NCBI GenBank assembly: GCA_027064425.1
Contig: JAMOPO010000015.1
Coordinates: 288,001 to 352,000, forward strand
Direction of reading: 5' to 3'
From: Methanobacteriota archaeon
GTDB lineage: Archaea > JAADCQ01 > Methanopyri > Methanopyrales > Methanopyraceae
DNA length: 64,000 nt
Shown: positions 1 through 64,000 of the stretch, one piece after another
Position numbering within the stretch: position 1 is the stretch's first letter
How the letters are laid out: the number at the start of each line of letters is the position of its first letter
Translations under genes and position numbers: made by a program
The notes under the pieces: generated by a model
What the model saw: only the letters and a program-made list of their open reading frames with translations
Database searches by the model: none
What the model was told of the DNA's origin: nothing

Positions 1-764
1 AGGACCTGGAGGCGGCCGTGGAGGAGGCCGACCCGGACGCGACGGTGGTCACCGTGGACGTACATAATGGTATGGGCCCGAACACGGAGGGAGTAATCCG
101 CACCCTCGAGCGCGCCGCGGAGGCGGGGGTCATACCGGAGCGGGAGGTCGAGCGACAGCGCCGCCTGATGCGCGCCGCCGCCGAGCTAGAGCGAGAGAGG
201 GGGATGGCCAGCCGGAAGTACCTCAGACCGTGGTCCGGGCACGATCCGGAACGCGTGGCGCGAGTTCTCCTGGACTCGGAGGACGTGCTGGCCGTGCTCA
301 ACGCGAAGAAGGAGACGGCCTACCTGTTCGCGGACCCCGTCCTGGAGCTCGGCCGGCTCGGCGCTCACGTGCTCGCCAACCTCTCAGAGAGGAGCGGCCT
401 CCCCAAGGTCCGCCGTGACGCGAGGACGATCGCGGAGATCTTCCGGGAGAAAGGGGTGGAGTTCGAGGTCACCGGAGCCCTCGACGAGTACGCGGTCACC
501 GGCGACCTCCTGGCTGAACGGATCGAGGAGCTTGATCCGGAGACCGTGCTCATCGCCGGGATCCCGCACGCCGTATCACCGGACGACCTCGACGTTGACG
601 CCACCTTCGTGGCCGTCACGGACGGGCTCCGGGAGGCGACCGCGCTGCGCCGGCTGGGCTACGATTACGTCGTGGTGGAGGAGGACGCTCACGCTCGGGT
701 TCTAGGGCGCCGGGAGATCGTTCCGTCCCGGCTGGGAGACGCGCTTCGTCAGGCTACGGCGTAG
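1..764 (+). CDS. cfbD: Ni-sirohydrochlorin a,c-diamide reductive cyclase catalytic subunit CfbD (methanogenesis marker 13), 5'-truncated by window edge
   Basis: Open frame from window start; motifs VDVHNG, EGVIRTLE, AVLNAKKETAYLFAD, GALDEY typical of NflD/CfbD. Confidence 0.8.
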   Translation, partial: DLEAAVEEADPDATVVTVDVHNGMGPNTEGVIRTLERAAEAGVIPEREVERQRRLMRAAAELERERGMASRKYLRPWSGHDPERVARVLLDSEDVLAVLNAKKETAYLFADPVLELGRLGAHVLANLSERSGLPKVRRDARTIAEIFREKGVEFEVTGALDEYAVTGDLLAERIEELDPETVLIAGIPHAVSPDDLDVDATFVAVTDGLREATALRRLGYDYVVVEEDAHARVLGRREIVPSRLGDALRQATA

Positions 765-1663
765 TGCGCGAGCGTTCCGAGGGCCAGGCAGGCGGACTGG
801 ACCACCACGTACGCTCGGACTCCGCCCCCGGCCATACGCAGGGCGATCAAGTTCGCGATCGAGGCCAGCGGCGTCCCGAACCCACCCACCGTGACCCCGT
901 GCAGGAGGTCTCGCCAGTCGCTGGTCCCCGGGGCCAGCACCACGGTGGCCGGGACGTTGCTGATAACCTGAGACATGAGAAGAGCACCTAAGAAGGGATC
1001 CGAAATTCGGGGATGCCAACCCAGTTCCCGGAGCCCGTGCGGGAGCAAGATCGCGGCCGTGAGCAGCACCGCGATGACCCAGTCCACCTCGCGGACCGCC
1101 CGAGGGCGGAGCGCGGCGTAGCCCGCCAGGAGGGGTGGGAACCGCCAGTACAGCGGCACGTGCATGAGCAGGCAGGCGGCCGCCATCACCATGGCCGCAA
1201 GCTCCGGGAGCTTGGGGTTGGGTCCTGATGTGGGGGTGGGGGACTCCGCCCGGAGGAGCGCGTACACGAGGCCCGGAACCATGAGGGCTAGAGCGACCGG
1301 CAGCTGCGTTGCCACGAACTCCCGCGCGTCCACCCGGTAGTGAGCGTAGATGATCGCGTTCTGCGGGTTCCCCAGCGGCGTGATGGCCCCTAGCGAGTTC
1401 GCGGCGACAAGGGCGGGGAGCAGGACGTGGTGCGGTCGTCGGACTCCGTGAGTTACCAGTGATCCGATCGCGATCAGCGCAGCATCGTTGGTGAGGACGG
1501 TGGACAGAAGGCCGGTCGCTAGGGTCACCCGGACCGGGCCCGGGCACCGCCCGAGGAGGACCTGACGCACCCTGTGTATGGCCCCGGTCCGCGTGAGCTC
1601 CGCGGTCACGGCGGACTGGATGATCACGAATCCCGCCGCGTTGAGGTCCACCCATACCGACAC
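749..1663 (-). CDS. ArsB/NhaD/CitM-type anion permease (IT superfamily)
   Basis: Hydrophobic protein with LTNDAA, AANSLGAITPLGNPQN, SQVISNVPA, ASIANLI motifs. Confidence 0.8.
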   Translation of the reverse strand: MSVWVDLNAAGFVIIQSAVTAELTRTGAIHRVRQVLLGRCPGPVRVTLATGLLSTVLTNDAALIAIGSLVTHGVRRPHHVLLPALVAANSLGAITPLGNPQNAIIYAHYRVDAREFVATQLPVALALMVPGLVYALLRAESPTPTSGPNPKLPELAAMVMAAACLLMHVPLYWRFPPLLAGYAALRPRAVREVDWVIAVLLTAAILLPHGLRELGWHPRISDPFLGALLMSQVISNVPATVVLAPGTSDWRDLLHGVTVGGFGTPLASIANLIALRMAGGGVRAYVVVQSACLALGTLAHYAVA

Positions 1664-1749
1664 GGCCGGCCCACCCCTACCGAAAGATTTAATAACTGGT
1701 GGTCAACGGTGCGGGCACGGGTGGGAGCCCCGGCGGTGTAGCCCGGTCA

Positions 1750-1780
1750 AGGGCCCGCGGGTGACCGCGGGCCCGCCGAT
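1750..1780 (+). other. tRNA-Glu D-arm intron (31 nt, bulge-helix-bulge)
   Basis: Removing it restores GGTCA-ATCATGCGGG; internal hairpin GGGCCCGCGG/CCGCGGGCCC; central helix CGGT/GCCG with CAA and ATA bulges. Confidence 0.85.
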
Positions 1781-1797
1781 ATCATGCGGGACTTTCG

Positions 1798-1823
1798 AGG
1801 CCCGCGTCCCGCGGGCCGAGGAT
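1798..1823 (+). other. tRNA-Glu canonical 37/38 intron (26 nt)
   Basis: Removing it restores GCGGGA-CTTTCGA-TCCCGC; internal hairpin GGCCCGCG/CGCGGGCC. Confidence 0.9.
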
Positions 1824-1871
1824 ATCCCGCGACCCGGGTTCAAATCCCGGCCGGGGCACCAAGCCCGGAAT

Positions 1872-1890
1872 CGTTACGAATTTCGTAACG
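1872..1890. repeat. Spaced palindrome CGTTA-N9-TAACG, copy 1 (3' of tRNA-Glu)
   Basis: CGTTA-cgaatttcg-TAACG. Confidence 0.75.
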
Positions 1891-1906
1891 TTTGAGCGGG
1901 CGAAGG

Positions 1907-2602
1907 TCAGAGGGTGACCTCGTCGGGGCTGCCCTCCTCCACGATCTTACCGTCCCGGAGCACGACCACGCGGTCGGCCCACCGGGTGAGTGACAGGTCG
2001 TGCGTGACCATAACTATGGTCCGACCGTCCTCGTTCAAGCTCTTGAAGACCTCCATGATTCGATGCGAGTTCTTCGTGTCCAACTGACCGGTGGGCTCGT
2101 CCGCCAGGATAACCTCCGGGTCGTTGGCCAGGGCGCGGGCGATGGCTACCCGCTGCCGCTCCCCTCCACTCAGCTGGTTGGGGAACTTGTCGAAGTGCTC
2201 CTCGGAAAGCCCGACCTTCAGCAGCAGGCGCTTGGCCCGCTCTTCGTCCTCCCCGTCCGCGAGGGCCATCGGGAACATCACGTTCTCGAGGACGGTCAGC
2301 GTCTCAATGAGGTTGAACTCCTGGAAAACGAAGCCCACGTACCGGTTGCGGATCCGGGCCAGCTCCCGGTCGCTGAGGTTCGAGATCTCCCTTCCGGCCA
2401 CCTTGACCCGGCCTGAAGTGGGCGTGTCCAGCGCGCCCATGATGTGGAGTAGGGTGGACTTCCCGGAGCCTGAGGGGCCCACGATCATCAGGAACTCGCC
2501 GCGCCGGACCCGGAGGTCCACGCCTCGCAGCGCCTCCACCCGGGTGGGGCCCGAGTTGTACACCTTCCGGACGCCCTCCAGCTCGATGACGACCTCGGCC
2601 AT
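1907..2602 (-). CDS. ABC transporter ATP-binding protein (LolD/MacB type)
   Basis: GPSGSGKST, LSGGERQRVAIARAL, ILADEPTGQLD, VTHD. Confidence 0.95.
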   Translation of the reverse strand: MAEVVIELEGVRKVYNSGPTRVEALRGVDLRVRRGEFLMIVGPSGSGKSTLLHIMGALDTPTSGRVKVAGREISNLSDRELARIRNRYVGFVFQEFNLIETLTVLENVMFPMALADGEDEERAKRLLLKVGLSEEHFDKFPNQLSGGERQRVAIARALANDPEVILADEPTGQLDTKNSHRIMEVFKSLNEDGRTIVMVTHDLSLTRWADRVVVLRDGKIVEEGSPDEVTL

Positions 2603-2614
2603 TCACCCCTCCCC

Positions 2615-3727
2615 CTACTCGTGGCGAAGGGCCTTCACCGGGTCCACTTTCGCTGCCTTCCACGCTGGGTACAGGCCGGAGAACACGCCGATGCCGATGG
2701 CCACCAGGAAGCCTCGCAGGATGGTATCCGGGGTCACGATCATGGTGATGGCTTTGCCCTCCAGTCGCTGGAGGAGGTCCACCACTACGTAGGTGCCCGC
2801 TACGCCCAGCACGCAGCCCAGCGCGCCGCCGATCAGCGAGATCAGCATCGACTCGACCAGGAATATCTTCATCACGCGGGCCCGGGTGGCGCCGACGGCC
2901 TTCATGACGCCGATCTCGCGCCGGCGCTCGAGGACGGACATGAGCATGGTGTTGGCCACGCCGAGCCCGCCTACGATCCCCGCGATGCAGCTGAGCGCCA
3001 GGCCCGCGATCTCCACGGTCCTCAGGTTGTTAATCATGCCCTGGACGGCCTTGCTGGTCTCGATGGCCTCCACGCCCGGAATCCGCCGCTCGATCTCCCG
3101 CTTTACCCGCCTCGGGTCCGAGGTCTGCACGAACACGCAGCTGACAGCTCGCCCCCGAAGCGCCTTCACGCTGTCCAGCGTCGTGATCATGCACATGTTG
3201 GCCAGCTGGGAGGAGGTCCTGAACTCGCCCGCGAGGCGCAGCTTGACCCCGCCCAGGTCCACGGTGTCTCCGAGCCTGGGCCGTATTTGGTTCCAGGCGA
3301 GGCTGCCGAGCGCCGCCTCACCGTCACCCGGAAGCTTGCCCCGGATCGGCTCCACCCGGGACCCGACGACGAAGTCGTACTGTCCGCGCTCGACCGCCGC
3401 GATCATGATCGGCTGGCGGCGTCCCCCGATCGTCACGACCCGGTTGTTGAACCAGACGGACACCGTGTGCTTAACGCCGGGAATCCTCCGAACCCGCTCC
3501 TCCACGGACTGATCCAACAGGCTGGACAGCGGATCGGGGGCCGTCTTGGACTTAACAATAAGTGAAGCGGAACCACCCAGTGCCACTTTGATGTCGTGCT
3601 GCATCCCCTTGGCCACCGAGGATATACTCACGACGGCCGAGATCCCTATTGCCACACCCAGGATGGTTATCAGCGACCTCACCTTCCTTCTGGCCAAATT
3701 TCTCACAGCCATTTTCAGTGTAATCAA
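2615..3727 (-). CDS. ABC transporter permease (FtsX/MacB family)
   Basis: N-terminal TM helix, extracellular domain, SVLERRREIGVMKAVGA, GLYPAWKAAKVDPVKALR. Confidence 0.92.
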   Translation of the reverse strand: MITLKMAVRNLARRKVRSLITILGVAIGISAVVSISSVAKGMQHDIKVALGGSASLIVKSKTAPDPLSSLLDQSVEERVRRIPGVKHTVSVWFNNRVVTIGGRRQPIMIAAVERGQYDFVVGSRVEPIRGKLPGDGEAALGSLAWNQIRPRLGDTVDLGGVKLRLAGEFRTSSQLANMCMITTLDSVKALRGRAVSCVFVQTSDPRRVKREIERRIPGVEAIETSKAVQGMINNLRTVEIAGLALSCIAGIVGGLGVANTMLMSVLERRREIGVMKAVGATRARVMKIFLVESMLISLIGGALGCVLGVAGTYVVVDLLQRLEGKAITMIVTPDTILRGFLVAIGIGVFSGLYPAWKAAKVDPVKALRHE

Positions 3728-3791
3728 CGTTCACACCACTCCCACAATCGAACTGAGTGCCCCCTTCAGCCCCGCGCCCGCGTCCGACCAC

Positions 3792-4508
3792 TTAAATTGA
3801 TTCCAGGGATTTCTTTGGCGTGCCCCGGCGCACAGGCTTTCCATAAATCCTTTTAATCTCCTCGGCCTTGACCGACTCGCCCTCCCGCCGGACCGTCGGG
3901 CGCCCGTCCGGCTTGATCGCGTGCACGCGGAACAGCATCCCGTCCAGCTCGTAGATCTCGCCGACGGTGAACTCCTCCTCCCGATCCACCTCGACCTTCT
4001 CCGAGATCGTGTAGCCGGACGGCAGGTTGATCGAGACGCCGATGCGGGCCGGGATGTCCAGCGAGACCGTCCACACCGACTGGATGTCCATCACCCTGGC
4101 CCGCTTCACGCTGTCCTCCTTGTAGGTGGCAATGTTCGTGATCTCGACGCGCTCACCGTCCACTTCCAGCTCGTCACCGACCTCCAGCTCCTCCCACGGG
4201 TCCAGCTTGATCTCCTTGCACTCCGACTCCTCGTACCGGCTGATCGTCACCTTCACCTTCTTCAGCCCGTAAAACACCAGCCGCGCCGGGTTGACGGTAC
4301 CGCAGCTCTCGCACCGGGCCAGCACGTTGGCTATGTACCGCGGGACTCCCTTCTCGTCCGGGCCCTTCTCGTGTACCGTGGCCCGCACGACCTCTTGAGG
4401 CACCTCGTCGTCCGGCGAGCAGCCCGAGCACGGGGCGTAGACGATCCTACCCTCCAGGTCCGAGTCCGACAGGTCCTCCACGGTGGTCTTCGTGTCGATC
4501 GTGATCAC
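3792..4508 (-). CDS. HVO_0476-like archaeal zinc-finger protein
   Basis: CSGC and CESC pairs followed by beta-rich repeats; start placed at GTG 4508 behind a GGGGTGGTG RBS. Confidence 0.7.
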   Translation of the reverse strand: MITIDTKTTVEDLSDSDLEGRIVYAPCSGCSPDDEVPQEVVRATVHEKGPDEKGVPRYIANVLARCESCGTVNPARLVFYGLKKVKVTISRYEESECKEIKLDPWEELEVGDELEVDGERVEITNIATYKEDSVKRARVMDIQSVWTVSLDIPARIGVSINLPSGYTISEKVEVDREEEFTVGEIYELDGMLFRVHAIKPDGRPTVRREGESVKAEEIKRIYGKPVRRGTPKKSLESI

Positions 4509-4536
4509 GGGCACCACCCCCAGGGGGTCCGGCACG

Positions 4537-4953
4537 TTGGAGGTCAGGATCCGGGCTCGCGGTCACGAGAACGTAACGGGCCGGCACCGGAGCACGTTCG
4601 AGATCACTAAGGACCCGGAGATCGGACCCACGGCGGACTGCATCATAGGGGTCAGGGCGGACCGCGCCTGCGCCGACTTACCGGAGGAGTTCAAGCGTGC
4701 GCTGCGGGCAGGGGCCCGGGTGGAGGTCACGCTGGAGGCGGGCGGCGTCCGAGACCGAGCCGTGGGCAGGGGTGACCCCAGCCTTAAACTCTCTGATGAA
4801 CGCAGCATGGTTTTCCGACGCAGCGATTACGTGGACGAGCGCACCGTGCTCGTCCGGTGCGACAAGGCGGCGCGCGACCTGGACAGAGAGCTCATCGAGC
4901 GGCTCCGGGACCCGGGTACGGTCCTGGAGGTGAGGCTTCGGGTCCTGGAGTGA
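4537..4953 (+). CDS. DUF371 family protein
   Basis: RARGHENV..HRSTFEITKD, ADCIIGVRAD, SMVFRRSDYVDERT; TTG start at 4537. Confidence 0.85.
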   Translation: MEVRIRARGHENVTGRHRSTFEITKDPEIGPTADCIIGVRADRACADLPEEFKRALRAGARVEVTLEAGGVRDRAVGRGDPSLKLSDERSMVFRRSDYVDERTVLVRCDKAARDLDRELIERLRDPGTVLEVRLRVLE

Positions 4954-4972
4954 GGGCGCCCGCGCGGGCCAT

Positions 4973-4991
4973 CGTTAAGGGTTTCGTAACA
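4973..4991. repeat. Spaced palindrome copy 2 (3' of tRNA-Arg)
   Basis: CGTTA-agggtttcg-TAACa. Confidence 0.7.
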
Positions 4992-4999
4992 ATTGGCCG

Positions 5000-5077
<78 letters not shown>

Positions 5078-5123
5078 TGCCCCGTGCGGTGCGCGCCGGG
5101 TGGTGCTATAATAAGGTTGCGGG

Positions 5124-5726
5124 CTAGCGCCGGCCGCGGCGTCCCTCCGGCACGAACACTCGATACTTGTCCCGCGTCTCACCCTTCAGCTCCGCCAGCA
5201 CGCGCTCCTTGATCATGTCCTTCGGGTGCCGGCGCAGCCCCTTCACCCGCTCCTTGATGTCGTCGAGGCTCTCGAACGGCTCCTTCTCGCGCTCCTCCAG
5301 GATCCGCTCGAGCGTTTTCTTCCCGATGCCGGGCAGCAGCTCCAGCTGGTGCAGGCGCGGGGTGATCGGGCGGGCCTCGTTGAAGAACCGGACGAAGTCC
5401 TCCTCGTTGTCCTCAATGATCTTCTCGATGGCGTGGGGAAGCTCCTCCTTGGCCGTCTGCGTGAGGTCGTCGTAGCTGAGGCGACGATCCACGTGGTGGA
5501 TCTTGTCCCGCTTACCCCGGCCCACGTAGACCTCCTCGTGAAGCTCCAGGAAGACGTCATCCTTGGGCGTGAGCTCGAGGAGGATGAAGAAGTCCTTCCC
5601 CACCGCCTGCGCCAGGGGCTTGCGGCGGTGCGGGGGAGCGTCGGGTCGGTAGGGGAGGAAGTCGAGGACTATCGCGTACTCCTCATAGGGCCTCCCCTTG
5701 GGCTGCTTGTACAGTATCTCTACCAT
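5124..5726 (-). CDS. DUF655 family putative RNA-binding protein (HhH)
   Basis: EEYAIVLDFL, QAVGKDFFILLE, LHQLELLPGIGKK; conserved context after rpl21e-rpo4. Confidence 0.9.
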   Translation of the reverse strand: MVEILYKQPKGRPYEEYAIVLDFLPYRPDAPPHRRKPLAQAVGKDFFILLELTPKDDVFLELHEEVYVGRGKRDKIHHVDRRLSYDDLTQTAKEELPHAIEKIIEDNEEDFVRFFNEARPITPRLHQLELLPGIGKKTLERILEEREKEPFESLDDIKERVKGLRRHPKDMIKERVLAELKGETRDKYRVFVPEGRRGRR

Positions 5727-5732
5727 TTTGGG

Positions 5733-6140
5733 TCACTCCTCTTCCGATTCTTCTAACCTCTCAGCGACCTCTTGAACGACCTCGAGTATCTCCTTGACCA
5801 CCGCCTCGTCGGCCCGTCTTAGTATCCTTTTGCCCGCGGACTCCAGGACCGTCTTCACCTCCTCCTCGTCCCGCGGCAGCACGTCCAGCAGCCGGTTAAC
5901 CAGGACCTCAATGGTCCGCTCGTTGGCGGTGAGGTCCCTTACCACGGAGCGCAGCTTCTCTCGCGCCTCTTCGAGCTCCTCCTCGTCCAGCTTGCCGAAC
6001 TTCTCCAGGTACTTCAGCGCCTCCCGCTGGTCGTAGGTGAGCTCCGGCTCCCGCTCTTTCAGCACCTTCTCCACCACCTTCCGCGCCTCGTGGACGCTGA
6101 CGGGCCGCCGGCCGCGCACGCGGAGTGAGATGGAGGACAA
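5733..6140 (-). CDS. rpo4: DNA-directed RNA polymerase subunit Rpo4 (F)
   Basis: ELTYDQREALKYLEKF, LLDVLPRDEEEVK; position between rpl21e and DUF655. Confidence 0.88.
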   Translation of the reverse strand: MSSISLRVRGRRPVSVHEARKVVEKVLKEREPELTYDQREALKYLEKFGKLDEEELEEAREKLRSVVRDLTANERTIEVLVNRLLDVLPRDEEEVKTVLESAGKRILRRADEAVVKEILEVVQEVAERLEESEEE

Positions 6141-6152
6141 GGGAGAACCCCG

Positions 6153-6476
6153 CTACTCCCCTTCACCCTCCTCCATCTCCGGCTGCTTCTGCGGGCGTAG
6201 GTGCTCGGGGGCGACGATCAGCTTCTTCTCCTTGCCGCCGTCCCGGACCTTGACGATGTAGGCGCGCCCCTGCTTTCCGACGATCTCGCCCGTGCGGCCG
6301 TGGAACCGCGGGTGCGGCATCCCGCTGTGAACGCTGGGGTCGATCACGATGTGCACCTTGTCTCCTTTCTTGTACTCGTACATCAGCGGGCTCAGCGGGG
6401 ACAGGCCGCGCTCCCGCGGCTTCTTCCGCAGCTTCTTCCGCGTTCGGCTTCGGAAGCCCTTGGACTTCCTAACCAT
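6153..6476 (-). CDS. rpl21e: 50S ribosomal protein L21e
   Basis: [28 protein letters not shown]. Confidence 0.97.
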
Positions 6477-6891
6477 TCGAGCCCGCCCCCAGCTCGTGGA
6501 GGATGATCGCGAGCGCGGCGAGCTCTCCCACCTCGGCGCCCACTCCGACGGTGATGTCCGGGTCTACGTCCAGCTCGTCCAGGCGCTCTACGGGCGCGAG
6601 GAGTAGCGTGTCGGACGGGTTTAATTTGTTCAGCCCACCATCCTCCTCCGGGTCGACCAGGGCGAGCTGGCCCTCGGCGAACTTGAGCGCGTCCTCGAGA
6701 GACTCGGTGACCATCACCGGGACGCCGGCCCGCTCCTCCGGGTGTTCGAGGACCTGGTTGATTCCATCGAGGGCCGCCTTGGAGGTGGGGTTGGAGTAGA
6801 TGAGCAGCTCCGCGCCTAAGTTTCCGGCGATCAGCGCCGCGTGATTCACCCGGAAGTGACTGAAGGGCTGGTGGTAGATGACGCGAACCAC
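6469..6891 (-). CDS. Conserved hypothetical protein, possibly a minimal SPOUT-like (COG4080/DUF2122) protein
   Basis: Operon-embedded 140-aa ORF; resemblance only (AALDGI..., [10 protein letters not shown]-terminal LAIILHEL). Confidence 0.5.
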
Positions 6892-6897
6892 GGCAGG

Positions 6898-8115
6898 TCA
6901 CCCCGTGAACGGGCACGTCGCCACCGCGTCCAGGGCGGGGAGTCGCTCGCCCGCTAGGAGGCGCAGCATGGCCCCGCCACCGGTGCTCACGTGGTCGATG
7001 TCGTCGTACACGCCGCACGCCTTGGAGGCGGCGATGATGTGGCCGCCACCGATCACGGAGAACCCGTCCGCGGAGGCGATGGCGTCGAGGACCTCGTACG
7101 TTCCCTTCTCGAACCCGCGCTCCTCGTAGACTCCCATCGGCCCGTTCGCGATGATCATGCCGGCCCGTCGGATCTCCTCCCGGTACTCGTCCACCGTCTC
7201 GGAGCCGATGTCATAGACCGGTGCGTCGGCCGGCAGCTCCTCAACGTCCACCTCGCGGCGCTCGCCCCCGACGTTCAGCGCCACGTCCTTCGGGATCAGG
7301 ATCTTCCCGTCATCCTCCTCGAGGAGCTCCCGCGCCTCGTCCAGGTAGCGGGTGTAGCCCTTCTCCTCCAGAATCCGGCGGGACGGTCTGCCTAGATCCA
7401 CGCCGGAGGCCCAAAGGAAGAGGTTCCCGACCAGGCCGCCCAGGAGGATGCGGCGCACATTGTCCATTTGCAGGGCCCGGCGGACGACCTTGATCGCATC
7501 GCCGACCTTGGACCCGCCGATGACGAACACGCCGTCCTCCATCTCGTTCTTGACCATGTTCTCCAGAACCTCGAGCTCCCGCTCCATGATCCTGCCCACG
7601 CACGAGGGCAGGCGACGGGTGAATCCCACCAGGGAGGCGTTGGATCGGTGAGCGGCGGCGAAGGCATCGTTAACGAAGACGTCGAACAGCGGGGCCAGGT
7701 TCCTGACCAGGTGCCGGCGGGCGTGCCACTCGGGGTCCCGGTTGATGCGCTCCTCGGCGTAGAACCGGACGTTCTCGAGCAGCAGGACCTGGCCCGGGTC
7801 AAGGGATCGAATCTTCTCCTTCGCCGTGGGTCCGAACACGTCCGGGACGTACTCGAAGTCGTCCAGCTCCTCCGCCATGATCTCCGCGTGCGGCTCCAGC
7901 GTGGTGAAATCGTCCTCGCCCGGTCGACCCTGGTGGGCGAGGATGGCGACCCGGGCGCCCTCCTCGACGAGTTCTTGGATGGTGACCAGGTGGCGCCGAA
8001 TGCGCTCGTCGTCCTCGATCTTGCCGTCCACGATCGTGGAGTTGATGTCCACGCGGAGAAGGACCCACCGCTCCTCGAACTCGAAGTCGTCCATCGTGCG
8101 CACGTTCTCGTACAC
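6898..8115 (-). CDS. pgk: Phosphoglycerate kinase
   Basis: LLRVDINS, LAHQGRPG, LLENVRF, FVNDAFAAAHRS, HVSTGGGA; GTG start at 8115 assumed. Confidence 0.97.
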   Translation of the reverse strand: MYENVRTMDDFEFEERWVLLRVDINSTIVDGKIEDDERIRRHLVTIQELVEEGARVAILAHQGRPGEDDFTTLEPHAEIMAEELDDFEYVPDVFGPTAKEKIRSLDPGQVLLLENVRFYAEERINRDPEWHARRHLVRNLAPLFDVFVNDAFAAAHRSNASLVGFTRRLPSCVGRIMERELEVLENMVKNEMEDGVFVIGGSKVGDAIKVVRRALQMDNVRRILLGGLVGNLFLWASGVDLGRPSRRILEEKGYTRYLDEARELLEEDDGKILIPKDVALNVGGERREVDVEELPADAPVYDIGSETVDEYREEIRRAGMIIANGPMGVYEERGFEKGTYEVLDAIASADGFSVIGGGHIIAASKACGVYDDIDHVSTGGGAMLRLLAGERLPALDAVATCPFTG

Positions 8116-8126
8116 GGGACATCCCC

Positions 8127-8678
8127 CTACTGGATCTTGGCGTGGCGCTCCCACATGTCGGACTCGTCCACTCCCAACTCCTCCGCCAGCTGAGCGGCAA
8201 GACCGTCCAAGAAGGACAACATGAGCAGCTCCGAAAACGTGCGAAGTATGACCTCCTCGGGCTCGGGCAGGACCACCAGAACGTCCGCCCGCTCGGCGAT
8301 CTTGGACTCCGCGTTCATCGTGATGGCCAGGACCTCCGCCCCCTCCTCCCGGGCCACGTCCGCCGCGTAGTTCACGAACTCCGTGTTACCGGAGACGCTG
8401 AGCGCTACGAGGAGGTCGTCCGACTTGATGGCCCGCTCCGTGCTGTGCCCGACGATGTAGCATCGAGCGCCCATCTGAACCAGTCGAACCGCGAAGCACT
8501 CACCGATCAGGCCCGTCCGTCCCATCCCGACGATGAATATGCCCCGGTCGTTTTCGATCTTCTCAACCAGCAGGTCCAGCGCCTTGCGAACGTCCTCCTC
8601 GGGCAGGTTGTCGCACGCGTGCTCGATGACCTCCGCCTCGTGCCGCATGATCTCGAGCAGCCGATCCAACCGGCCCAA
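8127..8678 (-). CDS. SIS-domain 6-phospho-3-hexuloisomerase
   Basis: GMGRTG, FAVRLVQMG, SVSGNT, C-terminal MWERHAKIQ. Confidence 0.8.
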   Translation of the reverse strand: MGRLDRLLEIMRHEAEVIEHACDNLPEEDVRKALDLLVEKIENDRGIFIVGMGRTGLIGECFAVRLVQMGARCYIVGHSTERAIKSDDLLVALSVSGNTEFVNYAADVAREEGAEVLAITMNAESKIAERADVLVVLPEPEEVILRTFSELLMLSFLDGLAAQLAEELGVDESDMWERHAKIQ

Positions 8679-8702
8679 GGTCCCGGCCCCGGGAGCGGTT
8701 CG

Positions 8703-9383
8703 TTACTCTAGGCCGGAGGCCAGGTCGAGGAGCGCCTCTTTGGGATCGTCGGCCAGCACGACGCCGGAGGCCACCAGAACGCCATCACTACCCAGCTCGA
8801 TCGCTGCGCGCACGTCCGAGCCGTCGGTGATTCCCGCCCCGCACAGGACTGCCGTGTCCTCGGACACCTCCTTCACCGCCTCCACGCTCCGCTCGACCAC
8901 CTCGGGGTCCGCCTTGGACACCGGCGTGCCCGTCCCGATGAGCTCCGGCGGCTCCACGGCCACCGCGTGAGGCTGCAGCGCGCCCGCGGCCCGGGCGGCC
9001 ATCGAGTCGCTCGCGCACACGATGGTCAGCAGCCCCTCGTTCATGCACGCCCGGCACACGTCCTTTAGATCGTCCAGCCGCATCCGGCGCTCGGAGTGGT
9101 TCAGCAGGGTGCCGTCCGCCCCGGCCGCGGCCACCATCTCGGGCGTCACATGACCCGTGCGGCTCCCGGGCTCCGCGGCGTCCACGGCCTGCGCGAACAC
9201 GACCACGTCGCCGTCGCCCACCTCCTTTACCACGCGGTACAGGTCCGTGTGCGCGGGGCAAATCCCGATCTTCACCCCCACCTCCTCCGCCACCTCCGCG
9301 GCGATCTTCGCGAGTCGAACGGCGTTGTCCCCAACCGCCTCCGAGTACGCCTTGAAGTTGACTACAATGGGCGGAATTCGCAA
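8703..9383 (-). CDS. tpiA: Triosephosphate isomerase (archaeal type)
   Basis: VVNFKAY, LLNHSERR, AVEPPELIGTG, LCGAGI, LVASG. Confidence 0.97.
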   Translation of the reverse strand: MRIPPIVVNFKAYSEAVGDNAVRLAKIAAEVAEEVGVKIGICPAHTDLYRVVKEVGDGDVVVFAQAVDAAEPGSRTGHVTPEMVAAAGADGTLLNHSERRMRLDDLKDVCRACMNEGLLTIVCASDSMAARAAGALQPHAVAVEPPELIGTGTPVSKADPEVVERSVEAVKEVSEDTAVLCGAGITDGSDVRAAIELGSDGVLVASGVVLADDPKEALLDLASGLE

Positions 9384-9396
9384 GCTCCCGACCCCC

Positions 9397-10041
9397 TCAC
9401 GCCCGCCCGACGATCACCCTATCTACCTTGTCCCCGGGGAATACCCCGCACTCCACGACGCCCGGAACGGACGCGAGCTCCCGCTCCAGCTCCGCGGGAT
9501 CCCAGTCCCCCTCCACCCGTAAGTCGACGATCGGGTTACCGTGATCCGACGTGACCGGCCCGTACTTCTCCTCGCAACGCCGTGGCGAGACCTGACCGAA
9601 CCGCCTCAGCTCCCGCAGTGTCAGCTCGTAGCAGCCCCGGAGCACCTCGACCGGTACGGGCACCTCCCACAGCTCCTCCACCAGCTTCGACTCGTCCACG
9701 ATCACCCAAAACTCGTCCGCCGCGTAGTCGATCGCCTTCTCCAGCGCGTGACAGGCCCCGCCCCCCTTGATCAGGTTCCAGTCATCGTCCACCGCGTCCG
9801 CGCCGTCCACGGCCACCGGGATCTCCTCCGGGGGCACCGCCACGGTCTCCAGCCCCAGCTCCCGGCAGACGGACAGCGTCCCCGGGATCGTGGTGAACAC
9901 TCGAACCTCGGGCAGCCGCTCGGCCAGCTCCCTCAGGAACGCCTCCACCGTCGTCCCCGCACCCACCGCCACCAGGTCAACGCCCTCGGACTCCAGCGCC
10001 TCCACCGCCCGCCGCGCCGCGTCCCGCTTCGCCGCCTCCAA
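9397..10041 (-). CDS. rpiA: Ribose-5-phosphate isomerase A
   Basis: GAGTT, AVDGADAV, LIKGGGAC..EK, PGVVECG. Confidence 0.95.
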   Translation of the reverse strand: MEAAKRDAARRAVEALESEGVDLVAVGAGTTVEAFLRELAERLPEVRVFTTIPGTLSVCRELGLETVAVPPEEIPVAVDGADAVDDDWNLIKGGGACHALEKAIDYAADEFWVIVDESKLVEELWEVPVPVEVLRGCYELTLRELRRFGQVSPRRCEEKYGPVTSDHGNPIVDLRVEGDWDPAELERELASVPGVVECGVFPGDKVDRVIVGRA

Positions 10042-10105
10042 CTCCTTACACCCCGGGAAGGATTCTTAACGACCGGAACTGAGCGGACCACGCGGGTGCG
10101 GCCGG

Positions 10106-11755
10106 ATGGGCGGATCCCAAGATAAAATCGTGGTGATCGGGGCCGGCCCCAACCGAATCGGGCAGGGAATCGAGTTCGACTACTGCACCGTGCACGCGGT
10201 CTGGGCCATCCAGGAGGAGGGTTACAAGGCTATCATCATCAACAACAACCCTGAGACGGTCTCCACGGACTACGACACCTCGGACAAGCTCTACTTCGAG
10301 CCCCTCACCCTGGAGGACGTGCTCAACGTTGTCGAGAAGGAGCGCCCGCTGGGCGTGCTCACCCAGTTCGGCGGTCAGACGGCCGTCAACCTGACCGTGC
10401 CGCTGGCGGAGCGCGGCGTCCGAATCCTCGGCACCGACCCGAAGGACGTGGACAAGCTGGAGGACCGGGACAAGTTCTCCAAGCTGCTTAAGCGCCTGGG
10501 CATCCCGCAGCCCGAGAGCGGGACGGCCCGCGAGCCGGAGGAGGCGGTGGAGATCGCGGAGCAGATCGGGTACCCGGTTCTCGTCCGTCCGTCCTACGTG
10601 ATCGGTGGCCGGGCCATGGAGATCGTGTACGATGAGGAGGAGCTGCGGCGGTACATCGAGGAGGCCGCGCGCGTCTCGCCCGAGCACCCGATCCTCATCG
10701 ACAAGTTCGTTGAGGGCGGGATCGAGTGCGAGATCGACGGTGCGCGCGACGAGGCCGGCAACCTCCTCATCCCGCAGATCATGGAGCACATCGAGGAGGC
10801 GGGCGTGCACTCGGGCGACTCGGCGTGCGTGGTCCCGCCGCAGACGCTGCCCGAGCACGTGCAGGAGACGATCCTCGAGTACGCGCACGACATCGCCGAG
10901 GCGGCCAACGTGATCGGCCTGATCAACATCCAGTTCGTGTACGACCCGGAGGACGACACCGTCTACGTGATCGAGGCGAACCCGCGGGCCAGCCGAACGG
11001 TCCCGTTCATCAGCAAGGCCACCGGGGCACCCCTGGCCAAGATCGCCACGAAGGCGATCCTCGGCCGCGAGATCCCGGACATCATGGAGGAGATGGGGCT
11101 GGAATACCCGGGCGATGCCCGGACCTTCGACCTCGACATCGTCGCCGTGAAGGAGGCCGTCTTCTCCTTCGAGAAGTGGCCGGGCGTGGACCCAGTTCTC
11201 GGCCCGGAGATGAAGTCGACGGGCGAGGTGATGGGCATCGACCGCACCTTCGGCGCGGCCTACTGGAAGGCCCAGCTGGCCGCCGGCCACGAGCTGCCGC
11301 TGGAGGGGACGGTCGTCATCTCCGTCGCCGATCGGGACAAGCCGGAGATCGTGCCCGTGGCCCGGAAGCTCGAGGAGCTCGGGTTCGACCTGCTCGCCAC
11401 CCGCGGAACGGCCCGGTTCCTGCGAGACCACGGGATCGAGTGCGAGGTCGTGAAGAAGGTCTCCGAGGGGCACCCGAACGTCGTCGACCTGATCCGCGAG
11501 GGCGAGGTCGACCTCGTGATCAACACGCCCACTCAGGGCAAGGACGCGCGCCGCGACGGCTACGCGATCCGGCGCGCCGCGGTCAAGTTTAAGGTCCCGT
11601 ACATCACCACCGTCGCCGCCGCCAAGGCCGCCGTCGAGGCGATCGAGCTGGTCAAGAAGAAGGGAGTCGCCGTGAACTGCCTGCACGACCTGCACGACGG
11701 GACCTGGGCCCCGAAGCGCGTCAGCCCGAAGGAGCTCCGGGGGGCCTCCGAATGA
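10106..11755 (+). CDS. carB: Carbamoyl-phosphate synthase large subunit, C-terminal half (split carB)
   Basis: GAGPNRIGQGIEFDY, NNNPETVSTDYD, HSGDS, EANPRASRT, MGS domain; only one ATP-grasp unit. Confidence 0.95.
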   Translation: MGGSQDKIVVIGAGPNRIGQGIEFDYCTVHAVWAIQEEGYKAIIINNNPETVSTDYDTSDKLYFEPLTLEDVLNVVEKERPLGVLTQFGGQTAVNLTVPLAERGVRILGTDPKDVDKLEDRDKFSKLLKRLGIPQPESGTAREPEEAVEIAEQIGYPVLVRPSYVIGGRAMEIVYDEEELRRYIEEAARVSPEHPILIDKFVEGGIECEIDGARDEAGNLLIPQIMEHIEEAGVHSGDSACVVPPQTLPEHVQETILEYAHDIAEAANVIGLINIQFVYDPEDDTVYVIEANPRASRTVPFISKATGAPLAKIATKAILGREIPDIMEEMGLEYPGDARTFDLDIVAVKEAVFSFEKWPGVDPVLGPEMKSTGEVMGIDRTFGAAYWKAQLAAGHELPLEGTVVISVADRDKPEIVPVARKLEELGFDLLATRGTARFLRDHGIECEVVKKVSEGHPNVVDLIREGEVDLVINTPTQGKDARRDGYAIRRAAVKFKVPYITTVAAAKAAVEAIELVKKKGVAVNCLHDLHDGTWAPKRVSPKELRGASE

Positions 11756-12627
11756 TCGTCCTCGCCACGGCCGAGGGGGCCCGGCTCGCCCGGCGGCTGG
11801 CCGACGTTCTGGACGCGGAGCTCGCACCCATCGAGGAGGACCGGTTCCCCGACGGTGAGCAGATCGTGCGGGTCCCGCCGGAGCTGGACGGGACGGTCAT
11901 CGTCGTTCACTCCATGGTCCCGCCCCAGGACGAGAACTTCCTCAAGTGCCTCATCGCCCTCGACGCCGCCCGCGAGAACGGGGCCGACCGCGTCATCGCC
12001 GTCGTGCCCTACGTGGCCTACTCGCGGCAGGACAAGCGCTTCGAGCCCGGCGAGCCCGTCTCCTTCCGCGCCGTGGCCCGCGCCATCTCCGCCAACGCCG
12101 ACGCGTTCGTGACCGTCGACCTCCACGAGCCCAGCACGCTCGAGTTCTTCGACGTTCCAGCCGAAAACGCGACCGCGGCCGAAGAGATCGGGAAGTACCT
12201 GCGCGAGCGGTTCGACGGGGAGGAGCTCGCGGTCATCGCCCCGGACGAGGGCGCCCGGGAGCTGGCGGAGCGCACCGCCTCCGTCTGCGACGCGGAGCAC
12301 GACCACCTCGAGAAGGAGCGGATCAGCGGCGAGGAGGTGAGGATCTACCCCAAGGAGTTGGACGTCGAGGGCAAGACGGTGGTCATTGTGGACGACATGA
12401 TCGACACGGGCGGCACCATGATCGAGGCCGCCAAGGCGCTGAAGGAGCAGGGTGCGGAGGAGCTCTACGCGGCCTGCACGCACGCGCTGCTCACCCGGAA
12501 CGCGGCCTCCCGACTGCTGGCGGCAGGGTTCAAGGACATCATCGCCACGGACACGGTGCCCACACCGTACGAGCGGGTCAGCGTCGCCGAGCCCGTCTCG
12601 GAGGCGATCGACCGGCTGCCGGAGTAA
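11752..12627 (+). CDS. prs: Ribose-phosphate pyrophosphokinase
   Basis: FPDGE, PYVAYSRQDK, APDEGA, IVDDMIDTGGT. Confidence 0.96.
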   Translation: MIVLATAEGARLARRLADVLDAELAPIEEDRFPDGEQIVRVPPELDGTVIVVHSMVPPQDENFLKCLIALDAARENGADRVIAVVPYVAYSRQDKRFEPGEPVSFRAVARAISANADAFVTVDLHEPSTLEFFDVPAENATAAEEIGKYLRERFDGEELAVIAPDEGARELAERTASVCDAEHDHLEKERISGEEVRIYPKELDVEGKTVVIVDDMIDTGGTMIEAAKALKEQGAEELYAACTHALLTRNAASRLLAAGFKDIIATDTVPTPYERVSVAEPVSEAIDRLPE

Positions 12628-12667
12628 ACCTTAAAATCGCGCGGTTGATGGGCAGGTCCCGGAGGGA

Positions 12668-12758
12668 GCCGGGGCGGCCGAGCCCGGTCCAAGGCGCGGG
12701 ACTGCTAATCCCGTGGCCCGTATGGGCCGCCCGGGTTCAAATCCCGGCCCCGGCGCCA
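12668..12758 (+). tRNA. tRNA-Ser(GCT); C at position 8; long variable arm; CCA encoded
   Basis: GCCGGGG-C...GCGGGA-CTGCTAA-TCCCGT, variable arm GGCCC/GGGCC, TTCAAAT, CCCCGGC-G-CCA. Confidence 0.97.
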
Positions 12759-12766
12759 GCCGGTAT

Positions 12767-12785
12767 CGTTACGCGTCACATAACG
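12767..12785. repeat. Spaced palindrome copy 3 (3' of tRNA-Ser)
   Basis: CGTTA-cgcgtcaca-TAACG. Confidence 0.75.
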
Positions 12786-12804
12786 GTTCTGGGGGCCTCG
12801 CGAG

Positions 12805-13068
12805 ATGGCCCTCGAGGTGGGCGACTACGCCCGGTACGTCCGCACCGGCACCGTCGGTAAGATCGTCGACGTGAAGGAGGAGGGCGGCACGCGCTGGTAC
12901 AAGCTCGACTCGACGGGCCTGTACTACCGCGAGGATCAGCTCGAGCGGGTTGACGAGGTGAAGCGGAAGGAGCGGGAGGAGAGCGTGGAGGAGTTCCTCC
13001 AAAAACTGCGAGAGCTCGAGGAGGCGTTCCAGGAGGCGGACGATCGGGTCTGCGAGGGAGGCGGCTGA
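12805..13068 (+). CDS. DUF2098 family methanogen protein
   Basis: VGDYARYVRTGTVGKI, KLDSTGLYY, C-terminal CEGGG. Confidence 0.75.
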   Translation: MALEVGDYARYVRTGTVGKIVDVKEEGGTRWYKLDSTGLYYREDQLERVDEVKRKEREESVEEFLQKLRELEEAFQEADDRVCEGGG

Positions 13069-13344
13069 TCACCCGCGCTCCTGCCGGAACCGGATCTTGT
13101 CCTCATCCACCAGGATGTACTTACCCACGGCGAGCACGGAGCTCCAGGGCACCTCCACGAACCCACGCCCTCCCTTTTTCTTCGCGTAGTCCTTTGAGGG
13201 CTCGACGATCAGCGCCCGAATGCACTTGTCCCTCCAGGCCAGCTCCACCTCGGCGACCACGCCCAGATCGTTGCCCTTGTTCGTGATCACCTGCTTCCGG
13301 AGGAGGTCAGAGACCTTCATCTCCCCCTTCTTCAACTTCGCCAA
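13069..13344 (-). CDS. PRC-barrel domain protein
   Basis: MKVSDLLRKQVITNKG..LGVV, VPWSSVLAVGKYILV; start TTG 13344 or ATG 13320. Confidence 0.85.
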   Translation of the reverse strand: MAKLKKGEMKVSDLLRKQVITNKGNDLGVVAEVELAWRDKCIRALIVEPSKDYAKKKGGRGFVEVPWSSVLAVGKYILVDEDKIRFRQERG

Positions 13345-13964
13345 AGATTGAGCACCCCCTCGGCGCGCCTGAGGTCTGTCGCGGTGTTGACGTTGCACGC
13401 GAGCCGGGGGTCATCAATTACCACCCTCCTCTCCGCGGTCTCACCGACTCCACCCACCACGTTGATCCCCGCGGGGACCGCCCGCACGCCGGCCACCTCG
13501 GTCTGGTACCGACCCCATAGACTGAACCCCATCCTCTTAACCCTCCGCACCGGCACCCAGACCGACAGCGATGGGTCCGGAGCCGCCGCCCACAGTCGAA
13601 TGACCCGCTCGACCAGCCCCGGCGTCAGGGCGGGGAGGTCGGCCCCCACCGTCAGGGCGGGCGCGCCCGACCGGGAGAGCGCCTCACGGAGGTCGCGAAC
13701 GTATCCCTCCCCCCCGGTGAGCAAGATCTTGGCTCCCCAGGACTCGGCCAGCTCCCGCGTGAGCTCGTGGCGCGGGGTGGTGACCACGTACACCCGGGAC
13801 ACGAGCGGGCACGCGGAGACCGCGCGCAGGACCCTGACCAGCATGGGCTCACCCAGGACCTTTACCGCGGGTTTTTCAACCCCTCCCATCCGCCGCGCCC
13901 GGCCCCCGGCCATCACCAGGGCAGGAAGCTCAGGATGATCCCACTCAACACCCTCGACAGCCAT
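13332..13964 (-). CDS. cobY: Adenosylcobinamide-phosphate guanylyltransferase CobY
   Basis: MAGGRARRMGGVEKP, GEGYVRDL, ADLP, PAGINVV, NVNT; adjacent to cobS. Confidence 0.85.
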   Translation of the reverse strand: MAVEGVEWDHPELPALVMAGGRARRMGGVEKPAVKVLGEPMLVRVLRAVSACPLVSRVYVVTTPRHELTRELAESWGAKILLTGGEGYVRDLREALSRSGAPALTVGADLPALTPGLVERVIRLWAAAPDPSLSVWVPVRRVKRMGFSLWGRYQTEVAGVRAVPAGINVVGGVGETAERRVVIDDPRLACNVNTATDLRRAEGVLNLWRS

Positions 13965-14620
13965 ACCGAAGCACCCAGCACGTCCCCGTTCACACCTCCC
14001 AGAACCCGGTTCGCCAGGTCCAGGGAGACCCAGGCGGAGGCGAGCGCGCACAGCGCGCAGATCAACGTCGCCTCCGGCGAGTAAGGCAGGGAAACGAGCA
14101 CGGACACGACGCCACCGAGCAGCACCTGACCGGCGTCAACGTGCTCCGTGAAAACCCGGCCGGAGACGCTGTACTCCGGTGGCTCTCCCGCCGCGGCCAG
14201 CGGCAGCGCCGAGTACTGAGCCCACACCTCCATCGGGACGAGAGCGTAGAACGGGACCGAGGAGAGGCACGCCGACAGCGCGATCAGGGCCAGCGCGCCG
14301 GCGGCCAGCCCTCCCACCCCGACGCGCGCGTCTTTCATCGCCCGCTCCGGCTCTCCGCCCGCCATCCAGGCTAGGACCGCGTCCCCCAGGTCGACCAGTC
14401 CGTCCAGGCGCTGCGCGCCCTCCAGCAGGACGATCGCACCGACCGTCACGGGACCCGCGGCCGGGCTGCTCCGGAGTAGCCAGGCCACCACTCCCGCGAT
14501 CAGGCCGCTGATCAGGCCGACGGTTGGCAGCCCCAGCCACGCGTTCCTGCCGATCTCCTCCGGCTCCGGGTGGGGTCCGAGCGGGAGGATCGTCAGGAAG
14601 CGGATCGCGCCCAGCGGCAC
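13913..14620 (-). CDS. cobS: Cobalamin synthase CobS
   Basis: FLTILP, LDGLVDLGDA, MKDARVG, GGVNGDVLGA. Confidence 0.9.
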   Translation of the reverse strand: MPLGAIRFLTILPLGPHPEPEEIGRNAWLGLPTVGLISGLIAGVVAWLLRSSPAAGPVTVGAIVLLEGAQRLDGLVDLGDAVLAWMAGGEPERAMKDARVGVGGLAAGALALIALSACLSSVPFYALVPMEVWAQYSALPLAAAGEPPEYSVSGRVFTEHVDAGQVLLGGVVSVLVSLPYSPEATLICALCALASAWVSLDLANRVLGGVNGDVLGASVWLSRVLSGIILSFLPW

Positions 14621-14633
14621 GGTCGGTGCCCCC

Positions 14634-15704
14634 TCACTCCCTCTTAAAGGCCGCCGCCATCGCCCCTCCGATCAGTCCGGCCAGGACGTCGTCGAGCGTG
14701 AGCCACCGCTCGTCCACCTCGCTCAAAATCCCGGGCTTCCGCTCGTCGTACCGGCGGAAGTTGAAGAGCCCTGCGTACCCGCCCAGCTCCATCGCCACGA
14801 ACTGGCCGAGCACCTCATCGAAGTAGATCCAGCCCGGGTCCTCCTCGACCCCTTCGCACTCCTCCGGGTACGCTCCCAGACGCAGGAACCGGTCCAGCAC
14901 CACGGCCGCGAAGACGGCCAGGGCGACGTTGGGGTTCCGCAGGGCGCGCTCGAGCTCCTCGCGCACCCGCTTCTCGTGCTCCTTCGACCACTCGCCCACG
15001 AAGAGCTCGCGGCCCGCCTCGACGAGGTCGTCCAGGGTGATCCCCTCCCGCTCCAGCAGCTCGATGACCGGCGGGTTGGGCGGGTACCCCGCGCGCTCGG
15101 CCGCGACGATCACCGCCTCCTCCACGGCGTCCATCAACCGCTCCCCGAGCTCCGTGGCGGGGCCGCAGAACACGTCCCGGTGCTCGCCCGGAGGGCACGC
15201 CACGAGGACGGAGTCCGTGGTCGTGCCGAGGCAGGGCCCCTCGTTGCCCAGCGCCAGCCTGAGGACCGCGTGGCACTTGGCCTCCACCGCCCACGCGAGC
15301 GCCTCGACCAGCGAGCGGCGGGAGAGGGGCCGCCCCACGACGACGATCACGTTCACGGTGCTCGGGGAGCACTCGCCCGGCTTCGTCCGGGAGCAGTAGG
15401 CGTTGCTGAACCCGGCCGTTGCCAGCGCGAAAACGTCACCTTTTTGAACCGTCGCCGCCAGGCCGACGTCCGCCGCGGTCAGGAAGGCGACAGCTTCTTC
15501 CGGGTCCACCCCGAGCTCCTCCAGCCGCTCCCGCACGTAGGACTTCGGGTCCTCGTGCGACCATCCCTTACCGACTCGCAGGTTCACGATCCACCTCGCG
15601 CGCCCGACCCCGCGGGAGTAGAAGGCACTCGAAACGTACTTCACCGGGTGGTCAAACTCTACAATGACGGCCCGCTCGTCCTTGATCACGTGGAAGAACT
15701 CCAA
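14634..15704 (-). CDS. cbiS: Bifunctional adenosylcobinamide amidohydrolase / alpha-ribazole phosphatase (CbiZ-CobZ fusion, CbiS)
   Basis: CbiZ motifs [28 protein letters not shown] plus CobZ C-terminus [24 protein letters not shown]. Confidence 0.88.
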
Positions 15705-15733
15705 CCGGACGAACCCCCGAGGGGGTCGGCCGC

Positions 15734-18727
15734 GTGGCCGAGTCCGAGCGGCCTGAGGACGCCGGCAAGGAGTACACCACCATTTCTGAAATCTCCGGAC
15801 CGCTGATGGTCGTCGAGGGTGTCGAGGGAGCCAAGTACGGGGAGGTGGTGGAGGTCGAGCTGCCCACGGGCGAGGTTCGACGCGGTCAGGTCCTAGAGGC
15901 CCGAGAGAACGCCGCCGTCGTGCAGGTCTTCGAGGGCACGTCCGGAATCGACGCCACCTCGACCAAGGTCCGGTTCACCGGTGAGACGCTTAAGATCCCG
16001 GTGTCCACGGACCTGCTGGGTCGCATCCTTAACGGTCGTGGAGAGCCCATTGATGGCGGCCCCGAGATCGTCCCGGAGGACGAGCTGGACATTCACGGCT
16101 CCCCGATCAACCCGGCCGCGCGCAAGTACCCGAGCGACTTCATCCAGACGGGCATCTCCGCGATCGACGGCATGAACACCCTGGTGCGCGGTCAGAAGCT
16201 GCCGATCTTCTCCGGCTCCGGTCTACCGCACAACGAGCTCGCCGCCCAGATCGCCCGGCAGGCCACGGTGCCCGGTGAGGAGGAAGAGTTCGCGGTCGTC
16301 TTCGCCGCGATGGGAATCACGCACGAGGAGGCGGCCTTCTTCCGCCGAGAGTTCGAGGAGACCGGCGCCCTAGACCGGGCCGTACTGATCCTGAACCTCG
16401 CGGACGACCCGGCGATGGAGCGGATCATCACGCCGCGAATCGCCCTGACCATCGCCGAGTACCTGGCCTTCGAGCAGGACATGCACGTGCTGGTCATCCT
16501 GACGGACATGACGAACTACTGCTTCGCGCCCGGCACCAGGGTGATCACCGCGTCCGGCGACGTCGTCGAGATCGATGAGATCGTCGAGAGGGCCGTCGAA
16601 ACCGCCGTCGACGGCGGTCTGAAGGAGGGGTCAACGGAGGTTACCGTCGGGGTGACCGACGTCAAGACCCTGGCGTCGTGGAACGGCGATCTGACCACCA
16701 ACGACGTGGTGGCCGTGGAGAAGATCGAGGCCCCGAACCGCGCCGTCAGGGTGAAGACGAGGAGCGGCGCCGAGCTGGTGGTGTCCGAGGACCACAAGTT
16801 CCTGGTGGACACGGAGGACGGCCCCAGGATGGTCGAGGCGTCCGAGCTGAAGCCCGGCGACGAGCTGTACTCCGTGAGGGAGCTCCGGGTCAGCGAGAGG
16901 GTCCCAACGTACCTGGAGCTGCTCCTGGAGGCGGAGGACGAGTTCTACGTGCACCCGACCGAGGAGTTCGAGGAGGCCGTGGCCGAGCGGTACGGGAGCC
17001 TGGCCGAAGCGTGCCGGGAGAAGGAAATCCCGTACAGGGCCAGGGAGGCCAAGGGGCGGAGGTACTACGAGCTGTCCGAGTTCGCCAGGCTGGCGACGGC
17101 CGTGACCGAGAGCGTTGACGAGGCCACGGAGTACATCGACTACGTGACCGCCGGAGGCAGGAAGAAGGTCAGGTTCGCGTCGCCGAGGCCCGGAGAGGAG
17201 GTGATGTACGTCGCCGGATTGGTGGCGTCGGACGGGACCGTGGACACCGACCGAGGGTTCGTGATGTTCTCGAACACGGAGGAGGAGCTGCTGTCGGCGT
17301 TCGAGGAGATCGTGGCGGAGGAGTTCGCCGTCGACGCCCTCGAGACGGAGAACCAGAACGGCGTGACGATGCTCCGGGTCAACAGCCGCGTACTCGCCCG
17401 GGTGTTCGAGAGGCTCGCGGACCCGAAGACGGTCCTGAAGATGCCCCGGGAGCTCGTCGCCGCTTACCTGGCAGGCTACGTGGACGGCGACGGTCACCTG
17501 AAGGACGGCAAGATCGTGATCACCACGGCCGACAGGGAGCGAGCAGGGGACCTACAGCTCCTGCTGAAGAGGCTCGGAGTGCCGAGCGTGCTGCGCGAGA
17601 GGGACGGCGTCTACGACGTTATCGTGACCGGTCACGACGCCGCGGAGCTGGCCGAGGAGCTGCCGCTGAGGCACCCGCGGAAGGCGAAGGCCGCGGCGTC
17701 GATGTCACCCGGACGGAGGTCATCCAGGTTCGACCGGGTGTCGCGCAGGTTCGGCAGGCTGCTCCGGGAGGTTAGGAGGAAGTACGGCGTCAGGGCCTCG
17801 GACCTGGGGCCGTCCAGCACGATCTCGCAGATCGAGAGCGGTGAGAGGCGCGCGACCCGGCGCCTCGCGCTGAGGATCGTGGAGAGGCTAGAGGAGATCG
17901 TCGGCGACGTCGAGGAGGTCCGTGAGCTGCGGAGGCTGGCGGAGGGTAACTACGTGCTGGACGAGGTGGTGGAGGTGGAGACCGTGGAGTACGAGCACGA
18001 CTACCTGTACGACGTGACCGTGATCCCCGACCACACCCTGGTGGTGGAGAACGGCATCATCACCTCGAACTGCGAGGCCCTGCGTGAGATCTCGGCGGCG
18101 CGCGAGGAGGTGCCCGGTCGACGCGGCTACCCGGGTTACATGTACACGGACCTGGCCACCATCTACGAGCGGGCCGGCTGCATCCGGGGCCGGAAGGGCT
18201 CGATCACCCAGATGCCCATCCTGACGATGCCGCACGACGACATCACGCACCCGATCCCGGACCTGACGGGCTACATCACCGAGGGCCAGATCGTGCTGAG
18301 CCGGGACCTGCACCGGCGCGGCATCTACCCGCCGATCGACGTGCTGCCGTCGCTCTCGCGGCTGATGGACGAGGGCATCGGGCCCGGTAAGACGCGGGAG
18401 GACCACGCGGACCTGGCGAACCAGCTGTACGCCGCCTACGCGGAGGGCCGAGACCTGCGCGATCTGGTGGCGGTGGTCGGAGAGGAGGCGCTGACGGAGC
18501 GAGACCGGAAGTTCCTGAAGTTCGCGGACGAGTTCGAGCAGAAGTTCGTGAAGCAGGGGCGCGACGAGAACCGGGACATCGAGGAGACGCTGGACCTGGG
18601 CTGGGAGCTGCTCTCGATCCTGCCGGAGCGTGAGCTGAAGCGAGTCAGTGAGGAGTACATCAAGAAGTACCACCCGAAGTACCGGGAGAAGAGGGAGGAG
18701 GGAGAGTCCGAGGAGTCGGAGGAGTAA
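15734..18727 (+). CDS. atpB: A/V-type ATP synthase subunit B, intein-containing
   Basis: [31 protein letters not shown]|[20 protein letters not shown]. Confidence 0.97.
16520..18070 (+). mobile_element. Intein (517 aa) with LAGLIDADG homing endonuclease and HTH insert
   Basis: In-frame insert from CFAPGT to IITSN, followed by Cys+1; block B SEDH; LAGLIDADG-like [10 protein letters not shown] and [10 protein letters not shown]; penultimate Ser instead of His. Confidence 0.95.
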
Positions 18728-18769
18728 TCCCCTCCCCCTCACCACCGCGCCCTCCGGGGGCGCCCCGGG

Positions 18770-19474
18770 ATGACGCAGCAGGACATCCTCGAGGACGTGA
18801 ACCCGACGCGGATGGAGCTGCTCAAGCTCAAGGACCGCATCGAGCTGGCCAAGAAGGGACACAAGCTGCTCAAGGAGAAGCGAGACGCGCTGATCATGGA
18901 GTTCTTCGACCTGGTGAAGAAGGCCTCCGAAGTGCGAGAGAAGGCCATTGAGAAGCTCATGAAGGCCTACGAGAAGCTCGCCGCGGCCAAGACCACGGTC
19001 GGCACGACGGGCGTGAAGTGCGCGTCGATGGCCTCCGCCGAGGAGGTTCGGGTCGACATCGGCTCCCGTAACGTCATGGGCGTCGTCGTCCCCATCATCG
19101 AGCGCGTGAGCGAGGACGGTGGAACTCAGGTCGCCTACGGATTCGCGGACACGTCCGGCGCCCTGGACGAGGCCGTGCGCGCGTTCCGCGAGGCGTTGGA
19201 CGCGGTCCTGGAGCTGGCCGAGATTGAGGAAACCCTGCGCCTGATGGCGGAGGAGATCGAGCGGACCAAGCGGCGCGTGAACGCGCTGGAACACATCGTG
19301 ATCCCGCGGCTGGAGAACACGGAGAAGTACATCGAGATGAAGCTCGACGAGCAGGAGCGCGAGAACTTCGTGCGGCTCAAGCGAGTGAAGAGCATGCTCG
19401 AGGAGCGCCGGGCCGAAGAGATCGAGCGGGAGCTCCGAGAGGCCGGAGCCGAGCTGCCGGAGCTTGAGAAGTAG
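18770..19474 (+). CDS. atpD: A/V-type ATP synthase subunit D
   Basis: NPTRMELL, GHKLLKEKRDAL, ERTKRRVNALE, ERENFVRLK. Confidence 0.96.
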   Translation: MTQQDILEDVNPTRMELLKLKDRIELAKKGHKLLKEKRDALIMEFFDLVKKASEVREKAIEKLMKAYEKLAAAKTTVGTTGVKCASMASAEEVRVDIGSRNVMGVVVPIIERVSEDGGTQVAYGFADTSGALDEAVRAFREALDAVLELAEIEETLRLMAEEIERTKRRVNALEHIVIPRLENTEKYIEMKLDEQERENFVRLKRVKSMLEERRAEEIERELREAGAELPELEK

Positions 19475-19486
19475 GGGAGGAGCGCG

Positions 19487-19864
19487 TTGGTCTTCGTGAC
19501 CGTGGCCAAGCGGAAGGTGGCCGAGCGCGTCCGCGAGCAGAAGGAGCCCTACGACTTCAAGACGGACGTCTTCGAGGGCAAGTTCCAGCCCCTCATCGCC
19601 GCCGAGGACGTGACGGTCGAGGAGGGCGAGGACCTGATTATCAAGGTGGAGCCCGTCGAGATCCCGCCGCACACGATGGTCCTCCTGTCGCCGTACGCTC
19701 GGAACCCCTACGGCCACGTGATCGCGGTGGGTGAGGAGCACCCGAAGATGATGGAACTGGGCCGGAAGGTGGACCGGGTCTACTTCGCCGCCGTCCGGCA
19801 CGGTAGGATCCGGAAGGGTGACGTCTTGGGCGTGCTCATCCTGGTCGACCTGAGAGGTGAGTGA
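19487..19864 (+). CDS. DUF22 family protein
   Basis: PLIAAEDV, YARNPYGHVI, GRIRKGDVLGV; follows atpD. Confidence 0.7.
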   Translation: MVFVTVAKRKVAERVREQKEPYDFKTDVFEGKFQPLIAAEDVTVEEGEDLIIKVEPVEIPPHTMVLLSPYARNPYGHVIAVGEEHPKMMELGRKVDRVYFAAVRHGRIRKGDVLGVLILVDLRGE

Positions 19865-19867
19865 GGG

Positions 19868-20326
19868 TTGCGCGACACCCCCTCCTCCAACAACGACTCC
19901 CTCGATCGCAAGCTGCTCCAGGAGATCCTCCGGATTAACCGTCACCTCCCGCGCCGCCGAAAGACCCTGGCCGAGCTCCTCGAGGAGGAGCGGCCCCACG
20001 TCGTCAACCGGGACGGGACGAAGCACTACTTCAAGCGGGAGGAGCTCGACCGGCTCGCCGAGATCCTGCCCAAGTACCTCCACGGCCGGCTGAAACTGCC
20101 CATCCTCATCGAGCTGGGCTACTCGGGCACGGCCATCGTCCGCGGGAAGGCCGAGGTTCGCGTCGTCTGCGAGATCCTGGGGGAAGAGTGGAAGTTCGGC
20201 CAGGAGAGGGTGGAGCTGAACTACCTGGACGTCCGGAAGGTGCGGCGGGAGCTGCCCACGACGACCCAGTACATGTTCAGCACGGAGCACCTGAAGCGGG
20301 TGAACCGCGTTGAGAGAGGAAGATAA
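19868..20326 (+). CDS. DUF61 (UPF0216) family protein
   Basis: INRHLP..RKTLAELL, RDGTKHYF, LKLPILIE, RELPTTTQY. Confidence 0.8.
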   Translation: MRDTPSSNNDSLDRKLLQEILRINRHLPRRRKTLAELLEEERPHVVNRDGTKHYFKREELDRLAEILPKYLHGRLKLPILIELGYSGTAIVRGKAEVRVVCEILGEEWKFGQERVELNYLDVRKVRRELPTTTQYMFSTEHLKRVNRVERGR

Positions 20327-20450
20327 GCGGCGGCTGCTGGCGCTCGTGGTCCGGATCGCACCGCTGGCCGCCACGATCACGCTCGTCCTGGGCTTCATCG
20401 TCCTGGTTTTGCTCCTTCTGACCGGGCACGCGAAGTTGCCCGGACGCTGA
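20310..20450 (+). CDS. Small single-pass membrane protein (46 aa), below ORF-track cutoff
   Basis: TTG start 6 nt after GGTGA RBS; MREEDKRRLLALVVRIAPLAATITLVLGFIVLVLLLLTGHAKLPGR. Confidence 0.55.
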   Translation: MREEDKRRLLALVVRIAPLAATITLVLGFIVLVLLLLTGHAKLPGR

Positions 20451-20567
20451 TTCGGTTAGATCTGATCACCCCCAATACCGACGGGATGCACCCAAAACCT
20501 AAAGAACCCTGATCTACCGAACGTACCGGACCCTGGCCCACGAACACCCGATCGGGGGGAAATCCCG

Positions 20568-21035
20568 ATGGCGGTTGAGCTGCCCAAGGCCGCCATCGAG
20601 CGGATCTTCCGGCAGGGTATTGGCGAGCGGAGGCTGAGCCAGGAGGCCAAGGACGTGATCTACGAGTTCGTCCCGAACATGGCCCGGTACGCCGCTGAGG
20701 CCGCCAAGGCCATCCTGGACGCCTCAGGGAAGAAGACGCTCATGGAGGAGCACCTGGAGGCGCTGACCAAGGTCCTGATGGTGGACGGCGTCGAGGACTA
20801 CGACGGCGAGCTCTTCGGTCGGGCCACCGTGCGGCGCATCCTCAAGCGAGCCGGCGTCGAGCGAGCCAGCGCTGACGCCGTGGACCTGTACAACAAGCTG
20901 ATCTGCCGGATCACCGAGGAGCTGGGTGAGATGGCGGCCGAGTACGCCGACGAGGACGACCGGAAGACGGTGCAGCGCGAGGACGTCGAGAAGGCCATCA
21001 CCTGCACCATGCCACGCGCCGACGAGTTCCTCTAA
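20568..21035 (+). CDS. hmk: Doublet (tandem-fold) archaeal histone HMk
   Basis: Two histone folds: ELPKAAIERI...GKKTLM and FGRATVRRILK...RKTVQREDV. Confidence 0.93.
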   Translation: MAVELPKAAIERIFRQGIGERRLSQEAKDVIYEFVPNMARYAAEAAKAILDASGKKTLMEEHLEALTKVLMVDGVEDYDGELFGRATVRRILKRAGVERASADAVDLYNKLICRITEELGEMAAEYADEDDRKTVQREDVEKAITCTMPRADEFL

Positions 21036-23302
21036 CCCCCACCCCCCTCACGCCCCCACAGGAACTTTCTGATCTCCCTCGCCCGGCGCTCCCCTATCCC
21101 CTCCACCCGCTTCAACTCGCTGACGTCCGCCGTGACTACTTCTCCCACGGAACCGAACCTCTCCAGCAACCTCCTCGCTAGTTCCGGACCCACGCCCGGA
21201 ATGCACGAGAGCATCTCAACCCTGAGGTCATCCACGCTCCTCCTCCGCCTCGGCTGCGCGGGACGCTCATCCCTCGCCACCCGCCGCGCCATGCGGTAGA
21301 GCAGCTCGGCCGTTTCACCCGGGCCCGACGACTGCAGCACGGTCAGGCCGAAGTCCACGGCCAGCGCCGCGAGCGCCCCGTCCACGGACTCCGGCTCCAC
21401 CTCCCGCCGCGGGTTCCCCTCCACGATCAGGACCGGTCGCTCGAACTCCCGCGCCAGCTCTCGGGCCTGATCCATGAGCCGACCGTCCTTTAGCGACTCC
21501 GCGAAGTCCCGCTCCGACTTCCGCTCCACCCCAACCCGCTCACCGATGACGTAGTCGGCCACCTCCAGGTTATCGCGCTCGAGCCTCACCGGCCGCCGCC
21601 GAAGGTGTTCCACCACCTTCGTGTTCATTTCTCGGGAGTCCACCAGTATCGTCGGGACGTGGGGCGGGACCCGCTCCTCCTCTTCCTCCCGCTCCCCCCG
21701 ACCGCCGGACGACCGGATGAACTCCCTGAGCGATACGCTCCCGCGGGTCCTCCCGCGCCCCTTCCGCCGAACCACCCGGCGTCCCCCGCGGGACGGCCGA
21801 CCCTCGCCCCCGCGCGAGCGCAGCCTCTCCTGCACCTTCCTAACCACCCGCAGCATCTTCCGCTCCCGGGCCCTGGAAACGTAGAAGTAAATCTCGTCGA
21901 GCGTGGAGAACCGGCCCCGGGAGACGAGCACGTAGGCCGTCCCGGACGCCCCGTCCCGCGCCGTCCGGCCGATCCGCTGCACGGTCCGGATCTCGGACGG
22001 CACGGGCTCGTACAGGACCACCCGGTCACAGGCCGGCAGGTCGAGCCCCTCCTCACCGACGCTCGTGGATATCAGCACCCGGGCCTCACCCGTCCTGACC
22101 CGGTTGATCGCCTCCAGCTGCTCCCGCTCGCTCATGTGCTGCTTACCGAGGAGCAGCGAGGTGGAGACGCCCTCGCTCTCCAGGAACCTTCTGAGAAGCT
22201 TCGCCGTGTCGGTGTACTGGGTGAAGACCAGGCCCGTCTCCGCCTCCTCCACGAGCTCGAGGACGCGCGGCAGTTTAGGATGGTCCGGCTTGCCCTCGTT
22301 CGCGGCGCGCTTGGCCACCTTCACGGCACGCTGGAAGTCCGGGTCGCCGAGCACGCGCTTGAGCGCCATGCCCCCGCGCTTCTCTCGCAGGCGCTCGAAG
22401 TACCGCAGGAACGGACCCACGCCCTGCGTCTCCAGGATTTCACGCCCCTTAGCCAGCCTGAGCGCCTCCGCGACCACACCGAGCGCGCGGGAGTAGAAGT
22501 CCGCGCGCTCCCGCCTCCTGGCCTTAAGCTCCCGCAGCTCCTCCCGGAGGGAGAGCAGCTTGCCCGTCCAGACCCGCGAGGTTCGGTCCAGGAAGCCCAT
22601 ATCCTTGAGCGTCTCGAGCCGGCGCTTGTACGCCCGCTGCAGTCCCTCGCGAGCCTCCTCGAACCAGTCGGGCAGCTCCACGTCCACCCACTCGACGTCC
22701 ACGCGACCCAGGTACGGCTTGACGTCCGGGTCGTCCTCCGTCTTGACGATAATCCGCTCGATCCCGAGGTTCCTCACCACCTCCTGAACCCTCTCGACGT
22801 CGGAGCCGGGGGAGGCGGTCAGGCCCACGATCAGGCCGTCCAGCTCCCGGGCCACGTACACGTAGGGGTAGCCGCCGACGGCGCGGTGGGCCTCGTCGAA
22901 GACCGTGACCGTGAACCGACTCGGGTCCACCCGGCCCTCGATCACGTCGTTCCGGACGACGTGGGGCGTGGCCACCACCACGTCCGCCTTCTTCCACAGG
23001 GTCTCACGCTCGTCCGGCTTCACCCGGCCCGTCAGCTCCAGCACACTCACGCCCCTCATCACTCGCTCGATGAACCGGGCGTGCTGCTCCACGAGCGGGA
23101 CGGTGGGGGCCAGCATCAGGGCCTGACCGCCGGACTCCTCCAGCACCCCGGCGATCACCAGGACCCCGACGGCCGTCTTGCCCAGTCCCGTGGGCATCAC
23201 GACGAGCGTGTTCTCACCGTGCTCCAGGATCTCCCGGGCCGCGTTGACCTGATAGTCCCGGCGCTCCAGCACGTCCCAGCGGATCAGTCTCCACCCGACC
23301 AT
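21032..23302 (-). CDS. hef: Hef helicase/ERCC4 nuclease
   Basis: PTGLGKT, DEAHR, LTASPG, QRIGRT, VDSRE, VERKS, C-terminal (HhH)2. Confidence 0.93.
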
Positions 23303-24060
23303 TTTCTGAGAACCTCCTCCGCCCGCTCTCGGAACCTTTCGACGGCCTCCTCCGGATCGTCGCACTCGGACACGATCTCGCGCCGGATGCGGCTCAGCAC
23401 CTCACCCAACTCCTGGGACGCCGTCCCCTCCTCGGCGGCCCTCCTCATAATCTCACCCATCACCTTCCTGGTGGCCTGGTCCACCTCGTCCACGGACTCC
23501 GGGGTGGGGCGCCGCTCCCTCCCCTCCCTCCGCGGCCGCTGAACCTCCAGCCCGGACCTGACGAACTCGAGGACTTCTTCCGTGACCTCGGCGTCGTCTA
23601 GCCGCAGCGCCCGGCGCTCCCACCACCGGTCCGGGTCCGGCGGCTCGAATCGCTCGTGGAGGCGCTTCACGACCTCGTCGGGGACGGGTCGACCCCGCTC
23701 GGCGTTCCTGCGCAGGCACTCCCTCAGCGGCACGTCCAGCCAAACGATGCCCCAGGGCGCCTCGCGCTCTAGGGCCAGCTTGGCCAGCTCTCGGCGCATG
23801 CTGGCGTAGTAGTTGGTGTCGTCGGCGATGACGAGGTCCAGCTCCTCCTCAAGCAGGGTCTCCACCACCCGGAGGAAGGCCCGACGGGCGACCTTCTCGA
23901 GCCTGGGCTTGAACTCACCCTGCCAGAGGAAGCCTCGGATGGCGTCGGCCTCCACGTGGGCGACGTCCCAGCCATCCCCGCGCAGGGTTCGAGCCAGCCC
24001 GCGCGCGAAACACGTTTTACCCGACGCGGGTGGTCCAGCCAGGATCAGTAGCCTCGTCAC
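23284..24060 (-). CDS. pstK: O-phosphoseryl-tRNA(Sec) kinase
   Basis: [33 protein letters not shown]-terminal helical [11 protein letters not shown]. Confidence 0.82.
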
Positions 24061-24083
24061 CGGATCACCCCGGGGTGATCGGG

Positions 24084-25082
24084 TTGGGTCTCAAAGACAA
24101 GCTCGGGGGCTCGCGCGAGCCTCGGTACCTGTTCTTCGGAGGGAAGGGCGGGGTGGGCAAGACGACCTGCGCGGCCGCGACCGCGGTCTGGCTGGCGGAG
24201 CACGAGGACAAGGAGGTGCTCGTGGTCTCGACGGACCCGGCCCACTCGCTCTCGGACTCGTTCGACCAGGACATTGGCTCGGAGCCGACGCCCATCGAGG
24301 GTGTGGAGGGGCTTAAGGGGATCGAGATCGATCCGGAGAAGGCGGCGGAGGAGTACGTGGAGACGCTGAGACGGGTCTACGAGATGACGGACGACGAGAG
24401 CCTGAAGGAGGTGTTCGGTGGCGAGGACATGCTCAAGGAGCAGGAGGAGTTGCTGAAGAGCTCACCCGGTATCGACGAGGCTGCGGCCTTCCAGAAGTTC
24501 ATGGAGTTCATGCGCGACGACTCGTACGACGTGATCGTGTTCGACACGGCGCCCACGGGTCACACGCTGCGGTTCCTGTCGATTCCGGAGGCGCTGGAGC
24601 GGCAGGTCAAGACGATGATCAAGGTGCGGAAGACGCTGCGACAGGTCAGCAAGATGCTCAAGTCGCTGATCCCGTTCGCGGGCGGCGAGGAGGAGGAAGA
24701 GGAGGATGAGATCCTGGACAACCTGGAGCAGATGAAGGAGGAGATCGAGGAGGTGCGGGAGATCCTCAGTGACGCCTCGCAGACGGCGTTCCGGCTGGTG
24801 GTCACCCCGGAGGAGATGGCCATTTACGAGGCTCGGCGGGCCCTTCGGACGCTGAACCACTACGAGATCCCAGTGGACATGGTTATCGTGAACAAGGTGA
24901 TGCCGAAGCGGGCCGAGGAGTGCGAGTTCTGCCGGACGCGGCGTGAGATGGAGGAGAAGCGGCTGGAGCTGGTGGAGAAGTACTTCGGTGACAAGGAGAT
25001 CGTGCAGGTCCCCATGTTCGCCGAGGAGGTCCGCGGGCTGGACAAGATTCGAGAGGTGGCGGAGGTGCTGTACGGAGAGTAG
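24084..25082 (+). CDS. ArsA/GET3 (TRC40) family ATPase
   Basis: [42 protein letters not shown]. Confidence 0.93.
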
Positions 25083-25745
25083 GTGAGGATCGCGTTGAGG
25101 CGGTTCGAGCTGCACGCTCATACCTGCCTTACGGATGGGGAGCTGCTGCCGGCGGAGTTTCTCCGGCGGGCGGAGGAGCTGGACCACGAGGTGCTGGTGT
25201 TCTCCGAGCACGTGGATCCCTCGAACCTAGAGGACGCGGTGACGCGGCTGGCGGAGGCCTGCGACCGGCTGCGCGGGTACTACGAGACCGAGCCGGTGCC
25301 CGGGGCGGAGCTGACGCACGTTCCGCCGGAGCTGATCCCGGAGCTGGCGGAGGAGGCTCGGGATAACGGGGCCGAGCTGGTCCTGGTGCACGGTGAGACG
25401 CCGGCGGAGCCGGTGAAAGAGGGGACGAATCGGGCTGCGGTGGAGTGCGACGCGGTGGACGTGCTGGCGCACCCGGGGCTCATCGATCTGGAAACGGCCA
25501 GACTCGCCGCGGAAAACGGCGTGGCGCTGGAGCTCTCCGCGAAGCACGGGCACTGCCTGGCCAACGGGTGGGTGGCGCGGGTCGCCCTGGAGGTCGACGC
25601 GCCCCTGGTCCTGAACACGGACGCGCACAGGCCCTCGGACCTGCTCTCCCCCGAGGAGGCAGAGGTGATCGTGCGCGGGGCTGGAATCCCGAGAAAGATG
25701 GCGCGTTGGGTGCTGGAGGAGGTGCCCAGGCGGCTGCTGCGCTAA
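25083..25745 (+). CDS. PHP-family hydrolase (histidinol phosphatase-like domain)
   Basis: LHAHT..DG, ELTHVPP, VHGET, LAHPG, TDAH. Confidence 0.88.
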
Positions 25746-27262
25746 CCCTTGACCACGCCGATGGGTCGCAGCCGGACGACCGGGTCGGAGATGCCCGCCT
25801 CGGCGACCGCCTTGACGACCTCGTCCACGTCCTTGTACGCCGGTGGTGCCTCCTCGGCCACCACCGGCATGCTCGCCGCCTTGACCAGGATGCCCTGTCG
25901 CTCCAGCTCCTTGGCGACGTCCTCGCCCCAGAACTTCCGCTTCGCCGCGGCCCGGCTCATCGTCCGGCCCGCGCCGTGGCAGGTGCTGCCCCACGTCTCC
26001 TCCATGGCCTTCTCGGTGCCGACCAAGATGTACGAGCCCGTGCCCATGTCACCCGGGATCAGCACCGGCTGCGGCAGGCCCTTGAACGGTACCGGCTCGC
26101 CGTGCTGCTTCAGCGCCTCCTCCGTGAACGCCCGCGTAGCTCCCTTCCGGTGCACGACCAGCCACTTCTCCTCACCGTCGACCGGGTGCCTCTCGATCTT
26201 GGCCATGTTGTGCGCGATGTCGTAGATCACCTCGATGCCCATGTCCTCCGCGTCCCCGTACTCGTCGCCGAACACCTCCACGAAGGACTCCCGCGTCCAG
26301 TGCGAGATCATCTGCCGGTTCGCGAACGCGTAGTTCGCCGCCGCGTTCATCGCGTTGAAGTACCGCTTCGCGTCGTCCGTGCCCATGGCCGCGCACGCCA
26401 GCTGCCGGTCCGGGATTTTCACGCCGAACCGCCGCTCTACGTCGCGCATCGACTTCTCCATGATCCGCAGGTGGTCCGAGCAGACCTGGTGACCGAATCC
26501 TCGCGAGCCCGTGTGGACCATGATCGTGACCTGGCCCTCCTCCTTGATGCCCATCTTCTCGGCGGCCTCCTTGTTGTAGATCTCATCCACCACCTGGATC
26601 TCCAGGAAGTGGTTGCCCGAACCCAGCGTGCCCAGCTGCGGCCGACCGCGCTCGATCGCCCGCTTGCTCGCCACGTCGTCCCGCGGCCCGTACTCCTCCC
26701 AGCCGATCTCCTCGTACGCGTGCGACATGTTACCCCGCGACTCGATCCGCTCCAGGTCCTCCTCGTAACCGTACCCCTCCTCCACCGCCCACTCGGCACC
26801 GTACAACATCACCTGCCGCAGCTCCTGCGTGGTCAGCCTCACCTTCCGGTGCCGGGAGCCCAGGCCGGCCGGCACGTTCCTGAAGATCGTTTCCAGCAGC
26901 TCCTTCAGCTTCGGCCGCACGTCCTCCTCCGTCAGGTCCGTCTTCATGACGCGCACGCCGCAGTTGATGTCGTAGCCCACGCCGCCCGGGCTGACCACGC
27001 CATCCTCCACGTCGAACGCCGCGACGCCGCCGATCGGGAAGCCGTAACCGTAGTGAGCGTCCGGCAGCGCGATCGAGTGCTTGTAGATGCCCGGCAGGCA
27101 GGCCACGTTCGCCACCTGGTCGAACACGCCCTTCTCCATCTCATCGATCAGCTTCTCGGTCGCGTAAATGCGGCCGGGCACCCTCATGCAGCCCTGATAG
27201 TCCTCCGGCAGCTCCCAAACGACGTTGTCACGGACGTGCTTCAGCATCGACTTCGGAGCCAT
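25742..27262 (-). CDS. rtcB: tRNA-splicing ligase RtcB (intein-free)
   Basis: [44 protein letters not shown]. Confidence 0.97.
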
Positions 27263-27267
27263 CCTCG

Positions 27268-27942
27268 TCACCCCCGGGCCAGGACCTCCACCTCTCCGGA
27301 GGCCCTAGCACGCGCGCCTTCTTTCAAATATTGAACGGCCCGCTCCAGCGCCTCCTTCAGGTACTCGGGCTCCACCCCCGGCGCCCCGTGGGCCACCAGC
27401 AGCACCCGCTCCGTGTCCTCCCGCACCGCCGTCCGGCGCGAGTCCCGGTACGGCGAGACCGACACCGGGCCCTCCTCGTCCGCCAGGACCACCATGTCCT
27501 CCGACAGCTCCACCTCCTCGCCCGCAATGTCCACCATCCGCTCTCCCTCGCGCGCCGGCCGGATCACCAGCCTCCCGACCAGCGCGTCCCGGTCGAAGCA
27601 GCTGATCGGTACCCGGTACTCCGCGGACGCCAGGTTGTAAGAGTCCACGACCGCATTGATGCGCGGGAACCGACCCCGCAGGGCCCGCCTAAGCAGCGCC
27701 TCACCGGCCGGCCGCGTCTTCGTCGGGTCGATTCCAATGGACCACAGGTAGTCCCGGTAGGCTCGCACCACCGGGTCGTCCTTCAGCCCCTCCAGGTCGA
27801 ACCGCTCCCGCAGCCTCTCCGTCACCCGCTCCACCAGGTCGCCGGCGTCCGCCGAGGGATCGACCCCATCCACCTCCACGTACGCGAAGGACAGGCCCCG
27901 CTCCAGCACCTCATCCTCCACCCTCACCTCCAACCGGTTCAC
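27268..27942 (-). CDS. Stand-alone B3/B4 (PheRS-beta editing-like) domain protein
   Basis: [35 protein letters not shown]. Confidence 0.88.
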
Positions 27943-28507
27943 CCCCGACCCGGTCGAGGACCAACATCACGCGGTCCCCATGCTCCTCGAACTCGGAGAC
28001 CCTCCACTCGCGGCCGAAAGCCGCGGCCACCAGCTCGCAGGACACCCACTCGTTGTTCCCCGTCAGCAGGTGGATCAGCCTGGTCGCCGCTCGGGCCACC
28101 CGGCTCGCCGGGTTCGGCAGCACGATGACCGCCCGAGCCCCGCGAGCCGTCACCCGGGTCACTTCCCGCGCCGCGACCCTCAGGTTCAGGTGCTGCAGGA
28201 CCTCCGAGAGCACCACCCCATCGAAATACCCGTCGGGGAGCGGCAGGTCGTGCGCGTCGGCGCGTAAGAACCGGACGTTTTCCCGGCTCGTCCGGGCCCG
28301 CGACGCCCGGATCATCCGAGCGTTGACGTCCACCCCAACGACCTCTGAGCAGTGCCGGGCCAGCCGCCGCGTCAGGTACCCCGTGGCGCACCCCACGTCC
28401 AGAACCCTGCGCCGCCCACGCAGCCGCCGAACCACCTCCTCGACCAGTCGCTCCGGGAGCGAGATCGGGGACGCCTCGTACACCGCCGCGAGCACCGAGT
28501 AGAACAT
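27911..28507 (-). CDS. Class I SAM-dependent methyltransferase
   Basis: VLDVGCATG, GVD, ADAHDLPL..FD; ATG start at 28507 assumed. Confidence 0.85.
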   Translation of the reverse strand: MFYSVLAAVYEASPISLPERLVEEVVRRLRGRRRVLDVGCATGYLTRRLARHCSEVVGVDVNARMIRASRARTSRENVRFLRADAHDLPLPDGYFDGVVLSEVLQHLNLRVAAREVTRVTARGARAVIVLPNPASRVARAATRLIHLLTGNNEWVSCELVAAAFGREWRVSEFEEHGDRVMLVLDRVGGEPVGGEGGG

Positions 28508-28559
28508 TTTTTGACGGAGCCTCTCCCGGGACCGGCCCACCCGCAAGTTCCCCCCGGGG

Positions 28560-29453
28560 ATGTGCGCCTTGAACGTGGCACCCATCATTCTAGCCGCGGT
28601 AGCGCTGGCCACGGCACCGCTCGCCGCGGGATATGCCCCCGTCCCGAAGCCGCCGGAGATCCAGACGGAGAAGCAGGCGGAGGAGCTCAAGGTTGGGCAA
28701 AAGGTCGAGGGCAAGGTTATCAAAAAGGTCGTTCAGTCCCAGCGGGCCGTCATCTACGTCAAGCCCTCCCGGCGCTCGGGCAAGGTCTATCGGGTACAGG
28801 TGCCGCCGAGCGTGGCGAAGAAGGTGAAACCGGGCACCGTCGTTGAGGTCTACAGGACCGAGCGAGGCACCGTGGTCAGGCCGGTGGGTGGCGCCGCGAG
28901 GACGGGAGGAGGTCGGGTCGGCCGGGTCCCAGCTGGGGGTGCCCCGGCGACGCCGACAGCGCGGGGAGGGACGACCGTGACTCCGGCGGCCGGACACTCG
29001 CCCAGCTACGCCGGTCACGCCGGCGCCCGGTACGCGCCGAGTGGTGAGGTCGCCCCATCGTCCCAGCCAACCGGCGCCGCAGGGGCCGGAGCCGGTGCGG
29101 CCGGAGCTGCCGGCGGGGTGACTGCGCCTGCGACCGGTGCCGGTGGTGGAGGGGGCGGAGCGGGCGGTGCTGGCGGAGGCGCCGGAGGTGCTGGAGCGAC
29201 CAAGAAGCAGCCGGGGGAACCGAGTGGTGGTAAGAAAGAGGTGAGAGGTAAGAGCGCGGGCAAGCCCGCGGGTGCCGGACCCGCGAAGCGGGGTCAGGCG
29301 GGGCCGGGATCGGCTGGAGTCTTCAGCCGGGAGGCACTGTCGTCAGGTGGTGAGTGGCTGCCCTACCTGGCGGCGGTGGCGTTGGTGGGAACGGCGGCCG
29401 CGGGTGCGTGGGCGGTGCTGAAACGGCGCCGGGAGTCGGAGTGGGAGTTATGA
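28560..29453 (+). CDS. Secreted, membrane-anchored protein with Gly/Ala/Thr-rich linker
   Basis: N-terminal signal peptide, small beta (OB-like) domain, low-complexity linker, C-terminal TM helix plus KRRR. Confidence 0.7.
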   Translation: MCALNVAPIILAAVALATAPLAAGYAPVPKPPEIQTEKQAEELKVGQKVEGKVIKKVVQSQRAVIYVKPSRRSGKVYRVQVPPSVAKKVKPGTVVEVYRTERGTVVRPVGGAARTGGGRVGRVPAGGAPATPTARGGTTVTPAAGHSPSYAGHAGARYAPSGEVAPSSQPTGAAGAGAGAAGAAGGVTAPATGAGGGGGGAGGAGGGAGGAGATKKQPGEPSGGKKEVRGKSAGKPAGAGPAKRGQAGPGSAGVFSREALSSGGEWLPYLAAVALVGTAAAGAWAVLKRRRESEWEL

Positions 29454-29489
29454 ATCAGGGGTTAGCGTCCCGTAAGGGGGGCGTTAAAG

Positions 29490-29867
29490 ATGGCCGAGTT
29501 CGAGGACACGGGCTTTGGTTGGGTGAAGTACGGCAGTGAGCGGTACGATCACGATATCTACGTGGACACGGAGGGCAACGTGCACCGGCGTGAGAAGAAC
29601 CTCTCACGCCAGAAGTTCGGCACGAGTCACCGCCTCTCCGCGGACGAGATCGAGCGGCTGCTGGAGCTGTGCGACGAGGAGCCGGACGTGATCGTGGTGG
29701 GCACGGGGCAGAACGGCGTGCTGACGGTGACCGATGAGGCCAGGGAGCTCTGTGAGGAGCGCGGGATCGAGCTGGTGGATCTGCGGACGCCGGAGGCCAT
29801 CGAGCGGTTCAACGAGCTGAAGGAGGAGGGCAAGCGGGTCGCGGCGATCATCCACACCACGTGCTAG
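29490..29867 (+). CDS. Mth938-like (DUF498) protein
   Basis: [30 protein letters not shown]. Confidence 0.9.
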
Positions 29868-30625
29868 GGTCCGAACTCCACCTCGATGTACTCCCTGGTT
29901 CGCTCGTCCTGCGGGTTGTTGAACAGCTCCTTGGTCTCGTTGGCCTCCACTAATTCTCCTTTCAGGAAGAACGCCGTGTAGTCGCCGATCCGGTAGGCCT
30001 GCGGTAGTATGTGCGTGACGAAGACGATGGTCACCTCGCCGCGCAGCTCGAGCACCGTCTCCTCGATCTTCCTGGTGGCGATGGGGTCCAGGTCGGACGT
30101 TGGCTCGTCCATGAGGAGCACGTCCGGGTCCACGGCGAGGGCCCGCGCGATGCAGAGCCGCTGCTGCTGGCCGCCGGAGAGCGCGGAGGCGGGGTCGTCC
30201 AGCCGGTCCTCGACCTCGTCCAGCAGGGCCGCCTTCTCCAGGGCCTCGTACACGCGGTCCTCGATCTCGTCCTCGTCCATTCCCATGAGGCGCAGCCCGT
30301 AGGCCACGTTGTCGTAGATGGACATCCACGGGAACGGGTTAGGGTGCTGGAACACCGTGGCCACCCGGCGCCGGTGCTCGATAATCTCCTCCTCACTCTC
30401 GTACTCTAGGATGTTGTCACCGTCGAACTCGACGACGCCCTCCGTCCTGGCGTACGGGATCTCTTTGATCATCAGGTTCAGGCACCGGATGAACGTGGAC
30501 TTGCCGCAGCCGGACGGGCCGATGATCGTCGTGATCTTCTTCTCCGGAATGTCCAGCGTGATGCCCTTCAGCGCCTCCTTGTCCCCGTAGTACACGTGCA
30601 GGTCGCGCACCTTGAACGCGGCCAT
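29864..30625 (-). CDS. pstB: Phosphate ABC transporter ATPase
   Basis: [38 protein letters not shown]. Confidence 0.95.
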
Positions 30626-30629
30626 GGTG

Positions 30630-32411
30630 CTACACCCGCCGCCCCACCCTCCGCTCGAACTTGTCTCGCATGTAGATCGCCAGGAAGTTCAGGCTCAGGG
30701 TCACGAGGATCAGGACCAGTGCGGCCGCGAAGGCCTTCTGCTTGGCCTCGGGGACCATGAGGTACTCCTTAGCTATTAGGTATATCCTGAACGCCAGCGC
30801 GTCCGTGGGCTGGAGCACGTGCACGAACGGGTTGCTCGAGACCAGTCCGATCATGACCGCGGTGAGGATGATCGGTGCCGCCTCCTCCGCCGCCCGGCAC
30901 ATGGAGAGCGTGATGCCCGCCGTGATCCCCGGCTTGGCCATGGGCAGCAGCACGTCCTTCACCACGTGGTACCACGACGCCCCAACGCCGCGCGCCGCCT
31001 CGATGTACTCCCTTGGAACGGACCGGAAGGCCTCCTCCGCCGTCCTGACCACCACCGGCAGGTTCATCGTCGCCAGCGTCAGCGCGCCGGCGAGCACTGA
31101 GTAACCCATCTTCATGTACACGACGAAGAGCGTCGCGCCGAACAGACCGTACACGATCGAGGGCACGCCCGCCAGCGTGTCGATCGCGAACCTCACCGCC
31201 CGCGTGAACCGGCTCTCACCCGCGAAGTGCGCCAGGTACAGCGCCGTCGGCACGCCGACCAGCACCGCGAACACCGTGGAGTAAAACATCAGCGCCAGCG
31301 TTCCCAGCAGGGCCGGGTACAGCGAGCTGTGCACCGGGTCGCCGATGCTCACCGGGCCGAACAGGGCGTCCCAGCTGAGCGCTCCGATCCCGTTCACGAA
31401 GATGTAGCCGGTGATGCCCACCAACGCGGCCGCCGCGATCACGCCCGCCGCGATCATGAGCCCCGTCATGAGCTTGCTCGCGAGGACGGGGTTCACCCGG
31501 CCGGCCTTCACCTTCCGACGCACCTTGGGCTTCCCGGCGCGCTCCCGGTACCAGTACGTGATCACGATGACCGCCGTCACCATCAGCATCAGCACCAGAC
31601 CCGCGAAGTACAGCGCGTAGTATCCCGGGGAACCCACGGGCAGCACCGTGGCCTGCAGGAGGATGTGTGCGGACAGCGGCCGGCATGGGTCCAGCGGGGA
31701 GTGCGGGATCATCAGCGCGCCGCCCGCGACCAGCGCCACCGCGACCGTCTCGCCCAGGGCCCTCAGTGTGCCCAGCATGCCACCGGCCGCGATTCCGGAC
31801 AGGGCGGCGGGCCACAGCACGGTCCTCACGACCTGCCACCGGGTGGCGCCCATTCCCAGCGCGGCCTCCACGTACTCCCGCGGGACCGAGCGGATGGCCT
31901 CCATCATCACGCTGGTCATGTACGGCAGGATCATGATCGCGACGATGATGCCGGCGACCAGAACCGAGTAGCCCGAGGGAGCGCCTAGGTAGTACCGCGC
32001 GAACGGGACCAGCGTGAGGATGCCGAACAGACCGTAAACGACCGAGGGGATGCCGGCCAGCATGTCGATGGCGGGTCGGAGCGTCCTGCGCAGGAACGTT
32101 GGAGCGAACTCCGCCAGGTACGTGGCGCAGAGCAGCGAGACGGGGAAGGCGATCGCCACGGCGATCGCGGTGACGTACAGGGTCGAGATGATCATCGGCA
32201 GTAGTCCGAGCTTGGGTGGCGTCGACTCCGGGTCCCAGCTCGTGCCGAGCAGGATCTGGCCCAGCGAGTTGAACTGCAGGGCCTTGACACCGTTGAGAGT
32301 TAGGAAGAAGTAGATCCCGACCACCGCGGCGATGGACAGCGCCGCCGCGACCGTGAGCGAGGTGATCATCCGCCGCGTGGTCTGCGCCTGCTCCCGAACG
32401 AGCTCCTTCAA
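30630..32411 (-). CDS. pstCA: Fused phosphate ABC permease PstC-PstA
   Basis: Two permease units in one frame, each with LAG(I/V)PS(V/I)VYGLFG and an EAA loop. Confidence 0.9.
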
Positions 32412-32425
32412 CCCCCTCCCCCCAA

Positions 32426-32444
32426 CGTTAGCTGTCGTTTAACG
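32426..32444. repeat. Spaced palindrome copy 4 (between pstS and pstCA)
   Basis: CGTTA-gctgtcgtt-TAACG. Confidence 0.7.
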
Positions 32445-32491
32445 ATACCCGGGGTTGTAGAAATAATGCACGAGGGGGCGGGCCGGGGACC

Positions 32492-33466
32492 TTACACGAG
32501 GGGCTTGATCTCCACGAACGGCTTCTTCGTGAACAGCGGCGCGTTCGGCGGCACCGGCACGTAGCCCAGCGCCTCGGCGATCTTCTTGTTCACGTCCGGC
32601 TTCCGGACCCACTTGATCAGCGCGATCACCGTCTTCGGCGCGCTAGCCCGGTCGATGATCAGGTACTCGGCTCGCGTCAGCGGGTACTTCTTCGACTGGA
32701 TCGTCTGCTTGTTCGCCTCGATGCCGTTCACCTTCAGCGGCTTGACCACGCTCGGCACCTTCTTCTCCTTCTTGGCCTTCACGACGTACACGTAGTCCAC
32801 GTAGCCGATCGCGTACGGCGTCTTCTCCACCTTCTCTAGCACCTCCGAGTTGGAGCCGCACAGGATCGCGTCCTTCCGGTAGTCCTTGATGTTCAGGTAC
32901 TTGTCGAACGTCGCCCGCGTGCCCGAGCCCTTCGCTCGACCGATCACGATGATCTTCTTGTGCGGTAGACCCGGCTTGACTTGGTCCCAGTACTGGATCT
33001 TACCCTCGTAGATGGCCTTGAGCGTCTTCAGGTCGATGTTGTCCAGCTGGCCCAGCGTCTTACCGTTCACGATCGGCACGATGCCGGACATCACCACCGG
33101 GCACATCACCGGGTCGCTCAGCTGCTGCGCCTCCTCCGGCTTGATCGGCCGCGACGCCATCGCAATGTCGAACGAGCCGTCGATCAGTCCCTTGATACCC
33201 GCACCCGATCCACCGTCCGTGACCATCAGCTGCACCGGCTCGTTCGGCAGACCGCGCACGCCCACCTGGTCACCCAGCTGCTTCCACGTCATGCGCTGCT
33301 CCTCACCGAGCTTGCTGGCCACCTTCATCATGAACGGCATCAGGCTCGTTGAACCGCCGATCTTCAGCTGCGTTTTCACCTGGGATGCCGAGTAATAGTA
33401 CGCGACGCCGCCACCGATCGCCGCCACGATCGCGACCGCGATCGCGGCCAGTACGGGCTTCTTCAT
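32492..33466 (-). CDS. pstS: Phosphate ABC transporter substrate-binding protein
   Basis: N-terminal TM helix, GGSTS, GGSGAG, DIAMASR, R..GSGTR, AIGY, YPLTR. Confidence 0.92.
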   Translation of the reverse strand: MKKPVLAAIAVAIVAAIGGGVAYYYSASQVKTQLKIGGSTSLMPFMMKVASKLGEEQRMTWKQLGDQVGVRGLPNEPVQLMVTDGGSGAGIKGLIDGSFDIAMASRPIKPEEAQQLSDPVMCPVVMSGIVPIVNGKTLGQLDNIDLKTLKAIYEGKIQYWDQVKPGLPHKKIIVIGRAKGSGTRATFDKYLNIKDYRKDAILCGSNSEVLEKVEKTPYAIGYVDYVYVVKAKKEKKVPSVVKPLKVNGIEANKQTIQSKKYPLTRAEYLIIDRASAPKTVIALIKWVRKPDVNKKIAEALGYVPVPPNAPLFTKKPFVEIKPLV

Positions 33467-33560
33467 GCCCTAGCGACCCCCTCCGCCGCCCTCGCATCAG
33501 GCTTTATAAGAGTAGCGGAGCGGGACATCAGGTTCACAAAATGGGAAGTGGGGTTCCCGC

Positions 33561-34433
33561 TTGAAGCACTGCCGAGTCTGCGGGATCCCGGCCGACGTGG
33601 AGGGGGTGGAGCTCGACGAGGAGGGCGTCTGCCGGGCCTGCCGGAGCCAGCTGCCCCACCTGCCTGACCCGGGGGAGCTGCGCGAGCGCGTGATCGAGGA
33701 GCTGGAGTCCCACGACCGGGTCGCTGTGGCCGTCTCCGGCGGTCTCGACAGCCTGGCCGCGCTCGTCCTAGCCGCCCGCCACTGCCGCGAGGTGACGATG
33801 GTCACGGTCGACACCGGCGCCATCCACCCGGAGGCCTGGCGCCGCCTCCACCTCGCCCGCCGCCGGCTCGACGTGGAGTGGCGCGTGGTCGGGGACGTCG
33901 ACACCTTCCTCGAGCTCTTCGAGCGGCGGCTACCGAGGAATCAGTCGCCCTGCGGCCCCTGCTCTAAGATGATCGAGCGCCGGTGCGAGCGGGCCGCACG
34001 GGAGCTCGGCGTCGATGCCCTCGTGACCGGGCACGAGCTCCCGCACGGGACCGACCCGGTCGTCCCCAAGGACCCGCCCGTAATCCGCGCCATGTGCGGG
34101 CTGCCGGAGCGGGAGAGACGGGAGCTCGTCCGGGAGGAGCTCGGACTGAGCCCGAGGAAGCTGGCCGGCTACACGTCAAACTGCGTCGTGCTACCCTTCG
34201 CCCTCAAGCGCTTCCACGAGGAGCATGGGTACAGCTTCGAGGCGCCGCGGCTCGCCGCGATGGTGCGCATGGGCTACCTCAGCAAGCGGGAGATGTGGGA
34301 GCGGCTCGAGCCACCCGGAGAGGAGGAGCTAAGGGGACTGCTGGAGGAATGCCGGGGATGGATACCGAGGCGGTTGGAGCGGCTCCTGAGGGAGACGTTG
34401 AGTTCAGCGAGTGGGCCCGAAAGTGGGGAATGA
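33561..34433 (+). CDS. PP-loop (N-type) ATP pyrophosphatase with Cys clusters
   Basis: N-terminal CRVC/CRAC, SGGLDS, CGPC, TGHE, YTSNC. Confidence 0.8.
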   Translation: MKHCRVCGIPADVEGVELDEEGVCRACRSQLPHLPDPGELRERVIEELESHDRVAVAVSGGLDSLAALVLAARHCREVTMVTVDTGAIHPEAWRRLHLARRRLDVEWRVVGDVDTFLELFERRLPRNQSPCGPCSKMIERRCERAARELGVDALVTGHELPHGTDPVVPKDPPVIRAMCGLPERERRELVREELGLSPRKLAGYTSNCVVLPFALKRFHEEHGYSFEAPRLAAMVRMGYLSKREMWERLEPPGEEELRGLLEECRGWIPRRLERLLRETLSSASGPESGE

Positions 34434-35260
34434 CCAGTCTAAGGCGGCTCCTGAACCTGCTCAGAGAGCGGCTGGAGGGCGAGCGCGTCCACCTGATGCT
34501 CTCCGGCGGCCAGGACAGCGCCGTTGCGGCCCGCGTCCTCCAGCTCGCCGGGCTCAGGGTCTCCGCCGTGCACGTGACTCACCGCTGGACGTGGCCCACA
34601 CCCGGCCTGGAGGCGCGCCGAGTGGCCCGCCGGCTCGGCCTCAGGCTGCACGTCATCGACATCACGGACCGGCTGCTCGAGCGCCTCCCCGGGGCCAAGG
34701 GGAAGTCGGTGTGCAAGATCTGCAAGCGCGTGATGCTCGAGGCGGTGCTCGAGGAGCTGGGGCCCGAGGTGCTGGCCACGGGCGAGTGCGGGCTCGACAC
34801 GATCGCCGGGGCGGTCCTGGACCTCGCCCGCAGGACCGGCGAGGAGCCGGAGTTCGTCCAGGTGCCGAAGCGGTTCTTCGGGAACGATACGCGGGTTGTT
34901 AGACCGCTCATCCGGCTGCACGAGCGGGACGTGCTCCGGCTGGCCGAGGAGCTGGGAGTCCGGGTGCGTCGGGTGGGGGAGACCGGAGACCTCAGGCGCG
35001 GGCGGCGCGAGGGGTGCCCGCTGCAGCACCTGGATCCCGAGGTGACGATCACGGAAGGGTTGCTGGAGGAGGTTTGGCGGGTCAACCTCGCGGCCCTGCG
35101 CGCCGCCCGCGAGCTCGACCGGACGTTCGCGGTCAAGTGGCCCTCGTTCAGGCTCCTTCTGCCCGAATCCGGGGAGTGTGAGCGGAGGCTGGTGGCGGAG
35201 CGCGCCTGGGAGGAGGCGGTTCGGGCCGGGTTCTCGAGCCGCCTCGAGAAAAGCACTTAA
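34430..35260 (+). CDS. PP-loop ATPase (tRNA thiolase-like)
   Basis: SGGQDS, CKICK, RPL, GCPL; ATG overlaps upstream stop (ATGA). Confidence 0.75.
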   Translation: MTSLRRLLNLLRERLEGERVHLMLSGGQDSAVAARVLQLAGLRVSAVHVTHRWTWPTPGLEARRVARRLGLRLHVIDITDRLLERLPGAKGKSVCKICKRVMLEAVLEELGPEVLATGECGLDTIAGAVLDLARRTGEEPEFVQVPKRFFGNDTRVVRPLIRLHERDVLRLAEELGVRVRRVGETGDLRRGRREGCPLQHLDPEVTITEGLLEEVWRVNLAALRAARELDRTFAVKWPSFRLLLPESGECERRLVAERAWEEAVRAGFSSRLEKST

Positions 35261-35264
35261 TAGA

Positions 35265-35280
35265 GTTAGGTCGTCCTAAC
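35265..35280. promoter_or_regulatory. DtxR/IdeR-type box GTTAGG-N4-CCTAAC just 3' of a TATA-like TTAATA
   Basis: GTTAGG-tcgt-CCTAAC; same arms recur at 51563-51578. Confidence 0.65.
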
Positions 35281-35297
35281 GGCGGGGGTGAGGAGGA

Positions 35298-35702
35298 ATG
35301 GCCCGGTACCGGTACATCGGACCCTGTCGATGCGGGCTGGGTCCGCACGCGTTCTACGAGGACACGGAGACGGGAGAGATCAAGCACGCCTGGCAGATCC
35401 TGAGCGAGAGCGGGCTGCCGGTACCGGCGTGGCCCGGTGGTGGATGGGGACGTGGCTGGCGCGGAGGACCCGGCTGGGGAGGCGGCTGGTGGTGGGCGCT
35501 GGCCTCGGCGGACGAGGAGACGAGGAAGGAGATGATCGAGGCCATGCGGAAGGCCTTCGGCGAGGACCTCGCCAAGGCCATGGAGAGCTTCGTCGAGAGC
35601 TTGAAGTCATCGAGTGAAGTCTCGAAGGACGAGCTCAAGGAGCTGCGGGAGAAGCTCGAGGAGCTAGAGAAGAAGCTCAAGGAGCTGAGCGGGGAGGAGT
35701 AG
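35298..35702 (+). CDS. Hypothetical protein with CxC..H motif, Gly/Trp-rich segment and coiled coil
   Basis: Strong RBS GGTGAGGAGG; YIGPCRCGLGPHAFY. Confidence 0.7.
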   Translation: MARYRYIGPCRCGLGPHAFYEDTETGEIKHAWQILSESGLPVPAWPGGGWGRGWRGGPGWGGGWWWALASADEETRKEMIEAMRKAFGEDLAKAMESFVESLKSSSEVSKDELKELREKLEELEKKLKELSGEE

Positions 35703-35714
35703 GGGGAACCCGAC

Positions 35715-35960
35715 GTGCCCGCCGCCACCCGCAGCGGTGTGAAGGTCTTCCGGTGCTCGCGGTGCGGTGAGCTCATCGAGGTGCCCTACGGCGCCCCTAA
35801 GCCGACCAGCTGCCCCAACTGCGGCGCTCCGGCGGTCTTCATCCACCGCGTGAACCCGGGCCCGGGCACCTGGGGAGGTTACGCGGGCATCGGTCGCGGG
35901 ATGGGCCGCGGTGGACCGGGACGCGGTGGCCCCGGGCGCGGTCGCGGGGGTCCGCGGTAA
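35715..35960 (+). CDS. Small zinc-ribbon/rubredoxin-like protein with Gly-Arg tail
   Basis: CSRC...CPNC then GRG repeats. Confidence 0.7.
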   Translation: MPAATRSGVKVFRCSRCGELIEVPYGAPKPTSCPNCGAPAVFIHRVNPGPGTWGGYAGIGRGMGRGGPGRGGPGRGRGGPR

Positions 35961-36290
35961 GTGCGCGTGGCGGTGATGGTCGAGGGCGACGGCGTCTCGG
36001 CCCGGTTCGCCCGCGCCCCCGAGATCCGGGTGTACGAGGTCGAGGACGACGAGGTCGAGCTCGTGGAGGCCAAGGAGAACCCGGCGGCCGGTCTGCCCCG
36101 TGGGGCCGGCCGGCAGATCGTCGGCGTGCTCACCCAGCTTGACGTGGACGCGACGGTCGCCGGCCGGTACGGTCCCAACGCCCTCCAGGGGCTGAAGGCG
36201 CAGGGCATCAAGGCCTACATCGCCGAGCCCGGGACGGACCCGGAGGAGGCCGCACGCAAGGCGGCCCGAGGCGAGCTGCCCGAGGGATGA
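35961..36290 (+). CDS. NifB/NifX family (FeMo-co binding-like) protein
   Basis: SARFARAP, ENP, GAG, GPNA..LKAQGI. Confidence 0.88.
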   Translation: MRVAVMVEGDGVSARFARAPEIRVYEVEDDEVELVEAKENPAAGLPRGAGRQIVGVLTQLDVDATVAGRYGPNALQGLKAQGIKAYIAEPGTDPEEAARKAARGELPEG

Positions 36291-36293
36291 TCG

Positions 36294-37073
36294 TTGAGGC
36301 TGGCCGTGACCGGCGGCAAGGGCGGCGTGGGTAAAACCACGGTCGCCGCTCACGCGCACCGGATCCTGGGCTGGGACGCGGTGGACCTGGACGTCACCGC
36401 CCCAAACCTGCACCTGTACCTCGACTGCGAGGAGGTCGAGCGCCGCCGCGTCCACCTATTGGGTCCCAAGGTCGACCCGGACTCGTGCACGCTCTGCGGC
36501 GAGTGCGCCCGGGCCTGTCCCGCCGGCGCCCTGATCGTCGGCCGGTCCTGGGACTTCGACCCCGACCTGTGCCACGGGTGTGGCCTGTGCGTGAGGGTGT
36601 GTCCTCGCGGGGCTTTAGATTACGTGGAAATTGAAATCGGCGAGGTCAGGGAGTACCGGGTCCGAGACACCGGGTCCCGGCTCCGCTCCGGTCGACTGAA
36701 CGTAGGGGATCGCCGCTCCCGGCACCTGGTGAACCACCTGCTGGACCGGCTTGAAGGAGACGAGATACTCCTCGACACGCCCGCCGGAGCCGGTAAGGAG
36801 GTCTACGACGCCCTCCGAGCGGCCGACGCCGCGCTCGTCGTCACCCAGCCCACCCCGGCCGCGTACCGCGACCTCCGCCGCCTCCTCCGGGTCGTGCGGG
36901 CCGCGGACCTGCCGCACGTGGTCCTGATCAACATGGCCGACGTCTCCGAGCGTTGGACCGAGAGGATCGAGCGGGAGGTCGACGCTCCCACGCTGAGGGC
37001 GCCCCGCGTGGACGACCCGCTGGAGTCCGACGAGCTCCGAGACGCCGTCCGGGCCGCGCTCGACGAGCTGTGA
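36294..37073 (+). CDS. MinD-like P-loop ATPase with inserted 2x[4Fe-4S] domain
   Basis: [44 protein letters not shown]. Confidence 0.88.
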
Positions 37074-37086
37074 GGGCGGGGCCGAG

Positions 37087-37845
37087 TTGAGGGTCGCCGT
37101 CCTGGGCGGGAAGGGTGGCGTCGGGAAGACGGTGATCTCCATCGCGCTCGCGCACGAGCTCGGTGCCGTCCTCGTGGACGCCGACGTCACCGAGCCCGAC
37201 ACGCCCGCCTACCTGGACCTTGAGCGGGAGCGGACCGTCACCGAGGTGAGGGCCCGGTACGCGGTCCGGACCGAGGACTGCGTCGGCTGCGAGCGGTGCC
37301 TGGAAGTTTGCCCGTGGAGGGCCCTCGACGATCCGGTCGCCTGCGACGGGTGCGGGGCGTGCGCGACCGCCTGCCCCGAGGACGCGATCGAGCTCCGCGA
37401 GACCGAGCTGGGTCGCGTCGTCGAGTCCCGGGAGCCTGAGTTGAACCTCCGCGTCGTGCACCCCGAAGTCGAGCCCTGGGCCCCGGAGCTCGCCAACATC
37501 GTCCACCAGATGATCCCGGAGGACGGGGACTGCGTGATCGACTGTCCGGCCGGCCTGGGGTGTCCCGTGATCGCGGCGCTCACTTCCGCCGACGCGGCGG
37601 TGCTCGTAACCACGCCTGAACCCGCCGCCCTTCACGATTACCGCCGCGCCCAGGCACTGGCCCGTAAGCTCGACCTGCCCACCGTCAGGGTGCTGAACAG
37701 GGCCGACTCCGACGACCGCGGCGGGTTCGACGTGGTCATCCCGGAGGACGAGCGGGTGCTGCGGGCGGTGCTGGACCGGGATCCTCGGGGGCTGGTCTCC
37801 GCGCTTCGAGAGCGCGTGCGTCGGATTGCAGCGCTGCTGCCTTGA
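37087..37845 (+). CDS. MinD-like P-loop ATPase with inserted 2x[4Fe-4S] domain (paralog)
   Basis: [34 protein letters not shown]. Confidence 0.88.
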
Positions 37846-37887
37846 CCCTCCCCCGTTTTCCACCGGATAAGCCGGCGGGTGAGCGCG

Positions 37888-37998
37888 ATGTCATCCTCCC
37901 GGCGCCGGAGTGAGCGGAGGCGGCGGCAGAGGCGGCGCCACCGCCCCTACGAGCCCTTCGAGGACGTCAAACACTACGACATCGCCGGCTGCAGCTAG
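37888..37998 (+). CDS. Putative 36-aa Arg-rich peptide
   Basis: GGGTGAG RBS then ATG; MSSSRRRSERRRRQRRRHRPYEPFEDVKHYDIAGCS fills the intergenic gap. Confidence 0.4.
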   Translation: MSSSRRRSERRRRQRRRHRPYEPFEDVKHYDIAGCS

Positions 37999-38013
37999 GC
38001 CCCTCTTCGCGGT

Positions 38014-39066
38014 CTAATCCCCCTCGACCTCCTGGATCACGCCCACCGCCGCCGGTTCGGTTCCCACGGTCAGCAGAAACCTATCTCCCGGCTCCGCCAC
38101 GACCTCCCGGTCCAGCCGGAGCCTCACCCGGGCCACGTTGTGCCCTTCCGCGTAGGGTCGGAGCGTGCCCGTGCCCGCGTCCGTCTCGATCTCTACGAAC
38201 CGCGCGTTCACGGCGGCCGAGAACACGTGCGCCTTCACCATACTCCCCGGTCGGAGCTTCGCCCCGATGGATAGGACCTCCGCCTCCAGCTCCTCGGTCG
38301 TCGTCAGGTCCTCGCCCAGGTGCATGCCCCGGGTCACCGAGACGTCCTCGTCCACTCTCAGTCTGGCCCGGAAGGGCACACCCGGCCGGGGCCTCGGATC
38401 GAGCTCCACTACCTCGGCCTCCTCACCGCCCGGATATACTCGCACGGTTTCGCCGAGGCGACCGCGGTCCAGCACGCAGAACGCGTCCACGAGCTCGTCC
38501 TCCACCCGCCGAGTCGACTCGATGGGGGCCCGGGGCGGGCCCTCAGGCTCGGGCCGCGGCGGCTCCTCGAGCCCGGCCAGCGCGTCCAGGAGCTCCTCCG
38601 CGCCCTCGCCCGTCTTCGCCGAGACGAGGATCGGTTCACACACGGCTTCCACGCCCAGTAGGTCGAGCAGCTCCGTAACCTCCTCGGCCACCTCCCGCGC
38701 ACGCTCACCGCTCACCAGGTCGATCTTGTTCACGACCGGGACGATCTCGGCCCCGTAAAACGAGACGATGAGCGCGTGGTCGATGGTGCCCGGGCACGGG
38801 CCCTCGTCGGCCGCCACCACCAGGATCGCGTAGTCCGCGCTCCAGGCGGAGGCCAGCATGTTACGGATGTAGTCCCGGTGCCCCGGCACGTCCACCAGCG
38901 AGACCGTCGTCCCCTCCAGCTCCAGGAAAGCCCGCGCCGGCTCGATGGTTACGCCCATCTCCCGCTCGTGCGGCAGCCGGTCCAGCCACTCCCCCGTGAG
39001 GGCCTTGATCAGCGTCGTCTTGCCGTGGTTGAAGTGCCCGCAGACGACCACGTTGACGACCGTCAT
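38014..39066 (-). CDS. SelB/EF-Tu/aIF2-gamma-like translational GTPase paralog lacking domain IV
   Basis: GHFNHGKT, REMGVTI, DVPGH, NKID, VSAKTGEG, two beta-barrel domains ending GDRFLL; about 350 aa. Confidence 0.8.
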   Translation of the reverse strand: MTVVNVVVCGHFNHGKTTLIKALTGEWLDRLPHEREMGVTIEPARAFLELEGTTVSLVDVPGHRDYIRNMLASAWSADYAILVVAADEGPCPGTIDHALIVSFYGAEIVPVVNKIDLVSGERAREVAEEVTELLDLLGVEAVCEPILVSAKTGEGAEELLDALAGLEEPPRPEPEGPPRAPIESTRRVEDELVDAFCVLDRGRLGETVRVYPGGEEAEVVELDPRPRPGVPFRARLRVDEDVSVTRGMHLGEDLTTTEELEAEVLSIGAKLRPGSMVKAHVFSAAVNARFVEIETDAGTGTLRPYAEGHNVARVRLRLDREVVAEPGDRFLLTVGTEPAAVGVIQEVEGD

Positions 39067-39106
39067 GATCCCGAGCCCGGACTCGGGACTCGGTCGGGGC
39101 GTATTG

Positions 39107-42100
39107 TTACCACCGGGGCCGCCCACCGACCGGCCCGGCGCGCCTCAGCCCCTGGGTGAAGAGCGCCGCGGTCCCGACCGCCGCGAGCAGGACCAGAACC
39201 AGCAGCCACCGCGGGAAGTAGGGGGCCGCCCCCGACGGGTGCTCCCTCGCGAGAACACGGGTGGCCCTGACACCGCGGTGGGCAGCCACACCCGCCCCCT
39301 TGGCACCCGTGGTTGCCGCGGCCGGGCCCCTAGCCGGAACCCCGGTCAGTGAGAGGCCGCCGGTCGCCCCTCGGGACTGTGCTTCGCGGGTCCAGGGCCG
39401 GGAGATCATGGCAGTCAGCCCGCTCGGTGGCCCTGAGAGTCCTCGGGCCGGACGGAGGAGGGTTGAGGTGACGGCGGGGGTCGCCGGCGCAGCCGTGGCG
39501 ACTTCGGTGACTTCCGGGGCGGCCCTCGGGGTGGCCACGGGGCCCGTCGTCGCGCTTGCGGTGACGTGGGTGAGAACCGCCGGGGTGACTGCCGGGCCGG
39601 CGACCGGAACTTCGAGTGCGGCATGGGTGCCGACGGTCGGGCCGAGAGTCGCTGGGGCGGGCGCGGGACCCGGTGCCCTGGCGGGCCCGGTGATGGTCGC
39701 TGGAGTCGCGGTTGCGAGGCTCACAGGCGTCGGGGCTCCGATCATCGGAACGGTCGCGAGGAGCTCGGCGGCGAGCCGTGCCACCGCTTGAACCTGGAAG
39801 GCGCAGAGCTCCGGGCAGCAGCAGGACGTAGCTAGGACCCAGGAGAGGACCTCTCGCGGGTACGTCACGCCGAGGTCCCGGGAGATCCTCACCAGGAAGA
39901 AGGCGGCCGAGGCCAAGGCGGCGGGTACGCTTCGGAGCCAGCCCGCGTGCTCCCTGACGACGGACCACACGGTCGGCAGGACGGCCCGGTAGGGCTCTCG
40001 TCCCGCGGCCACGTAGCCGAGGGTGGCGAACCGCTTGAGGGATCGGAGCAGGTAGAGCGCGCCCGAGACCCCGAACCGCCGGAGTCCCTCGATGAATCGC
40101 CGGTTGAGGAGGGTCCGCAGCAGGCTCTCGACGAGGTACGTCCGGGTGGCGACTAGCGGCCCGGTGACGCCGCGCTCGACCTGGGCGTGGAGTGTCCGGA
40201 GCTCGGTCGTGGCGCGCAGGAGGGCCCTCCTCCAGCCGACGAGGCGCGCGAGGCCGCCGGCGCTCTTGGCCAGGTTCCACCCGGGCTTGAAGGCGCCCAG
40301 GTCGAGCCTCGAGACGTCCAGGGTGAGCCGTCGGAGGGTCTCCGGTTTGAGCAGGTAGTCGAGGAGCGCGGCGATCGTGGCCTCTAGACCCACCGTGCAG
40401 CCGCAGCAGAACAAGTTCGAGTAATCGTCGTAGGAGTCGTAGACCTGCAGGGTTGTGTCCGAAGTGATCACGGCAAGAGCGAGCGCGAGCGGGCAGTGGA
40501 GGAAGGGTTGCCGGGTCCCGGTGAGTTCGGAGCGGGTGTACGGAAGGATGACGTAGGACAGGCTGGCGAGCGCGCGTAGCCCCAGCCACTCGAGACTCTC
40601 CCGGTCGTACAGCCCCGCCTCAAGCATGGGGAGAATGGGGGCCGTGAGGTCCCCCGGGCACTGGGTGAAGGCACCGACCGCGGCGAGCACCGGGGCGTTC
40701 TCGCCCGTGAGCTCGCCCAGGAGCCAGCGCGGGAGGCCGGCCCGCAGGGCCTCGCGTAGGGCCAGGTACGACACGGCCCAGTTCAGGAACGGGGCGTTGC
40801 GGGAGGGCGGGATCCAGAGGCCGGTTCCCAGTGCTACGGACCAGAGGAGCTCGGCCAGGTTCCAGCCGACGAGGTCTCGCAGCCCCACGACCACGTAGTC
40901 GTTCAGCCGCTTGAGACCCTCCCACAGCTCCCGCAGCGTGCCCACCGGGTCGGCCCGCAGCCGCTCCCGGACCCGGGTGAGCAGGGCTCGGAGGAGCTGC
41001 GGAACCAGCCCGCGCTCGCGGAGGCGGGAGAGCGCTCGGTTGATCCACTCCTCGAGCGTCCGAAGCAGGTCCTGGAGCGCCGTGGACCGGTCGGTCCCGT
41101 GCGGGCGGGCGGTGGGCAGCAGGTACGACCGCTCACCCAGGGCGTAGGCGATCCACGGCTCCGCCGAGATCACGTCGAGCATTCGGCACAGGTTGATCAG
41201 CGATAGCGCGGATGGACTGATCCCCTGGAACGTGGCCCCGGAGACGACGAGGAGCACGTCGCACCTGACCCGGGGCTCGCGGAGCACGGTCACGGCCAGC
41301 ACCCTGGCGACCTTGACGTCGAAGGCCAGCTCGCCGACGACCACGGCGCGCCGACCCGGAGTCAGCCGGATGGGGTACCGGAACCGAACCGTGACTCGGG
41401 CCCTCGGGTCGCGCTCGGAGCGGAGCACGACGGTCCGGTCGTCCACCACGCGGTCCACGACGCCGGCGACGCAGGCGCTGGTGCCGCCGCACACGGTCGG
41501 CATCGCGACGAGGTCGGCCACGTCCACCACGTCCTCCTCACTGTAGTAAACGACCAGGTCAGCGCACAGCAGGCGCACGTTCTCCACCCGGATGGCTGGA
41601 ACTCCGAGCACCGTGACCTCGCTCCCGAGCGGGACGGAGACCCCCTCGGGGAGGATCACCTCCACCCGGGCCGTCCCGTCGTCCAGGATGGCCACGGTGC
41701 CCTCCGGTCCCGGGCGCAGCTCGGTGACCCGGCCGCGCAGCAGGAGGACCTGCACCGGGACGTTGATGTGCCGAACGTGGATCAGCGGTAGCTCCCAGGG
41801 CAGCACGCCGATGACCTCGCCGGTGAGGTTGGTCCCGTAGGAGGCCCGGCCCGTGGTGGTCGGCACGTAGCTGCGGAACGAGGTCTTGACCGGGATGTAC
41901 CCGAGCAGCTCCAGCGCCAGCGCGTACTGCAGACCTCCCGTCGCCAGGTCCGTCGGGCCCATGACCGTGACCACCCGCTTTGACGTCCGGCGGAGCTCCA
42001 GGGCCAGCGTGGCCGCGGCCGAGACCGCCAGCTCGTCCGGAAACCGGCGCACGTCGTATCCGCACGCGTTCCGGCCGGTCGGGGCGACGTCCAGGTACCG

Positions 42101-45100
42101 GAAGGGGGAGCCGGAGAACCCCGGGCGCACGTACTCGCCTCGCAGCGCCCGAAGCAGGTTCTCGACCTCCAGTCGAGCGCTGAGGAGGAAGCGCTGGAGT
42201 ACCCGCAGGGCCAGCCGAGAGACCTCGTCGACCGCCCGCCCGGCCCACACGGCCGCCCAGTCCACCCTCGGACTGGACCACAGCGCCCGCCGCAACGCGA
42301 GCTCGACCATGCACTCCAGCGAGCCGAGCGGGTCCTCCGGATCGATCGACGGCAGCCCGTACACGTGCAGCCCGCACATCCCCGACTCCTCCACAGTCTC
42401 GCGCAGGAGCTCGTAGAGCGCCTCCGCGCAGCGATCGAAGTCGCGCTCGAGGTCCCGGAGGTCGCGCGCCACCGCGACGTACAGCCCGGTCTCCCGGAGG
42501 AGCCCCTGAATCGCCTCCCTCAGGGCGTCGGCCCGGGTCGTCAGGTACCGCTCCAGCAGGTCCAGTAGCCTCGCGACCCGCGGGTCGAGCTCCACCCGGT
42601 TCCTCGGGGCGGGAAAGTGACCGAGGACGATCGCGCCCAGCCGGCGTCGCGCCGTCGCGCAGCCCACCACATCTCCCACGTGGTACAGGCAGACGATCGG
42701 CGTGCCGGCCGGTAGGATGATCGGGAACTCCCACCCCACGGGCAGGACGGGCTTCATCGGAGCCCACTCTAGGTTCCCGCGACCGCCCACCCGGACGACG
42801 GCGTCCACGTCCAGCCTCCGGGTCAGGTAATACCAGAACGCCAGGTTGCGTGGGCGGCAGGAGCATCGCCCAGAGCTCGGCGCGGGTCTTCATCCGAAAC
42901 AGTGGCGGTTCTGGCAGAATGTATACGTTTCCGAATCTTACTCCAGGTATTGGGAAGGCGCGCACGCCGTCGGTGATCCTCAGGAACGGGGACTCCTCGG
43001 GCGGGCCCCACCCGAACAGCCCGCCCAGCTCGTCCAGCCGATCACGCCACTCCTTCCACAGCTCGTCCAGCTCCCGCAGCACCGATTCCCTATCCACCGA
43101 CCGTCCGAGGGCGGCCTCCACCAGCACTCGCTCCACGCCCTCCAGCACCCGCGCGAGCCGGCGGGCGAGCTCCCGGCGCTCGTCCTCCGGGAGGTCCAGT
43201 CGGTCGAGGGCAGCGAGCACGGTGTCGCGGAGGGACCGGAGTCTCATCCGGAGGAACTCGAGGTAGCGTCGGTCCGGCGGCAGCTCCTCGGGACGGGCCC
43301 GTTCGACGAGGTAGCGGAGGTAGCCGAGGATGCCGCGCTCCACGTACAGCCGGGTGGGCTCGGGGAGGGAGCGGTACCACCGCAGGTACTCGTCGAGCGT
43401 GACCTTGTCCAGGAGCAGCAGCTCGACCCGGTGCGATCGGCCGGCGACTCGCTCGGTGATCCGGTTCAGGCCCGTGCGTAGGGGCGGCGTCCTCACGTAG
43501 GGGCCCAGGTGATAAGCTCTCGACAGGTACTCACGCCAGAACCCGTCCGAGAGCTCGAGGAGTATGTTCAGGGCTTCGCGGAAGGCCTCGACCGCCCCTC
43601 GCAGGTCACCCCGCTGGAGGAGCTCCCAGGCCTGACGATCGAGCTCGATAACGCGCCGGAGCCGGTCGTCCCACGGCGTCCGGACGGCGTACCCTTCAGC
43701 CTCGAGCCAGGCGAGGACGTGCAGGATGCTCGCGGGCACGTCCAACTGATCCGCCACGGCCACGAAGTCACGGCCGTAAGTATCCACGCCGTAAACCAGC
43801 GCGACTCGCTTCTCGTGGTTCGGCTTCTCTCGGAGCCGGCGCAGGTGGTCGACCAGGCGCACGACCGCATCGATCGTCTCGGAGACCGCGGCACCGCTGG
43901 CTAGGAGGACGCCGCCGGGCACGTGCCGGGCGAGCTCGGGCGAGAGCCGGACGACGCGGGAGGTACCGACGAGGAAGGGGCCGAGGAAGCCGAGGTTCTC
44001 GGGCACGATCACGTTGAAAATCATGTAATGGTCCGCGGCGCGCTCAGACATGTAGAGGCACTCCCACTGGAGCCGGGTCATGCCCATGTGGTTGGCGTCG
44101 AGGGCGACGACGGGGACGTCCAGCCGCTCGAGGAGGCGAACGAGCCGGCTGTCGGGACCGTAATACCGCATCATGCTGTGGTTCACGGCCCAGAGAACGC
44201 AGACGGTGCGCTCCGAGCGCACGGCGGCCTCGAGCGCGCGGAGGAAGTCCTCGGGAAGCATGTACAGGACGTCGTAGTGCAGGGCGACGCCGATCACGTT
44301 GTAACCGCGCTCGCGGAGCCGGAGGGCGAGGGCGCGCAGCCAGTCCAGGTAGCCGAGGTGTCGGCCGAGCAGGTTCACGGAGTCGAAGACGACGAACACC
44401 GTCGGCGCGCCGGGCCGGTACGTGCCTCGGGCTCGGGCGAGCTCGCGGTAGCGGGCGAGGAGCTCGGACAGCCTCGGGAGGACCGCGGCCCGGATCAGCT
44501 CGACGAACCAGCGCGGGTACACGGTGACGCCGTGGTAGCTGGAGAGGACCTCGCCGTGCGGGTACCTCCGCTGGTAGGATCGTATCAGCCCGGGGCTGGC
44601 GGGCTCCTCAGGGGCCACGACGGTGTCCGAGACGGGGTCGTACAGGGACAGCAGGCCGTCGAGATAGAACGCCTTGGGCGGCTCGCCCGTAGCTACGTAC
44701 CGGAAGAACTGGATCACGTTCCGCTCGGAGAGCGTGGCCAGGAACAGGTACAGCGGAATCTCGGCGCCGCCCACGTCGACGGTGCGGTCGGCGAGGGGGA
44801 TCATGCGGGCGCGGGCGGACCCGGTCGGGAGGTTGATCCGGTTCTGGTACACGTAGAACGGGACGCCGCGGGCGAGGGCCTCGGCCAGGGCCACGTACTC
44901 GGGGGCGGAGTAGGGCTCGAGCGCCGTCAGCCCGGAGGAGCGGTAGAGAACGACCGCGGAGGCCTCGCGGATGCGTTGGCAGACCTCCTCTCGGACGTCC
45001 GTCCGCTCGGCGCCGACGATGAGCGCATCGTAGGAGCGGGGGTCAATGGCCAGGAACTCGAGGCCGGCCTTATGCAGTGGTTCGAGGAACTGGCCGGCGT

Positions 45101-45188
45101 AGCGGGAGATGATCACGATCTCGCCGGCGTGGGTGGGGGTGGGGAGCAGAAGCAGCGGGAGCAGAAGGAGGAGGGTGGGCCGGGTCAT
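39107..45188 (-). pseudogene. Large secreted CobN/Mg-chelatase H-like protein (about 2,030 aa), frameshifted at about 42846
   Basis: Signal peptide; CobN-like motifs KPNHEKRVAL, LDVPAS, WGPP, PGVRFGNV, PPT, then in another frame LAFWYYL..DAVVRVGGRGNLEW, GLHVYG, PTGRN; Thr/Pro/Ala linker and C-terminal TM helix. Confidence 0.75.
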
Positions 45189-45204
45189 CGGGGGCGTTAC
45201 CCCC

Positions 45205-46581
45205 CTACCGGCGCCGGGCGAGGAGGAGGGCGATCAGGGCCGGTAGTGTGACGACCGGGTGGACGGGCAGCTTCCACCTCCTGACCTTCTTGCCGATTCC
45301 GAGCTTCTTGGCGAGGGCGAACGCGGCCAGCGCGTAGGAGGTGGCCAGCGTCTGGCTCCGGAACCGCAGCTCGGGGCTCCAGACGCTGCGGATGAAGTAC
45401 CAGTAGAACGGCAGCCGGAGGCGCTTGGCCTCCTGGTACTGCCGGTACAGCACGTCCAGCGCCTGCACGATGGCCGGGTGGTTCGGGTCGATGAGGCCCA
45501 GCTCGGCGCAGCGCAGCAGCGCGACGAGGGCGGAGGCGGTGCTACCGTAGTCCGGCGGGTACTCGGTCAGCGGCCCGCGGCCCCACATACCGGTCTTCGG
45601 GTCCCGGAGGGAGAGCAGGTAGTCGATCGCCCGCTTGAGGGCCTTCTTCACGCGCTCAACGAGGTCCTTCAGCTCCCGCTCCTTCCCGGCCTCGCGCACG
45701 GCCTTGAGCCAGTCGCAGAGGGCGATCATCGCCCGGGCGTGGCCCGTGGTGTACAGCGGGTACGGGCAGCCCGTGTCCCGCGGGTCGGTGTAGAAGTTGC
45801 CCTTCTCGTCCTGGTGGTTGAGGAACCACTCGACCACCTTAAGAACCAGGCCGTCGTCCGGCGGCGCGCCCGCCGCCAGCAGCGTTCGGAGGCAGTAGGA
45901 GGTCACGTCCGTGATCCCGTGCGCCCCGCCCGGCCGATCCGGGTAGTCGATCCAGAAGTAGCCCTCGTCCTCCTTTTGCAGGTTCGGACCCTCGCGGAGC
46001 CAGGCGACCACCTTCTTGAGGAACGGTTCGTACTCCCTCCACAGGTCGTCCGGGATGATCCCCGCCTTACGGGCCCGGAAGAACGGGAGCGCGAACTTCG
46101 CCGTCAGGCCGGCGCTGGCGACCTCCTTGCCCTGCCGGATCCGCACCCAGTAGGCCCACTTGCCGTTCGGGTCCTCCTTCCGCTGGTACTTGCCCTTGAC
46201 GTTCCACATGAACTGGAGCGCCTTCAGGATCATCTCTCGGACCGTGTCGTCCCGCACGCCCGCCTCGTAGGCCGTCAGGAGTGTGTCCATGACCACGTAC
46301 GTGTGCAGGTTCGGCAGGCAGTAGTACGTCACGTCCCGCTTGTACGTCATCGGGAACGCGCCGACGTCCTCGGGCTTGACCTCGTACTCCGCCCACTGGC
46401 CCTGCCGGTTCTTGTACCGGATCTTTTTGCCCACGTCCTTCTCCGTGTACTGCTGCTCCTTGAGCCAGGACTTCGCCGCCTGCAGGGCCTCGTCGATCTG
46501 CGCCGGGGTGATAGCGTGGGTCGGCGCGGCGGCGGTAGCGGCCGCCAGCAGGAGTACGATCAAGGCTCTCGTTGGCGGCAT
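45205..46581 (-). CDS. Secreted prenyltransferase/terpene-cyclase-like alpha/alpha-barrel protein with C-terminal anchor
   Basis: Signal peptide; QW-like repeats (KSWLKEQQ, VEWFLNHQDEKGNF, IDYLLSLRDPKTGMW, STASALVAL); C-terminal LPVHP-hydrophobic-RRR. Confidence 0.75.
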   Translation of the reverse strand: MPPTRALIVLLLAAATAAAPTHAITPAQIDEALQAAKSWLKEQQYTEKDVGKKIRYKNRQGQWAEYEVKPEDVGAFPMTYKRDVTYYCLPNLHTYVVMDTLLTAYEAGVRDDTVREMILKALQFMWNVKGKYQRKEDPNGKWAYWVRIRQGKEVASAGLTAKFALPFFRARKAGIIPDDLWREYEPFLKKVVAWLREGPNLQKEDEGYFWIDYPDRPGGAHGITDVTSYCLRTLLAAGAPPDDGLVLKVVEWFLNHQDEKGNFYTDPRDTGCPYPLYTTGHARAMIALCDWLKAVREAGKERELKDLVERVKKALKRAIDYLLSLRDPKTGMWGRGPLTEYPPDYGSTASALVALLRCAELGLIDPNHPAIVQALDVLYRQYQEAKRLRLPFYWYFIRSVWSPELRFRSQTLATSYALAAFALAKKLGIGKKVRRWKLPVHPVVTLPALIALLLARRR

Positions 46582-46623
46582 TATCCTCGCACCCCTGCGG
46601 GCGCCAGTATTACCGACTTATAA

Positions 46624-46676
46624 TCAGACCGCCGCTCAGTGTTCGTTCACCCTAAGAGAACGCGGCTTCGTCACAC
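46624..46676 (-). ncRNA. Possible C/D box sRNA (weak)
   Basis: Reverse complement GTGACGA-11nt-CTTA-ggg-TGAACGA-15nt-CTGA; boxes degenerate. Confidence 0.3.
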
Positions 46677-46845
46677 CGGCGCCGGGTCCCGGGGTCGCCC
46701 TGTCGGGGCGCGGGTACAGCGGCGGTCCGAGCTCAGGGCTAGGCGTGAGAGCCCAGTCAGCTCCCGGGCGAGGGCTGGACCTGGGGGCGGCGGGCGGGGC
46801 GAGTCCCGAAACGTCTGGAGGTGAGTCGAGGGCGGGTGGCTCCTT

Positions 46846-46864
46846 CGTTAAGATAATCGTAACG
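46846..46864. repeat. Spaced palindrome copy 5 (3' of aroB')
   Basis: CGTTA-agataatcg-TAACG. Confidence 0.75.
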
Positions 46865-46898
46865 ATTCGTGGGGGGCGTGGGAGGGTGGGACCTGGGC

Positions 46899-48110
46899 CT
46901 ACTTCTCGATGATGCTCTCCTCGACCTCCATGCCGAAGTGGCGGCCCTTGCGCTCCTCGGTCTCGACGAAGGCGAGCACCTTGTCACCGGGCTTGAGGTC
47001 GACGACGGAGACGGGCTCGCCGTCCTCGCGGACGAGGTGGATGGTCTCGGCGTTCTGGACGATGGTTTGGATTTCGATGCCCTCGTACTCGGCCTTGATC
47101 AGGAGGAGCGGTCGCTTCTCGATCTTGAGGCGGCCGACGACGGCGGTGCGGGTGTTGCCGTCCTTGTCGACGATGAGGACCTCGTCGCCGGGCTCGAGCT
47201 CGGAGAGGTACTTGGTCTTGCCGCCGGGCACGCGGATGTACGCGTGGACGGGCCCGGCGTTGACGCGGAAGGGCCGCGGTTCGACGTAGGGGTTGTCGAG
47301 GCTCTCGCTGTGGATCAGGAACATGCCGCGGGCGGTGGAGCCGACGAGCATGCCCTCTCCTTCCTCCATGAGGGTGCAGGTGTCGACGCAGACGCGGTCT
47401 CCCTTGCCGATGGGCTCGATCTCCTTGATCTCGACGGGGACGAGCTCGAACTTCTCGGCGGTGACCTCCTCGGCCACCTCGGCCGTCTTCTTGATCTCGC
47501 CCGGCTCGATGCGCTGGGCGTCGAGCAGCACGCCGTCGGAGCCGACCTCGAGGGTCTCGAAGGCGATCTTGGCCTCCTCCGCGTCCCGGGCGCCGGCGAT
47601 GATCTTGGTGGGCTCGTCCTGGAGCTCGGCGATCAGGTTCTCGAGTGGGATGATCTTCCAGTCGCGGCCGATGGCGATCAGGTAGTCGGGCTCGAGCTCC
47701 TTGGAGATGTCGGCGGCGAAGCGCTCGTAGGGCTTGTCCTCGATCTCGACGTACTCGGCGACCTCGTAGCCCGCCTCCTTAACCCGACGGATGAGCTCTC
47801 CGTCGATGGACTCGCTCACGTCGTCGGGCAGGTCGATCGTGCCGTCGCCCTCGCCTCGGATGCCGACGATGACGAGGTCGGCGTCGACGTTCTCCAGCTC
47901 GTCGAGGGCCAGGTCGGGCGAGCCGCCCTCGGCCGCGAGCGGGACGGCGACCTTGACGTTGCCCAGCTCCTTGACCTTCTCCACCTCCTCCGGTAGGCAG
48001 ACGATCACGTCCGCGCCGGCCTCGATGGCCTCGGTGACGAAGGGCTTCTTCTCCTCCCACGAGCCCTCAAAGGCGATCGAGACCCAAACCTCCTTCTTCT
48101 CGTCGCTCAT
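46899..48110 (-). CDS. aroB': 3-dehydroquinate synthase II
   Basis: DWKIIPLENLIA, GDRVCVDTC, RPFRVNAG, QNAETI, GRHFG. Confidence 0.95.
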   Translation of the reverse strand: MSDEKKEVWVSIAFEGSWEEKKPFVTEAIEAGADVIVCLPEEVEKVKELGNVKVAVPLAAEGGSPDLALDELENVDADLVIVGIRGEGDGTIDLPDDVSESIDGELIRRVKEAGYEVAEYVEIEDKPYERFAADISKELEPDYLIAIGRDWKIIPLENLIAELQDEPTKIIAGARDAEEAKIAFETLEVGSDGVLLDAQRIEPGEIKKTAEVAEEVTAEKFELVPVEIKEIEPIGKGDRVCVDTCTLMEEGEGMLVGSTARGMFLIHSESLDNPYVEPRPFRVNAGPVHAYIRVPGGKTKYLSELEPGDEVLIVDKDGNTRTAVVGRLKIEKRPLLLIKAEYEGIEIQTIVQNAETIHLVREDGEPVSVVDLKPGDKVLAFVETEERKGRHFGMEVEESIIEK

Positions 48111-48117
48111 GGCGCGT

Positions 48118-48942
48118 CTACACCCGCTCGAGCTCCCTCATGGCCTCCTCTACGTCGGCCTCCTCGTGGATGATCTTCGCGATGGCCCGGGCCATCGCCT
48201 CGCGCATGCGCGGGGACTTGTGCGCGAAGATGTTCCGGCCGATGGCCGCGCCCGCCGCGCCCGCCTCGATCGCGCCCTTGACCATCTCGAGAACCTCCTC
48301 CGGCGTCTCGGCCTTCGGCCCGCCCGCGATGACCACCGGGACCGGGCAGCCCTTCACCACCTCCTTGAAGGAGTCCGGGTCGCCCGTGTAGTTCGTCTTG
48401 ACGATGTCCGCGCCCAGCTCCGCGCCCACGCGGGCCGCGTGCTTCACGTACTCCACGTCGAACTCGTCCTCCACCTGCGGGCCCCGCGGGTACATCATCG
48501 CGACCAGCGGCATGCCCCACTCCTCGCACTTCCGCGCGACCTCACCCAGCTTTTTCAGCATCTCCGGCTCCTCCTCGGCGCCCACGTTCACGTGCACGCT
48601 GACCGCGTCCGCGCCGAGCCGGATCGCCTCCTCGACGTCCGCCACCTGCACCTTGTAGTTCGGGTCCGGGCCCAGGTCCGTGCTCGCCGACAGGTGCACG
48701 ATCAGTCCCACGTCGCGCCCGTACCCGCGGTGACCCGCGCGCACCATCCCCTTGTGCATCAGGACCGCGTTGGCGCCGCCCCGGGCCACCGCGTCCACCG
48801 TCTCCTCCAGGTCCTTCAGGCCCGTGATCGGACCCATCGTCACGCCGTGGTCCATCGGCACGATCAGCGTCCGGCCCGTCTCACGGTCCATGATCCGCTC
48901 CATCCGGATCTTCTTACCGATGTGGCCCACCTCGACGTCCAA
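48118..48942 (-). CDS. aroA': 2-amino-3,7-dideoxy-D-threo-hept-6-ulosonate synthase (class I aldolase)
   Basis: [33 protein letters not shown]; adjacent to aroB'. Confidence 0.92.
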
Positions 48943-48944
48943 GC

Positions 48945-49277
48945 CTACCCTTCCCCCTCCTCACGCCCTTCCAGGCGCTCGGCGAGGCGTTCGTAACGCT
49001 CCAGGAGGAGCTCGAAATCCTCCTTGAGGGAGCGAAGCTCCTCGAGCACGCGCCTCAGCCGCTCCGGAGCCTCCTCGGTGAGCACGGCCCCGCGCGGGGA
49101 GGGGCGGATGATGCCCTCCCGCTCGAGCGCGCGGAGGGAGTAGCGAACCTTGTGCCACTCCATCCCGGAGAGCTCGGAGAGGCGCTCGATCCCGACCGGC
49201 TCGTTGTCCGACACGAGCTCGAGTATCCGGGCGTGACGCTCCAGGACCCTCAGCGCCTCCTTGAGCGACCCGAGCAC
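48945..49277 (-). CDS. Winged-helix putative transcriptional regulator (COG3388-like)
   Basis: [31 protein letters not shown]; start uncertain. Confidence 0.78.
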
Positions 49278-49337
49278 CGCCGCGCTCCCCGCGCCATGCT
49301 CCGTGCTAGCAGGTAGCACGTCACCTGTACAAAAAGA

Positions 49338-51296
49338 TTACGGGCCCGCGAGCGCGAGTAGCCGGTGGGCCAGCGCGCCCATCACCGTGGCCACGGCCAG
49401 GTTCGTCAGGAGCGCGAGCGCCGTGAGTCGCGCCGACTCCGTCTCCGTGTAGATCGCGCCCAGGGTGGACGCGCACGGCAGGTACAACGTGCTCACCAGG
49501 GCCAGGACGTACGCCTGGTCCGGGCTAAGGCGCATGTGGAGGGTGGAGATCGTGGAGATCACGGTCTCCTTCGCGAGCACCCCGGTGAGCAGCGCCACCG
49601 CGCCGCCCCAGTCCAGCCCGAGGAGCGGTTCGATCAGCGGCTCCAGCGCCTTGCCGACGAGCTCCGCCGCGCTCCCGTGACCGAGCGGCGCCGGGTACCG
49701 GGTGAGGGCCCAGATCGCGATGGAGGCGGCGAGGATCACCGTCCCGGCCTTCTTGAGGAACTCGTTCGAGCGCAGCCAGGCCACCCGAAGCACGGTCCCG
49801 GGGTGGGGCCGCCGGAGCCGAGGGAGCTCGATCACCGTGCCCAGGCCGGGCTCGGCCGGTCCGTAGAGCAGGCGGTTGAGCAGGGCGGCGGTCCCGAGGA
49901 AGGTGAGGACGGCGATCGCGTAGATGGAGGCGGCCGCGGGCACCCGCCATGGATCGGGCAGCTGGGCGGTCAGGTAGGCGATCACGGAGAGCCTGGCGCT
50001 GCACGGGATGGCGGGGAGGGCGAGGACGGTGACCACCAGCGCCCGAGGGTCCTCGATGATGCGGGAGCCCGTGATCCCCGGCACGTTGCACGCCAGGGAG
50101 AGCATCGCCGGGAAGACGGACTTGCCGTGCAGACCGAACCGCGAGAGCAGGCCGGCGAGGAGGGCGGCGACCCGGGCGGTGTAGCCGGAGTCCTCGAGCG
50201 CGGTGAGGAGCAGGAGCATGACCAGGATGTACGGGTACATGGCCAGCACGGTGCCCACGCCGCGGAGGATCCCGTCGCCGAGGAGGCCGCCCCAGGGCTC
50301 GGGCAGCGCCGCGCTCACGCGGTCCGCCAGGGACTCGAGCGCGTCCTCCAGGGGCTCGGACAGGAGGTCGCCCAGGTAGAAGGCGGCGGCGAAGACGGCC
50401 GTGATGGTCGCGCCAGCTAGGAGTCCGCCCCAGAGCGGGTGGGTGAGTACGCGGTCGAGCCGGGCCTGCCGGTCGAGCGCGGGGCGGCCGGAGATGGCTG
50501 CACGCACGATCTCCGAGGCGAGCTCGTCCCGGGCCCGCTTGATCGCGGCCCGGGGGTCCTGGTCCAGCGTCTCGATCAGGTCGCGGTGGATCCGCTCGAC
50601 GAGCTCGGGCAGGTCCTCGAGGTCCCGGCTCAGTCGCTCCAGCAGGTCCTCGTCGCCTTCAAGGAGCTTGATCGCGAGCCACTCGGCCCGGTGGCGGGGC
50701 TCGCTCAGCTCCCGCTCGATCCGCTCGCGGAGCTCTCGAACGGCGGCCCGAATGGGGCGCGGGTAGTCGACCCGGGGTGGCCTCGGCTCGACCCGTCCCT
50801 CCACGACGTCGGAGATGGCCCGTTTGAGTCGGTCGATCCCCGTACCGCGCTTGGCGGAGAGGGGTACGACCGGCACGCGGAGCCGGCGCTCGAGGGTGCG
50901 GACGTCCACGTCCAGGTCCATGCGCTCGGCCTCGTCCATCATGTTGACCGCGAGGACGAGTCGGGTGCGCCCGAGCTCGGCGATCTCGAGGAGCAGCGAG
51001 ACGCCGCGGACGAGGTTCAGCGCGTCGGCCACGACCACGATCACGTCCGCGCGCTCGTCGAGGCGGTCGAGGAGGAAGTCGCGGGTGATGCGCTGGTCCT
51101 CCGAGGTGGCGACGAGGCTGTACGTGCCGGGCAGGTCGATCACGCGGTAGCGGTGGCCTCGGAACTCGTACGTGCAGGTCCTCCGCTCGACGGTGACCCC
51201 GGGCCAGTTCCCGACTTCAAGGGAGGCGCGGCAGAGGCGGGACATGAGCGTGGTCTTGCCCACGTTCGGCGGACCCGCGAGCGCGACGGTTCTCAT
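49338..51296 (-). CDS. feoB: Ferrous iron transporter FeoB
   Basis: GPPNVGKT, VGNWPGVTVE, DLPGTYSL, NMMD, LEDSGY, PCSARL, LYLPC. Confidence 0.96.
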   Translation of the reverse strand: MRTVALAGPPNVGKTTLMSRLCRASLEVGNWPGVTVERRTCTYEFRGHRYRVIDLPGTYSLVATSEDQRITRDFLLDRLDERADVIVVVADALNLVRGVSLLLEIAELGRTRLVLAVNMMDEAERMDLDVDVRTLERRLRVPVVPLSAKRGTGIDRLKRAISDVVEGRVEPRPPRVDYPRPIRAAVRELRERIERELSEPRHRAEWLAIKLLEGDEDLLERLSRDLEDLPELVERIHRDLIETLDQDPRAAIKRARDELASEIVRAAISGRPALDRQARLDRVLTHPLWGGLLAGATITAVFAAAFYLGDLLSEPLEDALESLADRVSAALPEPWGGLLGDGILRGVGTVLAMYPYILVMLLLLTALEDSGYTARVAALLAGLLSRFGLHGKSVFPAMLSLACNVPGITGSRIIEDPRALVVTVLALPAIPCSARLSVIAYLTAQLPDPWRVPAAASIYAIAVLTFLGTAALLNRLLYGPAEPGLGTVIELPRLRRPHPGTVLRVAWLRSNEFLKKAGTVILAASIAIWALTRYPAPLGHGSAAELVGKALEPLIEPLLGLDWGGAVALLTGVLAKETVISTISTLHMRLSPDQAYVLALVSTLYLPCASTLGAIYTETESARLTALALLTNLAVATVMGALAHRLLALAGP

Positions 51297-51307
51297 GCAC
51301 CGCCCCC

Positions 51308-51532
51308 TCACTCCTCCTCCACGATCACCTTGGACGCGAGGCCGCGGCCGATCGAGAACGTGCTACCTTCCGCCCGGACAACGATCGGGCCGGGGCCCGA
51401 CTTGACGACCTCCACCCGGGCACCCGGCCGCAGCCCGAGGTTGTACAGCATGGCCGCGGCGCCTCGACCCGCCACCACATCCACGATCCGTACCACGCGG
51501 CCCTCCTCCACCTCAGCGAGGGTCTTGGGCAA
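51308..51532 (-). CDS. feoA: FeoA
   Basis: LYNLGLRPG, GPIVV, IGRGLASKVIV; TTG start at 51532. Confidence 0.9.
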   Translation of the reverse strand: MPKTLAEVEEGRVVRIVDVVAGRGAAAMLYNLGLRPGARVEVVKSGPGPIVVRAEGSTFSIGRGLASKVIVEEE

Positions 51533-51561
51533 GCCCCGGCCCCGCCGAGCCGTCGGGTCAA

Positions 51562-51579
51562 CGTTAGGCCGGCCTAACG
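51562..51579. promoter_or_regulatory. DtxR/IdeR-type iron box in the feoAB promoter
   Basis: Perfect 18-bp palindrome CGTTAGGCCGGCCTAACG, downstream of minus-strand BRE/TATA AAAAGTTATATA (51589-51600). Confidence 0.7.
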
Positions 51580-51587
51580 ACACCCAT

Positions 51588-52928
51588 CTATATAACTTTT
51601 GCCCAAAGCGCCGCGTTCCGCAGCGCCCGCGCCGCCCGCTCCGGCGAGGGGAACGTCGGTACCCCGGCCTCCTCGAGCGTCCTGACACCCACAGCCACCG
51701 AGTGCCGGCCCATCCACACGCCGAGCACCGGTCCGGGGAACTCCTCCGCGAACTCCGCCACGACCCGCGCCGTCTGCACGGGCTCGGTCACGCTCTGCGG
51801 GGTGAGGATCACGAGCACCGCCCCGTACCGGTCCGGGTCCGCGAACTCCTCCAGCGCTACCCGGTAGCGGTCCGCGTCCGCGTCCCCCAGCACGTCCACC
51901 GGGTTCCCCGTCGCCGCCTCCTCCGGCAGGACCGACGGGTCGCCCCCTGGCTCCGGGAGCTCGAACCCCGCCTCGTGCAGCGCGTCCGCCGCGAGGATCC
52001 CGCCACCCCCCGCGTTCGTGACGATGAGCACCCGGTTCGAGCGCGGCGGACCCGCCTTCGCCAGGAGCTTCGCCGTGTCGAACGCCTCCTCGAACCCCTC
52101 CACGAAGACCCCGCCGAACTGCTCGACCACCCCCCGGTACACCTCGCCCGAGCCCGCCAGCGAGCCCGTGTGCGTGCTCACCGCCTCCGCGCCCGCCTCC
52201 GTCCGCCCACCCTTCAGCACGATCACCGGCTTCTCCTCCGCGCACGAGGACAGCGCCTCCACGAACGCCCTCCCGTCCTTCACTCCCTCCAGGTAGAGGA
52301 CGACTACCTTCGTCTCGTCGTCCTCGGCCAGGTACTCCAGGAAGTCCGGGAAGTCTAGGTCCGCCGCGTTGCCCAGGCTCACGAACTTGCTGAAGCCCAC
52401 CCCGACCGTGCCCACGTCCCCCGAGGAGAACCAGTCGATGACCGAGGTCGCCAGCGCCCCGCTCTGCGACACGAACGCGATGTCACCCTCCGGCGGCATC
52501 TCCGCCGCGAACGAGGCGTTCAGCCCGGCCCGCGCGTTGATGATCCCCAGGCAGTTCGGCCCCACGATCCGCACGCCCGCCTCCCGCGCCGCCTGCACCA
52601 GCTCCCGCTCCAGCTCCTCGTTCCCCGCCTCCGAGAAGCCCGCTGAGATGACCACGCAGTACCTCGCGCCGACCTCGCCCGCCTCTCGCACGACCTCCGG
52701 CACGACCGGCGCGGGCACGGCGATCACGACCAGGTCGACCGGGGCCGGCACCTCCGAGAGCGAGGGGTAGCACCGCACGCCCAGGATCTCGTCCGCGTGC
52801 GGGTTGACCGGGTACACGTCCCCCTCGAACTCCGCGAGCAGGTTCCGGAGCACGCTGTGACCCACCTTGCTCGGGTCCCGGGAGGCGCCCACGACCGCGA
52901 CCGAGCGCGGCTCGAAGAGGCGGTCCAT
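51588..52928 (-). CDS. Acyl-CoA synthetase (ADP-forming) alpha subunit
   Basis: PRSVAVVGAS, SAGFSE, GPNCLG, SQSGAL, STHTGSLAG, TNAGG, NPVDV. Confidence 0.92.
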   Translation of the reverse strand: MDRLFEPRSVAVVGASRDPSKVGHSVLRNLLAEFEGDVYPVNPHADEILGVRCYPSLSEVPAPVDLVVIAVPAPVVPEVVREAGEVGARYCVVISAGFSEAGNEELERELVQAAREAGVRIVGPNCLGIINARAGLNASFAAEMPPEGDIAFVSQSGALATSVIDWFSSGDVGTVGVGFSKFVSLGNAADLDFPDFLEYLAEDDETKVVVLYLEGVKDGRAFVEALSSCAEEKPVIVLKGGRTEAGAEAVSTHTGSLAGSGEVYRGVVEQFGGVFVEGFEEAFDTAKLLAKAGPPRSNRVLIVTNAGGGGILAADALHEAGFELPEPGGDPSVLPEEAATGNPVDVLGDADADRYRVALEEFADPDRYGAVLVILTPQSVTEPVQTARVVAEFAEEFPGPVLGVWMGRHSVAVGVRTLEEAGVPTFPSPERAARALRNAALWAKVI

Positions 52929-53297
52929 CTACTCCTCCCCCAGCAGCGCTCTGACCGCGTCCAGGACGGTCAGCACGCCCACCACGCGCCCCTCCTCCAC
53001 GACCACCGCCCGGTCCTGCCCGGCCGCCGCCATCCGGTCGAGCGCCAGCTCGAGCGGGTCGTCCGGGCGCACCTTCACCGCCTCCCGGGCGACCTCGCCC
53101 GCCCGCAGCTCCCGCCACTCGCCCGTGGCGAGCGCCCAGGCCACGTCCACCGACGTCACGATTCCGACCAGCCGCCCGTCGTCCACCACCGGCACCCCGT
53201 GGATCGACTCCTCCGAGAGCGCCCGCAGGACCCGCTCCAGCGGCTCGTCGGGGCCCACGGAGATCACGTCCTCAACCATCACGTCCCGGACGCGCAC
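52929..53297 (-). CDS. CBS-pair domain protein
   Basis: VRDVM, GVPVVDDGRLVGIVT, GRVVGVLT. Confidence 0.88.
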   Translation of the reverse strand: MRVRDVMVEDVISVGPDEPLERVLRALSEESIHGVPVVDDGRLVGIVTSVDVAWALATGEWRELRAGEVAREAVKVRPDDPLELALDRMAAAGQDRAVVVEEGRVVGVLTVLDAVRALLGEE

Positions 53298-53340
53298 GCC
53301 GCAGCCCCGGCGGACCGGGTACCGAGGCGGGTCATATAAG

Positions 53341-53356
53341 GTTAGGCTCGTCGAAC
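53341..53356. promoter_or_regulatory. Degenerate DtxR-type box upstream of ferredoxin
   Basis: GTTAGG-ctcg-tCgAAC immediately after CATATAAG. Confidence 0.4.
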
Positions 53357-53392
53357 TCGCAACGGTGATCAAGGCCGGTCTCGACCCGAAGG

Positions 53393-53617
53393 GTGGGGCT
53401 CGTGAGCGAGATCGTCGAGGTCGAAACGCGGCAGGCCCGCTTCGTGCTGGATTCGAGCGAGTGCGACGGGTGCGGTGAGTGCATGCGCGCCTGCCCGACC
53501 CGGGCCATCATCGTCGGGGAGGAGTACCTGGAGATCGATGAGGAGCGGTGCCGGGCGTGCGGTAGCTGCGCCCGGGCCTGCCCCACGGGCGCGCTCCGGA
53601 TGGAGCCCCGCGCTTGA
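53393..53617 (+). CDS. 2x[4Fe-4S] ferredoxin
   Basis: CDGCGECMRACP and CRACGSCARACP. Confidence 0.92.
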   Translation: MGLVSEIVEVETRQARFVLDSSECDGCGECMRACPTRAIIVGEEYLEIDEERCRACGSCARACPTGALRMEPRA

Positions 53618-53661
53618 TTATTTATCCCGGGACCGGCCGGCGCGGGCCGGGGTGACCGGCC

Positions 53662-54363
53662 CTGGCGGTCCGGGAGCCAACGGAGGGGGAGCTGAAGGAG
53701 CTGCGGGAGGTCCTCGAAGAGCTCACGGGTTCGGACCTCGGCATCGAGGACCGCGAGGTCACGATCGAGCGCATCCGTGGCCCCGTCCGGGCCGAGCGCG
53801 TGTTCCTGGACGGCCGGCCGATACTCACGATCACCTTCGACCCCTGGACCGCCTCCTGCGTGTACACCCTCACCCCGCACGGGGCCCGCGAGGCGGAGGA
53901 GATCACGGGCGAGCGGCCCGAGCGCCGGAGGATCGTGCGCAAGGACCCGTACGACCTGATCGACTTCGAGCCGACCGGGACCAAGCGCGACCTCGAGCGG
54001 GCCATCCGGCGCGCCCTCGAGGAGTGCGACGTGGACGTGCTCGAGCTCGAGACCGCGACCGAGATCGTCGAGGACGTCGAGCTCACCGGCGTGGCCATCT
54101 ACACCGCTCGCGAGTTCCTCTACGTCGACGTCATCCCGCCCGACCCCGCCGGCCGGCCCAACCCCATCAACGCGATCGCCCGCATCATCCACGCGTTCAC
54201 CGGCGAGGAGACCGAGCCCTGGTTGCACCCTGATTACCGCTTCCTCGGCGTCCGGCACACCCACGCGGGCAAGGAGGTCACCGTCGCCATCGGGGACACC
54301 ACCGTCACCTTCGAGGCCGTCCTAACCCGCCACGGACTCCGCATCCGCTCCCGCCGGGGGTAA
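53662..54363 (+). CDS. Hypothetical protein; N-terminus may resemble the pre-PUA region of archaeal PAPS-reductase-family proteins; probable CTG start
   Basis: Frame stays open 46 codons upstream of the GTG at 53800, back to a CTG 6 nt after a GGGGTGA RBS. Confidence 0.6.
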   Translation: MAVREPTEGELKELREVLEELTGSDLGIEDREVTIERIRGPVRAERVFLDGRPILTITFDPWTASCVYTLTPHGAREAEEITGERPERRRIVRKDPYDLIDFEPTGTKRDLERAIRRALEECDVDVLELETATEIVEDVELTGVAIYTAREFLYVDVIPPDPAGRPNPINAIARIIHAFTGEETEPWLHPDYRFLGVRHTHAGKEVTVAIGDTTVTFEAVLTRHGLRIRSRRG

Positions 54364-54368
54364 CCCCC

Positions 54369-55049
54369 GTGTACAAGCAGCGCTTCGTCCTCGACACCAC
54401 CGCCTTCACCCACCAGGACGTCGTCGACCGCCTCGGCGACGGCGACCTCTGCCGCGCCGTCTCCGAGCTCCTCGACCTCATCGCCCGCGCCCGCATGGAG
54501 CTTCACATCAGCTGCTACCTCCCGTACCCCACCGTCTACCGCGAGCTCAAGGGCTTCCTCGAGCGCAACGACTGCCCGGCCGAGCTCGTCTCCCGCCTCG
54601 ACACCTGGATCGTCAAGAAAACCCCCAACCGATACGAGGTCAAGGTCCCCGCCCGACTCTTCATGGCCTACGTCAAGGACATGCGCGGCCGCCTCGACCG
54701 CGGCCGTAAACACGCCGAGAAGGCCATCTGGAACGCCGCCCTAGAGACCTACGAGATCATGCTCCGAGAGGAGGCCGACGTGCCCAAGGAGAAGATCATT
54801 CGCGAGATCATCGGCGAGACCGTCCGCCGCTTCCGCCGCAAGTACCGCCGCACCGTCCGCCACGGTACCCTCGACAGCGCCCCCGACCTCGACGTTCTCC
54901 TCCTCGCCAAGGAGCTCGACGCCGCCGTCGTCGCCCAGGACGAGGGCATCGAGCGCTGGGCCCGCGAGCTCGGCCTCCGCTACATGCCCGCCACCTCCTT
55001 TCCCGACATGATCCAGGAGTACCTAGAGCTCGCCAAGGAGGTGGAGTGA
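54369..55049 (+). CDS. rnp3: HARP, RNA-free RNase P (PIN domain, UPF0278)
   Basis: FVLDTTAFT, KKTPNRY, GTLDSAPDLDVLLLAKEL, DEGIERWA. Confidence 0.9.
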   Translation: MYKQRFVLDTTAFTHQDVVDRLGDGDLCRAVSELLDLIARARMELHISCYLPYPTVYRELKGFLERNDCPAELVSRLDTWIVKKTPNRYEVKVPARLFMAYVKDMRGRLDRGRKHAEKAIWNAALETYEIMLREEADVPKEKIIREIIGETVRRFRRKYRRTVRHGTLDSAPDLDVLLLAKELDAAVVAQDEGIERWARELGLRYMPATSFPDMIQEYLELAKEVE

Positions 55050-56491
55050 TGCGGCTCGCGCACCACCTTAAGCCCGTCTTCGCCGTCCCCGGGGACGACA
55101 TCCACGAGCCCTACCTCGAGCTCGCCGAGCGCGACGAGCTCATCCGCACCAACCGCGAGGACACCGCCGCCTACGCCGCCATCGGCGCCGCCGAGGTCTC
55201 CAACGAGCCCGCCGCACTCCTCGCCACCCGCGGCCCCGGCCTCGCCCACGCCCTACCCGGCCTCGCCTGCGCCCTCGCCGACCACGTCCCCATCCTCTGC
55301 ATCACCGGAGCGCCCGTCGACCAGGGCTTCCAGTCCCTCCTACCCAGCCTCGAGTCCAACCGGCTCCGACTCACCGTCACCGACGACCCGAAAGAGGCCG
55401 CACGGTCCCTCGCCCGCTCCCGGCCCGCCGTCCTAACCCGGCCCCAGGCTCCCGACGAGCTCGAACCGCACCTCCGCGAAGCCCAGCCACCCCAGCCCAC
55501 CGACGATGAAATCGACGAGGTCCGCCGCCGCCTCGAGGGCAAGAAGGTCACCATCCTCGTCGGCCGCGGCTGCTACCGCTCCCTCGCCGGCGAACACATC
55601 GAGCGCCTCGCCGAGCTCCTGAACGCCCCCATCGTCCAGACCATGCGCGGCCGCGGCATCGTCCCCGAGTACCACCCTCGCAACTACGGCGTCGTCGGCC
55701 TCCGCGGCTGGGCCAACCACGTCCTGCAGGAGGCGGACGTCATCCTCGCCCTCGGCGCCCGCCTCACCGAGCGCACCCTACCCGAGGAACCCGACGCCGA
55801 GATCATCGCCGTCACCCTCCACCTCAACGGTCCCGCCGACCTACACCTCGAGTGCGATCCCGTGCCACTCCTGCAGGCCCTCGTCAAAGACCCGCCCGAA
55901 ACGCAGCCCTGGGAGCCCGAGCGCCGCGAGCCCGACGAACCCGACACCCACGCCTACCGCGTCGTCAAGACCGCCCTCCGCGCCTGGATCGGCCCCGTCA
56001 CCCTCGACTCCGGCCAGCACACGCCCCTCACCCTCCTCGCCGCCCACCTCTCCTCCCCCAACGAGCTCATCCACTCCGGCGCCTTCTGCCCCATGGGTTT
56101 CGCCCTCCCCGCCGCCCTCGGTGCCGCCACCCGTACCCCCGAGCCCGTCCTCGCCATCACCGGCGACGGCGGCTTCCTCGCCACGCATCACGAGCTCGAG
56201 ACCGCCGTCCGAGAGGACCTCCCCATCACCGTTCTCGTCCTCCGCAACCGAGAGCTCGGCTTCACCCGACAGACCGCCGACCTGGACGACCCCGAGCCCG
56301 CCAAGATGGACCTGCCCACCGACCCCGCCGACCTCGCCGAGGCCTACGGCATCGAGGTCCACCGTCTCGAGCACGACCAGACCGACGAGCTCCACCGCAC
56401 CCTCCGCGACGCCGAGATGCAGCGCGAGCCCACCGTCGTCATCGTCGAGCTGCCCCGAGAGGACATCCCGCTCCCCGGCCGGTCCGACTGA
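55046..56491 (+). CDS. Thiamine-pyrophosphate-dependent enzyme (acetolactate synthase-like, divergent)
   Basis: REDTAAYAA, TRGPG, MGFALPAALGA, GDGGF..N TPP motif. Confidence 0.85.
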   Translation: MMRLAHHLKPVFAVPGDDIHEPYLELAERDELIRTNREDTAAYAAIGAAEVSNEPAALLATRGPGLAHALPGLACALADHVPILCITGAPVDQGFQSLLPSLESNRLRLTVTDDPKEAARSLARSRPAVLTRPQAPDELEPHLREAQPPQPTDDEIDEVRRRLEGKKVTILVGRGCYRSLAGEHIERLAELLNAPIVQTMRGRGIVPEYHPRNYGVVGLRGWANHVLQEADVILALGARLTERTLPEEPDAEIIAVTLHLNGPADLHLECDPVPLLQALVKDPPETQPWEPERREPDEPDTHAYRVVKTALRAWIGPVTLDSGQHTPLTLLAAHLSSPNELIHSGAFCPMGFALPAALGAATRTPEPVLAITGDGGFLATHHELETAVREDLPITVLVLRNRELGFTRQTADLDDPEPAKMDLPTDPADLAEAYGIEVHRLEHDQTDELHRTLRDAEMQREPTVVIVELPREDIPLPGRSD

Positions 56492-56701
56492 GCCACCCCG
56501 ACCCTTCGCCCCCTCTCCCACCCTTACCATTGTAACCGTGGGCCAGCGGGCCTCAGCAAGCGACGACCCGCGACTCCAGCCCCGGCCTACAACCCGGGCG
56601 GGTCCGGCCGAGGGGCGAGCGCGCCCATCGGTCCCGGCCTGTACGCTGCGGTGGGGTCGGCCCGCCCTCGCAACCGTTTTATCCTCCAGCCTGATTACAA
56701 A

Positions 56702-57349
56702 ATGACGGCACGCCCGGAACCCGGGGTGGCGCGAGTGACCTGGCAGGGCGCCCCATTGCCTTCGGATCCCGTGGAGCGGATTCGGTGCCTGCGCGTGCTC
56801 CGGGAGGCGTATCGGCGGCAGGTCAAGCCCGAGCTGCGAGAGACGTACCGGCGGGTTGGCGGGAAGACGTACGGGCCTTATTACGTCGCGTACTTTAAGC
56901 GGACTCCGGGGCGCCGGCACCCCAGGCTGATCTACCTGGGCAAGTCGGGCCCGAGCGTCGAGTTCGTCGAGTGGCTCGCCGAGCAGTCGAGGAGAACCGT
57001 GCTTGACCTTGCTCGACTCGCGGTGCGGCACCTTCGAGCCGCGCTCGAGCGGATCGTTGAGGAGGCTCGCGGGTCGGGGGACTCGCGCCGGCTAATCGCC
57101 CGCACCCTCGCCCTCGCCTTCGACCTCGAGCCCGCAGGACTCCCCCAGCTCCGCGACCTCCTCGACCGAGCACCCAGGTTCGCGAGGACCGTGCTCGGCC
57201 CCTGGAAAGCCTGGTTCACCGAGCGGGTGCTCAGAAAGCTCCTCTACCGCCGGTCTCGGGATGGTAAGCGCTGGGTGCCCGACGTTCAGCTCGAGCTTGA
57301 GCGGTGGCGGTCCGGGCGCGGGGCGCGGTGCGACCGGACGCGACCGTGA
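56702..57349 (+). CDS. Basic, Arg-rich Methanopyrus-type orphan (DUF1678-like)
   Basis: ELRETYRRVGGKTYGPYYVAYF..RLIYLGK motif; family call from memory only. Confidence 0.55.
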   Translation: MTARPEPGVARVTWQGAPLPSDPVERIRCLRVLREAYRRQVKPELRETYRRVGGKTYGPYYVAYFKRTPGRRHPRLIYLGKSGPSVEFVEWLAEQSRRTVLDLARLAVRHLRAALERIVEEARGSGDSRRLIARTLALAFDLEPAGLPQLRDLLDRAPRFARTVLGPWKAWFTERVLRKLLYRRSRDGKRWVPDVQLELERWRSGRGARCDRTRP

Positions 57350-57501
57350 TCTCCGCGGGACACTCGGCGTGAGCGTCGGCTCGGGTCGGTCGGGCTCGCT
57401 CCGGGTCGCGAGCGTTTTCCGGGGGTCATGTCCTCCATCGTGTTGGCACCCTCGGCTCGGGGCGGCCCCGAAGCCTGCGCCCCCACCGCTCGGAAACGGG
57501 T

Positions 57502-57520
57502 CGTTATGGGGCTTGTAACG
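57502..57520. repeat. Spaced palindrome copy 6
   Basis: CGTTA-tggggcttg-TAACG. Confidence 0.75.
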
Positions 57521-57530
57521 TTCCGTGGGC

Positions 57531-57594
57531 GGCCTCGGGGCCCGCGACTCCGATCATCCCCGGCGGTCGCCGTGGGTCCACCTCATCATCGGCC
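57531..57594 (-). ncRNA. C/D box sRNA candidate
   Basis: Reverse complement GGCC-g-ATGATGA-12nt-GCGA-..-GGGATGA-15nt-CCGA-GGCC with terminal stem. Confidence 0.6.
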
Positions 57595-57598
57595 GGTT

Positions 57599-57617
57599 CG
57601 TTCCGGTGGTCGTAACG
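57599..57617. repeat. Spaced palindrome copy 7 (one mismatch)
   Basis: CGTTc-cggtggtcg-TAACG. Confidence 0.6.
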
Positions 57618-57653
57618 ATTGGGTTTTTCGGTCGTGGGTGCGCGTGGGGCGCC

Positions 57654-57711
57654 GCGGGATGAGGAGAACCCCGGTCTCTGAGGTGTGATGAGGGATAGGC
57701 GTGCCGACCGC
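57654..57711 (+). ncRNA. C/D box sRNA candidate
   Basis: GCGG-GATGA-15nt-CTGA-ggt-GTGATGA-12nt-CCGA-CCGC with terminal GCGG/CCGC stem. Confidence 0.65.
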
Positions 57712-57745
57712 AAGGGTCTTGTCGTGGGAGGGGACCGGTGCGGAT

Positions 57746-57802
57746 GGATGATGAGGGGCTGATGTGCCGAGCTCGATGAGGTGAAGGGCGGGTGTGCTGA
57801 CT
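57746..57802 (+). ncRNA. C/D box sRNA candidate
   Basis: ATGATGA-12nt-CCGA-gc-TCGATGA-17nt-CTGA. Confidence 0.55.
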
Positions 57803-58809
57803 CAGAGCGTGATGGTGCCGAGCTGTCGGGCGCGCTTGAGGAGGCTCTGGAGTGGTGGGTCCTCGGGCTCGAGCTGGAGTGGGTCGCCGAGCTCCCACTC
57901 CTCTTTGAGCCACTCGAGGGCGCGCTGGGCGGCCTGGTGGGCCTCGTGGTCCCAGCCCCAGGGTAGCGGGACGAGGACGGGGTAGGCGGTCTCGCCGTCG
58001 TAGAGGACGACGGCGGTGTCGTAGTGGTGGCCGCAGTGGACGCCCTCCTCGGTGAGGGCGCGGTGGAGCTCATCGTTGAGCTGGGCGGTGGTGAGGACGC
58101 CGTCGGGGTCGGGGGACTTGCGGAGGTAGTCGCGGACGCCGCAGCCGCTCTCGTTCTTCCACCACTCGAAGCGTGGGAAGTGGAGGTCGGCCTCGCGCAG
58201 GGCGGCGACGACGTGACCCTTGTCGAGCTTGAGGTCAAGGAGTGGGCGGTACTCGAGGGCGTTGGGGTGCTCGGTGGTGGGTGGCATCTGGGCGCGGTGT
58301 GGGGCCTCGCCGTAGTTGGCGCCGCCGAGGATGAGGGAGCCGGGGAAGGCGTGAGCGGCGGCCTCGAAGCGGAGCTTGCCGCACTGCTGGCAGAGGTCGC
58401 GCTTGGCGTTGTATGGGGGTGGCGGAACCTGGAGGTGGTAGAAGCTGACGGGGGTCTCGTAGTGCTGGTCGAGGTGCTGGGCGACTAGGTGGGCGCGGGC
58501 GTGGACGAGGGCGCGGGGCATGCCGGGGAAGAAGCCGATGGTGTAGAGGATGAGCTCGACGCCGTACTCCTCGCAGGCGCGGGCGGCGGCGACGGCCAGG
58601 ACGGCGCTGTCCATGCCCTCGAGGGCGACGCAGACCTGGGCGGGCTCGGTGCGGTGCATGGTGTCCTGGATGGCCTGGGTGATGCGGTCGAGGACGCCCT
58701 CCTCGTGGCGGTGGTACGGGTAGACGGCGTCCCAGATGGGCGCCTCGTGGGCGGACGGGGCGCTCTCAACGGTCTCGAGGTCGCGCTTGCGGGGCTGGAT
58801 CTCGTGCAC
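57802..58809 (-). CDS. Divergent PP-loop-like (adenine nucleotide alpha-hydrolase) protein
   Basis: ALEGMDSAV (altered SGGxDS), CQQC, GANYGE, YRPLL, SGC. Confidence 0.6.
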   Translation of the reverse strand: MHEIQPRKRDLETVESAPSAHEAPIWDAVYPYHRHEEGVLDRITQAIQDTMHRTEPAQVCVALEGMDSAVLAVAAARACEEYGVELILYTIGFFPGMPRALVHARAHLVAQHLDQHYETPVSFYHLQVPPPPYNAKRDLCQQCGKLRFEAAAHAFPGSLILGGANYGEAPHRAQMPPTTEHPNALEYRPLLDLKLDKGHVVAALREADLHFPRFEWWKNESGCGVRDYLRKSPDPDGVLTTAQLNDELHRALTEEGVHCGHHYDTAVVLYDGETAYPVLVPLPWGWDHEAHQAAQRALEWLKEEWELGDPLQLEPEDPPLQSLLKRARQLGTITL

Positions 58810-59008
58810 CTCGATGCGGGCCAGCGGTGTCTCACCCCCTCGCGCGGAGGTTATTTTGGGGGTGGGCCCTGTGCCCGGGTGTCGGCGCGCGCGTCATCCC
58901 TCCTGATCGGTCGGCTAGGACGCTGTCCCGGGCTCTGGGCCGGGCCCTCATCGGCGGCCCGTCGGGCTTCCGTCGGGCCCGGGTCGCGGGCGTTGGGGGC
59001 CCGTGCGC

Positions 59009-59716
59009 ATGGCCCTGCTGGAGGTTAAAGACCTGAGGGTGCGCGCGGGCGGCAGGGAGATCGTCAAGAGGGCGTCGCTGCGGGTGGACGAGGGAGAGAT
59101 CGTGAACCTGATCGGGCCGAACGGGTCGGGTAAGAGCACGCTGGCGCGGGCGATCATGGGGAGTGAAGGCTACGAGGTGGAGGGGGAGATTCGGTTCAAG
59201 GGCGAGGACATCTCGGACCTCCCGATGCACGAGCGGGCGCGGCGCGGGCTGACGCTGTGCTGGCAGGAGCCGGCGCGGTTCGAGGGGCTGACGGTGGGCG
59301 AGTACCTGATGGCGGGGTGCGACGACGAGGAGTGGGCGCGCCGGTGCCTACGGATGGTGGGGCTGGACCCGGACGAGTACTGGGAGCGGGAGTGTGGTGA
59401 GGGCCTGAGCGGTGGCGAGCGGAAGCGGGTGGAGCTGGCGTCGGTGATGGTGATGCGACCGGACCTGGTGATCCTGGACGAGCCGGACGCTGGGCTGGAC
59501 ATGACGTCGTCGGAGGACCTGGCAAAGCTGATCGAGTGGATGCGGAGGGAGGGCTCGTCGGTCCTGCTGATCACGCACAGCCGGGATCTGGCGGAGCGTG
59601 TGGGTGACCGGGCGTACCTGATGATGGACGGGGAGATCGTGGAGGAGGGCGACCCGGAGGAGATCGTGTACAAGTGCCGGATGTGCGGGGGAGACCTGGT
59701 GTGCGAGGCGGAGTGA
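59009..59716 (+). CDS. sufC: Fe-S assembly ATPase SufC
   Basis: GPNGSGKSTL, ERARRG, WQEPARFEG, LSGGERKR, LDEPDAG, C-terminal CxxC..C. Confidence 0.9.
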   Translation: MALLEVKDLRVRAGGREIVKRASLRVDEGEIVNLIGPNGSGKSTLARAIMGSEGYEVEGEIRFKGEDISDLPMHERARRGLTLCWQEPARFEGLTVGEYLMAGCDDEEWARRCLRMVGLDPDEYWERECGEGLSGGERKRVELASVMVMRPDLVILDEPDAGLDMTSSEDLAKLIEWMRREGSSVLLITHSRDLAERVGDRAYLMMDGEIVEEGDPEEIVYKCRMCGGDLVCEAE

Positions 59717-60624
59717 GCGAGGAGGAGGTGTTCGGTCCGGCGGAGTACCACGCGGATCCCGACGCTCCCCGGGTGGTGATCCTGGAGAACAAGGTGGTGA
59801 ACGTGCAGGATCGGGAGGGGCTGGAGCTGGAGGCGGAGGAGCTGGACGACGGCGTGCGGGCGGAGCTGGTGGTGAAGGAGGGGTTCGAGCTGGACGAGCC
59901 GGTGCACTTCTGCGTCGGGATCCCGTGGGAGGAGGGCGTGCAGCGGATCGAGACCCGGGTGGTGGTGGAGCCCGAGGCTCGGATCAGGCTGCTGTCGCAC
60001 TGCTCGTTCCCGCGGGCGGAGGACGTGCTGCACGAGATGAAGGCGGAGTTCGTGGTGAAGGACGGCGCGGAGCTGGAGGTGCAGGACATTCACTACCACG
60101 GTGAGGGTGGCGTGCGGCTGCGGGCGGAGTACGATGTGGAGGTGGGCGAGGGAGCCCGGCTCTCGAGCGAGTTCCGGCTGACGAAGGGTCGGGTGGGCGA
60201 GCTGTGGTGGGTGTCTCGGGGCGTGGTGCGTAGGGAAGGCTCGCTGGAGGGTGTGGTCCGGATCATGGCGCGGGAGGACGACAAGGTGGACATCGAGGAG
60301 AGCGTGCGGCTGGTGGGTGAGGACTCGCGGGCGGTGCTGGACTCGCGCGCGGCGGCGATCGACGGGGCTCGGGTGCGGTTCGTGGGCGAGCTGTCTGGTG
60401 AGGCCCCGGGCGCTAAGGGCCACGTGGAGTGCTCCGAGATCATCCGCGGCGACGGTCGGGTGGAGAGCGTGCCGAAGCTAAAGGTGGTGGATCCCGACGC
60501 TCGCCTGACGCACGAGGCGGCGCTGGGAACGCTCGAGCGCCGCGAGATCGAGGCGCTTATGTCCCGGGGCCTGTCGGAGGAGGAGGCCGTCGAAATGCTC
60601 GTGGAAGCGATGCTGAGGGGGTAG
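59713..60624 (+). CDS. sufB: SufB/SufD family Fe-S assembly scaffold
   Basis: PVHFC, HCSF, KGHVECSEI, SVPKL, LTHEAALG, LMSRGL. Confidence 0.88.
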   Translation: MSEEEVFGPAEYHADPDAPRVVILENKVVNVQDREGLELEAEELDDGVRAELVVKEGFELDEPVHFCVGIPWEEGVQRIETRVVVEPEARIRLLSHCSFPRAEDVLHEMKAEFVVKDGAELEVQDIHYHGEGGVRLRAEYDVEVGEGARLSSEFRLTKGRVGELWWVSRGVVRREGSLEGVVRIMAREDDKVDIEESVRLVGEDSRAVLDSRAAAIDGARVRFVGELSGEAPGAKGHVECSEIIRGDGRVESVPKLKVVDPDARLTHEAALGTLERREIEALMSRGLSEEEAVEMLVEAMLRG

Positions 60625-60629
60625 TCCGC

Positions 60630-61292
60630 TTGGCCGTGGAGGAGGGTGACTTCGTGAAAATCCACTACACGGGCCGCGTGAAGGAGACCGACGAGGTGAT
60701 CGACACGACGCGGGAGGAGGTGGCGGAGGAGCACGACCTGGACGTGCGGACGGGTCCGGTCGTGGTCGTGGTGGGGGCAGGGATGGTCTGGGAACCGGTG
60801 GAGGAGGAGCTGAAGGGCAGGAAGCCGGGCGATGAGTTCGAGGTGGAGGTGCCTCCGGAGAAGGCGTTCGGTGAGCGGGACGCGTCGCTGGTGCGGACGT
60901 ACCGGCGGTCGGAGGTGCGAGGGGATGTGCGGCCGGGTGGCACGGTGGTGACGCCGGAGGGTCGCCGGGGCCGAGTGGTCAGCGTGGACGGTGGCCGGGT
61001 GCGGGTGGACATGAACCATCCGTTGGCGGGAAAGACGCTGGTGTACGAGGTGGAGGTGCTGGAGGTGCTTGAGGGCGTGGAGGAGCGGGCGGAGGGGTTG
61101 CTGGACACGCTGGCGCCGGGGATCGACGTGGAGCTGGAGTGGGAGGACGAGGACGGGACGCTGCGGCTGCGGGTGGAGGGTGAGGACGCGGTGAAGACGG
61201 GATGGTTCGGGGCGAAGCGGCGGTTCGTGGAGCTGATGCGAGAGCACGACGATCGGGTGGAGAAGGTGGTCGTCGAGGAGGTGTTCAAATAA
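60630..61292 (+). CDS. FKBP-type peptidyl-prolyl isomerase (long archaeal/SlyD type)
   Basis: [34 protein letters not shown]. Confidence 0.93.
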
Positions 61293-62343
61293 CGCCGGTC
61301 TCGCGGGCGGCGCGCTCGGCGGCCTCGCGGGTGAGGCCGCGGTCGCCGAGGATGGTGTAGCGTTCGGGCCGGATCTCGTGGGCGGTGCAGAGGGCCTCGA
61401 TCAGCTCCTCCTCGCTGATCCCCAGCTCCTCCGCGGTGGTGGGAGCGCCGGCGCGCTTCAGGGTGTCTCGGATGCGACGCCAGTCGCCGCCGTGGAGGTA
61501 CTCCATGATAATGGTGCCGACGCCGCACTGCTCGCCGTGGAGGGCGGGGCGGTCGGCGATGACGTCGAGGGCGTGACTGAAGAGATGCTCGGAGCCGCTG
61601 CAGGGGCGGGAGGAGCCGGCGATGCTCATGGCGACGCCGCCGCTGATGAGGGCCTGAACGAGCTTCTTGATGCCCTCGGGCAGGAGCTGGCCGATGGGCT
61701 TGGCGTTCTTGATGACGATCTTGGCGGCCATGAGGGAGAGGCTGGCGGCGTACTCGCTGTAGGGCTCGTTGCGGAGCCGGTGGGCGAGTCGCCAGTCCTT
61801 GACGGCGGTGATGTTGGACACGACGTCGCCCACGCCGGCGCGGATGAGCCGCTCGGGGGCCTCCCGGATCACGTTTATATCAGCGAGCACGGCGAGCGGT
61901 GCGTGGGCGGGCTCGGAGTAGGGCCGGTCCTCCCTGCGGATGGAGGCGAAGGGTGAGGCGATGCCGTCGTGCGAGGCGGAGGTGGGCACGCTGACGAAGG
62001 GGATACGCTCGCGATAGGAGGCGACCTTGGCCACGTCGATGACCTTCCCGCCGCCCACGGCGACCGCGACGTCGGCTCCCGCGGCCTTGAGCTCTTCCAA
62101 AGCCTTTTTCACGTCCTCCTCGGTGGACCCCCGGACGATCACCGTCGTGGTCTCGTACCCGGCCTCCTCAAGGTACTCCTCCACGTCCCGGCCCGCGACC
62201 TTCTTCGTGGTGGGACCCGTGAAGATCGCGACCGTGCCCTCCGGGATGCCGACGCTCCGCAGGAGGCTCGGGGCGTCGGGCAGCACGTCGGTCCCGACGA
62301 GGACCTCGCGCGGGAGCTGCATTCTCTTCTTCGAGATCTCCAC
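61285..62343 (-). CDS. egsA: Glycerol-1-phosphate dehydrogenase
   Basis: [49 protein letters not shown]. Confidence 0.95.
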
Positions 62344-62370
62344 GGTAACCAGCCCCGGCGGGGTGATCGT

Positions 62371-63774
62371 TTGGAGTTCTCGGAGTGGTACGCGGAGGTG
62401 TTGAGGGACGCGGAGGTCATGGACGTGCGGTACCCGGTTAAAGGCCTGTACGTGTGGCTGCCCTACGGGTTCGAGATCCGGCAGCGGGTGATCGAGAAGC
62501 TGCGGAAGCGGCTGCGGGAGACGGGGCACAAGGAGGTCCTGTTCCCAACGCTGATCCCGGAGACGCAGCTGGAGAAGGAGGCGGAGCACATCGCGGGCTT
62601 CGAGGACGAGGTGTTCTGGGTGACGCACGGTGGCCTGAAGGAGATGGACGAGAAGCTGGCGCTGCGACCGACGAGCGAGACTGCGATCTACCCGATGTTC
62701 GCCCTGTGGATACGATCGCACGCGGACCTGCCGCTGAAGGTCTTCCAGATCGTGAACACGTTCCGGTACGAGACGAAGCACACGCGGCCGCTGATCCGGA
62801 TGCGGGAGATCACGACGTTCAAGGAGGCGCACACGGCGCACGCAACGCGGGAGGAGGCGGAGGAGCAGGTGCGGGAGGCCTTCGAGATCTACTCGTCGTT
62901 CTTCGAGGACCTGGGCATCCCGTACGTGGCCTCGGTGCGGCCGGAGTGGGACAAGTTCCCGGGCGCGGAGTACACGGTGGCGTTCGACACGGTGATGCCG
63001 GACGGGCGGGCGCTGCAGATCGGAACCATTCACATGCTGGGTCAGAACTTCTCGAAGACGTTCGACGTAACCTTTGAAACGGAGGAGGGGGACCAGGAGT
63101 ACGCCCACATGACCTGCTACGGAGTCTCGGACCGCGTCGTGGCCTCGGTGATCGCGATCCACGGGGACGAGCACGGGCTCGTTCTGCCGCCGGACGTGGC
63201 CCCGTACCAGGTCGTGATCGTGCCGATCCTGAAGAAGGGCATGCGAGAGGAGATCCTGCAGCGGGCTCGGGAGGTGAAGGAGGAGCTATCTGAGGTGGCG
63301 CGGGTCAAGCTCGACGACCGGGACATGAGCCCGGGACGAAAGTTCCATTACTGGGAGCTGAAGGGTGTGCCGCTGCGCGTGGAGATCGGCGCCCGTGAGG
63401 TGGAGGAGGACACGGCGGTCGTCTTCCGGCGGGACGAGATGGAGCGAGAGACGTACTCCGCCTCGGAGCTGCCGGACGTGGTCCCGGAGCTGCTGGACGA
63501 GATGAAGAAGAACCTGCGGGAGCGGGCCTGGGAGAGGTTCGAAAAGTTCATGCACCGGGCCGAGTCGCTGGAGGAGGTGCGCGAGTTCGTCGGCGACGGC
63601 ATCGTGGAGACCGGTTGGTGCGGGTCGGAGGAGTGCGGTCGGAAGCTGGAGGAGGAGGTCGAGGGCGACGTTCTCGGCACTCCTTACCCGGAGGAGAAGG
63701 GGCCCGAGTTCGACCGGTGCCCCGTGTGCGGGGAGCCCGCCGAGCACACGATCCGCGTGGCCAAAACTTACTGA
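62371..63774 (+). CDS. proS: Proline--tRNA ligase (archaeal type)
   Basis: [40 protein letters not shown]-terminal AKTY. Confidence 0.97.
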
Positions 63775-63792
63775 AGATCAGGGGTGTGAGCG

Positions 63793-64000
63793 TTGCAGAT
63801 AACGGATGTCATGAAGGAGTTGGATCAGCTGACTAAGGGCACGACCACGGTTGGTATCAAGGCGAAAGACGCGGTGGTCCTCGCCGCGGATCGGCGGGCG
63901 GTCATGGGCAACCTGATCGCGGGCAAGGAGGTCAAGAAGATTTTCAAGGTGCACGACTACGTGGGCGTCACCACGGCGGGCTCCGTTGCGGACGCGCAGA
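63793..64000 (+). CDS. psmB: Proteasome subunit beta, 3'-truncated by window edge
   Basis: Propeptide then KG|[22 protein letters not shown]. Confidence 0.92.

Follow-up and report, generated by a model that had tools for sequence, protein, structure and literature searches.

A 25-bp palindrome conserved at gene 3' ends in Methanopyrus, a putative duplex DNA site for a roadblock protein

Roadblock terminators serve RNA polymerase I in yeast (Reb1/Nsi1) and in mammals (TTF-I at Sal boxes), and mTERF1 acts as one in mitochondria; a steric block usually halts the polymerase 10 to 15 bp ahead of the obstacle. A different class of elements, the bacterial REP/BIME, consists of extragenic palindromes that cluster where operons end and in convergent spacers, and they are bound by DNA-acting proteins. 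Roadblock termination by Reb1p is treated in the excerpted text of PMC10310618, and structured RNA just upstream helps release of RNA polymerase I (PMC13675443, excerpt). For Methanopyrus, Table S1 of PMC3695527 gives some genes poly-T ends (rows "3' UTR, 3' poly-T"). The palindrome studied here is itself in print, contrary to a preliminary description of the locus that knew of no account of it: in Table 4 and Fig. 5 of PMC5217627 (BMC Genomics 2017;18:27), as excerpted, CGTTA(N)9TAACG appears as a "tRNA downstream" motif of Methanopyrus kandleri. According to the same excerpts, roughly half of the tRNA genes in one strain have it ∼10 bp downstream, it is specific to M. kandleri, and it was speculated, without a tested function, to be a tRNA 3'-maturation signal.

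The element that we describe matches the published M. kandleri motif in its arms, its 9-nt spacer, and its position ∼10 bp downstream of tRNA. It departs from the excerpted account of PMC5217627 in scope, as it follows all tRNA genes examined, other stable RNAs, and ∼55 to 70 protein genes, is 25 bp long, and is present in six genomes, and also in nature, as it behaves like a site in duplex DNA and not like an RNA signal. With the sites of Reb1, TTF-I, and mTERF it shares a location just downstream of rRNA/tRNA-type units and a proposed action from either side (a likeness of mechanism only, with no homology implied); it differs from them in being a perfect 25-bp dyad, in serving mRNA genes as well, and in lacking a T-rich release element.

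The window, meaning the whole 64-kb stretch of DNA that was analyzed (68.4% G+C), belongs to a Methanopyrus genome termed G000 herein; G002 is a second, diverged Methanopyrus genome. Seven copies of CGTTA-N9-TAACG lie in the window, exactly as the preliminary description had reported, five of them perfect (1872, 12767, 32426, 46846, and 57502) and two with one mismatch (4973 and 57599). By chance, 0.01 and 0.27 copies would be expected, respectively, and none of 100 shuffles of the window matched the observed counts. The copies and the RNA genes beside them are as follows, with scores from a 25-bp matrix:

1727..1861, plus strand: tRNA-Glu(TTC) with introns and encoded CCA, from alignment to two intron-bearing G002 tRNA-Glu genes
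1872..1890, no strand: palindrome site, perfect, 42.1 bits (25-mer at 1869-1893, AATCGTTACGAATTTCGTAACGTTT)
4973..4991, no strand: palindrome site, one core mismatch (TAACA), 33.6 bits
5000..5077, minus strand: tRNA-Arg(TCT)
12668..12758, plus strand: tRNA-Ser(GCT)
12767..12785, no strand: palindrome site, perfect, 27.3 bits
32426..32444, no strand: palindrome site, weak, perfect 5-nt arms yet 12.8 bits
46846..46864, no strand: palindrome site, perfect, 35.3 bits
57502..57520, no strand: palindrome site, perfect, 24.5 bits
57530..57595, minus strand: C/D box sRNA candidate (C box GATGATGA at 57590-57583, C' GATGATC, D-like CCGA at 57538-57535)
57599..57617, no strand: palindrome site, one core mismatch (CGTTC), 26.4 bits

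Each of the three tRNA genes of the window has a copy 8 to 10 nt 3' of it, as first noticed. The intron-bearing tRNA-Glu gene, called by neither ARAGORN nor Rfam, has its CCA 10 nt from site 1872, which in turn is 16 nt from the stop of a convergent ABC-ATPase gene (1907-2602, minus strand). The sites beside tRNA-Arg and tRNA-Ser both lie 8 nt beyond the tRNA 3' end, the latter 19 nt 5' of the ATG of a DUF2098 gene (12805-13068, plus strand). The copy said to follow aroB' was found 34 nt past the stop of the 3-dehydroquinate synthase II gene (46899-48110, minus strand), the G002 ortholog of which also has a site (G002 1437676). The last two copies do bracket a C/D sRNA candidate, a minus-strand stretch with C, C', and D-like boxes; site 57502 stands 14 nt after the D-like box and site 57599 directly 5' of the candidate. 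By eye, the candidate resembles published M. kandleri C/D box sRNA 40 (shared CGACCGCC...GGGATGATCGGA), with a MAFFT alignment that was not clean. The copy assigned to pstS indeed lies 47 nt past the stop of a pstS-like gene (PBP_like_2; 32492-33466, minus strand) and 14 nt ahead of the predicted start of a fused pstC/A-like permease gene (30630-32411, minus strand), but it is a weak site, with 12.8 bits against 24 to 42 bits for the other six. The matrix derives from G000 sites, a large share of which adjoin tRNAs, and some score comparisons made with it are therefore partly circular.

The 5-nt arms originally recognized proved too short: the full conserved element spans 25 bp with 11-bp arms, AAT-CGTTA-YGA-N3-TCR-TAACG-ATT, in which GTT/AAC of the arms are invariant. 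Copies share these 25 bp, with no larger element around the sites. The fixed 9-nt spacer seen in the window holds genome-wide, with 53 perfect CGTTA/TAACG copies at k=9, 2 at k=8, and 0 to 2 at any other spacer (k of 0 to 30) in G000, and 34 at k=9 versus 0 or 1 at other spacers in G002. Scans with the 25-bp matrix gave 121 sites of at least 14 bits in G000 (1 in the reversed-genome control) and 121 sites of at least 16 bits in G002 (2 in the control), that is, ∼120 sites per genome. Perfect copies number 26 to 58 in each of six Methanopyrus genomes and 0 to 3 in 25 genomes of other archaea, one from each of 25 families. The dispersed k=9 palindrome is confirmed as a real feature; it is restricted to Methanopyrus and common to all genus genomes examined.

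A site follows every tRNA gene, 38 of 38 in G000 and 35 of 35 in G002, with 5 to 13 nt between the nominal CCA end and the palindrome core (mode, 8 in G000), and all tRNA genes examined encode CCA. In both genomes, sites are also found after 5S rRNA, signal recognition particle (SRP) RNA, and RNase P RNA, and in G002 they follow 16S and 23S rRNA as well. The original assignment to the ends of RNA genes holds for these classes but not for C/D sRNAs, as only ∼6 of 126 published M. kandleri C/D sRNAs have a site at their end by manual comparison. Only ∼30 to 36 of the ∼121 sites per genome adjoin tRNAs; about two-thirds lie elsewhere (rRNA, SRP RNA, RNase P RNA, sRNA, and protein genes), and a signal for tRNA 3' maturation only fails on this count. 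Downstream sites were assigned to ∼55 to 70 protein genes per genome, which in G002 include mcrB, mcrA, thermosome, EF-2, EF-1beta, histone, glutamine synthetase, and MCH genes and the ribosomal protein genes for S10, S15, L10, and L7Ae.

The intergenic location and 3'-end bias apparent from the seven window copies extend to both genomes. Sites occupy 34 of 100 convergent, 52 of 383 tandem, and 5 of 193 divergent spacers (2.6%) in G000 (chi-square P = 8e-13) and 37 of 134, 59 of 531, and 10 of 230 (4.3%), respectively, in G002 (P = 2e-10), or 28 to 34%, 11 to 14%, and 3 to 4% of spacers over the two genomes; the gene calls come from a crude codon-statistics finder and these counts carry some error, sites after 5S rRNA and some sRNAs, for example, being scored "inside CDS." In tandem spacers, the distance from the upstream 3' end is 4 to 9 nt for tRNA and mostly 15 to 45 nt after stop codons, and that to the next start varies from −1 to 3,623 nt. 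The subset of sites 13 to 23 nt ahead of the next start codon, and the AT-richness of the motif in a GC-rich genome, might indicate a promoter or operator of the downstream gene, which we nevertheless consider very improbable: the next start lies at no fixed distance, divergent spacers are the rarest location (2.6% and 4.3%), and G000 and G002 share no divergent "operator-like" site. Canonical BRE/TATA promoters lie upstream of the tRNA genes, so the palindrome is not the promoter, and CRISPR leaders carry TTTAAA in an excerpted published passage.

T5 runs follow ∼3 to 4% of genes, as do palindromes, and the two occur together at only 4 of 1,611 genes in G002 and 1 of 1,443 in G000; of the gene ends that bear the motif, 1 of 55 in G000 and 4 of 70 in G002 have a T5 run within 120 nt. 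This near-exclusion suggests that the motif replaces a terminator. Archaeal oligo-T and FttA/aCPSF1- or Eta-assisted terminators (PMC7289017, excerpt) are likewise positioned shortly after genes, and aCPSF1 is kept in the genus. Unlike the oligo-T type (at least 5 T on the non-template strand), the palindrome is an invariant dyad that contains no T run and rarely accompanies T5 runs.

Of the G000 genes that carry the motif, 45 have a reciprocal best hit in G002, and for 28 of these the ortholog carries it too, compared to a background of 46 of 1,228 (odds ratio, 107; P = 3e-33); the median protein identity of the two species is 76.5%. In orthologous site pairs, the arms are 75% identical, the flanks 38 to 42%, and positions 2, 3, 17, and 18 100%. 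Judged by these alignments, the orthologous sites are conserved islands that appear to be under selection. One conserved site lies between mcrB and mcrD in both genomes, and another abuts the next start codon in both. The recombinase core site once listed among the candidates is disfavored, since two diverged species have their sites fixed at orthologous positions. Bacterial REPs show a convergent > tandem > divergent distribution, and the palindrome, extragenic, multicopy, and enriched at 3' ends, has the same one, as a selfish or neutral REP/MITE-type repeat tolerated at gene 3' ends as a harmless insertion would. That reading is largely refuted and the one to which we give the least credence: orthologous positions are kept at 76.5% median protein identity with randomized flanks, the tRNA genes (38/38 and 35/35) are all followed by a site at an almost constant distance, the common sequence ends at 25 bp, and the stem is without covariation. 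In addition, no Y1 (RAYT/IS200-type) transposase (PF01797) was detected in the six genus genomes, whereas six control genomes were positive.

An inverted repeat at a short fixed distance from mature 3' ends could also act in RNA, as a bare or protein-bound nascent hairpin that brings about termination, blocks a 3' exonuclease, or serves as an endonuclease cue. The extended 11-bp arms of the G000 sites are largely complementary (median minimum free energy [MFE], −7.8 kcal/mol at 37 °C), and the CCA encoded by all tRNA genes examined complicates RNase Z processing. The maturation role proposed in the excerpted PMC5217627 belongs to this class. The arms, however, show no covariation, paired cells equaling the shuffle expectation in every segment (z, −1.75 to +1.65), and inner positions 6 to 8 in G002 are Watson-Crick in only 117 of 288 cells (41%). 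Sense-strand mismatches do not favor G·U (72) over A·C (95; summed over four oriented sets), and conservation is equal in both arms whichever way transcription runs. The surmise that a 5- to 7-bp AT-rich stem would make a poor hairpin was borne out, with an MFE below 0 for 0/84 and 0/96 sites at 98 °C and for 17/84 and 2/96 at 85 °C, although these values are soft evidence, as the parameters are for standard salt and cell salt is far higher. Compensatory changes, G·U tolerance, and a stem stable at growth temperature, the marks of a hairpin-type terminator or stabilizer, were not observed. Arm sequence stays invariant between species and among ∼120 sites, a constancy that hairpin structure would not call for, and all six genus genomes have an RNase Z-like gene. 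ATAACG, GTAACGA, and the full motif are absent from the abundant small RNAs in Table S1 of PMC3695527, and section 13 of that paper gives 5' leaders and introns as tRNA precursor classes, with no 3'-trailer class. The outer stem of 7 to 8 bp is always conserved and varies too little to test pairing, which leaves some room for a short protein-bound RNA hairpin; overall, we regard action in RNA as quite unlikely. The variation seen supports arms that probably act as two independent half-sites, as expected of a dimer on double-stranded DNA and in keeping with the dimeric site first envisaged.

Our preferred reading, to which we assign a probability of roughly 55%, is that the palindrome is a putative duplex site for a Methanopyrus-specific protein, symmetric and probably homodimeric, and acts in both directions as a 3' boundary or roadblock terminator; protein binding, binding as double-stranded DNA, and the termination outcome are all three what we infer. 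Docked on the 25-bp dyad shortly past the end of a transcription unit, the dimer would halt RNA polymerase or make it stall, whichever side it came from, and a release factor, for instance the aCPSF1/FttA homologue, would then clear the stalled complex. At stable-RNA genes, the short fixed distance would place the stop at or near the mature 3' end, and weaker intra-operon sites may give a partial stop. As with known roadblocks, a specific site is found immediately downstream of transcription units, rRNA genes included, and aCPSF1/FttA is encoded in 6 of 6 genus genomes. Without the Zn-ribbon protein TFS, stalled polymerases are harder to restart. TFS was detected in 0 of 6 genus genomes and in 4 of 4 archaeal controls (compare the excerpted PMC7289017). 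The roadblock reading has two strains. With only 5 to 13 nt from CCA to core and a stop 10 to 15 bp ahead, a pure steric block would leave transcripts that end at CCA or just within it, and some conserved sites lie where read-through is required (pstS to pstC/A, window site 32426; mcrB to mcrD in both genomes; the site that abuts the next start codon in both), so that termination would have to be incomplete at some places.

The conserved mcrB/mcrD site is easier to reconcile with a putative DNA-bound protein that does another job where heavily transcribed units end. The site might form a boundary in topology or chromatin, let a topoisomerase enter, or hold up replication forks; in E. coli, gyrase makes use of REP/BIME elements, and rDNA is flanked by fork barriers. 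Independent half-sites, a position at the 3' ends of those units that are transcribed most highly, and the highest density between convergent genes, where positive supercoils meet, would all be consistent with such a job, and Topo V is unique to the genus (PMC9489208, excerpt). Against it, the tight spacing to RNA 3' ends and stop codons meets no obvious topological need, the near-exclusivity of motif and T5 runs suggests terminator replacement, and nothing ties Topo V or another enzyme to the palindrome sequence. We consider this possibility unlikely, if a serious one.

Returning to the roadblock reading, we tentatively suggest, at somewhat less than even odds, that the dimer roadblock replaced much of archaeal oligo-T termination in Methanopyrus, where it would set all stable-RNA 3' ends near their mature ends and close the operons that are expressed most highly, and that it may have arisen with the loss of TFS. 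If this is true, tRNAs would be made almost without a trailer, and Archaea would gain their first known protein-roadblock terminator system.

Seven copies of the palindrome CGTTA-N9-TAACG are present in the window (G+C content of 68.4%), five of them perfect (1872, 12767, 32426, 46846, and 57502) and two with one mismatch (4973 and 57599), as stated in the preliminary description. By chance, 0.01 perfect and 0.27 one-mismatch copies would be expected, and no dinucleotide-preserving shuffle of the window reached the observed counts. Scored on a symmetric 25-bp weight matrix, the sites reached 42.1 (1872), 33.6 (4973), 27.3 (12767), 12.8 (32426, the pstS site), 35.3 (46846), 24.5 (57502), and 26.4 bits (57599); besides these, no position in the window exceeded 8 bits, and the control maximum was 4.6 bits. 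A copy lies 8 to 10 nt past the CCA at all three tRNA genes of the window, as had been claimed:

1727-1861, plus strand, tRNA-Glu(TTC) with two inserted segments (introns), identified by near-perfect alignment to both intron-bearing tRNA-Glu genes in G002, a second Methanopyrus genome
5000-5077, minus strand, tRNA-Arg (ARAGORN and Rfam)
12668-12758, plus strand, tRNA-Ser (ARAGORN and Rfam)

The tRNA-Glu(TTC) gene was called neither by ARAGORN nor by the Rfam tRNA model; PMC3695527 ascribes an unusual D-loop intron to the two G002 genes. The neighbors named from the sequence were also recovered with Pfam: site 32426 stands 47 nt past the end of a PBP_like_2 (pstS-type) gene, with a fused BPD_transp_1 permease gene beginning 14 nt past this site, and site 46846 stands 34 nt past the end of the gene read as aroB′, which encodes a 3-dehydroquinate synthase II. 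Sites 57502 and 57599 do bracket, on the minus strand, a stretch carrying C, C′, and D-like boxes; this sRNA candidate resembles sRNA 40 by eye, and its alignment to the G002 sRNA 39/40 locus is not clean. A second possible C/D box sRNA, also seen by eye, lies to the right of site 57599 (∼57650-57712, plus strand; ATGAGGA...CTGA...TGATGAG...CCGA). Elsewhere in the window, minus-strand ORFs at 39107-42808 (1,233 amino acids) and 41559-45188 (1,209 amino acids) overlap by ∼1.2 kb in different frames; the 39107-45188 region could be a frameshifted or misassembled large gene or an artifact of high G+C content.

The fixed spacer length held throughout the source genome (G000; 1.54 Mb, 57 contigs, 67.8% G+C; the window is C15:288001-352000), in which 53 copies had a spacer of 9 nt, compared with 2 copies at 8 nt, 1 at 15 nt, 2 at 26 nt, and none at any other length from 0 to 30 nt. 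Alignment of the 53 copies extended the arms to 11 bp around a 3-nt center (full dyad, AAT-CGTTA-YGA-NNN-TCR-TAACG-ATT), and the corresponding matrix found 121 sites of at least 14 bits, versus 1 in the reversed, noncomplemented genome. G002 consists of one contig (1,694,969 bp; 61.2% G+C) whose coordinates match the M. kandleri AV19 coordinates in Table S1 of PMC3695527; it contains 34 perfect copies with the 9-nt spacer versus 0 to 1 at each of the other lengths from 5 to 14 nt, and 121 matrix sites of at least 16 bits versus 2 in the control. Perfect copies number 26 to 58 per genome in all six Methanopyrus genomes, and 25 genomes of other archaeal families have 0 to 3 copies each, at or below the level of the backwards-read control pattern. 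A single word of the DNA uptake type was considered and rejected: among 127 ATCGTTA half-sites in G000, 98 belong to palindromes and only 29 are solitary, versus 4 in the reversed control, so that the unit is the pair and not the single word.

The original observation is thereby confirmed and much extended. The preliminary description knew of no earlier account of the motif, which is, however, already listed in PMC5217627 ("Methanopyrus kandleri AV19, CGTTA(N)9TAACG, tRNA downstream") and is therefore not itself new. According to that paper, the motif lies ∼10 bp past the end of about half of the tRNA genes and is specific to M. kandleri. New relative to it are the scope of the motif, its duplex-DNA character, and its tie to 3′ boundaries. 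Literature searches on Methanopyrus transcription termination returned nothing relevant beyond this 2017 paper, a search by motif words gave no match (in the paper, the motif is a single token), and looking for a sequence-specific DNA-binding protein of Methanopyrus yielded no candidate.

A site of at least 16 bits follows every tRNA T-arm match in both genomes (38 of 38 in G000 and 35 of 35 in G002), the commonest gap from the nominal CCA end to the first core base being 8 nt in G000 by manual count. In both genomes, the gap is 10 to 14 nt for 5S rRNA, 14 to 17 nt for signal recognition particle (SRP) RNA, and ∼24 to 26 nt for RNase P RNA. Sites stand 85 nt past the 16S rRNA and 148 nt past the 23S rRNA, distances that come from G002 only, as the G000 assembly is without both genes. 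Of the 126 C/D sRNAs in PMC3695527, ∼6 (39, 42, 53, 59, 69, and 95; manual assignment) have a site within ∼20 nt of the 3′ end, and sites also occur roughly 240 to 320 nt past the final crRNA listed for CRISPR clusters 1 and 3. Only degenerate sites (584910 and 585055; 19 and 22 bits) accompany the G002 tRNA-Val gene immediately before the 23S rRNA gene, and a strong site (38 bits) stands after the 23S rRNA gene, as if both genes were cotranscribed.

Protein-coding genes were called with a simple codon-statistics finder (1,477 genes and 86.5% coverage in G000; 1,611 genes and 85.3% in G002), and the sites were distributed as follows.

Placement of matrix sites relative to called genes
G000, 121 sites: tandem spacers 52, convergent spacers 34, divergent spacers 5, inside called coding sequences 15, contig edge 15
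G002, 121 sites: tandem spacers 59, convergent spacers 37, divergent spacers 10, inside called coding sequences 15, contig edge –

Relative to the spacers of at least 25 bp available (383 tandem, 100 convergent, and 193 divergent in G000; 531, 134, and 230 in G002), sites occupy 34% and 28% of convergent, 14% and 11% of tandem, and 2.6% and 4.3% of divergent spacers in G000 and G002, respectively (chi-square P = 8e-13 and 2e-10). Several "inside" and "divergent" sites actually follow RNA genes absent from the calls. In G002 tandem spacers, the site lies 4 to 9 nt past approximate tRNA ends and mostly 15 to 45 nt past stop codons, and the next start lies anywhere from −1 to 3,623 nt away. A promoter element, which would belong to the downstream gene, is thus much less likely: this distribution argues against it, as do the canonical BRE/TATA-like boxes ∼30 to 40 nt upstream of G002 tRNA genes. 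TTTAAA is reported for the CRISPR leaders in PMC3695527. In each genome, seven convergent gene pairs share one site placed no more than 70 nt from either stop codon, consistent with a two-way function. On the small G000 contig C2, five sites (517, 1176, 3002, 3126, and 3340) fall within 3.4 kb, including three within a single convergent spacer, and may mark a cluster of small RNA genes with a site after each.

The proposed association with strong transcription units fits the Pfam identities of 58 G002 genes with a site at most 80 nt downstream (five more spanning a locus border were left out). These include mcrB, mcrA, thermosome, EF-2, EF-1beta, ribosomal proteins S10, S15, L10, and L7Ae, a doublet histone, glutamine synthetase, P-II, MCH, an S-layer-like protein, a TRAM protein, rubrerythrin, and DHQS II; 20 of the 58 had no Pfam match. 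Proteins of G000 and G002 share a median identity of 76.5% (1,228 reciprocal best hits), and the motif is kept after the ortholog of 28 of 45 motif-followed G000 genes, against a background of 46 of 1,228 (odds ratio, 107; P = 3e-33). Across the 28 aligned pairs, identity is 75% in the arms, 38% and 42% in the flanks, and 37% in the 3-nt center, reaching 100% at motif positions 2, 3, 17, and 18; the motif appears as a conserved island within otherwise randomized spacers. Near-identical dispersed copies could also be a selfish repeat, which is far less probable; the REP/RAYT form was rejected because Y1 transposases are absent from all six Methanopyrus genomes and the sites are conserved at orthologous genes.

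Whether the motif acts as RNA or as DNA was addressed with the sites oriented by the gene whose 3′ end precedes them. Both arms are equally conserved, with G2, T3, T4 and A16, A17, C18 virtually invariant. At the inner positions (6 to 8 with 12 to 14), 117 of 288 cells in G002 are Watson-Crick pairs (164 of 288 with G·U allowed), and shuffling the right-arm letters among sites gave the same pair counts as observed in every segment of both genomes (z, −1.75 to +1.65), so that the two arms vary independently. Transcript G·U mismatches were no commoner than A·C mismatches at tRNA sites (20 versus 37 and 9 versus 14) or coding-sequence sites (12 versus 15 and 31 versus 29). The claim that the motif makes a poor hairpin was upheld: the minimum free energy was below 0 in 17 of 84 and 2 of 96 sites at 85°C and in 0 of 84 and 0 of 96 at 98°C, under a salt model that is not the cell's. 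Invariant sequence with independent half-sites is what would be expected of a symmetric dimer on duplex DNA, not of a structural RNA stem.

An RNA-level role has been raised in PMC5217627, which speculates that the motif is the target of a tRNA 3′-maturation enzyme. A full-length RNase Z-like protein occurs in all six Methanopyrus genomes, below the curated cutoff. The tRNA intermediates described in PMC3695527 retain 5′ leaders or introns, with 3′ processing placed first; no 3′-trailer class appears in the text examined. The text of its Table S1, covering up to 400 characters per cell, contains no ATAACG, no GTAACGA, and no listed RNA with the full motif; one H/ACA RNA ending AATCGTTAC... was rejected as motif bearing, its genomic locus having only a half-site. 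With the arms varying independently, we consider the RNA-level reading much less likely than a duplex-DNA site.

Ordinary poly-T 3′ ends also exist (rows "3′ UTR, 3′ poly-T" in Table S1 of PMC3695527). A T5 run within 120 nt past the gene occurs at 66 of 1,611 genes in G002 and 46 of 1,443 in G000, versus 70 and 55 for the motif, and the two occur together at only 4 genes and 1 gene, respectively. The stretch from stop codon to motif is C rich and G poor (57% C and 23% G in G000; 49% and 16% in G002) relative to control 3′ regions (36% and 31%; 32% and 28%), and may supply a further, RNA-level component of this signal at gene 3′ ends. Such stretches span 15 to 45 nt (e.g., window 32445-32491 on the minus strand), and tails preceding published poly-T 3′ ends look similarly C rich.

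The best-supported reading is that the site is bound as duplex DNA by a symmetric, genus-specific putative protein, which would delimit transcription units at their 3′ side. Most likely, this protein would block RNA polymerase coming from either side, a mechanism that we infer. The short fixed gap to mature tRNA, 5S rRNA, SRP RNA, and some sRNA ends would place the active site of a stalled polymerase near those ends, and such stalls would be difficult to undo once TFS had been lost: its zinc ribbon (PF01096) was found in none of the six Methanopyrus genomes and in all four archaeal control genomes, and M. kandleri is noted as the exception among archaea in this respect in PMC7289017. Archaeal termination is currently attributed to oligo-T tracts and the general factors FttA/aCPSF1 and Eta; aCPSF1/FttA is present above the curated cutoff in all six Methanopyrus genomes. 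No archaeal sequence-specific DNA-encoded terminator or natural roadblock was found in the literature searched, including the accessible text of PMC7289017, PMC10310618, and PMC13675443, the last a 2026 termination review with no Methanopyrus or palindrome term in that text. No divergent-spacer site is common to G000 and G002 that might hint at the binding protein as an autoregulated "operator."

A serious rival is that the same protein-DNA complex serves a nonterminating boundary or topology role. Conserved sites within operons (pstS to pstC/A, and mcrB to mcrD in both genomes), and one abutting a start codon in both genomes, speak against a simple, complete terminator. In the mcr operon, one site separates mcrB from the gene after it and a second follows mcrA, both conserved in both species:

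C26:20006 and C26:23947 in G000, mcr operon sites
612406 and 616346 in G002, mcr operon sites

The internal mcr site implies regulated or leaky passage. The low-scoring start-abutting site (C3:145634 in G000 and 981466 in G002; 23 bits) adjoins the GTG at which the next gene is predicted to begin, and its G-rich center coincides with the expected ribosome-binding-site position. Intra-operon and start-abutting sites are weaker than tRNA sites (medians of 29.4 versus 36.7 bits in G000 and 26.8 versus 32.8 bits in G002; P of about 2e-4, in a partly circular comparison), as could be the case if stops there were graded and leaky.

Near-identical and under strong selection, the roughly 120 sites mark every stable-RNA gene and flagship methanogenesis and translation genes, and the question is directly testable with a 25-mer duplex. 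Archaea would gain their first counterpart of REP/gyrase-type 3′ boundary sites if the role were topological. Should a protein bind, the site would represent a new termination or insulation mechanism and, for hyperthermophile genetics, a compact and portable terminator part that works in both directions, and would offer a candidate account of termination in an archaeon that lacks TFS, grows at ∼100°C, and has GC-rich DNA.

Follow-up and report, generated by a model that had tools for sequence, protein, structure and literature searches.

A local, gene-direction-independent switch from C-rich to G-rich DNA in a Methanopyrus-type genome, possibly left by short-range two-way DNA opening or synthesis

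How replication starts in Methanopyrales and Methanococcales, which lack Orc1/Cdc6, is described as a long-standing open question in the relevant part of PMC3914693, and the results for two Methanopyrus strains reported in PMC5504354 include origin predictions that failed or were inconclusive. An abrupt change of strand composition in a 1.54-Mb Methanopyrus-type genome (G000) raises the question of whether it marks such a start site. The first-pass annotation of a 64,000-nucleotide stretch of this genome (the window) proposed a bidirectional origin with the protein encoded at the centre of the flip as a non-canonical initiator. We analyzed the flip in its own genome and compared it with the relatives G001, G002, G003, G004 and G005.

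Position, size and extent of the switch

The total GC skew of the + strand, in 1-kb bins, is -0.22, -0.28 and -0.18 from 54 to 57 kb, and +0.11, +0.24, +0.35, +0.35 and +0.28 from 57 to 62 kb. At four-fold degenerate sites the change is much larger. In the C-rich left arm (51588-56491), the + strand skew is -0.46 in the ACD alpha gene (51588-52928, minus strand), -0.33 in an unknown gene (53656-54360, plus), -0.91 in HARP/PIN_5 (54369-55049, plus; 108 C to 5 G) and -0.82 in the TPP enzyme gene (55046-56491, plus; 258 C to 25 G). In the G-rich right arm (57802-63774), the skew falls with distance, from +0.89 in an unknown gene (57802-58809, minus) to +0.70 in SufC (59003-59716, plus), +0.56 in SufBD (59674-60624, plus), +0.67 in FKBP (about 60621-61292, plus), +0.53 in Fe-ADH_2 (61285 to about 62340, minus) and +0.50 in ProRS (about 62350-63774, plus), the names in both arms being those of Pfam matches. 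Genes of either direction obey the sign of their arm, which bears out the flip as first annotated; the strand calls and codon examples given with it also hold against Pfam. The arms measure about 5 kb on the left and 6.5 kb on the right (about 12 kb in total), and the skew is near zero outside: FeoB (minus) on the left stands at +0.14 and the next genes on the right at +0.15 and -0.41. Elsewhere in the window, the gene at 46902-48110 is a lone outlier in skew. The switch is completed within 1.3 kb in this genome and within about 250 bp in G004. Cumulative total GC skew along the 430-kb contig has its minimum elsewhere and no global minimum at the flip, in a draft assembly of 57 contigs.

All eight of the four-fold codon families shift across the flip, Gly least, and codon positions 1 and 2 follow slightly: GC12 skew is about -0.08 to +0.03 in two bins on the left side of the centre and +0.11 to +0.14 to its right, which points to a mutation or conversion pressure rather than codon choice. 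At synonymous sites A exceeds T on the + strand in the left arm and T exceeds A in the right arm, so that the outward-running strand is rich in G and T on both sides. A G + T excess of this kind is the classical pattern of leading strands or of deamination in single-stranded DNA.

The flip score at the central locus (0.83, with 3.6-kb arms) was reached by 0.67% of 3000 random places, and the step computed with three-gene arms (1.36) ranks second among 1170 gene boundaries, making a chance origin unlikely. Coding-strand skew varies among genes (sd 0.245), and this spread, together with the lone outlier gene, could suggest that the site is not special and that the pattern arose from an inversion, from a foreign DNA segment or from two adjacent gene classes with different codon preferences. 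However, a single switch point fits 10 of 10 genes, core genes make up part of the arms (suf, ProRS, HARP), and the coding-strand skews of opposite-strand neighbors are anticorrelated genome-wide (r = -0.38, n = 403), which demonstrates a positional strand effect. Moreover, gene order across the switch is collinear in G001, G002 and G004, the only difference being a 1-kb cassette, and G004 and G005 carry the same skew pattern. The inversion breakpoint that the first annotation had named as the finding that would overturn its reading is thus rejected, and collinearity, per-gene skew and neighbor anticorrelation together largely refute any explanation of this type, which we consider hardly tenable.

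The flip centre and the DUF1678 cassette

The central gene (56702-57349, plus strand, with an alternative start at 56651) had been described as an orphan. It is a full-length member of the DUF1678 family (PF07913; E 8e-44; score 150.2 bits, curated cut-off 25; covering positions 2-195 of the 196 in the profile), and its four-fold skew of +0.03 is unlike that of either arm. It lies on the plus strand in a 1,035-bp cassette (56492-57526) specific to this genome, which brings its own promoter-like 34 nt ahead of the ATG, recurring ahead of 3 other copies, and its own gene-end palindrome, CGTTA(N)9TAACG (57502-57520, exact). The second N9 palindrome of the first annotation was placed at 57599-57617, with 1 mismatch. 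This motif, which the part of PMC5217627 concerned with it describes as following tRNA genes in M. kandleri, has 7 matches in the window versus 0.27 expected. Between the cassette and the right arm, an element conserved with G004 (57527-57625) aligns to the empty site of that genome. The small RNAs suggested for the interval fared unevenly: a C/D-box-like gene at 57655-57709 (plus) matches Rfam sR60 with E 9.4e-5 at 32.4 bits, short of the gathering threshold of 50 bits, and has 84% identity over 57 nt in G001, whereas a candidate at 57533-57593 (minus) matches sR53 at E 0.49, a hint only. A similar second unit follows about 63 nt past the former, with a box-like direct repeat at 57686-57707 and 57749-57770. 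At the centre we found no AT-rich stretch (the lowest GC in 120 nt is 0.62), no clear repeat array or repeated origin-type motif, no nuclease gene, and no phage or plasmid replication gene. No repeated motif is common to this and the other flip centres of the genome; the DUF1678 promoter stretch alone recurs elsewhere.

The cassette is a late insertion into a pre-existing site. It is missing from the dominant related strain in 4 of 4 metagenome runs, where contigs join 56491/56494 to 57527/57522, and the orthologous site lacks it in G001, G002 and G004. Since G004, the closest relative, shows the full flip without the gene, DUF1678 is neither the cause nor the resident initiator of this flip, contrary to the role first proposed for it.

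The lower-GC genomes G001 and G002 show no flip over the orthologous genes, nor does G003 over the right-arm orthologues that it aligns. In the whole of G001, 0 places reach a flip of 0.4 (sd 0.09) despite 19 DUF1678 matches, and the places orthologous to flips score 0.16, 0.02, 0.18, -0.07, -0.03 and -0.03. The differences from G001 are 458 G|C versus 76 C|G in the left arm and 382 C|G versus 80 G|C in the right arm, indicating that the skew was built mostly of G-C exchanges. At third codon positions, G000 and G004 diverge no more inside the arms (0.10-0.23) than outside them (0.12-0.26), which argues against a currently elevated mutation rate, and both arms are less skewed in G000 than in G004, suggesting that the process may be fading here. 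The strand switch itself is genuine, local, independent of gene direction, recurrent and restricted to one clade.

Each of the 6 genomes searched from the class has DUF1678 matches, 10 of them in this genome and 19 in G001, versus 0 in 14 control genomes, and the proteins are confined to Methanopyrus. The central protein is basic and is predicted to fold confidently (pLDDT 86.7), but its model corresponds to no known fold (Foldseek, 0 matches at E <= 0.001; best VIA Z 3.1), and a literature search by name found no published function. The association between upward skew jumps and DUF1678 paralogs, suggested as a test with the first annotation, was found: 3 of 5 testable copies in G000 score among the highest 5% of null values (Mann-Whitney p 0.009). 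A DUF1678 gene also lies within about 2 kb of 6 of 6 of the strongest flips, either in G000 itself or at the corresponding site of G001, a criterion picked after the data were seen. As far as the search by name shows, this link is new. The best reading is that DUF1678 is a passenger or marker, which marks such sites and does not make this one.

Recurrence across the genome

At least 6 strong C-to-G jumps, all of the same polarity, occur in the genome, which has roughly ten such local sites. The means over 6 flips are -0.34/-0.31 on the left and +0.40/+0.39 on the right for GC3 skew, and +0.26 on the left and -0.34/-0.43 on the right for AT3 skew. Most steps from G to C are outer boundaries of these domains, and some of the boundaries are abrupt (step of -0.99 at 35.6 kb of contig C29, and of -0.72 at 63.8 kb of the window). 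The excess of upward steps is modest, with 7 up versus 3 down at a threshold of 0.8 and 16 versus 15 at 0.6. The strongest jump (C29, 23.3-23.6 kb) coincides with the 120-nt stretch of lowest GC among all large contigs and adjoins a gene whose M. kandleri orthologue is named PriS in UniRef, and is a better origin candidate than the flip in the window.

Several centres coincide with genes for stable RNAs. Intron-bearing tRNA genes sit precisely at two of the 6 strongest flips (C15:183648-183753 and C5:15712-15822), two contigs start with a tRNA gene, or with a 23S end and tRNA-Leu, that leads into an arm of +0.48 to +0.96, and C/D-box-like sRNAs occur at the window centre and at 88.2 kb of contig C57. 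R-loops could account for this arrangement if strong bidirectional promoters of small stable RNA genes in the spacer fed untranslated read-through over kilobases, the transcripts formed RNA-DNA hybrids and the displaced non-template strand were deaminated, with no start of DNA synthesis. The G + T excess is what a non-template strand would show, decay over kilobases with abrupt ends fits leaky termination, and the lack of skew in mRNA operons with high expression (mcr and the L2 cluster) fits protection by ribosomes; it also indicates that ordinary transcription is not the source of the effect. However, the flip exceeds the background's 99th percentile at only 2 of 28 testable tRNA genes, on contigs C5 and C45 it is upstream of the tRNA gene that the strong arm is found, and the strongest flip, at 23.4 kb of C29, has no Rfam match even at E <= 1. 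C/D sRNA genes are reportedly very numerous in M. kandleri, so that their nearness to a centre means little. We regard an R-loop origin as unlikely.

Every centre examined is also a hot spot of insertion or rearrangement: the cassette in the window, a 6.4-kb island at C15:111-118 kb versus 1.1 kb in G001, a DUF1678 gene varying in presence at C29:23.4 kb, and a synteny break on C5. The two copies of a LAGLIDADG_3 protein, the only ones in the genome, adjoin the two tRNA-centred flips. A hot spot of breaks or nicks could be considered, in which the spacer is cut site-specifically and repeatedly repaired from sister copies, and resynthesis of the outward strands or correction of G/G versus C/C heteroduplexes biases G against C. 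Resection and gene conversion naturally act over tracts of a few kilobases, the differences from G001 are mostly G-C exchanges, and the divergence in the arms, not being raised, fits conversion better than mutation. Yet the bias mechanism is hypothetical, the window centre holds no nuclease gene, and the DUF1678 model matches no known fold. Reasoning from established knowledge, 5'-to-3' resection exposes the inward-running strand, and its deamination would give the opposite polarity. We place this explanation on a par with R-loops, as an improbable one.

Short-range opening or synthesis and its significance

The polarity of the flip is that of diverging leading strands, as the first annotation held, and we likewise found no Cdc6_C match in this genome, in keeping with its statement that Methanopyrus lacks a clear Orc1/Cdc6 and with the absence listed for Methanopyrales in the relevant part of PMC3914693. 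The enrichment of DUF1678 at upward jumps and the basic, Methanopyrus-only protein could also suit an origin with a non-canonical initiator. The chromosomal scale of that proposal did not stand, however: the skew is local, one of at least 6 such domains, and the contig minimum lies elsewhere. In addition, the DUF1678 gene came later, has neutral skew and is dispensable for the flip in G004, while G001 has its 19 matches without flips. Among the features of archaeal oriC, the locus shows a change of skew sign with G-rich diverging strands; skew of replichore length, an AT-rich element with repeated boxes and a resident initiator were not found in the draft assembly (57 contigs). With a better candidate on C29, we consider a chromosomal origin in the window, with DUF1678 as its initiator, very improbable.

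Our tentative preference, held at somewhat less than even confidence, is that DNA is unwound or synthesized both ways over a short range from a fixed place in the spacer, which is not the chromosome's single origin, with DUF1678 as passenger or marker on a mobile cassette that arrived later. The fixed point would be the short spacer between the convergent TPP enzyme gene and the gene at 57802-58809, from which DNA would be repeatedly opened or newly made outward in both directions over a few kilobases, leaving the outward 5'-to-3' strand of each side single-stranded for longer. At about 100 °C this strand would lose C and A through deamination; since about 90% of third codon positions are kept as G or C in this clade, loss of C would lead to near-complete replacement of C by G on the outward strands, and the + strand would become C-rich to the left of the centre and G-rich to its right. 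On this view the site would be one of about ten local initiation zones in high-GC Methanopyrus genomes, resembling origins in polarity but limited in reach, and perhaps primed by recombination or by small RNA gene transcripts in a genus that lacks Orc1/Cdc6. We infer the single-strand exposure, the outward synthesis and any link to replication from this pattern. Strand independence, the shift at codon positions 1 and 2, the G + T excess, the sharp centre, outward decay, shared polarity, collinear synteny, the AT-rich strongest jump beside the PriS orthologue, the missing Cdc6_C and the unskewed mRNA operons count in its favor. The centre without AT-rich stretch, shared motif or clear repeat array counts against it, as do the missing flips over orthologous genes in G001, G002 and the aligned right arm of G003, the divergence that is not raised, the abrupt outer edges, the modest excess of upward steps and the weaker skew of G000 relative to G004. 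Because the arms end at about 5-7 kb, whereas forks replicating the chromosome would be expected to carry skew much further, a short-range process must be assumed.

The flip shares with bacterial and archaeal oriC (Orc1/Cdc6, ORB repeats, AT-rich element) the passage from C-rich to G-rich DNA, the G + T excess of diverging strands and the independence of gene direction. It differs in its arms of 5-7 kb rather than a replichore, in the presence of about ten sites, in the lack of an AT-rich element, repeat set and Orc1/Cdc6, in its absence from a 61% GC sister genome, and in an amplitude that is far larger (about 0.9 at four-fold sites), origin skews in bacteria being much weaker than the up to 0.9 seen here. 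Run-off replication of the Bartonella gene-transfer agent and in-situ prophage replication are local secondary origins of mobile-element descent, which likewise form a two-way bubble fading with distance and tied to mobile genes; here, however, neither phage nor plasmid replication genes lie at the centre, and the arms consist of core genes whose order is conserved. The skew jumps of mammalian initiation zones, also at many sites and with a sharp upward step and outward decay on both sides, extend over hundreds of kilobases rather than kilobases and are far smaller in amplitude than those of this archaeon. In the portion of Polak and Arndt 2009 (PMC2817419) that deals with them, such bidirectional asymmetries are centred on CpG islands, and their cause is debated between replication, transcription and recombination.

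A bolder extension, which we think quite unlikely, is that high-GC Methanopyrus, without Orc1/Cdc6, starts its DNA synthesis at these roughly ten fixed zones, with the priming just described. DUF1678 proteins would then be DNA binders that mark the zones, and the extreme local skew would be their evolutionary footprint. If so, the flip in the window and the AT-rich C29 spacer adjoining priS would be the first mapped start sites in Methanopyrales.

In summary, a sharp skew flip is by itself insufficient for calling an origin. The flips provide about ten testable sites, each placed to within a few hundred bases and tied to one lineage-specific gene family, and whether initiation, R-loops or breaks are the cause, they map where the two DNA strands are treated unequally at 100 °C.

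Strand-skew switch in the window

The first-pass annotation read the change of the plus strand from C-rich to G-rich at ~56.5–57.6 kb as a candidate replication origin, with the "orphan" gene at its centre (56702–57349) as a possible non-canonical initiator. The switch itself is confirmed: total GC skew moves from about −0.2 and −0.28 at 54–57 kb to +0.24 and +0.35 at 58–61 kb, irrespective of gene direction, the minus-strand genes on either side carrying the plus-strand sign at four-fold codon sites. Pfam identifies the genes across the region as FeoB (−), ADP-forming CoA ligase alpha (−), HARP/PIN_5 (+), a TPP enzyme (+), and DUF1678 (+), and those of the right side as SufC (+), SufBD (+), FKBP (+), Fe-ADH_2 (−), and ProRS (+). 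Plus-strand four-fold skews in the left arm (51588–56491) are −0.46 for the CoA ligase, −0.33 for gene 53656–54360, −0.91 for HARP, and −0.82 for the TPP enzyme; the DUF1678 gene has +0.03; and the right arm (57802–63774) has +0.89 for gene 57802–58809, then +0.70, +0.56, +0.67, +0.53, and +0.50 from SufC to ProRS. All 8 four-fold codon families shift across the switch, Gly the least. With three-gene arms the step ranks second among 1170 gene boundaries, and the block-based flip score of this site is reached by just 0.67% of random places.

Gene calls came from a GC-frame rule, which mis-called the shadow frame of SufC/SufBD with plus-strand skew unaffected. Opposite-strand neighbours have opposite coding-strand skews across the genome (r = −0.38, n = 403); therefore, the effect is a property of DNA strand and place, not of the gene. 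Elsewhere in the window, a single minus-strand gene (46902–48110) has a four-fold skew of +0.63 between neighbours at −0.07 and −0.29, and the step from it to the next gene is among the three sharpest downward steps of the genome.

An inversion breakpoint, named in the annotation as an explanation that would remove the need for an origin, was not found: three relatives (G001, G002, and G004) keep the genes on both sides of the switch in collinear order. A product of chance or an inversion artefact is very improbable.

Recurrence and clade specificity of the skew domains

The window (C15:288001–352000) belongs to genome G000, a draft assembly of 1.54 Mb in 57 contigs (68% GC, 99% complete). The cumulative skew minimum expected at an origin is absent here, as the curve of the 430-kb contig (C15) has no global minimum at the flip, and skew is near zero again within 5–7 kb on either side. 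A scan with 5-kb arms gave 13 steps of at least 0.4, 6 C-to-G and 7 G-to-C, the latter mostly outer edges of domains that hold the former. The C-to-G steps lie on contig C29 at 23.7 kb (0.99), at the window flip (0.78), and at C15:183 kb, C15:115 kb, C26:12 kb, and C5:15.6 kb. Gene-level data add an up-jump at C57:88 kb and reveal ends of C26, C29, C45, and C57 that begin inside a strongly skewed arm. Over six centres, mean GC3 skew is −0.34 and −0.31 on the left and +0.40, +0.39, +0.31, and +0.19 on the right, and mean AT3 skew is +0.26 on the left and −0.34 and −0.43 on the right; the outward-running strand is therefore G- and T-rich.

Five relatives, all of a single genus, were compared. 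The flip is present at the equivalent place in G004 (GC ~70%), with stronger skew than in G000, and a G005 contig spanning the left arm is likewise C-rich. In G001 and G002, four-fold skews are ordinary for HARP (+0.47 and +0.52) and the TPP enzyme (+0.15 and +0.18) and about 0 for the orthologue of gene 57802–58809; in G003 the right-arm genes alone align, with no flip across them. The closed chromosome of G001 (1,694,969 bp, 61.2% GC) shows neither global skew nor local steps of at least 0.4 (sd 0.09), and its six flip-orthologous sites give 0.16, 0.02, 0.18, −0.07, −0.03, and −0.03, with no consistent weak flips. The local skew domains are clade-specific.

Differences from G001 in the arms are chiefly between G and C (458 G|C vs 76 C|G on the left, 382 C|G vs 80 G|C on the right), and at third sites G000 and G004 are no more diverged inside the arms than outside. 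A hot spot of breaks, where repair or conversion favours one strand, is a serious rival explanation, if a rather unlikely one.

Contents of the flip centres and the DUF1678 family

The gene at the centre of the window flip is a full-length member of the Pfam family DUF1678, which is confined to Methanopyrus-type genomes among the genomes and proteins searched; no publication on it was found in the literature searched. It lies in a 1,035-bp cassette (56492–57526) that is absent in G001, G002, and G004 and skipped by contigs in all four metagenome runs examined (5 runs listed). Because the skew of the gene itself is neutral, the cassette arrived after the flip had formed. An att-type duplication at the cassette was unconvincing, with just an 11-nt word and loose similarity between its left part and the right junction. 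The AlphaFold model of the protein is confident (pLDDT 86.7); Foldseek gave 0 matches to the PDB at E ≤ 0.001, and a wide VIA search matched no solved fold, its best Z of 3.1 being for winged-helix regulators amid unrelated hits. PHROGs gave no match below E 0.1, protein atlas leads were all below 0.9 (e.g. DUF6788 at 0.87), and Pfam at E ≤ 10 over 22 members returned no notable second family.

The suggested association of the family with such switches was borne out: 3 of the 5 testable copies in G000 score within the top 5% of null values, the other 4 copies being at contig ends. By a post hoc criterion, each of the six strongest flips lies within ~2 kb of a DUF1678 gene in G000 or has one at the matching site of G001. 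Of the two G004 copies, one comes after a 4.5-kb arm with skews of −0.36 to −0.62. The window copy came later, yet the family as a whole keeps its link with up-jump sites. A single origin fired by a DUF1678 initiator, as first proposed, is improbable.

The centre of the window flip also holds C/D-box-like sRNAs and two CGTTA(N)9TAACG palindromes, described in PMC5217627 as a gene-end motif. When the two halves of the spacer were compared with G000 by BLAST for sequence common to the centres, a 34-nt stretch upstream of DUF1678 genes was returned and nothing else. At 57708–57907, a second variable spot of the spacer comprising the second C/D-like unit and a gene end, 198 bases are swapped for 109 others in the dominant related strain of 4 metagenome runs. 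A C/D-box-like sRNA whose start resembles that of the sRNA at window position 57655 marks the left edge of the sharp up-jump at C57:88200–89400 (−0.69 to +0.61).

Intron-bearing tRNA genes sit exactly on two up-jumps, each abutted by a gene for a LAGLIDADG_3-domain protein (tRNA and protein gene together, C15:181837–183753 and C5:15712–17319). The two proteins are paralogues (37% identity over 250 aa), and G000 has no further copy. A tRNA or 23S end is present at two contig starts. As a general cause of flips tRNA genes were rejected, just 2 of 28 testable ones having a flip, and the mcr and ribosomal-protein operons carry no skew. R-loops formed through untranslated read-through of small RNA genes are also a serious rival, if a rather unlikely one. 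Other centres hold inserted islands. One of 6.4 kb (C15:111500–117900; 1.1 kb in G001) separates both arms of another flip and contains five ORFs without Pfam match and a DUF1678 gene at its end.

Possible initiation zones and a stronger origin candidate

The G and T excess of the outward strands suggests a fixed site from which DNA is, in the outward direction, repeatedly exposed as a single strand or newly synthesised. The explanation that we rank first, tentatively, is that the window flip may be a short-range, origin-like initiation zone; a small but real share of the probability goes to an explanation not yet conceived. Methanopyrales are listed without Cdc6/Orc1 in PMC3914693, and PMC5504354 gives the origin prediction for strains SNP6 and KOL6 as unresolved. 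For Methanopyrus, the literature searched on GC skew and replication origins, DUF1678, and strand asymmetry and recombination hotspots described no local skew domains; the closest parallel found is the two-way asymmetry at human CpG islands (PMC2817419).

The strongest up-jump of the genome lies on a 300-bp spacer (C29:23289–23600) whose lowest GC over 120 nt (0.42) is the minimum for all large contigs, and a DUF1678 gene occupies the orthologous gap in G001 and G002. Pfam DNA_primase_S has no match anywhere in this 99% complete genome; PriS in this genus has diverged too far for that model to recognise. Immediately downstream of the spacer is a gene of 324 aa, and UniRef names its M. kandleri orthologue PriS. 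As a candidate origin, C29:23289–23600 ranks above the window flip.
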